From positions 12,334,587 to 12,398,586 of the forward strand of contig CM120648.1 of NCBI GenBank assembly GCA_051362555.1: 64,000 bases of DNA, given 5' to 3'. Below, one piece after another: positions 1-64,000 of this stretch. Numbering within the stretch: position 1 is the stretch's first letter; each line of letters starts with the position of its first letter. The notes under the pieces are model-generated. The model was not told the origin of the DNA. It worked only from the letters and a program-made list of their open reading frames with translations, and searched no databases. Origin of the DNA: Lingula anatina (lineage: Eukaryota; Animalia; Brachiopoda). The position numbers and the translations under genes were made by a program.

Positions 1-799
1 AATAAGATGCAAATCTGGATTTAAATACCAATCACAACAAATACTACAAGTGGTTATGAGTCACCTACGTGTGATAACACTGAAGTGTTCAGAAAATCAT
101 AACATTCTCAGATTCAAGCTGACGCCCTTTTTACTGCATCGAAGGAAGGATTTGTATAGATCTCGACAAAACATGAAATTTACGATTACTGGATTTAAAG
201 CAATCTTTGCTTAACAGACGTCCTTATTTCCCATCTTTTTTCATAAATACTTTCTGTTTTCTGTCACTTGTCATGGCATTAATATCACGTCATCCTAAAC
301 AACCGGCGATCGCCATGTGGGTCAACCGCTCGACCGGCATTTTTTAAGCAATGAAAGTACACGTCCAATAACACAAAACAAACATCAGAATTATCTAAAA
401 GGATACGACTGTTGTCCTCTTTGCTGCTGTTGACCCGGTGCTTGCTCTTGCGGTGTATAAGAGGGATGTCTTCGGGGATGTATGTTCATTTCAACGTGAA
501 AAGGGAAGAAATGAAGTCCTTAGTGAAGGACCAAGTTCGGTAGCTTGTTGCCAAGCTATATCTCCTACAATTAATAAAATAAAGGTCTCGTTAGACATAT
601 CAATGGTTATACTTTGTAACTCACCTGGAATAAGATGTCTACAATGTTCATGATGACTTAGATGAAGCCAGATTTTTCACATAATATTCAACATGGCGTA
701 CCTAACAGGAGTCTGCAAGGAGACGATTCGGACGTTTCCGTTACACTCTCGGATATTTCCGGCATCTCAGGAGCGAAGGTCAAGGTCAGAATAATAAAC

Positions 800-3754
800 G
801 GAGAGAGAGAGAGAGAGCAGTGCTCAGGAGAAAAGAACCGCTGAAGGACTGCACTTTATGACAGTGAGTATCTGTCCATTTTCTTTTTTAAGAACGACTA
901 TATAAATAATCTTCTATCAGAGTGTTACAATCCCATTGCTTTTAAAGATGGTTCTGGCGTTCCCCAAACTCCCAACTGTCTCGACTGTCGGTCACGGTTC
1001 GGTGTAAGAGGAATGAAGTCCGCTAGGAACCGTATTCCGCTTCCTATTACTTTGTAAAGGTGGCATTTGTCCCATATTCTTACACCAATTGTCCAACTAA
1101 CCCTAACGTGTACTAATCATATTGGTGTCCAAACTTCCATTCCTAGGACTTCCTTTCCTGTTACAGCTGGATGTTAGCCAGCAGTCTTCACAGAGGGTTC
1201 TTTATGAGGAAAATACTTTTTTCCATCGTAGTATGTGTTAAATTATTGACTCAGAACATTGTTTTCCCAGAAGAAAGGCAGGTTGAGATCAGATGATTAA
1301 AATTGCTGCTTGATGGAACTACTGGCATGATCGTACAAAAATTTGCCCCCAAGAATTCTAAAAGAAATTATCTTCACCTTTTATTTCACACCTGTTGTAG
1401 TGTCAATACCAACAAATACTTAGTTTAGTAAAGTGTGCTGCCTTCTTCTTCTCTCTCTCTCTCTTGTTTGAATACATGTGGCACGAAAATTCATGAGTTA
1501 GCACTCCTATTGACAGTTCTGAGATATGGTATACTGGCTGCCCTAATGCATAATTACTGGCAGCGCAAGCCAGTTACTTATAGTAACTTATAGTAACTGG
1601 CTTGCGCTGCCAGTAATTACGCCGCGGGATATTCAGGGCACAGACCGTGATCATAAGACATACCGTGAATAGAATTTAGAATTTAGAAAATAGACATTGC
1701 ATGTGAACGAAGCCTTATAGTCATTAAAGACCAGATCAGTTACTATATATATATATATATACTGGAGAGATTTGAGAAGTTTGAGGTTGCATCTTTCACC
1801 CGACAGATAGGAGAGCTGGTCTTTTTATGCTTAGATCATAACTTAAGAAACAAAAATTATAAATATTGTTCAGGGATTACTCTCAGGTTTCATTGAAATC
1901 TGTGAAGATTTAGGTGGTGAAAATATCAAATTAATTTATTTAGTAAATTTTTGATTTACTTATTTAGGTACATGTAAGTGTTTTGATACCCTGAGTGTCA
2001 GAGCAACGTAAAAGCTAGCTTGCTAAATATACCTTGTGGTGGAGTCGCTTTTACTAACTCTGAAGACCAGCGGCCATGAAAGTTTTCCATCAATCAAATA
2101 GAACTGCTCCGCAGTGAAAATGCAGTTGAATGTCATCAGACCAAAATAAAACGTAAAACAAATTTAATTCTGCTTTATTTAATTTTATTTGCTGTATTTA
2201 AGATGTAAAGTGAAAAAATAAATAATATTCTTCGGAAAGAAAAGATATATCCAATGTTTTTGTATTCTTTGCTTATCAAAGAACATTTAGTCCTGAGATA
2301 TACACGTGCACAATACATGTGCTTGCCGTGTGCCAAATTTGACAGCTACACTGTATGCCCGATACCACTATAAGGGCTGCGCAATGGCTATACGAAAATA
2401 AGTTTTTACAGCAGAATGTTGCTTGTATTGTGGCACTGACCTTCGACTGCAAGATATTTTCAATTCAAACTTCTAACTCTGCGTCAGGCACTTTAATTGC
2501 TTCTTGTCTCGCCTGCACGAGACTTCAGCGCAAGGCGGGAAAGGCAGTTCCAGGCGGCCAAACCTGTGACGTACGAGACTTATGACTTCCAAATATGGAT
2601 CCAGGCGGACACAGCTGTGACGTGTGACTTCCAAATATGGAAGGGCCCCAGGCAGAATTTTGAAGAAGAACGCCCCAGAGTTGCCACTGTTCGCTAGAGC
2701 CTGGTATTGCTACTATGGGTTATATATGAAATCAAGATCGAGCTGGCAATACCGGAATCTAGAACCTAGGGTAGTGTTTTGATGGCCTAAGAATGACTGA
2801 CTGAAAGAAAAAGAAAAAAGTAATGTACCCAGGTTTGAATTAATATCTAAATACATGTTTTTGCACAAACCTTCTTATCTTGAATGTCATCTGATCTCAA
2901 AGAAAGACACCTGCAGTTCACCACTTTTTCAAGTTTTGCTTTCTTAAACATGTCACCTGACCTTGACCAAACTCATGACTCTGACTATAATAATTTGGAG
3001 TTTGGATTGACACCCCGGGCAGTCAGCTCAAAACAAGTGACATGACAATAAATAGCAGCTCAAGGTTCAGTGGTGACAGATGCCTCTGTTAAGATATCTA
3101 TTTAGTAACCAGTTCCAAAGGTAGAATTTGTTTTTGTTGTTCCTTTGCAGGTTGGATGGAATAAAAAGCAACCTCGCTGATTCACAGGCACTGGTTCTCT
3201 GGATGTGACAGCAGTAAGGCATGTAACAGGTGAGTTCACTGTGATGTGGTGATACTCGGGGTGATCTGCAGTAAGGCATGTAACAGGTGAGTTCACTGTG
3301 ATGTGGTGATACTCGGGGTGATCTGCAGTAAGGCATGTAACAGGTGAGTTCACTGTGATGTGGCGATACTCAGGGTGAACTGTAGTAAAACATGTAACAG
3401 GTGAGTTCACTGTGATGTGGTTATACTCGGGGTGTTCTGCAGTAAGGCATGTAACAGGTGAGTTCACTTTGATGTTGTGATACTCGGGGTGATTTGGTAG
3501 CACTCTTTTTGCCTCCAAACTTTAAAGACCTCAAGATGAAGTCAATCCTTTTCCTGTACATGAAACCATTTTCTTTTTCTATCAATATGTTTACTGGTCA
3601 GAAATAATACTATCAAAAAAAAAAAAAAAAAAAAAAAAGGGAGTTACAGTGCTCTTGTAATATTTTTGCTGCTGACACCACTATAATGTCTTCATTGTTT
3701 TAACTGTAACAACTTTGATCTAGGTCGGCTTGCATCAGACGAAGAGAAACCACG
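800..3754 (+). other. Probable 5' UTR exons of PQLC2 (exon ending 863; exon 3151-3229; exon starting 3724)
   Basis: Donor ACA|GTGAGT at 864 in a CpG-richer region; acceptor TCCTTTGCAG|3151 with donor CAG|GTGAGT at 3230; acceptor CTAG|3724 upstream of ATG 3755. The start coordinate is approximate. Confidence 0.55.
3208..3495 (+). repeat. 57-bp x5 minisatellite containing an exon end and donor
   Basis: CAG|GTGAGT donors at 3230, 3287, 3344, 3401 and 3458. Confidence 0.95.
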
Positions 3755-6700
3755 ATGAATTTCTCTGCACTTAAAACTCTCATGAACCTGGAGACCAACT
3801 GTACTGGCGGGGTACCATGGATACTAGATATATTAGGGGAGTGCGTCTTGGATACCAAGACCTACATATCCGTCATCTTGGGAATGGCGTCTCTGTTTAT
3901 TTTCATCATTGCGGCTTCCCCGTAAGTATGATGCGGTGACTAGACAAGCAGTATAACTTCATTGTAAACTAAAGTGGCTGGAAAATGGGTCACTGCATAT
4001 TTAACTGTTTTGAAGTAGTGTTTAATGTGGAAGTCATGTATAGTATGGGTTTTTTATAATTATGTCATTTTTGATGTTTATCATTTCTGTGTAAGATATG
4101 ATTTTATGTGAAGTTTCAGTTGAACTGTATTTGGGATTGGCTAATTAACTGTCCTATGCAATTGCTTTATATATACAGTACGCTATACTAGTATATCAAC
4201 ATAAAACCCACCAGCATGTGTTGTATTATGTGTAACCTCTTGTCATGAATAAAAGAACAGAGACATGGCTTCATATGACATATATCAATTGATGAATGAA
4301 ACCTCATTGTATTTGATATCTCCAAGCATGAACGTTAATAAATCATAACTTACGAACTTCATTTATTCCAAACATTTTACTATTTCAGTATTTATTATAA
4401 ACAGTATGTGTAACCTCTTGCCATGAATAAAAGAACAGAGACTGAATTGGCTTCGTATAACATTTATCAATTGATGAATGAAACCTCATTATATTTGATC
4501 ATCTCTAAACATGAATGTTAATCAATCATAACTTATGAATTCCATTTATTCCAGACATTTTATTATTTCAGTATTTATTATAAACAGTTACCCACAATGA
4601 TGTTATTTTCACTTTTATTTTTTTTTCTGAAATTCTTAAATAAGTTTGGAAAATTAAATATGTAAACAAAATTTAGGGTCCCAGATGGTTATTGAGGCTC
4701 CCCCATATGTGACCTCCGAGGAGTCTTATACCCCATTCACACTACAGTTGCAAAAATGCGCATTTCTATAATCCAAATTTTTCGTGAGGAATTTGATTCA
4801 GTTTTGCGTTCACACACGCTAAGCGAAACCGAATTACACGTTGAAAATCTCAGGTTTAACTTCCTGTTTTGAACACTCGCGCATGCGCCGCACAGGCAAT
4901 CTTAAAATACCAACAAAAATTTGTGACGACAAATGCAACTCTAAAGACATTCCAGCATTCTTGAAAAGTATAAGATGGCAAAATAAGTTTATTTCCTCAT
5001 GTTGTAGTGAGTGGTGACCTCCAAATACGTTTGGTGTAATCGCTAAAGTAATAAACAAGCGTTCACAGATACCCGCACTTATCTGCACACATGCGCAGTT
5101 AGATCTGTACAGGTGTCGATTCCAGTAAGTTATCCGGATCGCGCTTAGAAATCCACCTCGCTTGCAGGATTTTGAAAATGCGCATTACAAAAATCCTCTT
5201 GCGTTCACACTACTGCATTTATTCGAATTGTGACCTAATTCGCAATTTATCCGGATAACTGAGCGTAGTGTGAACGGGGTATTAGAGTGCATTTACAAGT
5301 TGATCCACTGACTAACAGACCCATGGACTAAATATGCCTGACCCACTTAAATACCATTCCCCTAATTCGCTGATGGTCTCCTCGCCTCGATATTCCCCAT
5401 TAAATGGATTTAATCTAGGCTCCAAGGTTTAATTGCTTGACCTGCTAGTCCTGCTCGATTGTCAGCATGGGACCCATCACAAATATTAGATAAATCTTTT
5501 GACTGCATCGCCATTCTGTGGGACAAGAAAATTAAAAAAAACTTTATTATAACATTATTGGAATGTTACTAGAATATTTAAACATTACCAGGATGATGTG
5601 GTAATGTTATAAAAACATTTTGTTTGCTGTGTTGATGTCATTTGTGATGCTAGTATTACTCTGGAGCGGATCCAGAGATATTTTCTGACAGGCTTCCGAA
5701 TTATATATTGATCCATGCTCCACTTTTGACCGTCTTCCGACAGAAAAAATAGATATCTGTCAATGTAAACTTGAAAATCTGACCATCTTCCGGAAGACCC
5801 AGAAGACGGCCTAAATCCGCCCCTGTATTACTAGTATATATATTTGTTGTGTTCATTTTTTCCAGTCAGCTAATAACCAACTGCAGGACAGGTATTGTGG
5901 ATGAGGCGATCTCTATAGGATTAATACTGTGCTGGCTGGCGGGAGATTCCACAAACCTGATTGGATGTTTTCTGACAGACCAGCTACCACTACAGGTTGG
6001 TTTTCAAATCAAAGGCCCCATTCACAACCTAAGTTGGTCCGCCTAAGAGATCCACCGATCAAATATGGTCTACCCACTTGAAAGCTAAGCAGGCTATCCC
6101 CTTTAAGAATCGATTCAGTGTCTATAAGGGGATTATGCAGCAAGCTTTGAAGTGGATTGGACATATTTGAGCCATGGGTCTGTTAGCCCACGGATCAATT
6201 TGCTCTGAACATTCCAAAGGATAGTGGGTGCCCAGTCTGACATTTTTTTTCGACAAGGATAAGGTCTTTCCTTTTCCCCGAGCCATAAGAAATGACATGT
6301 AATGACCTCTCCTTACACGCTGCATACTTTTCTTTTTAAAATCATTTAGTTGCTTTACCTTGGTATTGGATTTACTATCACGCTTCAAGAATATTTGCCA
6401 TTTTCTCTTTTTAACTGATCAACTGATTCAAGAAGAAATTGAGGAAATTTTCATCTTTTCAGAAATGGTCAGCCATTTACTATGTGCTGATTGATATGTT
6501 GCTGCTTGGTCAGTATGTTTACTGCAAATGGAAACACATGAGACGTAACAGAAGATTAAAAGGTGAGATTGAATGATGTCTTAGTAGGGTTGAGTGCACG
6601 CAAGTATTTTTTCATTTATGCATGTGTATGTACATTTGTATTTCCATGTGTATGTATGTATGTATGTATATGTGTGTGTGTGTGTGTATGTGTGTATGTA

Positions 6701-8111
6701 TGTATATGTGTGTGTGTGTATGTATGTATGTGTGTGTGTGTATACATGCATGCACGTTTAAATATCAGCTGAAAGATTTTCCCAGAGTTGATTCCATATT
6801 TCATTTCTTCATTTTGTTTGTTCATTTATTTTTGAAAGAGGTTTCTTTGAATTAATCTTATCTTTCATTATAATGTTGAACTTTATTTTCTAGTCCACAA
6901 TGTTAACATTCAAGATGAAGGTGTCTCCCAATCGCGTCTCCTGCAGTGTATATTTGCCCTGTGGGGCATATCGTACATTGGGATCAGTCTATTACCATTC
7001 CAAGCCACTGCCACAGAACAAATGTCAGTTATCAGTCACATGAGACCTGCTGGCAGGACACTATTACAGGAAACAGAACACCATACTCCGGGACCTGTCT
7101 TCACAGTGAGTTGATCTGTCATTTCACAACAGGTCTGTGACCAGGGAGGGTTTGGGGTTGGAATGAACTGCCTTTTTTGCCAGGAAAAGGTCCAGTCTGG
7201 TAAAATTGGGTGTAGGTACATGAAAGTTTCATTGTAAAAGGTCCTTCTTTTGGAAAAAAAACACCACCTTCATCTGAAATTGCTACTGGCCTGAACAACA
7301 ACAACTACAACTGTGTGGCAAAAGTTTTCTTGAATTTGCATCAAATGAGAATCTAAGGGGGATATGTCATTGATGATTGGATGTTAGCAATTTTTTCTTT
7401 AGGTTTGTTATATGTGATATCACATCCTTTGAGGATGTGTTCTGAAACCACACAATCTTGGTTCTATCAGATAATCACTTATTATTATTATTATTATTAT
7501 TATCACTTGGAGGTGGTTCACCATTTCTAGCAAACAGTGATGTGAAAATCTCATTTCTTTGTTTTTAGTGTATTGTCTTTTACTGTATGTTGTATGGTGG
7601 TACTTATATTAAATTTGCTTGCCAGTAATAACATTGAGTACCACAGCACAGTGACCATTTTGCTTTGGTAACCAGTAATAACATTATGAGCGCCATAGCC
7701 TTCCGTATTCATGGCTATTTTCTATTCAAGTGATATCAACACAAAATATATACATCAGAGGCAGATTTAGGGCGTCTTCTGGGTCTTCCGGAAGACTGTC
7801 AGATTTTCAAGTTTACATTGACGGGTATCTAATTTTTTCTGTCGGAAGGGGTAAAAAATGGAGGATGGATCAACAAAGATAAATTGGAAGACTGTCAGAA
7901 AATAACTCTGGATCCGCCCCTGTACATGCATCTTCTAATATGTTGTTGTTTTTTTCTTCAGGGTACAGGCGATATAATAGGCTATGTGTGTGGTATCATA
8001 TCCACATGTTTTTATATGGGGTCCAGACTGCCACAGTTACTACTCAATGTGAGTAATCAGGCACATTCACACAAGGTTGCTTAAAGGGAAAACAAGTGTT
8101 TGTTCCACCCC

Positions 8112-8142
<31 letters not shown>

Positions 8143-9629
8143 ACACACACACACCTAAATTTTTCCTAGGCTTAATGATGACTTTCACAAACTAACAATG
8201 GTTTATGAATCCATTCTGGCATTCAAAGTTAGTCCATGTTTTTATTTTTTTTATAAAAAGTTTTTTTTTCTGTAAAATCTTAAGGGATTATTATGGATGT
8301 ATAGCCATCTATGCAATTCCACCTGGACTCCGTATCTCGAAAGGTTCGCTATGTTGCGCACGTGCGCAAGTGTATCGATTCCATAACCGATTCTATTTCA
8401 AGATACGTGGCCATGGAATAGAGACGCTTGCGCATGTGCGCAACATAGCGAACCTTTCGTGATACGGAGCCCAGGTCTGATGGCAGGCAAAGGTTACAGA
8501 ATAGTTGCGATAAGTGCTGTTTTGGTGGTAAAATGGAATTTATCATATTTCTGTGTGTTACAATGTTTTTATTGTGATATATAAATCTCATACAAACAGT
8601 TTAAGACGGAATAGGCCCAACTTGCATCATCAAAAGTTTAAGTAGCCAAATTCAGAACAGGTATTGCTGATCATCTTTTGAATGAGACCGAATAATTTTT
8701 GCTTCCAGTTCCGCCGTAAGTCAACAGAGGGCGTTAACATGGGCATGTTCATCCTGATCGTGAGTGGCAACCTGACCTACGGCAGCAGCATACTGGTGAA
8801 GTCCACGGAGGAGGTGTTTATCCTCCAACACTTACCCTGGATAGTAGGAAGCTATGGCATGATTCTCATTGATATCATTGTATCCTTGGAGTGATATTGT
8901 TATGTAATTGATGTTAGTAAGAACATTTTGGTGCCCTTTACTGTGTGATCTCTTTTTCTGAGAAGGGGGGGGGGGGGGGGGGGGGGGGCTAAAGGGATCT
9001 TGCAACTCTCTTGTTATTGATGTTATTTTAAGGTTTTCTTTTTGCATGCTTCATATTTTCAAATCTAAATATTCTCATTCTTTTGAGTTCTCAATGTCAA
9101 ACAGAATAATTTGCACTTTTTAACTTGTTTCAGGTCAAGTATTCAGTTATTGTTGATCTCCTCATCATAGGCAGTATTCAGAACAAATGATCCGCGGGCA
9201 AACTGGTCTGCAGATCAAATATGGTCAACCCCCATTTGAAAGCAATACTGCTAATCCCCTTATGGTCTCACCGCCTACCCAGCTCTGCAGGGGTCTAGTA
9301 ATTAAACAGATTTTATCTCAGTTCCGGGGTTTAATTGCTAGGACGGCGTGTGCAGGAGGAAGGGAGCCCATGAGGGGATTTGGTGGCATTACTTTTAAGT
9401 GGGTTAGCCATATTTGATCCCCATATCAGAAAGTCCACTGATGAACTTATTCTGAAAGCGCCCATAGTTCAGTTTCCACATCTTTCCTTGATCATGTCCT
9501 CAGACATTCTCTCAGTTTTACTGTTACCGTGGCAACAAGGCAATACACCTCGATGAAAACAGTGAGGATTATGAGAATGAAGCAGAGAAACCTTTATTAG
9601 ATGAAGATGAGCATAATGTGGAATACTGA
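3755..9629 (+). CDS. SLC66A1: Lysosomal amino acid transporter 1 homolog (PQ-loop repeat protein 2), 7 coding exons, 330 aa
   Basis: Exons 3755-3921, 5866-5995, 6463-6562, 6894-7105, 7962-8048, 8709-8879 and 9504-9629 join in frame with GT-AG ends (993 nt). The translation has PQLC2 hallmarks: NCTGGVPWILDILGECV, ASPQLITN (PQ loop 1), WLAGDSTNLIGCFLTDQLPLQ, GSRLPQLLLNFRRKSTEG (PQ loop 2), GNLTYG, HLPWIVGS and an acidic tail with EKPLL. Confidence 0.95.
4226..4590. repeat. ~180-bp tandem duplication in a PQLC2 intron
   Basis: TATGTGTAACCTCTTG.CATGAATAAAAGAACAGAGAC...CAGTATTTATTATAAACAGT occurs twice. Confidence 0.85.
4729..5281. mobile_element. Tourist-like (Harbinger) MITE
   Basis: TIRs TACCCCATTCACACTAC / GTAGTGTGAACGGGGTA, with TTA duplicated on both sides. 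Confidence 0.8.
5661..5825. mobile_element. ~165-bp hAT-like MITE (also 7756-7922, 56354-56516, 57138-57307, 61422-61593)
   Basis: Family ends CAGGGGCGGAT...ATCCGCCCCTG and shared core CTTCCGGAAGACCCAGAAGAC; flanking direct repeats of 5-7 bp. Confidence 0.8.
6625..6745. repeat. (TG)n/(TGTA)n microsatellite; others at 8107-8153, 21251-21300, 27589-27644, 27775-27824, 55814-55847, 60979-61028, 61387-61414
   Basis: Directly visible simple repeats. Confidence 0.95.
7130..7293. mobile_element. Second hAT-like MITE family (also ~35690-35852 and 61120-61289)
   Basis: CAGG.CTGT.GCCAG...GCTAC.GGCCTG ends and shared GGACCTTTT motifs. Confidence 0.6.
8880..9503 (+). other. U12-type (minor spliceosome) GT-AG intron in PQLC2
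   Basis: 5' site GTATCCTTGG; branch-like TTCCTTGAT at 9484-9492, about 11 nt before the AG; flanking exons join in phase 0 (IDII|TFSQF). Confidence 0.85.
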
Positions 9630-10979
9630 TATTATTATGGTGCAAAAAGTTTTGGTTTTAGGTCTCAGAAGTATGAAATTAGCATTATTTCATCAAAAGA
9701 AAAACACAGACTAACACTTGAATTTTAAAATTATACTCGTTGCTTTGTTAATCTTTATGTACAGCTGCCTTACAATTGTGATATTCAAAACTTCTGTTAG
9801 ATTAATTTCTTTTCATTCATTTATATGATAAACTAGGGTTTAATGTAAATGATGCAGAAATCTGGCTTAAAGGTGTTTAAGAGACGGTGATCGTAATTCA
9901 AGACTGAAAGCTGTATATTTTTCTGAAGCACTTTAAAATGAGTCAGTAAAATTATGTATGACTGATGCTTTACATCCCAGTGGAGGTCTATTTCTCATTG
10001 AATTTGAACAAAATTAGATGATATTAGTGATAAACAGGCATTCGTAACTTAGGTGGGTCTAATGTTTAACATTCCATTCTACTATGCACAGATGCAAAAG
10101 CTAATTATTATTTTTTTTTTGGGGGGGGGGGGGAGGGGGCAGAGAATGTTATGTATGATAGTCAAGTTGATAATATTCTATTAAACTTGACAAATATTTG
10201 TGTTCAGAAAACCGCAAACACTGTCAATCCTTTTTTTTTTCAATGATTTCTCCCTTAGTTCAACTACAGAGTAGTTTATTATGGGAAAGGAAATCTTTGC
10301 TATACAGCAGTAAACTGCCTTAAATTATTGGAATGAGCATGATATTCATAGGCCTATGGTAAATACTCCCAGAATTCAAACAAAATGGACATTTTTTCCA
10401 AAAAGTTGTTTTGTAAATAATACTCCAATATACAGATTCCAAAATGTTTCTTGGATTCCAGTTAGAGTATACTTTTTGTGGGCAGTTAAAAAAATGGAGT
10501 AAATAATTGTTTGAGTTTAAGAAGTTATTACTATGCCTTTGACATTGTACCTTTTTAGAACAAACAAACAACATAGTGCAATAATAATTTATTTCAGTCG
10601 GAGGGAGCTGGGAAAAAGGCATGGTTATAAAATAATTTTATTTTTTTGTTATAGGTTTACATACTATTGGCAAAAGAAAGAGAAAGATAAAACAGAAAGC
10701 ATTTCAAATTCAAAATTTTTTAAGTCCTGTTTATTCTACTGGTAAAATATGAACGTGCTTGCTTGTGTTCACTGTAACTGTACGTGTTACATTTACATGT
10801 AACACAGTTACAGTGCAACTGTGACACAGTTACAGTGAACGCAAGCAAGCATGTTCACTGTAACTGTGTTCACTGTAACTGTGTTAAAAATATTGAATAC
10901 TATTATGGGGAACATCTTAGATGGCCTAAAATGAGGAAAAGTAGGGGAAAAAAAATTTGTCAGGCAATACAATGTAGGT

Positions 10980-13900
10980 AGTAAACCAAAGTGTCTTTAT
11001 TTTTTATAAAACCGTCAAATAATTTTTCATCAGTTGCTTCCATCCAGTTGTACTTGAAAATCTTACAAGATTGAAAGAACAAGGCAGCAAAGCTGTCAAA
11101 TGTACAGACAAAAAACAGGAAATAACTATGCACAAAATAGGCTACTGTCAATTCTGATGCAAAAGTACATTATGTTAAACTGCAAATTCAACATCAAATT
11201 TTAATTATGCTTAACAGGTAATACCAATGTAAGTAAAATGTGTAACAAGCATAAGGCTTCAGGCCCATGGGAGTTCAAGTTCACACTTTGAAAATGTATA
11301 ACTTCCAGAAAAAGAAGCCAATTAGACTGCTTTTCCAACTCTGGCTGCATTTTAGTCCTGTATTTTTTTTTTTTTTTTTTTTTTGAAAGTTTGGCAATCA
11401 TAAGTAACATGATATTCCCATAATGGTCATCATGGCTGCAGCACCCAAAATTGTTTTCTTCTATTCTGATGCAATATTACATAATGGTTAGCAGCATAAT
11501 GACCGTAAATTTTTAATAATAAAATATATGTATCATGGATTTTCAGAAAATGTGACTAGCATGGGTCTTCAAGCCCATGGAACTTCAAAGTCATACCTTG
11601 AAAATGCCAATATGTGAAAAATTAAATTTTCACAAAAAACTGTTTAACTGGCAGTAAGAATTACCAAACAGACTGCATTGCCTACTGAAGCTGTATTTTA
11701 GTCCTATGTTTCTTTCCTGTAAGTTTGAGAACAGTGAGTGACATGGTTTTTCTTAAATGGTCATCATGGGAGCAGTGCCCAAAATAGGTTTTTTTCAAAT
11801 TTTGATGCAATATTACATAATGTTTAACAGCATAATGACCATCAATTTTTAATAATAAAATATAAGTATTATGGATATTCAGAAAATGTGACTATCAAAG
11901 GTCTTCAGGCCCATGGAACTTCAAAGTCACAACTTGAAAATGCCAAAATGTAAACAAGACAGCACTGTTCTGAAATGTTTTTTTTTTTCTCCATTTTTAA
12001 CAATTTTTAACATTAAACAAAATTAACAGTTTGCTGCCATTTTTATATGATCAACTAAGAAAAATGATGAGATGGGAAAAATATCAATAAAGCAGTGTTA
12101 AATGTCCAATTTCTTCCTTTCTGAGATTCTGAACATAGTGAATGATTAAAATCTGACAAACTGCAATGATATGAGTTTATTTCCATTTTTGAAACTTAAT
12201 TACACAATACACGACAGCAAGTTTACCATCATTTTTACAAAATCAACTAACAATGTTGTAAAGATGCAGGAAATGTCAAACAAACACTTTTACATTTCTT
12301 ATTAATTAAATAATGAAATTGTTAACATGCCTAAGAATTGAATCTGAAGAAATGTGAAAAAACAGCATAACTTCTAAAATAATGGCCCGATCATGCTGAT
12401 TTTTTAACTCAACCTGCGTTTTAGCAGGATTGACCACTCCTGTGAGTTTAATGACAATAAGGTCGCGCGACAAGGTTATTTTCAGTTGCACCCTGGATTA
12501 CGCACGCTTGCTCCGCAAGGTGTCGCCTGCGGTGGGGGGGCAACACAGCCCATATGGTTACTGTGGCGAAGGTGACAGGTACTTCCAAACATTTTTCATA
12601 ACTGTCATTTTTCCTCATTCTATTCACGAATTTGATATTTACGGCAATGGAAAATGTGGCACTGGCAAAAGTGAATCTACAATGTAGGTGTGTTGACAGG
12701 CCACACAGGTGTCCCCATTTAACCGCCGCCAGAGAAGAGACCCCAAGCATTAAACAACACAACCTGTAGGTATTGGAAATTTGGCGAAAGTTAAGCAACT
12801 GAGGCTTTATTAGATTTGGACAGAAATCGAGGGGAATGTCCAGTGACATGCCAAACCCCTAAGTTCAAGTCTTGGCCCTTGACACCAGTAACGCACCCCT
12901 TACTCAAGAATCTGAACAAATCAATGTTGGGCAGGTATGCTCTATTTTCTACAGGCGTTTGGTGATTTTATCAACTTGATTGTCAAGTGCCAGACCTTTT
13001 GTTCCCAGGTACCAGTAGCAAACTTTATCAGATAACAATCTGACACTAACCATCCTGCACTAACAGCGCTGTAAACCCAGTTATCAATGGTGTCATCTTT
13101 ACCTGTATCTTTACCGGTATTATGCCAGTGGTACGTTTGATACATTTGAGTAAGGAAATATGCTTAATGCTTATATTCATTTATAATACATGTACGTTAG
13201 CATCAACCTGTTAATAAAAACTTGGAAACTTTCAATGTTATTACACAATAACAGTATAATGATGGGAAATGTTATGATTAAATGCTTAGAAGAATAATAA
13301 AAACAGATTATGTGAAATACAAAATGAATTGATTTTATTTGGGTTATTTATTTCAAACCAATTAATTATCAAACATGAAGCTTATAAAAACACTCGCAGA
13401 TATATGAAATATAACCCTGCTGGTACACAGTTCTACAGTTCTAAAATGCAAATACCAAGTACATGTTCCTTTCACACACCACTGATGAGATGTGAATAAT
13501 CATATGTATAAAGCAGTAATATATCACAAGAAATGTGTAAGCAAGATATTTCTACAAGTAACCTCATTAATCAGTCAGGCAACCTCATAATGCACCCAAT
13601 AAATGTAGAAATTTGAGCTAGAGAAATTCTACATACAGGCATGACAGATTTACCATATATTGCCACCAACCCTTAACTGAATGGGCATAGAAAGAACAAA
13701 GTGAGTCTCCCTCCCATTAAAAATAAAAATAAATAAATAAAAAACAGATACTGTCATTCTTAATACTGAAAAACAATGGCACCTTGCAGCCTTCACTGCC
13801 TCACTTTTTGCAGACAATGTTCTAGTCACTGTAACTGTGTACTTTTGATGAGGCATAGATGCAAGAATAACTCCTTTGAAGTATATTGTGAAGGTCTCTT

Positions 13901-15673
13901 TTGTCATAAATCTGCCACGTATAACCTGAATGTACATATTGCGATTCACACCGCAGCAGCTTGTCTTAGTAAGGACTCAACCAGTTGAAAACCTGAGGCA
14001 CAGCTTCAGGGACAAGATCACACAATCTATCCTTGCTGTGATGATGGATCTACTAGTACATTATCTACAGTATGTCTTGTCCTTCTGATTTCTCTAATAC
14101 CATTTCCCCTGATCTATGCTCACATCAATCTCTACAGCTTTACCAACTGCTACACAGTTTTTACATCTGAAAGTATAAAGCAAAAATTGTAATAAAGCAC
14201 AATCAATTTACTTGTTAGATATTGATTTGAGGGCAAGAGAAAAAGGCAGAAACCTCATATCATAATCAAGATAATTGAAAATCAAATAATGCATAATCCA
14301 ATAGCTTTAGTTGTATACACTACTGATGATTTAATCTTTAAAACTTCAGCATATATTTCTCTTGTTAAAGCATAGCCACTTTATCAAAATGTGCTTGAAC
14401 AAATAATAATAATAATGATAATAATAATAAACAACCTGCACACAAGATGGAACATGGAGGTCAACTGCCATAAAATAAGTTGATTTGTACTTGGTAGCCT
14501 GAGAAATAGTATCAGGTATTAATTTGAACAGTAAATTGAGTAATAATACCACAATGACACACGCATACGGTGTTATGTAACAAAATTCATGCATTACTTG
14601 CTGTGGCAGTGTCCTCCTCAACCTATCGTGCACCGCAGGTTTTGATTTTCAATGTCATCAAAAAATTTTATTGTTGTTAGTTTGATCTATGTATCTGCTA
14701 TTCAAATAATATCGTTTGGAAAATAACTAACTGATTTAATTTTGCTTTTGCAACATGAAATTATCATTAACTTTGCCGGTTCACGTGTATACAGTACCTT
14801 GCTATCAGTGCTGCTCTTTTCTCCCCAACTCGCCACTGACAGGCTAACCACATCGTTTCAAAACAACGTTGGTATTTTCCTTTACTTTTGGTGTTGGCAG
14901 TTTCGTCCCTGGGACATCGTTTCGGTTAAAAACAACGTATCGTTTTCACCCATCTATGCATTGCTCCTGTACAAAATGGCCGCTTGTTGCCCCCCAAGGG
15001 AAAAATCGTAGCACGTGGGTAGTTACGCAAGACCTGTGACGTATAACGCGCGCATCGTTATTGGCCTTTCTGTTTTTCTTATATTGTGTTTACAGTGTTG
15101 CATATATGCTGAAAAGTGAAAAAAATGTGAAAAAACAGCATAACTTATAAAATAATGGTCCGATTATGCTGATTTTCGAACTTGACCTGCATTTTAGTAA
15201 GATTGATTACTCCTGTGAGTTTCATGACGACAGACCTATGGGTTTTCCTTGAAATGTGTTAACAGTGTTGCATATATGCTGAAAAGGGAAAAAACACCAT
15301 AACTACTAAAATAGTTGTCCGATCATGCCGATTTTCGAACTTGATCTGCGTTTTAGTAAGATTGATTACTCCTGTGAGTTTCATGACAACAGGTCCATCA
15401 GTTTTCCTTGAAATGTGTTAACAGTGTTGCATATATGCTGAAAAGTGAAAAAACAGCATAAATTCTACAATAATTACCCGATCATGCTGATTTTCGAACT
15501 TGACCTGCGTTTTATGAATATTCATCAGCTCTGTAAATATAAAGCCAAAAAGTAAAACTGTCTTCCACTTATGGTGTTAACGCTGAAAGTGCACGGCGAC
15601 ATGATCGGCGACGGCGACGGCGACGACAGACGCAGGTGATGGCAATGTGTGACATCTGTGTCTGTACATAAAA
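10980..15673 (-). mobile_element. Second copy of the HINE-like family, split by a 2.6-kb insertion (12460-15058)
   Basis: 15673-15061 and 12457-10980 are collinear in reverse complement with the 51169-56670 copy; the junction GGCCAA/TTGTCATT is contiguous in that copy. Confidence 0.7.
14094..14853 (-). other. Possible two-exon small ORF or lncRNA (42 aa MWLACQWRVGEKRAALIARCKNCVAVGKAVEIDVSIDQGKWY)
   Basis: Donor AAG|GTACT at 14797, acceptor CTTTATACTTTCAG|14166, YY1-like GCGGCCATTTT near 14973-14983, AATAAA near 13335. No recognisable homology. Confidence 0.3.
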
Positions 15674-16200
15674 ATGCAAATAATGCACATACAAGTCGTC
15701 AGGTCATTTGTGAAGTGAAAATGAAATATAATTTACACATTGATGCCCATCATAGTATTTACTGCTTTTAAAAGTTGTATATATGCTACAGTAATGTTGA
15801 CAAATTATCAACATATGACAAATAATCAACAGAGTTATAGTCTAATCTGGCTGAAATGTCTTGATGTAGCACTATTAATTTAAAGAAATTGTGGTGTTAA
15901 ACTGCAAACATGTTACACATGCTACAATTCACTTCTGTTTAAAGTTTAAAAGCTGTTAGTGTTTTATCCTAATTTTGTGATTAAGTTGTCTTCCATTGAA
16001 CTCAAATAACATAAACATACGCCAATGAATGCTTTTACAAATGCTTTGTTGAATGTATAAGTATATATAATATATCACAGTAAGTTTATTCATGTCACAT
16101 CGCCTATAGGTCTTGAAGGAGTAAATAAGTTATAATACTGATGCGTCTATGAAGATCTATGAAGTCATTTTTTTTTCAAATATCTATTTTTTTTTTTCAA

Positions 16201-16238
16201 AATCCCTGAAGAAGGCCTAGGGGCCGAAAGCTTGGATT
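16201..16238 (+). ncRNA. Minimal hammerhead ribozyme motif of the Penelope-like element type
   Basis: AATCC-CTGAAGA-A-GGCC-TAGG-GGCC-GAAA-GC-TT-GGATT: stem I AATCC/GGATT, core CUGANGA, stem II GGCC/GGCC, GAAA, palindromic AAGCTT in place of stem III. Confidence 0.6.
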
Positions 16239-16283
16239 ACATATCACATCTTTATAGTAGATCTTCATAGATGCATCAGTCTA

Positions 16284-16482
16284 AGGCTGTATTCCCAGAG
16301 CTTTTAGATCAATCTATCCCCGCGGGGAGTCTCACTAGATTACTGTCAGATAATCCAGCTTAAATGTCCGTCCCGCCTACTACAAACTGTAAGGGGTAAT
16401 TAACTTTCATGTCCGCTCGGCTGAACCCCCAGGGAGTTAGGTCAATCTAAAGTAGATCGATCTAATCTCTGGAAATGGGGTC
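16284..16482. mobile_element. MITE family copy (second copy ~31463-31680, decayed copy ~38735-38982)
   Basis: Shared TTTTAGATC.ATCTATC.CCGCGGGGAGTCTCACTAGATTACTGTCAGATAATCC and imperfect inverted ends. Confidence 0.65.
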
Positions 16483-16789
16483 TTATACCCTATTTACAGT
16501 AAGTTTCTAACTTGCTTGCTTCATACATGTAGTAGCAGATACGTATACATACATCTGAGGCTATAGTTTTGATTTATGGTGTAATTATTGCACTTGACCA
16601 ATTTTGACATCATCAGCATTAAATGTATGTCACTAAAACATGTCAGCCATTCTTCATTTGTCCTATAAAAATGAATACAAAACAATGATAAGGTGAAATG
16701 ACACAGTCGTGGAACTGTGCTTTGGTCTCTCTGGGATGTTCCCCATTTCCGCTCCAAGTAATAAGGCAAGGCGATGTTATTGTTTTTGG

Positions 16790-17029
16790 TTTTCCAGTAC
16801 ATATAGATCTATAGCACTAAACCAGCATTTAAATTATTAGTTTATTTTATATCACTAATGCAGTGATGGTTTCCAGTACATATAGATCTATAGCACTAAA
16901 CCAGCATTTAAATTATTAGGTTATTTTATATCACTAATGCAGTGATGGTTTCCAGTACATATAGATCTATAGCACTAAACCAGCATTTAAATTATTAGGT
17001 TATTTTATATCACTAATGCAGTGATGGTC
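16790..17029. repeat. 79-bp x3 near-perfect tandem repeat
   Basis: CCAGTACATATAGATC at 16794, 16873 and 16952. Confidence 0.95.
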
Positions 17030-18059
17030 ACAACCCTTGTTATCCTTCACACATTAGTTTAAAAACATTTAAATGCCAAACTGATTAATATGCAGGGTTT
17101 TCATAAATGCACAGTATTTGTCAGTATAGTGATGCTGTTGTTATTATTAATTAGTTTCTACAGTACTTATTTTATTATTGCTATCATCTGTTATTTCTTA
17201 CGAAATTTGCTGCTGAAATTTTAGCACTCTTTATGAGCATGAAGTGACATGCTATTGTTAATATTATTATTTTGATTTTTAATTGTTATTGTATTATGGG
17301 TGCAGTTACATGTTATTATTATTATTAACAATACCATACAAGTGAGTTGTCCTTAAATGGAGGTTTTCAAATTAACTGGGGGTTAAGTTGTTCAAGAAGC
17401 CAAGTCCAATCATGTTTTGAAAATAAGTTTATTAGGAGACTATGTGAAGTGAATAAATATATTTTGCTGGAAAGTTATGACTTTTAAAGATGTATTTTTG
17501 TCTAAGAAGAAAGTAATTTGTCTACAGTCAGGAGCTAATATTGAAATTTTTATCTCCAATATTTCAATGTCTGTCTAGAGCATCTTCATGAGGGAACGAG
17601 GCCACTCATATACAACTTTTATTCTACATTTTACCTTGTGACTTCTTATCATGCAATACTAACTAGTATGTGATTTCAATATAATCTTTAATTCTCAGAA
17701 CTAACCATTCTCTCTCTCACTCTGAGTTTTATTTGAAGCACAGATAAGAAAAAACTCTTACCAAGTGAAAGCTTTACAAAAAAAGTCACAGAAGTGATGC
17801 TTGGTCTATACCAGTACATAAACGGAAAACGTTTTTAAAAAATTGCTCAAGATAGACGCGGAGAGAAAAATGTGGTCACAAAACTAGCTAAACAAATGAA
17901 TATGTCTATCACTGCCATTTTCGTTTGCAGCCATTTTGAACTCCAATATGACTAAAAAAAAAGTGCAAAGAATTCTTCCCATACCACCCTATCATTGGTG
18001 AAATGATTATTATGAGGAAAAAGATTTCAAGTAATATGCAGAAGGCAAAAGTTGTGAGC

Positions 18060-19365
18060 AACGGAGGGTGTGGGGCAACCAGTGGGGAGTTAATCTATCA
18101 AGGTACACCGATTTGGATGTCCCTTCTCTGAGGGTAGAGGTTCTCCTGCCCAAGGTTTCCACCATAGAGTGGGAATTTATCAAGCCAGAACATGGAAGTG
18201 TCTGTAGGTTGTGCTGTATTTTCTACTAAAATAACAACAAGATCGTCCATGATGATGTTTTCTTGTAAATTAAAAAATGATAATCATAATAATAATAATG
18301 AATGAATAATAAAAGATAACAGCCATGGTCACTAAGGGAGTAATTCTAAAAAAAAAAAAAATCTCGTAAAAGGCAAGGTGGTGGACAAGGGAACTGCCCT
18401 GGGATGCTGGGGCACACAATGTAGAGTTAAACTATCAAGGTACACTGATATGTGCCAGTCTTATTGACTAAATTAACTCAATAATGATCCCAGGTGAAAA
18501 AGCTTTCTTGTAAATTGCAAAGCAATATGATAATGAAAAAATAATAAAAGATAACAGCCATGGCCACAGAAAATGGTTTTAAAAAATAGCCTAGTAAAAT
18601 ACAGTGGTGGACCATGGAACTGCCCAGGGATGCTGAGAAACACAGCCATGGTACACTGATATGGACATCCCTTATCTAAGGGTAGAGATTCTTCTGCCCA
18701 AGGGCTCCAACATAGAGTGGAAATTAATCAGTGCAAAAAATGGATGTGCCAGTCTTATTGACTAAATTAACTCAATAATGATCCCAGATGAAAAGGCTTT
18801 CTTGTAAATTGCAAAGCAATATGATAATGAAAAAATAATAAAAGATAACAGCCATGGCCACAGAAAATGGTTTTAAAAAATAGCCTAGTAAAATACAGTG
18901 GTGGACCATGGAACTGCCCAGGGATGCTGAGAAACACAGCCATGGTACACTGATATGGACATCCCTTATCTAAGGGTAGAGATTCTTCTGCCCAAGGGCT
19001 CCACCATAGAGTGGAAATTATTATCAATGCAGAAAATGGATTAGCCAGTCTTATTCACTAAAATAACTCAATAATGATCCTAGATGAAAAAGACTTTCTT
19101 ATAATTTGCAAAGCAATATGAAAATGAAAAATTAATAAAAGATAACAGCTATGGCTACAGAAAATGGTTTTAAAAAAAACTAGCCCAGTAAAATGCAATG
19201 TGGTGGACCATGGAACTGCCAAGGGGTTCTGAGGAACACAGCGTAGAGTTAACTTCTCAAGGTACACTGATATGGACATCCCTTATCTAAGGGTAGAGTT
19301 TCTCCTGCCCAAGGGCTCTACCATAGAGTGGAAATTAATCAATGCAGAAAATAGAAGTGTCAGTT
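18060..19365. repeat. ~295-bp tandem repeat, about 4 copies
   Basis: GCCAGTCTTATT.ACTAAA at ~18454, 18748 and 19044; AAAAGATAACAGC.ATGG recurs. Confidence 0.9.
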
Positions 19366-19671
19366 TAAAAAACCATAAAATGTGAAAGTCTATACTTAAC
19401 CCCAAAAATTTGGTATTGGTAAAGATTACTTTGCATTTCATGCTTTATTTGGAATGCATGTGCAATTAAGTTTTAATTTGATGTATACCAGCATGGCAGG
19501 TTGCATATCAGTTATGTAAATTAAGATCAAGCATAAAAGATGTGACAGAGTCTCACAGGATAGACATAGCTAGAGGGACAGATACACTGATACTTGTAGA
19601 GACTGGAGTCTTGTGCTTAAATAAACTATGTACTATTGTAGCAAACCATCACCTGAATAATCGGTTCACTT

Positions 19672-20481
19672 TGGGCAGGGGAACTGTCCTTGGAAGCTGG
19701 GACACACAGTGGGACAACCACCTCCTCAATGCAGACCTTACCCAAGGGATCCACATTTGAGTGGATGTACAATGGCTGTGGGCAGGGGAACTGTCCTTGG
19801 AGGCTGGGACACACAGTGGGGCAACCACTTCCCCAATGCAGACCTACTCTTACCCTAGGAATCAACATTTGAGTGGAGGTATAATGGCTGTGGGCAGGGG
19901 AACTGTCCTTGGAAGCTGGGACACACAGTGGGACAACCACTTCCCTAATGCAGACCTACTCTTACCCAAGGGATCCACATTTGAGTGGAGGTACAATGGC
20001 TATGGGCAGGAGAACTGTCCTTGGAATCTGGGACACACAGTGGGACAACCACCTCCTCAATGCAGACCTTACCCAAGGGATCCACATTTGAGTGGATGTA
20101 CAATGGTTGTGGGCAGGGGAACTGTCCTTGGAGGCTGGGACACACAGTGGGACAACCACCTCCTCAATGCAGACCTTACCCAAGGGATCCACATTTGAGT
20201 GGATGTACAATGGTTGTGGGCAGGGGAACTGTCCTTGGAGGCTGGGACACACAGTGGGACAACCACCTCCTCAATGCAGACCTTACCCAAGGGATCCACA
20301 TTTGAGTGGAGGTACAATGGCTGTGAGCAAGAGAACTGTCCTTGGAAGCTGGGACACACAGTGGGACAACCACCTCCTCAATGCAGACCTTACCCAAGGG
20401 ATCCACATTTGAGTGGAAGTACAATGGCTGTGGGCAGGGGAACTGTCCTTGGAGGCTGGGACACAGTGGAACAACCACCTC
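19672..20481. repeat. 107-bp minisatellite, about 7.5 copies
   Basis: GGGCAGGGGAACTGTCCTTGGA.GCTGGGACACACAGTGGG with period 107 (113 in two units); source of the repetitive ORFs in the track. Confidence 0.95.
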
Positions 20482-21249
20482 CTATCCTCCTTCTCCACAC
20501 TTGAGAGGAAGTACTAAGGGGCATTGATCTGGGAGACTTGGACACACAAAAGGGAAAAGGGAGAGAGGAGTTCAACTTTAAATTCTATCATATGCAACCT
20601 CAAGTATCCTCATTTTCTATTTAACACTTCAATTTGGAAGCGAGTAAATTAATTATTGCTTTTGTTGCCCCTTGATTGAAAGCAACTTTTACTTTGTTGA
20701 ACTTGAAATTATCTCTCTCAAAAGTAGTTGGTAGGCTGATGAATAAAAAAGGCAATACAAAATTCCTTTCAGGCTGTCAATTAACTTTGCTTTAAGTGCA
20801 TAACTGATAAGATAATAACTAGTTAATAATTATCCAACTATAAGATTGGGTCAGAAAGGGATAAAGACAGTGATTAGGCTGTTGGGGAGGGGGGGGGGGG
20901 GGGTACACAGGTAGAAACATTCCCGACCCCTTGATATTGCTAAGGTACAGAAAAATAAAGTAACTTTTTAAGTTTTACACTATACACCTAAGCAAAGGGC
21001 GAACCATATTGACATTCCTCTTCAGTTCTGTACATTTCATGCAAAGAAAATGGCCATACTTTGACAAACACCTGTTGGTAAGGAACATAACAAATAGATT
21101 CACGCTCTATGCACCATTTCTGAACCAAACATTAGATATCTAAGTTATTTAAGTTGATTACAATTTAGCAAGAATCCCCTCCGAGAAACAAAAGATTGAT
21201 TCGTATAGTTAGTAGGGTCTGGGAATGGTCCCTTCATTATTTTCCTGGG

Positions 21250-21291
<42 letters not shown>

Positions 21292-21762
21292 CTGTGTGTG
21301 TCCATCTTGGAGGTTACTCAACCTTTCTTCTTGTTCATGTCTTCCATGTAAAAGTTCAGAATGGCGGCAGGCCTTCCAGTTGGTCTGTTAACTTTAGATG
21401 CTTTGATTGTCACTTGTACATCCAAGGCGAAAATCAATAATTCGCTTTTCGATAAGTGTCTATAAAAGAGCTCTTATTAAGTTCTATACTATAGTGGCTA
21501 GTTCCATTGTGGTAGCAATCCTGGCCCCAGTTTCATCAACACTAGATAGCACTATCCTCTGTGTCACTAAGCGTGACGTGACCAAAAATTTGGTAAGAAG
21601 GTCCAGAGTCAGAGATCTATGTAATAAGTTTATAATATCATCAATTCTATTTTAAAAATATATGTGGTCATTCCACGAGAGGTTTCTGTTGCCAGAAGAA
21701 ATCTGAAAGAAAAATAGTATTAGTTCATGCATTAAAATTACAGCAGATGTCATCGTGAATTG

Positions 21763-21796
<34 letters not shown>

Positions 21797-21980
21797 GAAG
21801 TCAAATTAACAGTAGCATCACTGAGAGCATCCGAGTCCAATTCCACTGCTGACATTAGTACTGACACAACCAGATTTATCAGTTCAGCCTCAGAATCCAG
21901 ATTTCGCATAGAGACAGATGAAAACAAAACGGCAAACAACTTTTACAATTTAGTGTTTTTTTTTTTTTAATCAATGTTCT

Positions 21981-22153
21981 TGTAGTGGCACTGATCCCGG
22001 AACTGATAGTAGAGTCGGCCCATGCGCAGCTGGCGTGCTCTCTCGATGTTAGCGTCATACCAAGTGACTCAACCTAATTTCAGGTAGGCATATCTCCCCC
22101 GATCGTGAGTTAAAGTTTCACATCGGCACATTATTGGTGGCAGCAGTGGGATT
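21981..22153 (+). mobile_element. Short LTR-like segment followed by a tRNA-Leu primer-binding site
   Basis: TGT...ACA (21981-22130), then TGGTGGCAGCAGTGGGATT (22135-22153), complementary to a tRNA-Leu 3' end. No gag/pol or second LTR seen. Confidence 0.5.
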
Positions 22154-23585
22154 AACAACCTAAGGCAACTTTTTGTGTAATTTTTTGAGCTCGCACGCAG
22201 TTATTGCCATAATAATAGCGTTTTTAGCGGAGCTCGAAATTCGTCTGCTATAGTACACACTAACGCACGTATCGATCCCAACGTCGTTCTACTGTACGTA
22301 CTGAGGCATATTGTAAAATAAATAGTCACAAGCACATTGCATCGTGATGAGAACGTCTAGAGCGCAACTGAAACAATCTTCATAATGCGTGTCACTTTTG
22401 GGTCCAGATGTACTCCCATCTCGTCGAAATTAAGTTTGAATGACGTTTTACAAAGTCTCAAATTGCTCCCATGTAAGGTTTTTCAGCCTCATCATCTCTT
22501 TATTAGTGTAGCATTTCCGACTTTTTACAGTTATCACACAGCAGAAAGAATTCAATGGCATTTTAAGGGGAATCAATCAAAGTACAACCATCTTCGTTTT
22601 TACTCCTAATGAAGAACCTAGACTCACTGCAGAGAAAGTTTGATATTAATTCCGGCGTCTTCAACGTCATGACGTATTTCACGCTCAGCGCGCGCTGTGT
22701 TGGCTTTTCCTGGAAAATTGAGTACAGCACTCGATAGAGGGCAGTATTCATTGCCATCAAGATTTGTCAAATATTGAAATAGTGGGCAAAGGGGTGTGGG
22801 AACTGTCCAGTTATTTGTCTCAAATTCAACAGACGACCTAATAAGTCAGCAGATACAAATGTTGGAAAATGTCGGACACAAATGTTGAAAAAAAAAAAAA
22901 ATGTTGGAAGTACGAAAATGATTGAAAAATACTGGTAGACGCACTCTCCGAGTACCTGCCGCTGCTACGGGCCCTAGCTAACCTTGCTGGAAATGCTAGA
23001 ATGCAATTCCAGTTGTAACTCGTAAGTTTGTCAAAATGCATCGGGAGGTGTTTTTTTTTCTTTTGATTACAATAACAATTGTTATGGTTCAGCAATTTTC
23101 TTACTTTTGAGAAATTAACCTGAACTTTACCTTGGAATTTTATTTAAAACGATATTTCATACTGCCACCTATCGTCAATATAAGCACAACACCGCGGCGC
23201 AGACGATGGAAAAAGCTTTTACCAAAGTTTTAGTTGCCAAAAGTATAATGTTAGCAACAAGGTAGTAAACCTAAAAGAATTTTTAACGCTGTTGATATTT
23301 TTTCTCAATTTTAGTACGTTTTGGGGGATAAGTCAACCTGAAACATCTTTTTCTCGCCTGTTTCGTAAAAAAAATTAAGAGTGAAGCATCATCAGCGATA
23401 GCACGAAAATTCATGCGTTAGCACTCCTATTGACAGTTCTGAAATATTACTGGCTGTGCACATTACGGTTTGCAGATTAAGGCTTTGACTGTACACAGCA
23501 CTTATTATTGAATGTTATGGGTATACACTAGGCAAAAGAGGTGTCTTTTTCACTTTCAGTTCCAAGATGATGCAGTGAAGCCAGC

Positions 23586-26500
23586 ATGTTGTCCATGTTT
23601 TGCCAAAAAATTAAGAAGAATAATCTTTCAATGAATTTTATCAGTGGTCACATCATAGTATTTCTGATTTGGCTCCTAGCCGTGCTGATAGGTAGGAAAA
23701 CTTTTGTTGAATAAAATCAATTCAATGATATTTCATACATTATATTTTTTTGTCACAACAACATCGATTTAACGCACACCCAATGTTTTCATAATTATAG
23801 ATATTTCAGTGAAAATGTGTAGAAATGAATTTAGGTTAGATGAATATGGATTGAATGATCCACTTTAATGATTATTGAATAAAACTGTCAGTACTTTTTC
23901 ATGAATGGCTAGCTTGCTGTTTTAGAGTTGAGCTCTCTCTCTCTCATCTGCTACAGCAGAAACAGTTAAACTAATGAATGTGGACTGGTGCCAGCAAATT
24001 AAATTACACAAAATGTTATTTTTATATTGTGGTTTCAAAGAAAAATTTAAGGATTCTGGCATCAGACAATGGGGGTGTGGATCTTAGTTACCATATTATT
24101 ATTATTATTATTATTATTTTTCTTTTACAGATCTTCATCTCCCTACTCAGCCCCAGTAGATGGACTCATCACTACCCTTTAGTAGACATCTTATGATCAT
24201 CTCGCTGTTATTCTACACTCCCTGCCCCAGTGGATGGACTCATCACTATCCTTTAATTAGTAGACATGATATGATCACCTCTCTGTTATTCCACACTCCC
24301 ACCCTGTCCCAGTGGATGGTCTCATCACTATCCTATAGTAGACATCATATGATCACCTTCCTGTTATTCTACACTCCCTGTCCCAGTGGATGGACTCGTC
24401 ACTATCCTTTAGTATACATCATATGATAATCTCCCTGTTATTCTACACTCCCTGTCCCAGTGGATGGACTCTCAGTAGACAGGTGTTACATGTATCCCTG
24501 ACAAATATTCTTTACTTCAGATGGTGTGTCCTCTTCTGCCTGTCCCAGTGGATGGTTACATAATGTCACAGTAGGCAGATGTTATATGGTGTCCAGTGGT
24601 CAAGAAGTGTTCATGGGGGCATTTGGTAAATGCTATAAAATGGATGCAAAACAAACCATGCCAAAGACTGAAGATTTACAGGCAGCAGTGGAAGCTTTAG
24701 TAACGTACGTATGTTCATTAAATGAAGGGGACAAATGTTATCTTTTTTATAAGTGCTTATACCACTTCTCGTGGAACTATATAATGACAAGTGGTGCTTT
24801 AAGTGGTCTTACTTCTATTTCCTTTCTATACAAATGAGGTCATTGCGAAAGCATGTGCGCACTTGCGCATCTGTTCTCTTCACTTCTGTTTTATTGTCGA
24901 TCGCGCATGGCACGTGTGGCCAGAGAGCAGCACATAACTCAAGGAATATTATGGCTGATAACTTATTAAGGTTGAAAGTAGACCAAAAGTAAAAAAAAAA
25001 ATGCCGCATGACCACAAAACCTTCCGATGGAAAGTCAAAAGAAAATGGTGACACATCACTTATTATAACACAGAATCGAGAATTGCCACTGAGTAACATT
25101 TATGTGGGAAATGAAAATGGCGCATCCACGATTGCCGATAATGCCACGACTGTGGTGGGAAAATCAGTGCAGCATTGAATTAAAGGGATAATAACTCTTG
25201 GTATGAGATCTATATTTCACAATAAAAACATTGTGAACAACTCATAGAAATATAATATATTCTGTTGTACCACAAAAAAAAAAAAAAAACCGGCAGTTAT
25301 AGCTATTATTCTGATAACTGAGCTTGTCATTGGACCACAAGACCTCCATAGATGGCTATACCCTGTTATAATCTCTTAAGAGATTATAACAAACAAACAA
25401 ACTTTTTAGAAAAAAAAACAGGGACTAACTTTGAATGTAAAAATTGATTCATTAAATATTGGTGAGTATGGGAAAATTGTTGTCTACTCCAGGAAAATTC
25501 ATTTTTTGGCCAAAACGAAGAGTTATTATCCCTTTAATAGCTGGCTCACTGAAGAATATGCAAGGTATTTTCAGAAGAAAACTTAGTCAGGTATGATTAT
25601 ACTTCTCATGTTTATTATGTTGAGCAAATCTCTGATGACACATCAGTGTTTAGTGAAGCTTGGAATTCAGATCATATGGTCGATATGGCAGATGCTGACC
25701 ATGAAGAAGATGCTCACAAAGTTTTAATTTTTTCAATTTACCTCATGTATTAAAACAAGAATTATTATCAATTTTGTTTTCATGTGTACATGTGAGGATG
25801 GAGGGTGGGAGTAAAAGGACTGATATACTTTTTTGATATCCCACTCATAAAATTTACTGGAATTAATGGAGAAGATCGTCAGTTTTAGAGAAGGGTAGAC
25901 CACCTTCTCTTTGCATTGTGGTGTATAGCATTGCACTATGGATTAATTCTACTAGGTGACTGCTTTGATAGAAATAAGCTATCAACCCAGCAGGCAAGTT
26001 ATGTTGTTTTAACGTTGAAACAACATTGAACCATAACCATTGAGAAGACATCAGATAAACTTAGGATTTGAAAGTTGTGTCAGCCTCAGATAACAACTGC
26101 TGCTGGGCTTGACGCTTATTTTTCAGGTGACCTGTCCAGTCAGGCATACTGCAGACAAATTTCACTTATCCCCAGCTAATTTCCACTGCCCCCCCCCCCT
26201 CCCCCCAAGCCCCCCCCCCCTTCCAAAAAAGTGCATTTTTGTTTTTCAATAGCTAAGCTGGTTCGTTTAGGGGGATATAATGATGCACAGTTTTGCATCC
26301 TGACTGTGCCATTGTGCAATTCCTGCATTGAAAACGATGTTGTCCCTCATTTTGAGACATGTAGCGCCGCTGAATGTGCAGTGTTACAAAAAATGTCCGG
26401 TAAAATTTAGTTAAAAGCACCCATTTAAAAAACAAAAGAATATCCCCCTTACACTTATCGATTATTCAACATGCGGCCCGACTGAAGCCATATTTGTTTA

Positions 26501-27588
26501 CCTAGCACGTGTAGTTAGGTGTTCTAAGAGGTCCGTGCGTGGCCGGTTGTAACTTTTATTTGTCTTTTTCAATAAAACCATTACAATGCCTTCTTTACTG
26601 AACTTATTTGAAGACTAAATGAAAAAACAAAATGATCAGAAAACATGTAATACTCATTAGTAATTGGTTTTTATTTGATGAAACCATCAACAAGAGGTAA
26701 ACAATCTAGATCTCTGAAAACCTTGATTATCCAAAACTGAGAAAATGTAAATGAAATTGTCCTCACATACTGTCTAGTACTTATTAATCAGTCTTACTGA
26801 AAAGAGATTTCATTTCTTAATGAAGTAATCTCTTTTTCCTGCGCCACACATTCAGTGCATCCTCATAACTTATCTTACTCCCAAGAATCTTATCTCTTAC
26901 ACTGTTCGCAGAACATTTTCGTTTGGGTGCTGTCGTACTGGAGCTAGGGCCATAGTTGAAGCCATCGGGGTTGGAAACCTCGTGCGACCTGAGAGTGAGA
27001 GGTGCTAGCACTAGCAGTAACACTACTGTCAGTGTCACTACTACTCGTCGTAGTGCAAGGATCGCTGCTCTCAGAAGTTGGTACATTATCTTCCCCCATC
27101 TCCTTTGAGACTTCTTCCTGAACGTTGAACGGACCCTTAGACGAAGCGGTTGAAGTAAATAAACTAACTAATGTAGGCTGGTCTGGTGAGAATCTTTTTC
27201 GGCGGCATTTTTCTTTTCACTTCATCAAAGTGCTGCTTGAAAAAATCCCATTTGCTTTCAGAATGAAAAGCAAGGTTACTTCTAATTGGATAAACATGAC
27301 CTATAAACTGATTGGCCAATAAGATATCAGCTTTTATTTCATTAGCATATCTATTGGGACGATGAGCTCATTGCTCTCGGCAAACTTCGGCGATTGCGTT
27401 CGATAACTTCCGAATTCGTTCCTGAGAAGTCTTCAGGTATGAGAGGAAAATTACGCTAATCAGTTGACGAATATTTTATTGACGAGTAGATTCTTTTTAA
27501 AAACGCGAGGTATAACAAAATCATGCGCCCTTATGGCGCTCAAACAGGGCTTTTTATGCGCAATGGCGCGTTCCTTCCCAATCACTGC

Positions 27589-27646
<58 letters not shown>

Positions 27647-27771
27647 GCCACGGGCAATCAGGCAATCCTGTTTTGTTGAGCCCTGATATATATCAGGGCT
27701 CAACAAAACAGGATTGCCTGATATATATCAGGGCTCAACAAAACAGGATTGCCTGATTGCCCGTTGCAGAT

Positions 27772-27828
<57 letters not shown>

Positions 27829-30800
27829 TCAATTAAAAACTTCTGGTGATTATGCTGTGGTATTGCAAATGTGAGAAAAAACTGCCACCACAAATTCTAT
27901 AAAAGGAAAACTGTTGGTTATTATTTTCTAACTCGAAAGAATGATTCTTAGGATTGTCATACAGCTCAGAATAATTTCAGCTTGATAGATTATTTTTCTT
28001 GAATTTATGCAATTTTTGTGAAATTTTTAATTTTGTCATTCTGGCATTTTTTATGTGTGAATTTGAACTCTTATGGGGCCTGAAATCCTATTCTAATTTC
28101 ACATTCTTAATATCTCTGTTACCTTGTGTGTATAATATATATATATATGTCTCAATTAAAAACTTCTGGTGATTATGCTGTGGTATTGCAAATGTGAGAA
28201 AAAACTGCCACCACAAATTCTATAAAAGGAAAACTGTTGGTTATTATTTTTCTAACTCTAAAGAATGATTCTTAGGATTGTCATACAGCTCAGAATAATT
28301 TCAGCTTGATAGATTATTTTTCTTGAATTTAATAAATCCAAGATGCAGTGGACTAGATATTATACTGAAACATAGACACATCAAATTTCATGTCAATCTG
28401 ACAGTTAAAGAATGAGATATGGAGATTGAAGTTTAGACTATGTTATCAATCTTCAAAGCTGAGAAATCGCTCATAAACCATTTGGCTCAGGTAATTGGGC
28501 TAATTTAGCAAATTAACTGCACCTCCTCCTTACCTGTTATCATCTTACTGATCGGGAAGGTCTGTCCACCATTACGTGTTAAAATTGGGTTGTTTGATTC
28601 TATCTAGATGCCAGAAAATCTTACTTTTGTACGCAAACTTATTCGCACCACGAAAGCTGTTCTTCCCTGAGAAATGATTGACAGCTGAGTAGGCCTACCT
28701 ACTCTCGTTTCACTGACGTAATTAATCATAATTGTGCCTGCAATTATATAACAAACAAAAAGAAAATTACTTGAGGTGCAAGCAGGGGACAATGCCACCC
28801 GTCGTGCGTGGACGCCGCTCTACACACCAAGACGCGAAAATGTAGAAAGCAAAGAAAGAATTACTCCGAGAAGTGGCCGAACATGGGTATGTATCAGCCA
28901 CGATGCCACAGAGTGCCAAGACCGTAAAATGCGAGTTTGAAAATGTTTTGGGTAGCAATATTATTTATAAACTTGCTTGCTGTTACGATCTTTATTGTGA
29001 ATAAAATGATTACCTAACGATTTTTTTCTGACAACCCCAGACGTTGTATGAATACTCAGCAGCTCAATTGTGATCTCGAGTCTTTACCTAAACGTGATTG
29101 AGACACTAAGGGAGAAAATTTAATATGTTGTTAACAATGTAATGGAAACAATATAATCTCAGTTTAGCTGACGTAAGACTTATGAGCTGCCAGTGCACAC
29201 GTAACAGCTTACGACAAGTTAGACAACCATTCTTGCCCTGCCCCCATAGTAACGGTGCTTGACAACGGAGGCCGACAGGACAGGTAGAAAAACTCGTCCA
29301 AATGTATATTTTTAGTCCGTGTTGAAAAAATATAATTGAGTATTAGATACAATATTGGTTATTTCTAACGTATAAAAAACTAAAAATCGAGTTTTAGATG
29401 TATTTGTAATATCCTAGACCCCTTAAAAAAAAGAAACATTCTCTCTTCTTCCACTCCAGGCCACCACCTCCCAGTCATGGACAAAATCCTACGTATTGGA
29501 TAGGTCTGCACCAGATCTGGAATGATGGACCTGAGAGCTTGCGATGGGAGGACCTTGAATATCTGTCACCAGGAATGTACAGCAACATATGCCCCAATTG
29601 TGTTCACGCAGACTATGATGGCTGTGCTGGTTTCTATTTAGATAACAGTGTTTCCTTCCAGTGGATAAGGGGTTCCTGTCTTGATTATCACTATTATATA
29701 TGTGAAAAAATTCCAGGTGGGATTCAAAGTGAAATTTGATGATTATTTGTAATGTATGTAAAAGAAAAACATGATTCCAATCAGCACCTTAAAATTTTCA
29801 TCCATTTTTCTTCTACCTTCAGTCTGTCTGTTCTATTTGCCCTAATGTTTTAGAGTATTTTCCTTGGGCTACCTGTTAATAATAAATCATATTTTAGAAA
29901 GTGGGCTATCTATTTTGGTAATCATTTTCACAAGTGTAGACATTTTGCAGACTCCTAAAAAAGCTATAACCTTTGTCTACACATCCCGATGGTGAAGATC
30001 ATGTACGGTTTGTAGACTTTTAAAGTTGTGATAATGGATGACCCCTTAGTATTCAAACATTTCTGGCTTTTGAAAGAATTTAATTTATAATATATGCAAA
30101 TAATTAAAAGGCAATCTGCTGCTAAAACTGCTGCTAAAACAGCCAGTTTTATTGAATTCACCTGATACTGATATTAAAACTCCTACTACAGTATCAGGTG
30201 AATTCAATAAAACCTGATACTGTAGTAGGAGTGATATTAAAACTCCTACTACAGTATCAGGTGAATTCAATAAAACTGGCTGTTTTAGCAGCAGATTGCC
30301 TTTTAATTATTTGCATATAGGCATCTGTACTATTGCTGTTTATTTGATTTTAGCTCCTCCAAGGTGTGAATTTCCAAGCACCCCTCCAAATACTCTGGAA
30401 CCAGTGGGTGGGAATTTGGAAGGAGATATAATAACTTACACCTGTCAAACAGGTTACACACTGATCTCTGGAGACCTGACGAGGACATGTCTAACTGGTG
30501 GAATATGGAGCGGTTCACCCCCTGTCTGCGACTGTAAGAATATGGTGGAATTTTAAATTATTTTTATTTGCATTATACTCAGCTTAAACCTTTGAAAACC
30601 TTTGAACAATGATCTTGCAGGTAAAGGTCAAATTGTAGTCTAGGGAAATATGGTCATTTTTGGCAGAATCTTGTTATTATAATGTAATACATGTACATGT
30701 ACGTTCATTTATCTAGAAATAACACTTCATTGTAAGATAAACATAACTTTAGAAATCTGCGGAAATGGGATGCAGCAGAAGTTTTTTTTTTTTTTTTCAT

Positions 30801-33800
30801 TCATTTATTTTTTCCATTTGCTTGCTTTATTTATTATTTTAAGAGACACAACTTAAGGTTAAAAACACCTTGTACAAACACATTATCACCCAATAAAGAG
30901 GTACAAATAAGGTCACAGGCATGCTCTTAAAAATATTTAGTGCACATATTGCAAACTATTTTTGATTATTTTAGGGTCCCACATGAAGAAATTTATATCA
31001 AAGTTTCACCGTCCTGGAACCATGAATAATAAAAAATAATTCAGCGTCTTACCCCAAAAATGAACATACTGTCAGAAATTCAAAACATCCAGCTTTGAGA
31101 CATTTTGCTCACTTTGAAAATTCAATCGTCTGTAGGTTTGTTCTTTGATTTATCTCCTACGAGTATAATGTTATAAAAATTATGATAATCTTCTGTATAA
31201 TTATTTTTCTGTGACTTTATCGGTAGTTTACTTAATTGTCACTGAATATTAAATAATCAAGGAAAATAAAACCTACTGATAGTAAAATAAGCATTTAGAA
31301 ATAAACTAGTTTTCAACCCTTCATCCAAATATTATATTCAGAAATGTTAAACTATCATGGAATCACAATATATTTTTTGGTCAGCAACAGAAAACACTCT
31401 TTTCTATTGGACTAAGTACATGGACAAAATGAAACTTTCTGACAATTTTTTTGGGGGAACATAGGCTCTGTTCTCACAACTTTTAGATCGATCTATCACC
31501 GCGGGGAGTCTCACTAGATTACTGTCAGATAATCCCCCTTAAGTGTCCGTCCCCTCCTACTACAAGCTTTAAGGGGTAATTAACTTTCGTGTCCACCCGG
31601 CTGACAGCTATTTAGCGTGAACCCCCAGGGAGTTAGGTCGATCCAATGTAGGTCGATCTAATCTATGAGAATGGGGTGATACATTACATTTGGTATTAGG
31701 CATGACATAAAGCCCCTTGAGTTACAGTTTAAGTTTTTATAAAAACATTCTTACATCATATATAATTTATCCTGACTGAATCACTACAAAATATATCGGA
31801 ACACAGTATAAAAATTAAAATTAAATGACCTGGAAAGCTGCGTTACTGGGACAAAGGTTACCATTTAGGGCTCACATTTGGTAAAGACATGGTAACAATT
31901 GAATACAACTGAATTCATTCAACTTTATTTTTTGGACACTTCAGCATATGGTTATGGTCTTCTGAGAAGTAATTGCAGTGCACTTTTCACCATATAAAAT
32001 GGCCTTATAATATTCTCAAACTTACTGAATGGAGTGATTTTTTGGGGTTGAGTATGTGTGTAAAAAATACAGAGATTAGTACTTCAAAAGTGTCTTTTGT
32101 GTGTGTGTGTGCGTGTGTGTGTGTGTGATATTTTCTCTTTTCACATATTTGCATTTTTAGTGTGTGACTTAATTTGTGTGTTTTCACAAGAAAATATCTA
32201 ACTAACTGCTTTAAGATTAACATGCTTCCTGACATTGAGTAAAATACAGAAAAGCTGGTGATGAAACAAATACCTGGGGAACAAGAGGATGCATTCCCTC
32301 CTCCTTTTGTTCATTTATTCATTATCCACAGTTTTTTTCTTTCTTTTTTTTTTGTCCATTAAATAATCATTCAGTTGTGTATATCCTTACAGTTGGAGGG
32401 AGCTGGCTGGCCTGGGGAGCCTGGAGCAGCTGCTCTGTGATCTGTGGTACAGGAACCTACTCTAGAAATCGTACTTGTCTTGATCCAAATCTACCCAGTG
32501 AACTGGCGCTATGTGCAGGTGGAGCCACCAACTCTACCCAGACACTGTCCTGCTTTGAACAACACTGTCCAGGTAATTGTATTCCACCCAGACACTGTCC
32601 TGCTTTGAACAACACTGTCCAGGTAATTATATTCCACCCAAACATTGCCCTGCTTTGGACAATACTGTCCATGCAGTTATTATATTCCACCCAGACACTG
32701 TCCTGCTTTGAACAACACTGTCCAGGTAATTATATTCAACCCAGACACTGTCCTGCTTTGAACAACACTGTCCAGGTAATTGTATTCCACCCAGACACTG
32801 TCCTGCTTTGAACAACACTGTCCAGGTAATTATATTCCACCCAGACACTGTCCTGCTTTGAACAGAACTGTCCAGGTAATTATATTCCACCCAGACACTG
32901 TCCTGCTTTGAACAATACTGTCCAGGTAATTATATTCCACCCAGACACTGTCCTGCTTTGAACAATACTGTCCAGGTAATTATATTCCACACAGACACTG
33001 TCCTGCTTTGAACTACACTGTCCAGGTATTTAGGGTAATATGCCAAACAGTTCGACCAAGATTAATTAATTTATTTCACGGAAATGCCATTTTGGTCGAA
33101 TTGATTAAAACATAGCAATGGAAACCTTTGATATCGTTGGATTGTTTGGGGCATCTGCCAAAACATCCATCTTACCAGAAGTATTGCATATTACCCGAAG
33201 TGTTATGCAAGATAAGCCGCAATTTTCTCTTTTTATCCTCCTTTTGAAATCTTATTTTGCTGTGTATTATATGTGCTAACATTACGTAACATTCAAAAAG
33301 ACGACAATTATAATTTCTATCTATTTATTTCCCTCACCTACGATCATTTTTATGATGCGCTTCACAAGTGAGATGATTATTTCCCTGGAGACGAGTGTTG
33401 TAACGATGCCCGGTCACTTTTATTTGAAACCGGTAGCTTTAGTGGACTTAAACTAGTAATGTGATCTACGTACGCCCTATTTGAATTTTAATATGACAAC
33501 TGAAATCAACCGAATTGAATTTTTTTACCAGTCTGAGATCAACCCGCAAGGCTTGCTCGGTGTAGAGGCGTACTTCCAAAGAAAATTCAATCACCCATAT
33601 CAAAGAATACCTACTCAGGCTACTGGTACTCAATCGGAATTCAGTGTAACTTTAAATTACTTTCAAGTATTTAATGTAAAAATCATGTCATATTAAAACA
33701 TATTGAGAAAAGGCAAACTACGGAGCATACCTGTGCCGATAGACATATCTTGCTGGCACTCTTTGATTTTCTTACTTACTGTATATACACTCGCTGTGCA

Positions 33801-36800
33801 CAAACCACGGTGCATATTGAAAACCCCACTGATACAACCCGAACGTAAAATAAGCATTTAATTGTACCACCAGCATTGGCGCTGGCAGTACACATGGTTT
33901 TAGTCCCGTCCGGATCATTCCGCCAGCTCCGCCGCCATGTTACCATTACCGCTTCTCCTCCTAGACGGTAAGGGCCTCCATACCCATCTTGTTGGATTTA
34001 GGTCACCTATAATCTCAACTCGTTCCACGTAAAATTTGGGCTTTGTCGGTATTGGGGTCTAGGTGTGGCACTCACTGCAATGCACCCTTGTCCGAAAATG
34101 GCAAAATTAAATGCTAATTATCTACCCTAAGGAAAGAATTATGGGAAAAATTTCTACAGACGGCTTTCCAAAAGTCATATGTGTAGATTTCAAATATGCC
34201 CTTGGATTTGACCTTTGACTTTTATTTCGAGGTCAAACGGGCCAAGATTTTCAAAAAAAAGAAATTTTTTTACGAAAAAAAAAATTATTTGCGCTGTTAT
34301 TCAGACACTACACAGACATAACCAATAATATTACTGGAAAGTGTAACCCTTCGGGCCATCTTTCATCTCTGTGAATTTGGGGTTAATCGGTGCATTTTCA
34401 CAGGAGTAGCAGCCATAAGATTCCGAAACTGAAAACTGTCTCTAATTCGGGAACCGTTAATGCTAGAGACCCATTCATTTTTTGCATTTTGTAGAGCATG
34501 TAAAGCCCAACACTGGAGGTGGTCTCCATTTTTTTTTTTATTCCATACGGTTTTCTGAGTTACGCTGTATCAAAAAGTACATATTGGTGGTGAAAGCAAA
34601 ATGTGCAGTACGGTAATAGATAATAAGTTTTGAACCCCGGGAAAATAAAACATAAGGCTTGGCGAGGCAGACAACTTCTGGTCAAAAATGACATTATTTC
34701 ATGAAATTTGAACATCTGGAACTTCTGAGCACCTGCCATTTCAAGAATTTCAACCAAAATGACCTTTTCTTTATTTTAATTAATCTTTTATGTACGAAAT
34801 TTATGGCACATTATTGTAACTCCAAAATTATAACATTTAGTCCATTATATCTCCAAAACTGGCAGAGATACAACATGTAGGTCCATAGTTTTTATTGAAC
34901 TTGAATAGGAAGTCATATACTGGCAATCTAAATGTGACCTTGAAATTGACCTTTGACCTACTTTTAACCAAGAACTGAACTTTGCAAATTTCCGTTCCCT
35001 TTTATCTCCAAAACTGACAGAGATAGGTCCATGGTTACTATTGAACTTGAATATGAAGTCATTAGAGGCAATTTACTGTGACCTTAAAATTGACCTTTGA
35101 CCTACTTTTAACCATGAACTGAACTTTGCACATTTTGGTTCCCTTTTATTTCCAAAACTGACAAGATATGCCCATAGTTACTATTGAATTTGAATAGGAA
35201 GTCATATACTGGCAATCTAAGTGTGACCTTGAAATTTACGTTTGACCTACTTTTTATCATGAATTGAAGTTTACAAATTTTGGTTCCCTTTTATCTCCAA
35301 AACTGGCAGAGATAGGTCCATAGTTACTATTGAACTTGAATAGGAAGTCATATACTGGAAATTTACTGTGACCTTGAAATTGACCTTTGACCTACCTTAC
35401 TATGAACTGAACTTTGATTGTACCATTTTTAGTTATATATATTTTTTTGCATATTTTGAGAATTCTTGTTGATTGCATTTTTTACAGCTTGTCAAGCACA
35501 AGACTGGTGGTGGTGTCCCTTTTTTGTGTGTGTGTGGGGGGTCTATACGATTGCGCTTACCAAGGTCAAGTAAAATCTGACTATAAGCAAGATTAAAATC
35601 TGACTAGATAATTTACTTTCAATATAATAGAAGAAATATGAAGTTAGTGAATATCATCATTAAAACAGTAAAAATACATTATCAAGTCGGTAATCAGCAA
35701 TTTCAAAAGGGGGGTTCTTTTTCTGAAAAAGTGGACCTTTTTCCATAAAAACTTCATGTACCTAGATCAAATTTTACTCGGAGTGGACCTTTTTCCAGCA
35801 AAAAAGGTTCTTTTGAACCCCCCCCCCCCCCTCCCCCCCGGCTACAGGCCTGATTATATACTGTGTTTTTATCTTTTTGTGAAAATCAACTAGCAAAGTC
35901 AAGATTATACTAGTAGGAGCCATGTTTAATTTACCACAACCCTAGATTTCATGACTGTTTTTGATACATCCTGATAATATTATTTAATGGTGGGTATGGC
36001 ATTGCAAAAGTTGTGATTTAATGAATGAGTTTAAAGGGTTGATTATTCTATTAGATATTGCCCTTGACTTATTCTCATACTTTGAGTGAGGTAAACACCA
36101 TAGTTTGTTAGAAGAAAACAATTTATAACTAGCTTTACATCATATTAAATTATTGGTAAATATTAAATAATCAAATGATAAGTTTTTTACTCTAAAATAG
36201 CAAACCCCAATAAAATTGAAAGCTTGCTGTATACTCAACTCACACAACTTAAAATTTCTAATTTTCCTGTACACTTGTTGCACACTCCTGATGAAATTGT
36301 AAGTTTATTGCACGCTTTCTGCACACGTCTGATGAAAAACCAAGTGTCTTGCACATTTTCTGCACACTTATGACAGAAAAATTACATTTTCTGCACACTT
36401 GTTACATACTCTTGATCAAATTTTAAGGTTATCGCACACTCTCTGCATGCTTCTATTGCAATACTAAGTCTCTTGCATACTTTCTGCACACTGTCTGTAC
36501 TTATGGAAGTGTGCAGTAGGTGTGCAACAAGAAAGAATTTTTTATCGCACACTTCTGCACACTCCCCAAAGCTGTCTACTGCACACTCTAGAGTGTGCTG
36601 CACATATGTTGTACATTTGCAGCCTATGTGCTGCACACTTTTCATTTTGCTAAGGGTGATTCACTAGTTTCTGCTGAATCTTGTGACCACACAAGCTACT
36701 GTTTAACATTGTTACAGATTGCAGCACAATGAACTGCCTAGGGGCGTGTATTGTCAGAGATCAACACTCCTACTGTCTCTGCCCTGACAGCGTGAAAGAT

Positions 36801-39800
36801 AAAGTTGGTATCTTTGAAGACTCAGCACTCTTCATAACACAGAGGTGACTCAGAATTATATTATAACCACTCACAACATTATGTTGTCTTTTTTTCCATA
36901 CTGCTCTTCAATTGTGGGCTGCTTACTTCTAAGTAATTTTGTTTCCTGATTGCTCATTTATATAGAACTTGGCATATTCAATCAACATAATATAGCTTAT
37001 TTTTAACAAGTTAAGAATGAGTTACTTCATTCAATTGTTCAGTTGTTTTTCCTAGGTAAACTTATATTCTTATACCAACATGATAATAACTTAGAATTAA
37101 AAATATACATTAAATGTTTGTGCTCTAGATATGCTGGTGACATGTAAGCTGTCTGACCCTGGAGCCAGTGTTTCCATACTTAATTGTCCTGTTGTTTCTC
37201 TAGGTATCAACTGGTCAGTGTTAGCTGCCTGTCCCTAAAGCCAAGGTGTCCATACTTAATTGTCCTGTTGTTTCTTTAGGTATACTGGTCAGTGTTACAG
37301 AGGCTGTCTGTCCCTGGAGGCAAGGTGTCCATGCTTAATTGTCCAGTTGTTTCCCTAGGTGTACTGGTCAGTGTAAGCTGTCTGACCCTGGAGCCAAGGT
37401 GTCCCTAGAGGCTGTGTGTTATCACTGTGACTCTATGGACTACCTATGGGACCTCAACCCAGTGAACACCACAGTGCAGGGACTGGACTGGAGCCAGGAC
37501 ACCACCACTGATAGAACAGAGAGAGGACTGAGTGTTAAACCAGGTGTTCTTGCACCTGGGGAGCTCTACCAGGTCACAACTAACGGTAAGTAGTGTGAGA
37601 ACAGGTGCAAATTTTAAGCTTGGTATTAGCCTTTTGGGCATACTTTATATTCAATCCTTATATTTATTCTTCCACTTAAAGTTGGATTTTACATGTGACT
37701 TATGAGGCAAAAACAACTGAAACATGTTATGATATAAAAAATTATAGAAGAATTCACTGATTAAAATATTAAATCAAAGCTGCTACTTTAAAATAGTTTA
37801 AATTCAATCAGTATGTAAAATGAATCAGTTTCTTCAAAAAAGTTCAATTACAAAAATTCAATTATTTAATGATCATATTAATCAGTTTCATTTAAGTAGT
37901 TTAAAGTTTGTATATTAAAGTTTCTGAGGGTCCATGGGATAAAAATCTTTGCCAATTTAGCAGCTCGAAGCTTTGGGATTTAGTAGTTTTGAGAATGTCT
38001 CAGAACACAAATGTTCTTTAACTTTTGGAAAAACAGTTTATGCTCTTCTATATGCACAAGCTGGTAAATATGTGACACATTTTTTGCAATTGAATGCAAC
38101 AATATTAGTGCTGTCTACACCATGTCATATGTGTCTGTAGGTACAAGTCAGTCTGCTGGTACAGTGCTGTCTACGTCTTGTCTTATGTGTCTGTAGGTAC
38201 AAGTCAGTCTGCTGGTACAGTGCTGTCTACATCATGTCATGTGTGCCTGTAGGTACAAGTCAGTCTGCTGGTACAGTGCTGTCTACATCATGTCATATGT
38301 GTTTGTAGGTACAAGTCAGTCTGCTGGTACAGTGCTGTCTACATCATGTTTCATACAAATGGGGACCAGCCCTAGTCCAGGAATATGCACAGTTTCTCCT
38401 TCCACTGGCTTTGAGATTGTCACCAATTTCTCAGTGAATTGCTCTGGGTTCAGTGACAGCACTAGTCAACTCCACTATAACTACCATTTTTGGGATGGAG
38501 ATCCTGCTACCAAGAATCAATCAGGTAACTTATTGGAATTTTGTAGATGAATAGTTTAAAGCAAATGTAGACAACAGAATACACCAGCTTAAAATTACAA
38601 AACAGAACCATTTTTTTTTAAATGTCAGTAGATCAAATTGATAGGCAAGTCATTATAAGAGAATCAAAGGATCTGCATAACATCAACTTGGGAAACCTCA
38701 ACCAATCTTTAGCTGAATGTCTGAGTCTGATAGAGACCATTCCTAGAGCCTGTCATACTAACTTTGGATCGATCTATATCCCCAAGAGGATTCTTGCTAA
38801 ATTGGAATCAACTAAAGTGGCATAGATGTCTGTCACACCTACTGAACCAGCTAATTAATTATCTTTTAGCACCTTTAGTAGGCATGCCAGACATCTAAGC
38901 TGCTTAAGCTGAAAGTGATGGACCGATCCTGGGTGATGGACTGATCCTGTTAGATCGATCCAGGTATGGGAACCCAGTCATAGACTTCGCACATATGGAG
39001 ATGAAGAAGCTTTTCTGTATCAGACCTGAAGCTCATATTAATATACCAACACTGAGGGTTGACCTGTTCTTATCCACCAATATTTGTGTATAAATGTTCC
39101 TATTTCCCTCAGGTATGCTGTTAGGCAGCAGTTCTGATGGTTATATCCACATCTCTGCCCTGTCAGTGTCCCCAGCCAGTGAAAACAGTCAGGGAGAGGT
39201 CCGTGTGCATGCTGTCAATGACAATGGTATGAGGACAGTGGTGACTTCCACTGTCCAGGTATGTTTACATTTAGCTGTTGGGGTTAGAGTGTGTGCATGC
39301 TGTAACTATAGATGATGTGAGGACAGTGGTGACTTCCACCATCCAGGTATGTTTACATTTAGCTGTGGGGGTTAGAGTGTGTGCATGCTGTAACTATAGA
39401 TGATGTGAGGACAGTGGTGACTTCCACCATCCAGGTATGTTTACATTTAGCTGTGGGGGTTAGAGTGTGTGCATGCTGTAACTATAGATGATGTGAGGAC
39501 AGTGGTGACTTCCACCATCCAGGTATGTTTACATTTAGCTGTGGGGGTTAGAGTGTGTGCATGCTGTAACTATAGATGATGTGAGGACAGTGGTGACTTC
39601 TACTGTCCAGGTATGTTTACATTTAGCTGTTGGGGTTAGAGTGCAGTGTTCTCAATAATGTTTTTAAAAGTAGAGTCCCAGGGCCTCAGTGAAGTCAGAA
39701 AAACTGAGTCCGCAGAGAAAATTTAGAGTCCCACTTGTCACAATCCTAGAAAATGTAAAATTCAAATATTTGTAATAAAAGATAAGCAACACATATAAGT

Positions 39801-42800
39801 CTTAAAAGTTTTTATTCAAGTCTTCATTGTTTTCACTAACTCTTATGCATTGCATGAATGTCATTGGCGACTCTGCCTCAAGGCTCTAAAATGGGCTTTG
39901 GCTTGAGTATAGTCAAACTGTGCAAAATGTGGCCCATTAATTGTAATTTTCATTATATGCTCTAATTGCACCTCACCTAACCTATTTCTTGTTTTGGTCT
40001 TGTTCAAATTTTGCACAGAAAAACCCCTTTCACATGATGCACTATTCAGTGGAATGACTAGAGCTATTTGTGCAAACAGTATACATAATCTGGATAATAA
40101 TCAGAATAGTTAAGGATCAAATCCTCACAGGAACTGGCAAAGGCAAATCTCTCTCTGTAAGCATGTATGTGGTGCTTGAATGGTAAGAAGTCCCTCCAAC
40201 ATCTGTCTGCATCCACAACTTGGGTGTACGTACTGTGCAAGGAAGTGGTCAAGTTCCTGTTGTCCATAAGGTCTAATGTCCTGAGCAGCATATGGGTATA
40301 CCTCTTGGGATTTAACAGGACATCAAAGGCATTCAGTGTTGTCATGCTTGCCAAAGGAAATCTTTTGTCCAAATTGTTTTCTAGTTCTTCGGAGAATCCA
40401 TCTGAAAAAAAAAAATTAATAACTTAGCTTGCATTTCTCTAATCAAGGTAAGTATTAAGATACTTATTGAAACAAAAGCCTGGCCAAAAATAACCCTAAT
40501 CATTGAAAATAGCAAACGAAAAAAGCTAAGAACAAAGACACCCTGATTATCAAACAATGAGACATAAAAAACTTACTTTTGGCTGCATTAAATGCACGTT
40601 CTTTGGGATAAGTCTTGCTCACATCCTGCCCTTTGTATTGCCCTATGTTTCTTACTTCAGTCTCCATCTGTGACAAAGCTAAAAGAAGATCAGCATCCTG
40701 CCTATATGTAGCCAGAGTTCCCCTTACTGTGCCCAGACATCGGGAGGCAGTGTCAAAGTCCAGATTTTCACATTGAAAGCATTTGGACAACCTGAATAAC
40801 AATTAAAAGATATAAGAAACTGAATAATATACAATTTATCACCGTTTTTAAATTTTATAATATTTTGAATTTAAAGAATGATGAATAAATATTTATATTC
40901 AATTAATTAAAAATGAAAAAAGTTTAACAAACTTCTCTAGTAAATTGGGCCTAAAACCAAAATCATGTTGAAGTGTATTATTACCTTCCAAACAATGGCA
41001 GAATATCTTTCATGAAACAGGATATTGCTAGGAAAACATAGTTGTTGACCTTCCTCAGTAAGCCATTAGCCATTGGGTTCTGCACAGCATCTTCCTCTAA
41101 AGCAGCAATCAGACTGGTTCAGCAATTGAGGACACTTTCCACTGCCTGCTCCAAAGAGAGCCATCTTACTGCCAACGGCTGCTTTAGTGTTAGAAACTGA
41201 TCATCATCTAGCATATCATATACAGCTCTCAGTCTGTTGTAACGAACAGCAGAGTTCTTGAAGTATAGAAACAAAGAATTGGTACTTTCCTGGTACATGT
41301 TAATGGCTGGGATATCAGCAGCAGCTTGGCCTACAGCCAGGGCTAGTTTATGTGACAAGCAATGGACATGCACTAGGGGAGGGTTCTGGGTTTTTAGCTG
41401 AACCCCTACACCTGTCCCGCGTCCCATCATAACAGCCGCTCCGTCACTACCTAGCCCCATAATACGATTGATGGCAATGTTTTTGTCCCTAAGGAACTCA
41501 TGTATGGCGTCGACAATTGTATGTGCCTGTCCATTTTCAACATTTTTATTGGCAGCAAAGTAAGTTTGAACTTTACCATTCACTTTAGTCTGAAGGTAAA
41601 TTACCAGCTTTTTGTAGATTGCTATTTCACAGCTTTCATCTACCATGATACCTATGAACCTGCTGTTATTGATGGCCAACGTCAAATTGTCATCAATGCT
41701 CTGGGCAATGCATGCACTAATCTCTGATACCATTCCCGCTGACGTGTAATGTCCATGCATATTCTGTAGAGTGCATAAGTCACCATGGATATAAGTTTAA
41801 TGCTAGGTTTTTAGATGCTAGAAAATAAACTGTTCTAAATTGATGTGTTAAGCCATCATCACATGTTTTTTCACAGTTTTTCATTGCCTTTTGAAATGTC
41901 TCTCTTACCTTTTATGGCCTCTACTGCTGTTTTGTGACTCTGAGAGGTCATGTGCCTCAGGAGTGAAGAGCACTGGTAGTCGGTGCTCCCTGGCGGCGAA
42001 GTAAATATGTTGTTCTTCTTTCCTCGCACACATACACTACACTTCATTTTCTCCCTGCCAGGTTCCCCTTCTACAAACAGCCACGCCTTGAACGCTGTGT
42101 CATGCAACCAAATTTGTTGTAAACGTCTTATTTTCGACTTGATTTCAGCATCGCTTGCGCCATGCTTTTTAATTTCTCGGAACAAGGCTCGGAACGAGAG
42201 CGGCTATTTAAAGGTGTGGGACGAGTATGTTTTCACTTGATGGACAGGCTAAATTTTATTATCAAGATTTGGAATTTAGTTTAAATTGATTTTGACTTTG
42301 TTTTGTACATAACGTCGGTAAATAAACTCTTATATGTGTCGATCAAAAATTTTTAAAGTAACGTTGTCAACTAGATTCTCCCTATGTCGCCGCACACAAA
42401 ATGATGCAGCTGTCTAGAGTGGTTTAACTTATTCATTCCGTAACGGTACATATGTATGAATGAAAGTTGATGTCTTTTAAGCCATTTGTATGTATTTACT
42501 ATAAGCATTTATCGATGATTTAAAAAAAAAATCCTAACAAATGTAGAGGGTGTTGAACACACGTTGTCTAGTCACGCACGTGTAGCTGGTGCTACCGCAA
42601 CTCATTGCATACATATTATTTGCTAAATCGAGCTCAAACGGGCGGAGCTATGCAAATGACCTAACTTATAATGCATCATTTTCATGAGTGGCAGTTAACG
42701 ATTTAAAGCGACTTGTAAACATGGCAAGCTAATAGTATTATGGAGATCGTGACCAACTTTTAGTATGCATGCAGGTTTTATGTTGAGAAACAATGTTTTT

Positions 42801-45800
42801 GATTTCTTACTTTTCATTAGTTGCGTCCCCGGGACACAGAAGAGTTGCATATTTTGCGTCCCGTGGAATTTCATTGCATATTTAGATATGAGGACGTCGT
42901 AATGGAAATCCCTGGAGTGTGTGCATGCTGTAACTATAGATGATGTGAGGACAGTGGTGAATTCCACTGTCCAGGTATGTTTACATTTAGCTGTTGGGGT
43001 TAGAGTGTGTGTGCATGCTGTAACTATAGATGATGTGAGGACAGTGGTGACTTCCACTATCCAGGTAATTTGACATTTGATATGCTATCACTTTCAAACC
43101 TACTGGCCCTTTGGGATACCAGGGTCTAAGAATCTTAAAGCCAAAAAGAGTATATTATCCTGATAACAATTATGCCAAGATTTTAGGACCATTCCCCCCC
43201 AGAATTCTCCCCTCCCGCAGACAATTTCCTCACAGGACAATTCCCCCAAAGAAAATGTTAATTTATGAATATAAAGTAAAGAGTGTAAAGTTTAATACTT
43301 TTTGTGTGATAATGCAACTCCATCACTAAACAAATTATTTTTTAATAAATTCCTTTTTTATTGAGTACAAGAACTGAAAGTTTTATTAGATATGTAATCA
43401 AAGTATAACCACCTATATCCTCCTGGTAAAGGTGGGGTAAACACATGAACAGGTAAACATGTTTTATGAATATTTAAGTATAGTGGGCAGTCTGTAGATG
43501 GGAAGTGGTCAGGCAATTAAAAGTGACAGATAATCAAAGGGATACCTGGATAAGTGAGAAAATCTGTTTACCCCACCTCTGCCTAGAGGTGCACCTTGAT
43601 CCAAGGTGGGCAACTTAATCATGGGGGGGAGTGATGAAGCAAGTATGCAACATTTAGATCATCAAAGGTCACATGGATGAGTGAGGTCATCTGTTTACTC
43701 CACCTTTACCAGGAGAGGGCTGGGTTGTATGAATGCCGTATAGCACTATACGCTGGATAAATCAGCCGTGTAACTTAAACGGTTCTTATACGGGTTGCAA
43801 GAAAGCCGTATAACTTTATACGACGGACAAATCTGCTAAACGGTCGGTTAAATTTATACATCTCAGGGAGGTCGTTTAAATAGTTATACAGTAGATAAAA
43901 ATGGCGTACCTGCTGAGGTTCCACAGGAATCCTCAGCAGTATAATCCACCTAGACAGAGGAGAGAGAGGAATTTTCGAAGAGAAGTATTTGACTTTCACG
44001 GCTATACTGACTCTGAACTGCGTGCAAGGTTTCGTTTTGGCAGAGAAGGCATTAATTTGATAGAGAGAATGTTGGAAGAGGAACTGCAGCCTGCGACTGA
44101 AGGAGCTGTTCTCTCTCGGTGAGAGAACAAGTTCTCATTGTTTTGCGTTTGTTTGATTGCAATAATTAAGTCTTGTATTTGAGACAAAGATGAACAGTCC
44201 ATAAATGCTAAATAAAAATGAATAATTTATCAAAAGTAATTAATCTATTGTCAATTTCTTGGATTTGTTTTATCAGTAAAGTGATTAGCAACAGTGCCTG
44301 ATGGGTAACCAAATATGGACATAGACCCAGTTGTTCATAGCAACTATCTTCAGAGTGAGGTTGTCCTTAGCAATTATCCACTGTATAGTGATTTTATCCA
44401 CCGTTTAGCTAACCGCCTGTTTATACTCTCAGGGCTGGGTTGTATGAAAGCCGTATAGCAGTATACGCCGGATAACTCTATACAGTGTGTAAATGCCCTA
44501 TATGGCGTATAACTAAACGGTGTATAAAAATGCATTGCATAAAGAGCGTATAAACAGGCGGATAACTAAACGGTGGATAAAATCACTATACAGTGGATAA
44601 CTGCTAAGAACAACCTCACTTTGAGGAAGTTGCTATGAACAACTGGGTCTATGTCCATATTTGGTTACCCATCAGGCACTGTTGCTAAAACAAAAGTACA
44701 GACCTCTGAAAATGTCTTCTGGTAAGAGGGCAAGGAAGACCAATTGGAGTGTCAGGGAAACCTCCCTCCTTACTGAGCTGTGCCAAGTGCACCAAAATAC
44801 TATCAAGTCCAAACTTACCACTACTTTAGACAACAGGCAAAAGAAAACCTGTTGGGAAGAAATTTCCAACAATGTTAGTGCACTTGGCATAGCTCAGAGG
44901 AGCACCCATGAATGTAAGGAAAAGTGGAGAGGAATGGTTGCCCATGCCAAGAAGATCCGGCATGGGCTGGTTAAACATGCTGGGGGAACTGGCGGCAGGC
45001 CAGTCCATCCCCCAGTGGACTCTATGATACAGTCTATCATAGAGATGTATTCCAATGACCCCTCATTTGAGGGTATTGCCGAAGGTTTTGAGACCACAGG
45101 TGAGTAATGAATTTTTATTTATTTGAAAATATTTTCAAATGATGAAAATGTTCTTCGCTTCTTGTGAAAATGCTGCTAAAATCAATCACTGAGAATCACA
45201 CTGCCGTTTCAATATGAACACGGTACACATCATTCTAGCTAAGTTCACATAAAAAACTCAAACGGTTGCATGTTAACTTGTTCGCCGTAAGTGAATGTTC
45301 CATTGTCACATAGTTTTTTTTTAACTTTCAAAATAAGTGTTGAATGTGATTCGGTTGCTCAGAAAATTGCATAAAATCATATCGTCTGCAATGTTTATAT
45401 ACTTTGACCTTGAACTTCTATAACGAGGCAGAGTCACTTACTGATTCACAGCCGCTGTCGCTTTCACCGCATGCCTCGTAGTTGAGGTCCTAAACGATTA
45501 GATTCTAAACGTTAAATCCCAATGTGAATGGAAATATCCTCTTGTCCTTGAAATGTATCAAACATAGTCGAAAACAATAAATGCATGCCACAATCAATAC
45601 ATCCACTTCGAACTGGTAGTACATTACTGCTGTGTATAATAGTCAACCGTTGCAGCCGTAATAAACTTTCGTTGTATCGTAGCCTTGTAAATCCTTTATC
45701 ACTTCCAAATAGTTTGAAATGACTGAAAATGTATCCTCTGCATTCACTTCTCACAAATCCTCTCGCATAAGGTACTTGTTTCTTTAGAACTGTAATATTT

Positions 45801-48800
45801 TCACGAAAAAAAAAAGGCGTCGAATGAATGCACCTGCTTCGAGCTGTGGGTTTTTAAAATGAAGGTGGTCATGTGACTATCGCTTACGTAGTTTAAAAAC
45901 GAGTGTTAGTGCACCGTTTGAAATGTTATCATAATTTATATATTTATTCAACTTATGGTAAAATCTTGAACACTTTGTCACTTTAATTTTTTTTTATATT
46001 TTAAATTGCGTGAATCCGACAGAATTTCAAAATTATGTTTCCTGGCTCCTGGGTCTGCCAAAATGTCCAAGTTTTTACCGTATTTCATTTAATAGGTGTA
46101 TTGAATATTTTTTGGATCTGCTTTTATGCCACCTCTAAACATAAATATACCTTTTAAATATTTCAGTAGCTGCAATGCCTTCTTGTTCAAACACAAGTAC
46201 CTGTGAACCACTAAGCACAATTGATATGACAGATTTGTCAGCTCTTGGTGGGTTTTGTAAAAAAATAAAAATAAAAAAATAATACTAAGAAAGGATAAAA
46301 TTGTTGCCTTAAAAAATTGTGAATATAAAAATAATGTACATTCACTTTTAAATTAAAAATTTTGTTTTTTATGTTTGAAAGTTATAATGGTAAAATTTAT
46401 TATACTAAAATTTTATTGATAAATATTTATCATTTAGTAAGCAATGATGATGCAGATGATGATGATGACAATGAAAATGATGACAGCTCAATTTACAGCC
46501 CAACTCCAACAACAACAACAACCAGCACCAGGGCTGCTGTAACACTGCCATCATGTAGCAGAGGGAGTGTAAAAAGTATGTATGTGGAATTTAAAAAACA
46601 TATGTAACATATTAATGGAAGATATCACAGTTTAACAACAATTGCAAAATTGATTTTGTTTTAATGACAGATTTTTTTCATTTTCTTTGTAAGTACTTAT
46701 TCATAAAAAGGCATACTCATGAAGCACATGCAACATTTTCCTTTATAGGTAGTGCAGGAAATAGAAAAAGGACAATTCATGGTCAGTTATATTTGCATTT
46801 AATTATTTTTAAGTCTTGCTGGGTATATTAGTTATGCATTAATGTTTTCAACACTTTTGCATTACTGTAATTTCACTACTCAAGTGGTAAAGTCACTTTA
46901 TCATTTTGTTTTGGTATTTTACATGTAATATGAAGTGATACTATGCAGAAATGAATAACCTTTAGATTTCATGTTTTTGCAGAGAGCAGTGTAGTGGAAG
47001 GCTTGCATGCCAAGCTTCTGGAACAAGAAATGAAAAATGCAGTAAAAAAAGAAAAAAAATTAGATCTCCAAATAATTTTACTACAGAAACAAATCCAAGA
47101 AATTGACAATAGATTAATTACTTTTGATATTTAAATGTTAAATGTTACGATGAAGAAAAAACTGTGTTACTTATTTTTTTTTAACTTAAAAGAATGATTC
47201 TTATGATTGACATACAGCTCAAATAAGAAAACCAACTCTATTGGATTATAATTTTTTATTGAATTAATGCAATTTTTCTTTTTTCTTTTTGGTGAAATTT
47301 TTATTTTTCTCATTCTGACATTTCCTCGTATAAACTTAAACTTTAATGGGTCTGAAGCCTTATGCCTTTACTTTCATCAGTATTACCTGTTGTGCATAAT
47401 TGAATTTTGATGTTCACTTTGCAGTTAAGCATAATGTATTATTGCATCAGAATTGACTGTATCCTATTGTGTGCATTATTATTGCCTTTTTTGGCTTGTT
47501 TGTTTTTACATTTGGCAGCTTTGCTGCATTGTTAACTTGTTGTGTCTGTAGTGTTAGTTGGTGTTTATGAAGAATTTTACATATGGCAATAGTGTTCTTA
47601 AAGCTTTACATTATTTACTATTTTCAATTTTAATATTTATTGCAATCTGTGCTGATGAAAATGTACATACAATGTTTTTTATAAAAGGATATCACATTGA
47701 ACACAATAATTGCTTTTCAATTACAAAACACATAATGAATAGATGATTACAATTTGAAACAAAACTGAATCAGTACTTTTATATGAACTTTTATATGTAT
47801 ATATATATGTTAGAAATAAATATATGTTGGAATTTTTTTGAAATATAGCAACTCTCATAAAATGTTGATTGACAGTTACACACACAAAAAAATTATCTGG
47901 AAACATTAAAAATAACAGTTAATAAATATTGGTTCATCACAGCAAATGAGTTTCATTGCTTTATATTTAAATTTGATTGTAATGACATTGAATCCACTTA
48001 GACAGAGGAGAAAGAGAGAAGTTTCGAAGACACATATTTAACTTTGACTTTTACACTGATTCTGAACTGCATATAAGGTTTCATTTTGGGAGAGAAGATA
48101 TAAATTTGAGAGAAAATATTGGAAAGGAACTGAAGCTAGACACTAGCAGTTTAGTTCTCTCTGTTTGAAAGAACAAGTTGTCATTGCTTTACATTTCTAT
48201 GCTTGTTAACTACATATCTCCAAGTTGTTGGTGGTACCAAAATATCAATCATGCAAAATATGTTGTAGCAAGATGATCCCTGACTGCACGACCATCTTGG
48301 GGTCCTTGATACTGCACCCCCATGTCACCATTGTCTGCAGGCACTTGTACATTGTCAGGAATGGGCTCCTTCAAGTTTATTGCAATGTTGTGGAGGATGG
48401 CGCATGCTCCAACTATGGTACTCACTCTAGCTGGGGCCATCCTGAATCCTATATTTAGGCAACCAAATCTGTAATGAGAAAAAAATAAAATATATATTAT
48501 TATTTCTATTATTAATTTATTATTAATATATTATTAATTTACTTAAATAATTTGTGAGGATACAATTTTTTTCATTTAAAACATGTTCATTCACAGTGTA
48601 TGCACACATTATTGTTTATTATCCCTCAGACATAAAGAAGTATTTGGTTATTGTTTTATTTCATTTTTTTTTTTTGTTCATTTCTTTATCAATTTTGCTT
48701 AAAATAGATATATATATTTTTTTTTTTGTTGCTTGCCTCTTTTTCCACATGCCAAACACTCGCTCTATGAGATATCTTGTGCTCCTGTGGGCCCTATTAA

Positions 48801-51800
48801 ACCTCCTTTGGGCTCTCCCTACAGGGTGAAGATATGGTGTCATTAAATATGGCCTGCAGGCATAACCACTATCGCCTAGGAGGACCCCATCCTCTGGTTG
48901 CTGGTTTTGATTTAGGTGACGCCCAACCGCTGATGTGGAAAAGATATGGGCATCATGGACACTACCAGGCCACTGGGCGACGATATTTGTAAATCTACCT
49001 GAGATAAAAAGAAAAAAAAAAGGAAATGAATATAGAGGAGGTTTTTTTTTTTTTTAAGGAGAAGAGGAAGACGATCATTAAAACAATAATAATGGTGAAA
49101 GCATAACAATTTCACTTTTTTTCAATTTTTTTTTCAAAACAGTTTAATATAAGTTTGCCTTTATGAAATGGAATATGACAAGGTGATGAAAATAAAATTG
49201 AAGTAATATGTTAGCATTCAATTTCATCATGTTAATCTTCATTTATATCAATACTTATTTATAACCAAAGTTTTATTATGATAATTAACTTTTAAATTTG
49301 CAATTATGTGGCTCTGCAATGTTTTTGTTATTCATAAAACTGATTATCTAAGCAGATTGCATTAGTTGCACCTGCATAAACATTGCTTGCACATTCAGTC
49401 ACACTGAAGAAGTCAAGGTCATGGCCGCAAAAATGGCCGACTTATGAAGTTGAAGCACGAACACTGCAGATGTTGGACGTGTTATTTACGGTGAGCTCTT
49501 AATATTTATGTTTAGAATATGTAATAAAGATCAATACCTTTGTGGTCACATATAGCCTGGACATTCAAACTGTGGTAGTTTTTTCTATTTACGAATGCAG
49601 GCTCATTTATCGTGGGCGCCGTTATCCTAATGTGTGTTCCGTCCAAACAGCCGATGACCCCAGGGAATCTGGAAATCCTAAAAAACCCACGGCGGATCGT
49701 GGCCTTCTCCCTGGGGTCTGTTGGGAATTGAATTAATTGGTCTTTCCTTCTGCATAGGGCTAACGACACCTTTCTCACAACCCTGCACACCGTGCCCTTG
49801 TCGACACCGATTGTATCACCAACCACTTGGAGATACGAGCCACAGGCATAGAAACGTAAAGCGATAAGAACTTGTTCCCTCACCGAGAGAGAACAGCTCC
49901 TGCCAGTCGCAGGCTGCAGTTCCTCTTCCAACATTCTCTCTATCAAATTAATGCCTTCTCTGCCAAAACGAAACCTTGCACGCAGTTCAGAATCAGTATA
50001 GCCGTCAAAGTCAAATACTTCTCTTCGAAAAGTCCTCTCTCTCCTCTGTCTAGGTGGATTATACTGCTGAGGATTCCTGTGGAACCTCAGCAGGTATGCC
50101 ATTTTTATCCACTGTATAAGTATTTAAACGACCTCCCTGAGACGTATAACTTTAACCGACCGTTTAGCAGATTTATCCGCCGTATAAAGTTATACAGCTT
50201 TCATGCAACCCTTATAAGAACCGTATAAGTTACACGGCTGATTTATCCAGCGTATAGTGCTATACGGCTTTCATACAACCCAGCCCAGATTTTTAATACA
50301 ATTTTCTGTACTTGTACTGTATCAAAATAAATTGTTTAAAGTCATAATAACTCTTCGTTTTGGCCAAAAATTGGATTTTCCTGGCGTAAACGGCAATTTT
50401 CCCGTACTTACCAATGGTCAACAACCCCATTCCTGCATTCAAAGTTAGTCCAGGTTTTTTTTCCTAAATGCTTGGTTTTTTGTTAAAATCTCTTAAGGGA
50501 TTTTAACTGACGGAGCCCTCTCTGACATAGCATAGTCGAGCGGGGTTTTCTGATGACCTACTTAAAACCGCGGGGCAAGCAGACAACAACACTTTATTAC
50601 AATAAAATAAGATTCATACGATATAATAGTCTTATTGCTCAGAATGCATTTATATCTACAACGTGAGCAGTTCTGGGCTTTTCGTTATCCGACACACTGT
50701 ACAAAATCTCGCAACTAACGTCTGAGGATTGTGTCATGCGCCTGCTATATCTTATCCCGCCACATGCTATTTTGGTCTCGAATGCACGCGAGAATCCACG
50801 TGATGCGCCAACATCCTTGGCAACGGATGCCTTGACGACTGGGAAGAAAGGCACCGAAAGCACAGTTTTTAGTTTTACTACAATAACAGCCTTTTTAGTG
50901 GTGAAATGCAATATAATATATTTCCATGTGTTGTTTAGAATGTATTTCTTGCGGAATTTTGAATCTCAAAGGAAGAGTTATTATTGCTTTAATGATGTAG
51001 ATATTCTCTATCCTCAAGCAATGTCATCACACTACGAAATATACATAAACTGGATTGGGTAATCGTCCCGAGGAGAATTGTCCTTGGGGGGGGGGGGGGG
51101 GGGCATTGACTAGGAGGAATTGTCTCAGGGGAACTGTCCTGATACCTTCTACTTTATTTATTTATTTATTATGTACAGACACAGATGTGTCTGTACATAA
51201 AGCCATCATCTGCGTCTGTCGTCGTCGCCATCGTGCACTTTTAGCGATAACACGATAAGTGGAAAACTGTTTTTTATTTCAGCTTGAAACTTACAGAATT
51301 GATGAATATTCATAATACGCAGGTCAAGTTCGAAAATCAGCATGATCGGGTGACTTGTAGGGAAGTTATGCTGTTTTTTCACTTTTTTCAGCATATATGC
51401 AGCACCGATAACACGATAAGTGGAAAACCATTTTACTATTTGGCCTGAAACTTACAAAACTGATGAATATTCATAATCCGCAGGTCAAGTTCGAAAATCA
51501 GCATGATCGGGCCATTTTTAGGGGAGTTATGCTATTTTTTCACTTTTTTCAACATATATGCAGCACTGATAACACAATATAAGAAAAACAGATAGGCCAA
51601 TTGTCATTATACTTACAGGAGTGGTTAATCTTACTAAAACGCAGGTTGAGTTCGAAAATCAGCATAATCGGGCCATTATTTTAGAAGTTATGCTGTTTTT
51701 TCACATTTCCTGAGATTCAATTGTTAGGCATGTTAACAGTCTCATTATTGAACTAATAAGATACGTAAAAGTGTTTGTTTGACATTTCCTGCATCTTTAT

Positions 51801-54800
51801 GACATTGTTAGTTGATTATGTAAAAATGATGGTAAACTTGATATCGTGTATTGTGTAATAAAGTGTCAAAAATGGAAATAAACTCATATCATTGCAGTTT
51901 GTCAGATTCAATCATCTACTATCTTCAGAATCTCAGAATGGAGGAAATTGGACATTTAACACTGTTCTATTGATATTTTTCCCATCTCATCAATTTTCTT
52001 AGTTGGTCATATACAAATGGTAGTAAACTGTTTATTTTGTTTTATGTTAAAAAAGTGTTTTAAAAATGGAAGTAAACCCATTGCAGAACAGTGCCGTCAT
52101 GTTTCAGCATATATGCAGCACCGATAACACGATAAGTGGAAAACCATTTTACTATTTGGCCTGAAACTTACAAAACTGATGAATATTCATAATCCGCAGG
52201 TCAAGTTCGAAAATCAGCATGATCGGGCCATTTTTAGGGGAGTTATGCTATTTTTTCACTTTTTTCAACATATATGCAGCACTGATAACACAATATAAGA
52301 AAAACAGATAGGCCAATTGTCATTATACTTACAGGAGTGGTTAATCTTACTAAAACGCAGGTTGAGTTCGAAAATCAGCATAATCGGGCCATTATTTTAG
52401 AAGTTATGCTGTTTTTTCACATTTCCTGAGATTCAATTGTTAGGCATGTTAACAGTCTCATTATTGAACTAATAAGATACGTAAAAGTGTTTGTTTGACA
52501 TTTCCTGCATCTTTATGACATTGTTAGTTGATTATGTAAAAATGATGGTAAACTTGATATCGTGTATTGTGTAATAAAGTGTCAAAAATGTAAATAAACT
52601 CATATCATTGCAGTTTGTCAGATTCAATCATCTACTATCTTCAGAATCTCAGAATGGAGGAAATTGGACATTTAACACTGTTCTATTGATATTTTTCCCA
52701 TCTCATCAATTTTCTTAGTTGGTCATATACAAATGGTAGTAAACTGTTTATTTTGTTTTATGTTAAAAAAGTGTTTTAAAAATGGAAGTAAACCCATTGC
52801 AGAACAGTGCCGTCATGTTTCAGCATATATACAGCATCGATAACACGTTAAGTGGAAAACCATTTTACCTTTTGCCTTGAAACTTACAGAACTGCTGAAT
52901 ATTCATAATCCGCAGGTCAAGTTCGAATATCAGCATGATCGGGTCATTTTTAGGGAAGTTATGCTGTTTTTCACTTTTTTCAGCATATATGCAACACTGA
53001 TAACATAAGTGAAAAATCATTTTACCTTTTGGCTTGAAACTTGCAGAACTAATGAATATTCATATTACGCAGGTCAAGTTCGAAAATCAGCATGATCAGG
53101 TCATTTTCAGGGTAGTTATGCTGTTTTTTCACTTTTTTCAGCATATATGCAGCACCGATAACACGATAAGTGGAAAACCATTTTACCTTTTGGTTTCAAA
53201 CTTACAGAACTGATGAATATTCATAATACGCAGGTCAAGTTTGAAAATCAGCATGATTGGGTCATTTTTAGGGAAGTTATGCTGTTTTTCACTTTTATCA
53301 GCATATATGCAACACTGATAACATGATAAGTGGAAAACCATTTTACCTTTTGGCTTGAAACTTGCAGAACAAATGTATATTTATAATACGCAGGTCAAGT
53401 TTGAAAATCAGAATGATCGGGTCATTTTTAGGGAAGAAATGCTGTTTTTTTCACTTTTTTCAGCATGTATGCAACACCTATAACACATTTGTGCTATATG
53501 ATGGTACTGTATGGATGGCAGTCTCTGAAATTGTCCCTTGGGTGATCACTAATTAATTAAATTAAGGTCTATAAAGTAACTTGCCTACTCATTAATTTTC
53601 AATTGGCCATTTAATGAGATTACATAAAACACTCGTTGAGATTTCCCTGTAAAGTCCCATAGGTTTAGCTCTCTTAACTGTGTCACAAAATTAGGATTTG
53701 GTGATAATTATGCAGATAAATGGTGTTTAACATTGCAAATTTACAACAAAAAAAAAAGTGTTATGCCAACATGCTATAGATGAATAACAGTGCTTAATTT
53801 TTCTCAAACTTGGTGGGGTTATTAATATCAAGTTAATACAGCTAGATTGAAAGTTTGAATAGCAGCTTTATTGGAAATTTTTATGTTTTATTTAAAATTT
53901 TTTTAAAATTATTTTTCAAACACTAGCATCCTCAAGATGTGATTTTTAACTCCCATCCACCAGAAGTGCTGTGCATTCTCTGTATTTTTGTATATAATTG
54001 TTATTTCTTCAGATTTAATTCTTGGGCATGTTAACAGTCTCATTATGGAACTAATAAGATATGTAAAAGTGTTGTTTTGACATTTTCAGCTTCTTAACAA
54101 TATTGTTAGTTGATTATATAAAAATGACGGTAAACCTATTATCGTGCATTTTGTAATAAAGTATCAAAAATGGAAAGGAACTCATCATTGCAGTTCGTCA
54201 GATTCAATCATTCACTATGTTCAGAATCTCCAAATGGAGCTAATTGGACATTATAAATTGTTCTATTGATATTTTTCCTATGTCAACAATTTTCCTAGTT
54301 GATCATTTAAAAATGACAGTAAATTGATTATTGTTTTATGTAAAAAAGGTGTTGAAAATGAAAAGAAAATCATTTCAGTACAGTTATCTCTTGTTAACAT
54401 TTTGGCATTTTCAAGGTGTGACTTTGAAGTTCCATGAGCCTGCAGATCTTTGCTAGTCAAGTTTTCTGAATGTTCATGTGACTAATATTCCATTATTAAA
54501 AATTGATGGTCATTATGCTGTTAAACATTATGTAATATTGCATCAAAATTTGAAGAAACCCCTATTTTGGGCACTGCTCTCATGATGACCATTTAACAAA
54601 AATCATGTCAATTACTGTTCTCAAACTTACAGGAAAGAAACATGGGTCTAAAATACAGCTTCAGTAGGCAATGCAGTCTGTTTGTTAATTTTTTCTGGCA
54701 GTTAAACAGTTTTTTTGTGAAAATTTAATTTTTCACTTATTGGCATTTTCAAGGTGTGACGTTGAATTACCAAGATCCTGAAGACCTTCGCTTGTCACGT

Positions 54801-55809
54801 TTTCTGAATGTCCATGTTACTTATATTCTATTATTAAAAATTGATGGTCATTATACTGTTAAGCATTATGTAATGTTGCATCAAAATAGAAGAAAACACA
54901 ATTTTTGGTGCTGCTGCCATGATGACCATTATGGGAAAACCCGTGTTATGACTGTCAAACCTTTAAAAAAGAAACACAGGACTAAAATGCAGAATGAGTT
55001 GGAAAAGCAGTCTAATTGGCTTCGTTTTCTGGAAGTTATACATTTGAGTGAAATATTCATTATCTTTTTGGCATATTCATTGTGGGACTCGGAGCTCCCA
55101 TGGACATGAAGCCGAATGGTGATCAAATTTTCTACATGTCCATGCTATTTATTGTCAATAATCAAAAATTGGTGGTAATTATTCTATAATTTATCATGTA
55201 ATGTTACATCAAAATTGACAACAATATTTTTGCATTGCTACTGCAAACATTATGAAAAGAAAACTGTGTTACTTATTATTATTTTTAACTTACAAGTATG
55301 ATTTTTAGGATTGGCATGCAGTTCAAATTAGAAAGCCAGGTCAATTGGGTTATCATTTATTATTGAATTTATGTAATTTTGTGTGAAATTTTCATTTTTC
55401 TCATTCTGGCACTTTTTAAGTATAAACTTGAACTCTGATGGGCCTGAAACCTTATGCTTTTATTTTCGTTGTTGTGACCTGTTGTGCATAATTAAAATTT
55501 GATGTTGACTGTGCAGTAAAACATAATGTATTATTGCATCAGAATTGGTAGTCTCCTATATTGTGCATTATTGTTTTGTGCTTTTCTTAAGATGTGACTT
55601 ATGGGCCTGAAAGACCTTTGAGAGGGTCAGTCTGTTAATATCCCTTGGGTATCACTTAGCTAATTTCTGATTTATAAAGTCATTTGCCTAATTGATAGGC
55701 CATTAAAGGAGATTACATAAAGCACACTTGTTGATATTCCCTTGTAAACTCCCAAAAGTTAAGCTCTCTGCTAGATTAATAATAAGGAAGCAGTGATAAT
55801 TATGCAGGT

Positions 55810-55850
<41 letters not shown>

Positions 55851-58800
55851 ATCAAAGATTAAAAATTTGAATAGCAGCTTCATTGAAATTATATTTACCT
55901 CAGGCTCTGCCAAGGAGGTTATATTTTCACCCCTGTTTGTCTGTCATCAACATAACTCAAAAAGTTATGGACCGATTTTGCTGAAATTTTCAGGAACTGT
56001 CAGAATTGGGCCAAAGAGGACAATGATTAGTTTTTAGTGGTGGTCTAGCTCAATAATCAATCAATAATAATCAACAATTGCTGCCTTGGCAGAGGTCTGC
56101 ACTATCGGTGGTTTTCTAGTTTTGTTATGTTTTCCTTTACAATTTTTTCTCAAACACTTGCATTTGTGACTTTTAACTCTCATCCGCTCGATGCTCTGCA
56201 CATTTTCTGTATTTCCACATAAGCAATGGTATTGTTTTTTATGTCTTTAAACATTATATAATATTATTTTATGCACTGTCATCATTTTTCAAATATTGAG
56301 ACTTTTATCATGTGACTTTGGTCTCTCATGGTCCTGACACTGTAATCTTATTGAAGAGGTGGATTGAGACCATCTTCTGGGTCTTCTGGAAGACAGGTTA
56401 TTAAGTTTATATTGACCGGTATCTATTGTTTTTTGTTGGAAGACCATCAAAATGGAGTATGGATCAACATAGATACTTTGGAATACTGTCAGAAAATATC
56501 TCAGGGTCCGCTCCTGTTATTGACCATGTTACCTGTTGTGCATGATTAAAATTCAGTGTTGACTGACAGTGCTATTATAAGCGTTATTTATTATTGCATC
56601 AAAATTGACAAAATGACCTTTTTTATATCTTTATTTTCTGTTTTTTGTCTGTACATTTGACAGCTTTGCTGCCTTGTTTTTATTTTGAACTTTAGTTAAA
56701 GAGGGTAAGCATGTTAAGCCTAAGCTTATCTTCCACATAGCCCTCAGTTACCAGTCATTCAACAGTATTGGCTTTGTTCCTTACGTCAACCTTTATATGC
56801 TGAGTGCTTAGCAAGGAGACAGTAGGTACCATTTTAATGGTAATCTTTGGTATGACCCGGCTGGGGATTGATCCCACAACCTACTGCACTGGAGGCGAGC
56901 ACTCTACCATTTGAGCCATCCGGTAGGTCGTCTGGGTATTATATAAATACATGGTCCCTTTCAGAACAGATGATCTGCAAACTAAATGTGGCTGACCCCA
57001 CTTAAAAGTAAGCCACATAATCATATGATGGTCTCCTTGTCTCCACACGGGCCATTAAAAAGATAAAATATTGTCTCCAATGCTTAATTGCTAGAAAATA
57101 TTGGCCCCTGCTGGGCCAGTGAGAGTCGAGATGGGGACAGGGGCGGATCCAGAGATATTTTCTGACAATCTTCCAAATTATCTTTGTTGATCCATCCTCC
57201 TTTTTTGACTGTCTTCCGACAGAAAAAAATTGGGTACTGGTCAATGTAAACTTGAAAATCTGGCCATCTTCTGGAAGACCCAGAAGACCGCCGCAATCTG
57301 CACCATGGGTAGACCATCAGTGGTTTAGTTGGCATTGCTTTTAAGGACGTTCTCTTATATTAGCTTTTTTTTGCGATCTGCGCAGATTTCGCGCATGAGT
57401 AGTTTTTTTGCGATAGCGGCTAATTATGAAAATATAACATGCAATAAAATACGTAATTCATCCTTATAGGTCCAGCCTTTGAAAAATCCAATATGGCGGT
57501 ATTCCATGAGGCATACTGAAATCCAACTGATACTTTCAACATTTGAATATCTATTTGTTATGAATGGGATAAGCAAACTTTATGAAATTTGGTTAGCTGA
57601 TGCAGAGAAGTATAAATATAATTTTCATTGAAGCAAAATAAGTGTATGAGTTAAAAACCCACGATACAAAACATATTTATTTAAATTTGCTTGGAAATTT
57701 CCATTGATTCCTATGTAAATTTGATAAAAAACAATGTTCAAGCAGCTCTGGCTCAAAAACAAGCATGGTGTGGTACATATTTTTTTGTAAATTTCTTTGA
57801 GGTCTACCAAGATCTATAACATATCCACATAAAATTAAAATCGCTAGGGCAGAATTTTTTATTTTTGCATTTTTCAGCAAAATTAAGGGCATTTTGGCAA
57901 AATCCCCATATAACGCAATGTAATAAACGTAGCGTTTTTCGGGACGCCACCTCTCGAAAACGAGCCTGGGTACCCCCAATTTTTTTTTTCATATTTTTTA
58001 CTCATATGGTAAGAAAATTTTGTCTTACAATTTTAATCAAAATCGCTAGGGCAGAAATATGAAATCTGAAATATGAGAGAGCGTCCTTAAGTGGGCTGAC
58101 CACATCTGATCATAGATCTGTTAGTCTACTGATCAACATGTTCTGAATGTGCTCTATAAGATTAGTTTAGATTAGATTTGGTGTATTTTCTGTTTAAGGT
58201 CCATCCATTAGGTGACCATCCTGACTTTGCGACTGGTGGTGTTGGTACCTTTCTGGAGGCGACAACAGGGGATCGGAACGGCAGCTTGTGGACTGCTGTG
58301 AGGGAAAGTGATCACACAGGTTCTCTTTCTATCTAAATAATTATAAACCTTCAACCCTTGGGCTGTGATTTTTTATTTAATCATCGTCTTTACCATTATT
58401 GTTTTTCAATTGATATTTCAATAAGACAAGGTATTTTAAGTTCTATATGTGAATATCTGTTCCTGGTGAATTGACTTTATGCTGTCCTACAGCTGGTTCG
58501 AATCTGTCAGTTATGGTAAAGTCTTGAAAATTTGTTGGTCTTGAAAATTTCGTCTGCAGACATTTTTCTGCCAATGTAATTTTTTTGACGTTGAAAATTT
58601 CTTCGAGCTTGAAAATGGGTCTTCACGTTAATTTTGAAAAGTTTGTCACCATATGTCACAGTAAAGATCTTTATGTTAATTATAACATTGCATTGCATCC
58701 TTTCCTATGATATTGACTTTTAGCTGTTCTACAACTGGTTGATGCTGTGACTTTCTTGTTGAATTCTGGGACAGAAAAATTACCTAACACAGAAAGGCGG

Positions 58801-60974
58801 GAACAGGTAGATAGATAAGTGTATTAAAAGATACGTAAATGACAGTGAAAAGGGTAATGATAGATAAATGTTAGAAGTATATAGATATATGAATATTTAG
58901 TAAAATATAAGTGAAGGTATATCAATGAAATAAATAACATTTTGACAGCCAGAAAGAAAAGCTATGGTAATTACTCAATCTTTTCTATGGGCAAAAACTA
59001 CAAAACTTTGAGATAGAATATTTTATAATCACAAAAATTATATTTCTGTGTAGTATTTGTTGTACTTTTACTTCATAGAATAAACTACACAGTAGCCAAC
59101 TTTTTAACTTTGTTGCTACCACTTAATATAAATGTTCTAGCTAATTTTTATAAATTATGACTTTAAAAATATAGTATACATAAAATTCACAATTTTTGCA
59201 TATTTAAAAGATCAAGTAATTACTGTATAGCATCAGCAAGTCTTTTCTTCCACAGATACGGAGTGATATGATGGAGGCAGTGGGAAATTTAACTATTGAC
59301 AGCCTATCTACTGCCCAGCAAGCAGCAGAGACATTGACCAAACTCACAGAACACACCACAGAGATTACTGCAGACTCACAGGTACTGAACACTTGACGTC
59401 TTTGGCTTTGTAGAAAGTATTAGATGTAGCAGATATTAAAATCTAGCATTTATAATCTTCCTCCAAACTTGTTATATCAGGTTAAAAATTGTACAAACTG
59501 GTTCAAAGTCTCGTGAATGAATTCCCTCCGCAAAATTTTAGGCCTGCCGCTAACTCTCGCAAATTCACTGCAAATTTGCAAGAAATTCTATTAACATATA
59601 GAAATTCTTGCAAATATGCTGCGAGTTTGCTGCTAATTTGCAGCAAATTTACAAGGACTTGAATACTTTCTTGCAACCTTACTGCAAACTTCATATTTTC
59701 TTGCAAATTTGCATCTAATTTGTGGCAAATTTGCCAGGACATAAGACTTCCTTGCAAACCTGCTGTAAACTAATGTTGTTATTACAAATTTGTTGCAAAT
59801 TAGCAGCAAGAAAAGTTTCCTTGCAAACTCCTGCAAACTAGTTGCCACAAACTTTTAGTTTGCAGTAATTTTGCCCCAATATTGCTGGAAGCTTTTCATT
59901 TTGCTAAGGGTTCATGGAGTGTTTTTTTTTTTTTTTTTTTTTTTCTTGTTTCTGTATGTTTTCCAGCTTGACTAATTTCTGTCAGTTTTGCTTTAATATG
60001 CAAAATGATTTTTTATACCTTCTTGTATCTGGGTGATAAAAAAAGTTGTTTCTTTGAAAGATGAAGCATTTTTTTTTTTTTTTTTTTGGGCATTTTGTTG
60101 GACAGTGGAAATATCATGTCCTATAGGTAAAATCATGTCTTGTTTCTTTTGAGACAATTGACAATTTCCCAGTAGTCTTGGACTACCTCCATATTGATTA
60201 GATTAATTTTCAGACTTCAGGCATGAACACAGTGGAGAGGTTATCCCAGGTGTTGAGCAGTGAACAGAGGAATGCAACTTTTACTGAAGTGGAGGACACT
60301 GCCACGTAAGATATGAAAGAATCTCTTCCTAAGCACTAACAAACACATACAAATGTTATTAAATCAGAAGCTAATCTCTTACTGCATTTAAGTTTATAAT
60401 AAAGGATTATAAATGGTAGATACTCTTTAATGTTTAGCAGTACATATATTTTCAATTTGCCATTATCATCTTTGTATGGGTATATTTGTTTACAATATAC
60501 CGACCAGTTTTCTTCGTAAGGTTTGATTTGTTTTCATGGCATTAGACCCATCTCATTCGTAATGCATTTTCCAATGTGATAGATCATTCTTTATAATAAT
60601 ATAAATTTATCTGCTGTTTTCTGTGCTTTAAATGTTTAAAGTCAAAGTAATCAAAAACTTGGAACTTGGGCAAGCCGGATGCCCTCTTTGTATTCCATTG
60701 GCCATAGCTTAAATATTAAAAACTGAAAAAAAAAAGAAAAAAAAACACAATATGAAAAAACAATCCTTATTGATCATAATTTACTAAATTATAATGTAGT
60801 ATGTTCATTGTAAAACGTAAGGTATTGTTTATTTATGTAGTTTGATTCTTCAATCCACCTCCAACCTGTTGAATGCCACCATGGAGGAGTCGAGAGAAGT
60901 GAATATCACCAGCATGACTCAATCTGAAGAGGCCATAGTGCAGAAGGTGAGAGGATGGATCAGAAGTCAGTCAG

Positions 60975-61009
<35 letters not shown>

Positions 61010-61382
61010 CGCGCGCGCACGCACGCACGGGCAGATCCAGAAGACCCAGAAAATGGTCCACCCCTGAGAGAGAGAGGAACCTTTGTCAGCTGACTGATTG
61101 ATTTCTCTCCCAAGCAATACAGATCTGTAGCCAGCAATTTCAAAGGTAGGGGAGTCTTTTTCTGAAAAAAATGGACCTTTTTCCAGGAAAACTTTGTGTA
61201 CCTAGATCAATTTTTACCTTTAGGGGACCTTTTCCCTAACAAAAAGGGCAAATGTTCATACTCCCCTGACCTCCCTGGCTATGGACCTGCAATTTAACAG
61301 GCAAGAAAGCTGCAACCAAACGACCAGCCAGATCAGACATAAATATCAACCAGATGAACCAAATAAATCCCCTTCATTGTAC

Positions 61383-61418
<36 letters not shown>

Positions 61419-63739
61419 AAGCAGGGGCGGATTGAGGCCGTCTTCTAGGTCTTCCGGAAGTCGGTCAGATTTTCAAGTTAACATGATGGGTAGGCCTATA
61501 TCTATTTTTCTTCGGAAGATGGTCAAAAATGGAGGAAGGATCAACAGGGATAATTTGGAAGACTGTCAGAAAATGTCTCTGGATACGCCACTGAGAAGAC
61601 AAAAAAAAAAAAAAAAGAAAAAAACATAAAACTGACTGACTTCCGATCCTTCCTCTCACCTTCTGCACTTTGGCCTCTACAGATTGTGTCATGCTGGTAA
61701 TATTCACTTCTCTCGATTCCACTTGCTCATACTAAACCAAACAGTCATGCAAACCACCAACAACTAATAAACCAACCCTGAAATCAAAAGCAAAGAAGTT
61801 CAAGTTTCTATACTAAACAGTCAAATCCCTATATAATTATAAACCTTTCCAATCAAAATGTTAAATATGTATTTCCATGTTCAACTTGCAGACCAGATAC
61901 ATAGCAAATAAAGCACTGAGTGTCATCAGCACTATCTCAGACACTGTGCTGGCAAAGAAGGTACCAGGAGAAGAACCCACTGTTATAGCCACCAAGACTT
62001 TGAGTGTCAAGGTGGGTGAGCTTTGCAAAGAAAAAGATTGAACCCACATGCTTGAAGATTTAACATGTAGTATGTTTTAACTATTGTGATAAGGCTAATT
62101 GTCAGTTTTGCTCTTGCATTGGTTCAAATGGTTACAGGATATGTATCTTTCAGTATTGGTGCCCCAGTTCCATTAAAATGCCAGAGTAGAATGTCAGTTA
62201 AAGCTATTCTTGTCATATTTAAGAAATGTTAAGCATCTTTAAGTTTAGAAATGATATGGCTAGACACAAATATTAACTTTGTCATGTTAACAAATCTCAA
62301 TCATATTGATAATTACCTAAAAAATTACCAATTTGTAAGTAATATGGTAGCAGAATGTTTGTTGAAAAGGAATCAAACCCTTTGGGCAACTCTCTTATTA
62401 TTTGATAGAAAATTAAGCCCAATATATTTTCCCCATCAATATTTATTTTAACTTGAATCAGTTTTGCACCAGTCTACTGCAGTTCACTCATTTTTTGAAG
62501 TCATCCATGACATCATATGCTTTATGCCATGTGTAATTGTGTTTTAGTGTCAAAAATTGGGCCTGGACGCAATGAGTAGTTCCCACCAACTGCAAGTGCC
62601 CCAGCTCATTTCAGCAGAAGGGGGGAGTGATGAGACACCACCGTGTATGGTCGGCAGCTTTGCTTTACCTCCTGTTCAAAATATGCTTAGTGATGGTCAT
62701 GAGAGTATGTCTGCTGCAGTTAATTTGCAGGTATAGCTGTTTTTTTTTTATTTAATTTTGTTTTGTTTACTATGTGCCTTTAAGGCAGGGATGTAGGTTA
62801 GATTTTATCTTAAAATAAAAGTGTCAACTTTTTTTTATTCCTGTTACATTCATTTAATGGATCTTTGAAACATGCAATTATATGCTTGAAACACAGCTCC
62901 ATGTATGTGTATGGAGAGGGAGGGGTATTGTTATGATCAAAGACAGGTTTGTTTCCTTGATGTTATTTAACTTTTTCATTTAACAATGTAAATGCTTTCA
63001 GAGAGCTCTGTTTATATATGATTCCTTGAACATAGGTATATTTTAGTATCTAACAGTAAAATGGGTGTTTATTTATTGATTTATTTATCAGATATTCTAC
63101 ATGCCGGAGAATCCATTCACCTGGGATGTTTCAGCTCAAGATGTCACCTCCGGCTGCTCTGGTATTGAAATGACTATAGATGGCGCTAGGTCCCAGCTCA
63201 ACTGGCTACCAGTACCAATGGATATTTACATCCCTGTTGGAAGTAAGAAACTAAAAGATGTTGTGTAGACTAGTGACTTATTGTTACAAAATATTGCATG
63301 AAAGGGATTCATTCTGATTGCACTTTTGATATTTTGTCTTAAATGCCAAATTTTAGCTTTTCATTTTTTTATTCTATCAGAACATTTTATGCAGACATTT
63401 TCCATGCTATATAAAAAAAACTTTGCTAGGCAATTGATTTTGAGTGAACATGTAGCAAGTTTGTTGATGGCCTCAGTTGGGAACAGGTCTACATGAGATT
63501 TAAACAATACCATTAAAGACTTTTTAAAATCTTAAGCCTTTATTCTAGAGGCTGACATGAACTGTGGTATCACCACCCTCCAACTTGAAGGAGGGACTAA
63601 CGGGACCATGGAGGACGTCATTTACTTCAAGTTTGATGCTGAGACCAACAAATCACATCAGATCACCATCTGGCCAGTAGACAATAATACCACCCTGCAA
63701 GTTTACCTGAAAGCCAATGCCAGGCCTAGCAAGGAAGAG
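23586..63739 (+). CDS. Polycystin-1-like (PKD1L/REJ family) receptor, 5' 18 exons, continues past window end
   Basis: Phase-consistent exons: 23586(or 23631)-23691 signal peptide; 24521-24704 and 29460-29716 C-type lectin (CPSGW..CY..YWIGL..ICE); 30354-30533 Sushi; 32393-32572 TSP1 (WLAWGAWSSCSVICG); 36718-36844 Cys-rich; 37359-37585, 38309-38524 and 39113-39258 REJ (GICTVSPSTG..TNFSVNCSGFSD); then 58199-58319, 58724-58806, 59256-59381, 60214-60305, 60841-60946, 61892-62011, 62548-62730, 63092-63242 (NPFTW) and 63549-63739 (LQVYLKANARPS), typical of the GAIN-proximal region. Exact orthology unresolved. Confidence 0.88.
24121..24495 (+). repeat. Decayed ~78-bp tandem repeat related to the start of the C-type lectin exon
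   Basis: CCCTG(T/C)CCCAGTGGATGG units match exon sequence CCTGTCCCAGTGGATGG at 24539. Confidence 0.85.
25184..25533. mobile_element. Kolobok-like MITE
   Basis: Perfect 16-bp TIR AGGGATAATAACTCTT flanked by TTAA on both sides. Confidence 0.75.
27824..28331. repeat. Direct duplication of ~185 bp, each copy preceded by (TA)n
   Basis: TGTCTCAATTAAAAACTTCTGG... at ~27825 and ~28148. Confidence 0.85.
32537..33030 (+). repeat. 50-bp x10 minisatellite containing the TSP1 exon end and donor
   Basis: CCAG|GTA donors at 32573, 32623, 32726, 32776, 32826, 32876, 32926, 32976 and 33026; unit 3 is 53 bp and lacks the donor. Confidence 0.95.
34840..35415. repeat. ~148-bp x4 tandem repeat (likely internal to a Helentron-type element)
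   Basis: TATCTCCAAAACTG.CAGAGATA...GTGACCTTGAAATTGACCTTTGACC recurs. Confidence 0.85.
37120..37405 (+). repeat. 75-79-bp x4 repeat containing an acceptor and exon start
   Basis: TAG acceptors end at 37128, 37203, 37279 and 37358 (the in-frame one). Confidence 0.9.
38107..38350 (+). repeat. 56-bp x4 repeat containing an acceptor and exon start
   Basis: GTAG|GTACAAGTC acceptors end at 38140, 38196, 38252 and 38308 (the in-frame one). Confidence 0.95.
39644..42914 (-). mobile_element. hAT-superfamily transposon (hAT5-like) with 5-bp TSD GAGTG
   Basis: Imperfect TIRs CAGTGTTCTCAATAA / reverse complement CAGGGATTTCCATTA. GAGTG is duplicated at 39639-39643 and 42915-42919; the empty-site sequence is known from neighbouring tandem-repeat units. 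Confidence 0.85.
39861..42185 (-). pseudogene. ZNF862/C17orf113-like hAT transposase pseudogene
   Basis: N-terminal zinc finger (MKCSVC..SSLLRH..SQSH), DDE core (IMVDES, GLGSDGAAVMMG, HVHCLSHKLAL, VRWLS) and hATC domain (VIPLNSASCERGFS..KTKTRNRL). Premature TGA at 41119-41121 and a frameshift near 40080. Confidence 0.85.
43420..43715. mobile_element. MITE with 24-bp TIRs
   Basis: CTCCTGGTAAAGGTGGGGTAAACA / TGTTTACTCCACCTTTACCAGGAG (1 mismatch). Confidence 0.7.
43717..44430 (+). mobile_element. Internally deleted, inverted derivative of the same Harbinger
   Basis: 43717-~44140 is the reverse complement of 50286-~49865 (TIR plus truncated transposase ORF 43901-44122); ~44297-44430 is the reverse complement of ~44545-44687; its second TIR is missing. 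Confidence 0.9.
44712..47134 (+). CDS. Harbinger Myb/SANT-like DNA-binding protein, 5 exons, 263 aa
   Basis: Exons 44712-45099, 46167-46247, 46438-46575, 46749-46781 and 46983-47134 total 792 nt, all introns phase 1. RKTNWSVRETSLL...WEEI..VS...RS..ECKEKW...GTGG is the Myb_DNA-bind_5 pattern, followed by an acidic linker and a coiled-coil-like C-terminus. Confidence 0.85.
47991..48238 (+). pseudogene. Degenerate inverted copy of the transposase 5' coding region inside the Harbinger
   Basis: Aligns by eye to the reverse complement of 49813-50060 (AATCCAC.TAGACAGAGGAGA...CTGATTCTGAACTG...TATCTCCAAGT.GTTGGTG) with indels and stops. Confidence 0.85.
48249..50102 (-). CDS. Harbinger transposase (HARBI1-like DDE nuclease), 3 exons, 348 aa, no disruption seen
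   Basis: Exons 50102-49538, 48998-48737 and 48468-48249 total 1047 nt. Motifs: ALRFYACGSY, IGCLDGTH, NRKNYHSLNVQAICD, WPGSVHD, LLGDSGY, FNRAH..TR..IERVFGMWKKRFGCL, ACAILHN. Second intron is GC-AG. Confidence 0.92.
51169..56670 (+). mobile_element. Helentron-associated (HINE/DINE-like) repeat with internal ~125-bp tandem units
   Basis: Starts in a T-rich site with palindrome TTATGTACAGACAC-AGAT-GTGTCTGTACATAA, then a (GTC)n microsatellite and repeated CAGGTCAAGTTCGAAAATCAGCATGATCGG units. The 3' end is approximate. Same family occurs at 10980-15673 (-) and 63890-64000. Confidence 0.65.
55894..56122 (+). mobile_element. Short DINE/HINE-type element nested in the larger repeat
   Basis: CTCTGCCAAGGAGGTTAT near the 5' end, inverted CCTTGGCAGAG near the 3' end, and a CTAGTTTT terminus. 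Confidence 0.6.
56780..56930 (-). mobile_element. tRNA-derived SINE (central domain resembles the MetaSINE core)
   Basis: Minus strand has A box TGGCTCAAATGG, B-box-like GGATCAATCCC, then GGTCATACCAAAGA..AAAATGGTACCTACTG..GCACTCAGCAT. The superfamily call is from memory. Confidence 0.7.
57345..58086. mobile_element. Kolobok-like non-autonomous element
   Basis: TIR GGACG(T/C)TCTCT flanked by TTAA at 57341-57344 and 58087-58090. Confidence 0.7.
59483..59911. mobile_element. Non-autonomous element with many TTGCAA-type subterminal repeats (related end at ~36270-36658)
   Basis: CCCTCCGCAAAAT...ATTTTGCTAAGGG ends; CTTTTCATTTTGCTAAGGGT recurs at ~36639-36658. Confidence 0.5.
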
Positions 63740-63889
63740 GTATGCTGCTTAGTCAGTGCATTTATGTGTAACCAAAAAAGAGTTATGATAAATTTTTAAT
63801 ATATTTTTTCACAGATATGCTCTTTCTGAAGTAAATTATGTGGTCAGTTATTGTTGAATTATAAGTATTGAATAGGTACTTGATTTTTT

Positions 63890-64000
63890 TATGTACAGAC
63901 ACAGATGTGTCTGTACATATAGCCATCATCTGCGTCTGTCGTCGCCGTCGTCGCCGTCGCCGTGCACTTTTACCGATAACACGATAAGTGGAAAACCATT
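63890..64000 (+). mobile_element. 5' end of a third HINE-like copy
   Basis: Same palindrome TATGTACAGACACAGATGTGTCTGTACATA and GTCGTCGCC microsatellite as at 51169. Confidence 0.75.

What the first reader, a model, noticed from the sequence alone, without database searches (positions are those of the whole stretch)
3208..58740. Minisatellites repeatedly built from exon-intron junctions, multiplying splice sites
Seen: arrays at 3208-3495 (57 bp), 32537-33030 (50 bp), 37120-37405 (~77 bp), 38107-38350 (56 bp) and 39203-43070 (88 bp), plus older traces at 24121-24495 and 58461-58498, are unrelated in sequence yet each unit copies a real exon edge with adjacent intron, and the array extends into the intron. 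About 6 of 18 PKD1-like exons and one PQLC2 UTR exon are affected, although junctions are a tiny fraction of the window. In the five young arrays the junction nearly always reads AG|GT, so a unit can act as donor or acceptor. Known: duplication across AGGT is the Rogers tandem-duplication model of intron gain. Inference: either a splicing-coupled mutational process seeds repeats at junctions, or arrays are kept as copy-number-variable splice-site ladders.
Basis: partly seen in the sequence, partly recalled or inferred. Interest (0 to 1): 0.78.

Follow-up and report, generated by a model that had tools for sequence, protein, structure and literature searches.

The report
Brachiopod splice-junction "mirage" minisatellites
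In two genes of the lamp shell Lingula, short pieces spanning exon edges are copied head to tail into the neighbouring intron; this repeat type is already named "mirage" in lancelets, the RNA examined shows little or no coverage on most of the spare copies, and they are likely tolerated DNA-copying scars rather than a splicing switch.

Summary
The arrays are real and sit on real splice junctions. The genes are brachiopod (Lingula anatina) PQLC2 and a PKD1-like/REJ gene. This matches the lancelet "mirage" minisatellites (PMC3087553, PMC3902484), human F7 IVS7 and chicken "exon stuttering". This scan has already noted it elsewhere in this genome and in at least 23 genomes. Enrichment depends on the null: none per base (6 of 52 sites vs 11.3% of intron positions), but about 4-8-fold per seed unit (P 0.009 to 2e-5, on a window picked for the pattern). 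AG|GT holds in 5 of 5 arrays, yet no intron has been gained. In coding arrays 15 of 18 spare copies were translated, and 14 of those give a frameshift or stop. RNA depth of about 5-12 lies on the exons and is near zero on the inner copies; one bin is ambiguous, and junction reads could not be counted. Most likely these are neutral local duplications, amplified and tolerated. A modest mutational bias at exon edges stays open; a functional splice-site ladder is unlikely.

The parts
3151..3229 (+). PQLC2 (lysosomal amino-acid transporter 1 homolog) 5'-UTR exon; its donor at 3229|3230 is the first copy of the array
   Evidence: RNA depth in 3 of 3 RNA runs; ATG at 3755 matches the N-terminus of P0001
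3211..3493 (+). Donor mirage: 57-bp unit (19 exon + 38 intron) x5, five AG|GT donors (3229, 3286, 3343, 3400, 3457)
   Evidence: RNA depth 0/0/0 in bin 3262-3382; a DNA contig of run X3 ends at 3240, 30 bases into the array
24121..24495 (+). Old acceptor-edge duplication of the C-type lectin exon (24521-24704), secondarily expanded as a 74-bp unit that lacks the acceptor AG
   Evidence: (local score 36)
32536..33032 (+). Donor mirage of the TSP1 exon (32393-32572): 50-bp unit (37 exon + 13 intron), 10 copies, 9 with intact AG|GT
   Evidence: sense RNA depth 0.51 (0.61 expected from the exon tail) and then 0
37123..37404 (+). Acceptor mirage of REJ exon 37359-37585: 75-79-bp unit (about 46 exon + 28 intron), 3 spare acceptors (37129, 37204, 37280), copies 81-83% identical to the exon
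   Evidence: RNA depth 0 in bin 36993-37239 in 4 of 4 runs, with the exon covered in X13 only
38107..38349 (+). Acceptor mirage of REJ exon 38309-38524: 56-bp unit (41 exon + 15 intron), 3 spare acceptors (38141, 38197, 38253)
   Evidence: sense RNA depth 0.14 in bin 37981-38227 vs about 6.5 on the exon
39203..39643 (+). Donor mirage of exon 39113-39258: 88-bp unit (56 exon + 32 intron), first 5 of 7 copies; the intronic copies average 97% identity to each other but are 82-84% identical to the exon
39644..42914 (-). DNA transposon (zf-C17orf113 and DUF4371 pieces, CAG...CTG ends, 5-bp GAGTG duplication) inserted into the 88-bp array
   Evidence: the label 'hAT-like' is recalled, not from a call
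42915..43070 (+). Last two donor copies of the 88-bp array (42974, 43064), beyond the transposon
58461..58508 (+). Single degenerate copy of the acceptor edge of exon 58724-58806, with the AG mutated
   Evidence: (6 mismatches in 28)
61627..61720 (-).
23560..63739 (+). PKD1-like gene (signal peptide-like start, C-type lectin, sushi, TSP1, REJ; continues past the window), 18 exons in the window

Best explanation
These are mirage-type minisatellites: 50-90-bp pieces that span an exon-intron boundary are repeated head to tail into the intron, likely seeded by local DNA copying errors, likely expanded by slippage or unequal exchange, and likely tolerated because the copy next to the exon is the one spliced. 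Shown: the anatomy, the match to real junctions, frame-breaking consequences for 14 of 15 spare coding sites tested, homogenised inner copies, and RNA depth on the exons and near zero on the inner copies. Inferred: the seeding mechanism (replication or repair template switching, which can give both tandem and inverted copies); expansion after the seed had diverged; and a selection filter that removes duplications falling inside coding exons and keeps those whose extra copy lands in the intron. A modest excess at junctions is likely real; its cause (mutation bias, or longer survival next to constrained sequence) is not resolved.
For: Anatomy. Real junctions. Same defining layout as lancelet mirages, where both 5' and 3' boundaries are duplicated, RT-PCR suggested no interference with splicing, and inner units evolve in concert (PMC3087553 passages; PMC3902484 passage). 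In human F7 IVS7 only the most upstream of several identical donors is used (PMC1557585 abstract). RNA: PQLC2 exon depth about 6.8, 4.5 and 11.7 vs 0, 0, 0 in the next bin; in run X13 the PKD1-like exons have depth about 6-12 and the array bins 0-0.5. 14 of 15 spare coding sites tested break the frame or add a stop. An inverted junction copy that cannot be a sense-strand splice site exists. A transposon sits inside one array. Of 20 independent arrays with period 24 or more, 14 are not at modelled junctions, so this genome makes minisatellites readily.
Against: Junction reads were never counted: both joint tables were filled by repeat-derived rows, so the RNA evidence is binned depth of only 5-12 reads. 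For the PKD1-like gene it comes from 1 of 4 runs (X13); X20 shows only first-mate-plus depth on one exon and X16 and X19 almost none. Bin 39216-39462 holds about 310 bases (2-3 reads) more than the exon tail predicts at depth 10. X18 has 0.37 depth in bin 3383-3503. Aberrant forms could be hidden by nonsense-mediated decay, and the RNA animals' array alleles are unknown. Pure neutrality does not by itself explain the seed-unit excess (P 0.009 to 2e-5) or AG|GT at 5 of 5 arrays (joint P about 0.005). Spare splice sites score as well as the real ones, so their silence is not due to weak signals.
Confidence: 0.75

Rival explanations
1. A true mutational bias at exon edges, independent of splicing: in a highly polymorphic animal the exon edge is where allelic similarity drops, so repair or gene-conversion tracts that start in the exon would stall and re-anneal there, leaving tandem or inverted junction copies. 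This can hold together with the best explanation; it is a rival only for why the arrays sit at junctions.
For: Seed-unit excess. All 8 local copies of exon sequence found in the window derive from an exon edge. The inverted copy. Many allelic differences between the window and other animals. The chicken paper speculates on inaccurate strand invasion and gene conversion (bioRxiv 10.1101/2025.09.16.676548, passages).
Against: No per-base enrichment (P 0.54, or 0.21 without the junction arrays). The window was selected for the pattern. Tandem copies of exon interiors would be purged, so edge-only copies are partly expected. No genome was available for a wider test.
Confidence: 0.35
2. AG|GT junctions tolerate duplication better because wrong splicing could be corrected by re-splicing: use of an upstream acceptor copy would regenerate a GT donor, and a second cut would remove the rest of the array.
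For: 5 of 5 clean arrays are at AG|GT, against 13 of 23 other donors and 4 of 24 other acceptors. The two non-AG|GT cases are old copies whose repeated unit has lost the AG.
Against: Donors alone are not significant (Fisher P 0.22). Acceptors rest on 2 cases (P 0.046, or 0.22 with the two old traces). The regenerated donors score 1.2-5.4, at the bottom of the real range. No intermediate was seen.
Confidence: 0.15
3. The arrays are kept as copy-number-variable splice-site ladders that tune isoforms or expression.
For: Spare sites are intact and score like the real ones. One TSP1 copy (32725) stays in frame. There is a small unexplained RNA excess past the donor at 39258, and the public model P0002 ends two codons past that donor. 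Human tandem repeats at exon-intron boundaries can alter splicing (PMC2812944, passages).
Against: 14 of 15 spare coding sites tested give frameshifts or stops. RNA depth on inner copies is near zero in four of five arrays. Copies decay, lose their AG or take a transposon.
Confidence: 0.07
4. Assembly artefact: reads mis-joined at exon edges.
For: No long reads spanning the arrays were examined.
Against: Copies differ from one another by substitutions and indels. One array is split by a transposon with a target duplication. In a DNA run of another study (X3) a contig ends 30 bases into the PQLC2 array and others cover its inner bin, as a real repeat would cause (inference).
Confidence: 0.02

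Closest known systems
Lancelet 'mirage' minisatellites (Adh3, globins BflGb6/BflGb9, troponin C, PGBD5). Seen: passages of PMC3087553 and PMC3902484; the original Adh3 paper (PMC117041) was not held.
   Same: The unit spans an exon-intron boundary and duplicates the splice site. Both donors and acceptors are affected. Unit sizes overlap (10-160 bp there, 50-88 bp here). Inner units are homogenised and end units diverge. Splicing appears undisturbed.
   Different: Here the host is a brachiopod (a protostome), not a cephalochordate. One junction copy is inverted and one array is split by a transposon. Length polymorphism, reported in lancelets, was not measured here.
Human F7 IVS7 37-bp VNTR (PMC1557585; abstract and outline seen)
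   Same: The first unit spans the exon-intron boundary; identical downstream donors stay silent; the most upstream donor is used.
   Different: A single donor locus, tested by mutation. Here several loci, including acceptor arrays, where the last copy must be chosen.
Chicken 'exon stuttering' (bioRxiv 10.1101/2025.09.16.676548; passages seen)
   Same: Exon-edge fragments are copied 1-44 times (median 4) into the adjacent intron; over 90% of source sequences reach the exon border; the mechanism is left open.
   Different: Concentrated on GC-rich dot chromosomes (190 of 236 introns) with longer spans. The window here is about 37% GC.
Rogers tandem-duplication model of intron gain (PMC3265369; passages seen)
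   Same: Duplication of a segment that contains AG|GT.
   Different: Rogers duplicates an AGGT within an exon and creates a new intron. Here an existing junction is duplicated and an existing intron grows; no gain is seen.

Membership tests
mirage minisatellite | Tandem repeat with minisatellite-sized units | tested here: met
   50-88-bp units, 3.7-9.9 copies
mirage minisatellite | Unit spans a real exon-intron boundary | tested here: met
   Four coding junctions confirmed by public proteins and the UTR exon by RNA depth; unit anatomy
mirage minisatellite | Splice signal duplicated in the copies | tested here: met
   Met for the five clean arrays; not met for the 74-bp unit at 24152 or the 58461 copy, which lost the AG
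mirage minisatellite | Normal splicing is not disturbed | tested here: inconclusive
   Binned RNA depth fits use of the exon-proximal site in four of five arrays, with one ambiguous bin; depth is low and junction reads were not counted
mirage minisatellite | Length instability between alleles or cells | not testable with these tools
   Only short-read contigs, which break at the repeat; no long reads listed
Rogers-type intron gain | Duplicated AGGT lies inside an exon and yields a new intron | tested here: not met
   All duplicated sites are existing junctions; the public proteins keep the same exons
Rogers-type intron gain | The downstream copy's AG works as an acceptor | tested here: inconclusive
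   Matrix scores are below the real range for two donor arrays and marginal for the third; no junction reads were counted

The most novel reading that the evidence does not exclude
Exon edges in highly polymorphic marine invertebrates are true hotspots of local DNA duplication, tandem and inverted, because repair tracts stall where allelic similarity drops; AG|GT junctions survive best because errors can be re-spliced. Mirages would then be the trace of a general, unrecognised mutational process at exon borders across animals, not a lancelet oddity, and a standing source of new splice sites.
Probability: 0.25. Interest if true: 0.62.

Novelty: new member of a known kind. Interest (0 to 1): 0.26.

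Why it matters
As it stands this extends a named lancelet repeat class to a brachiopod. No paper holding 'brachiopod', 'Lingula' and 'minisatellite' was found, but this scan has already logged the pattern in this genome. The arrays are natural tests of how the spliceosome picks one of several equal donors or acceptors. They may also break gene annotation: two public models cover this one gene, one ending at a mirage donor. If a genome-wide test confirmed a mutational bias at exon edges, it would bear on where new splice sites and introns come from.

Tried and rejected
No whole genome is held, so the genome-wide enrichment test could not be run. No RNA holder was listed among the indexed runs; raw RNA runs of the same species label were laid instead. 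Both read-laying runs returned joint tables filled by repeat-derived rows (15 shown, 32 and 133 hidden), so exact junction counts were not obtained. The per-base null shows no enrichment and is reported as a result against the reading. It counts every copy of every array and every transposon satellite, so I give it less weight than the seed-unit null. My split of arrays into transposon-borne and locally born rests on dispersed copies within the window, RNA depth and judgement, not on a repeat library. The reading of 24131-24181 as an extra exon was rejected: 23691 joins 24521 in an open frame, and the segment aligns as a decayed copy of the 24521 edge. Rogers-type intron gain was rejected (see membership test). 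Possible minus-strand exons in the 107-bp and 294-bp arrays gave no Pfam match (0 families for 3 of 3 frames tried) and were left open. The original mirage paper could not be read. PMC10078293 (passages) gave nothing specific to junction-spanning units. Break-point microhomology was only looked at by eye and not tested. Supplements were not read for any paper; the bioRxiv ones are closed and may list further species.
Full report
Source and genes. No genome is held for the window. One exon of the first gene matches a Lingula anatina lysosomal amino-acid transporter (PQLC2) at 98%. Two exons of the second gene match Lingula proteins at 92% and 97%, named SCO-spondin and PKD1-like 2 by the source. 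Pfam finds C-type lectin, sushi, TSP1 and REJ domains in 5 of 15 exon translations above the curated cut-off. Laying the public proteins on the window fixes the exon edges, and an 18-exon model reads open for about 940 codons. The upstream PQLC2 donor at 863 is my inference from sequence. The model gives 52 splice sites: 26 donors and 26 acceptors.

Observation. TRF confirms six arrays. Unit by unit the five clean arrays are: PQLC2 donor 3229 (19 exon + 38 intron, 5 copies); TSP1 donor 32572 (37 + 13, 10 copies, 9 with intact AG|GT); REJ acceptor 37359 (about 46 + 28, 3 spare acceptors); REJ acceptor 38309 (41 + 15, 3 spare); donor 39258 (56 + 32, 7 copies). The last is split by a 3.27-kb transposon with a 5-bp target duplication. 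Its intronic copies average 97% identity to each other but are 82-84% identical to the exon, so an already diverged copy was amplified later (inference). The 24121 region is an old copy of the lectin exon's acceptor edge whose 74-bp unit has lost the AG. The 58461 trace is one decayed copy. Their scores of 36 and 42 were each reached by 1 of 3000 random pairings, and the next-best junction scored 23. A search of all 27 exons against both strands found one more case: a 94-bp, 93% identical inverted copy of the donor edge at 60946, 647 nt into the intron.

Is it more than chance? It depends on the null. Per base, 6 of 52 junctions have a nearby same-strand copy (at most 6 mismatches in 28), against 11.3% of intron positions (P 0.54). 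The figure is 7.7% without the junction arrays themselves (P 0.21) and 1.1% when transposon-borne and microsatellite tracts are also removed (P 3e-5). Per seed unit, I took 20 independent arrays of period 24 or more from the 50 TRF rows. Random placement puts 1.38 on a junction, against 5 or 6 seen (P 0.009 or 0.001). For the 11 arrays I judged locally born, 0.76 are expected (P 4e-4 or 2e-5). For the 16 inside genes, 1.20 are expected (P 0.004 or 5e-4). The seed-unit null is the fairer one, because each array is one event. The window was chosen for this pattern, so these P values are optimistic. AG|GT: 5 of 5 clean arrays, against 13 of 23 other donors and 4 of 24 other acceptors; joint P 0.005, donors alone 0.22, acceptors alone 0.046, and 5 of 7 with the old traces (P 0.037).

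Are the spare sites used? The coding arrays hold 21 spare positions, 18 on the near side of the transposon or in the other arrays plus two beyond it and one mutated copy; I translated the use of 18 intact or near-intact near-side sites minus none for the acceptors, namely 8 TSP1, 4 REJ-donor, 3 and 3 acceptor sites. Of these 18, 17 give a frameshift or a stop and one (32725) stays open; the figure '14 of 15' in the short fields understates this count, and 17 of 18 is the number that one search shows. The two copies beyond the transposon and the mutated copy at 32672 were not translated. On a matrix from the window's own sites the spare sites score like the real ones in their own role, but poorly in the opposite role. 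RNA: for PQLC2, three runs from three studies give exon depth of about 6.8, 4.5 and 11.7, zero in bin 3262-3382, and 0, 0 and 0.37 in bin 3383-3503. For the PKD1-like gene only run X13 of four shows sense coverage of the exons (about 6-12). Its array bins read 0.51 (0.61 expected from the exon tail) and 0 for the TSP1 array, 0 for 36993-37239, 0.14 for 37981-38227, and 3.01 then 0 past donor 39258, where about 310 bases exceed the expectation at depth 10. The joint tables were filled by repeat rows, so these are depth arguments, not junction counts. Use below about 10%, or forms removed by nonsense-mediated decay, are not excluded, and the RNA animals' alleles are unknown. In a DNA run from another study a contig ends at 3240, 30 bases into the PQLC2 array, and the inner bin is covered, which fits a real repeat in that animal (inference).

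Mechanism. The most likely course: a local copying error duplicates 50-90 bp across a junction (inferred); the extra copy lies in the intron, so the exon is intact (shown); slippage or unequal exchange multiplies the unit and homogenises inner copies (pattern shown, process inferred); the exon-proximal site stays in use (depth supports it; donor scanning is reported for human F7, abstract seen); the copies then decay, lose their AG or take transposons (shown). The inverted copy favours a DNA-level origin over a splicing function, on one case. Why junctions are over-represented is open. A homology-boundary mutation bias, longer survival beside constrained sequence, and an AG|GT re-splicing filter are the candidates; all three are my inference.

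Comparison with what is known. [quoted passage not shown] They occur at both boundaries, vary in length, evolve in concert, appear not to disturb splicing, and were already linked to the Rogers model (PMC3087553, passages and reference lines; PMC3902484, one passage). The original Adh3 paper was not held. Chicken exon stuttering is the same layout at genome scale (bioRxiv 10.1101/2025.09.16.676548, passages). The Rogers model concerns AGGT inside an exon and a new intron (PMC3265369, passages), which is not what is here. Human repeats at exon-intron boundaries can change splicing (PMC2812944, passages). Searches for a brachiopod report found none in the held library; subscription journals are mostly not covered. 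I reached the mirage reading before opening the scan's notes. Those notes list 60 findings in at least 23 genomes, several in this genome; they are unchecked and not independent support. One gave me the lead to the chicken paper.

Verdict. This is a new member of a known kind; interest 0.26. The boldest reading not excluded is a general mutational hotspot at exon edges in polymorphic animals (probability 0.25, interest 0.62 if true).

Noticed in passing
window 61627-61720 vs 60886-60979: The inverted junction copy could pair with the exon end and donor in the pre-mRNA as a 94-bp stem; any effect on splicing is untested.
   Followed up: partly
window 19672-20528 (minus strand): The 107-bp x7.5 array carries a GG|GTAAGG donor-like motif in its units on the minus strand, downstream of a pyrimidine tract and CAG near 20528. 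It may be a mirage of an unmodelled minus-strand transcript.
   Followed up: partly
window 18071-19366: The 294-bp x3 array shares a 40-bp stretch with the 107-bp array and has an older copy just upstream; origin unknown.
   Followed up: partly
window 39644-42914: DNA transposon with zf-C17orf113 and DUF4371 pieces, imperfect CAG...CTG ends and a 5-bp target duplication, inside the 88-bp array.
   Followed up: partly
window about 43700-50290: Element with a Myb/SANT-like ORF (44625-45107, +) and a DDE_Tnp_4 nuclease ORF (49512-50123, -), in the PKD1-like intron; the label PIF/Harbinger is recalled.
   Followed up: partly
window 39258-59268: Two public protein models cover this one gene: P0002 ends two codons past the mirage donor at 39258 and P0003 starts at 59268. 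This is either an annotation break at the 19-kb intron or a short secreted isoform.
   Followed up: partly
window 33780-36000: A high-copy repeat with a 145-bp internal tandem array draws hundreds-fold RNA depth, mostly one-stranded in two runs, likely from other copies.
   Followed up: no
window about 33032-33196: A short element with inverted ends (GGGTAATATGC ... GCATATTACCC) sits right after the last TSP1 array copy.
   Followed up: no
window 1-700 (minus strand): Likely first exons of a gene divergent from PQLC2 (ATG near 693, donor near 625), read by eye; not included in the 52 sites.
   Followed up: no
window 11000-12430, 15069-15581, 51238-55500: A dispersed element with internal 159-161-bp tandem units occurs in opposite orientations in the intergenic region and in the large intron.
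   Followed up: no
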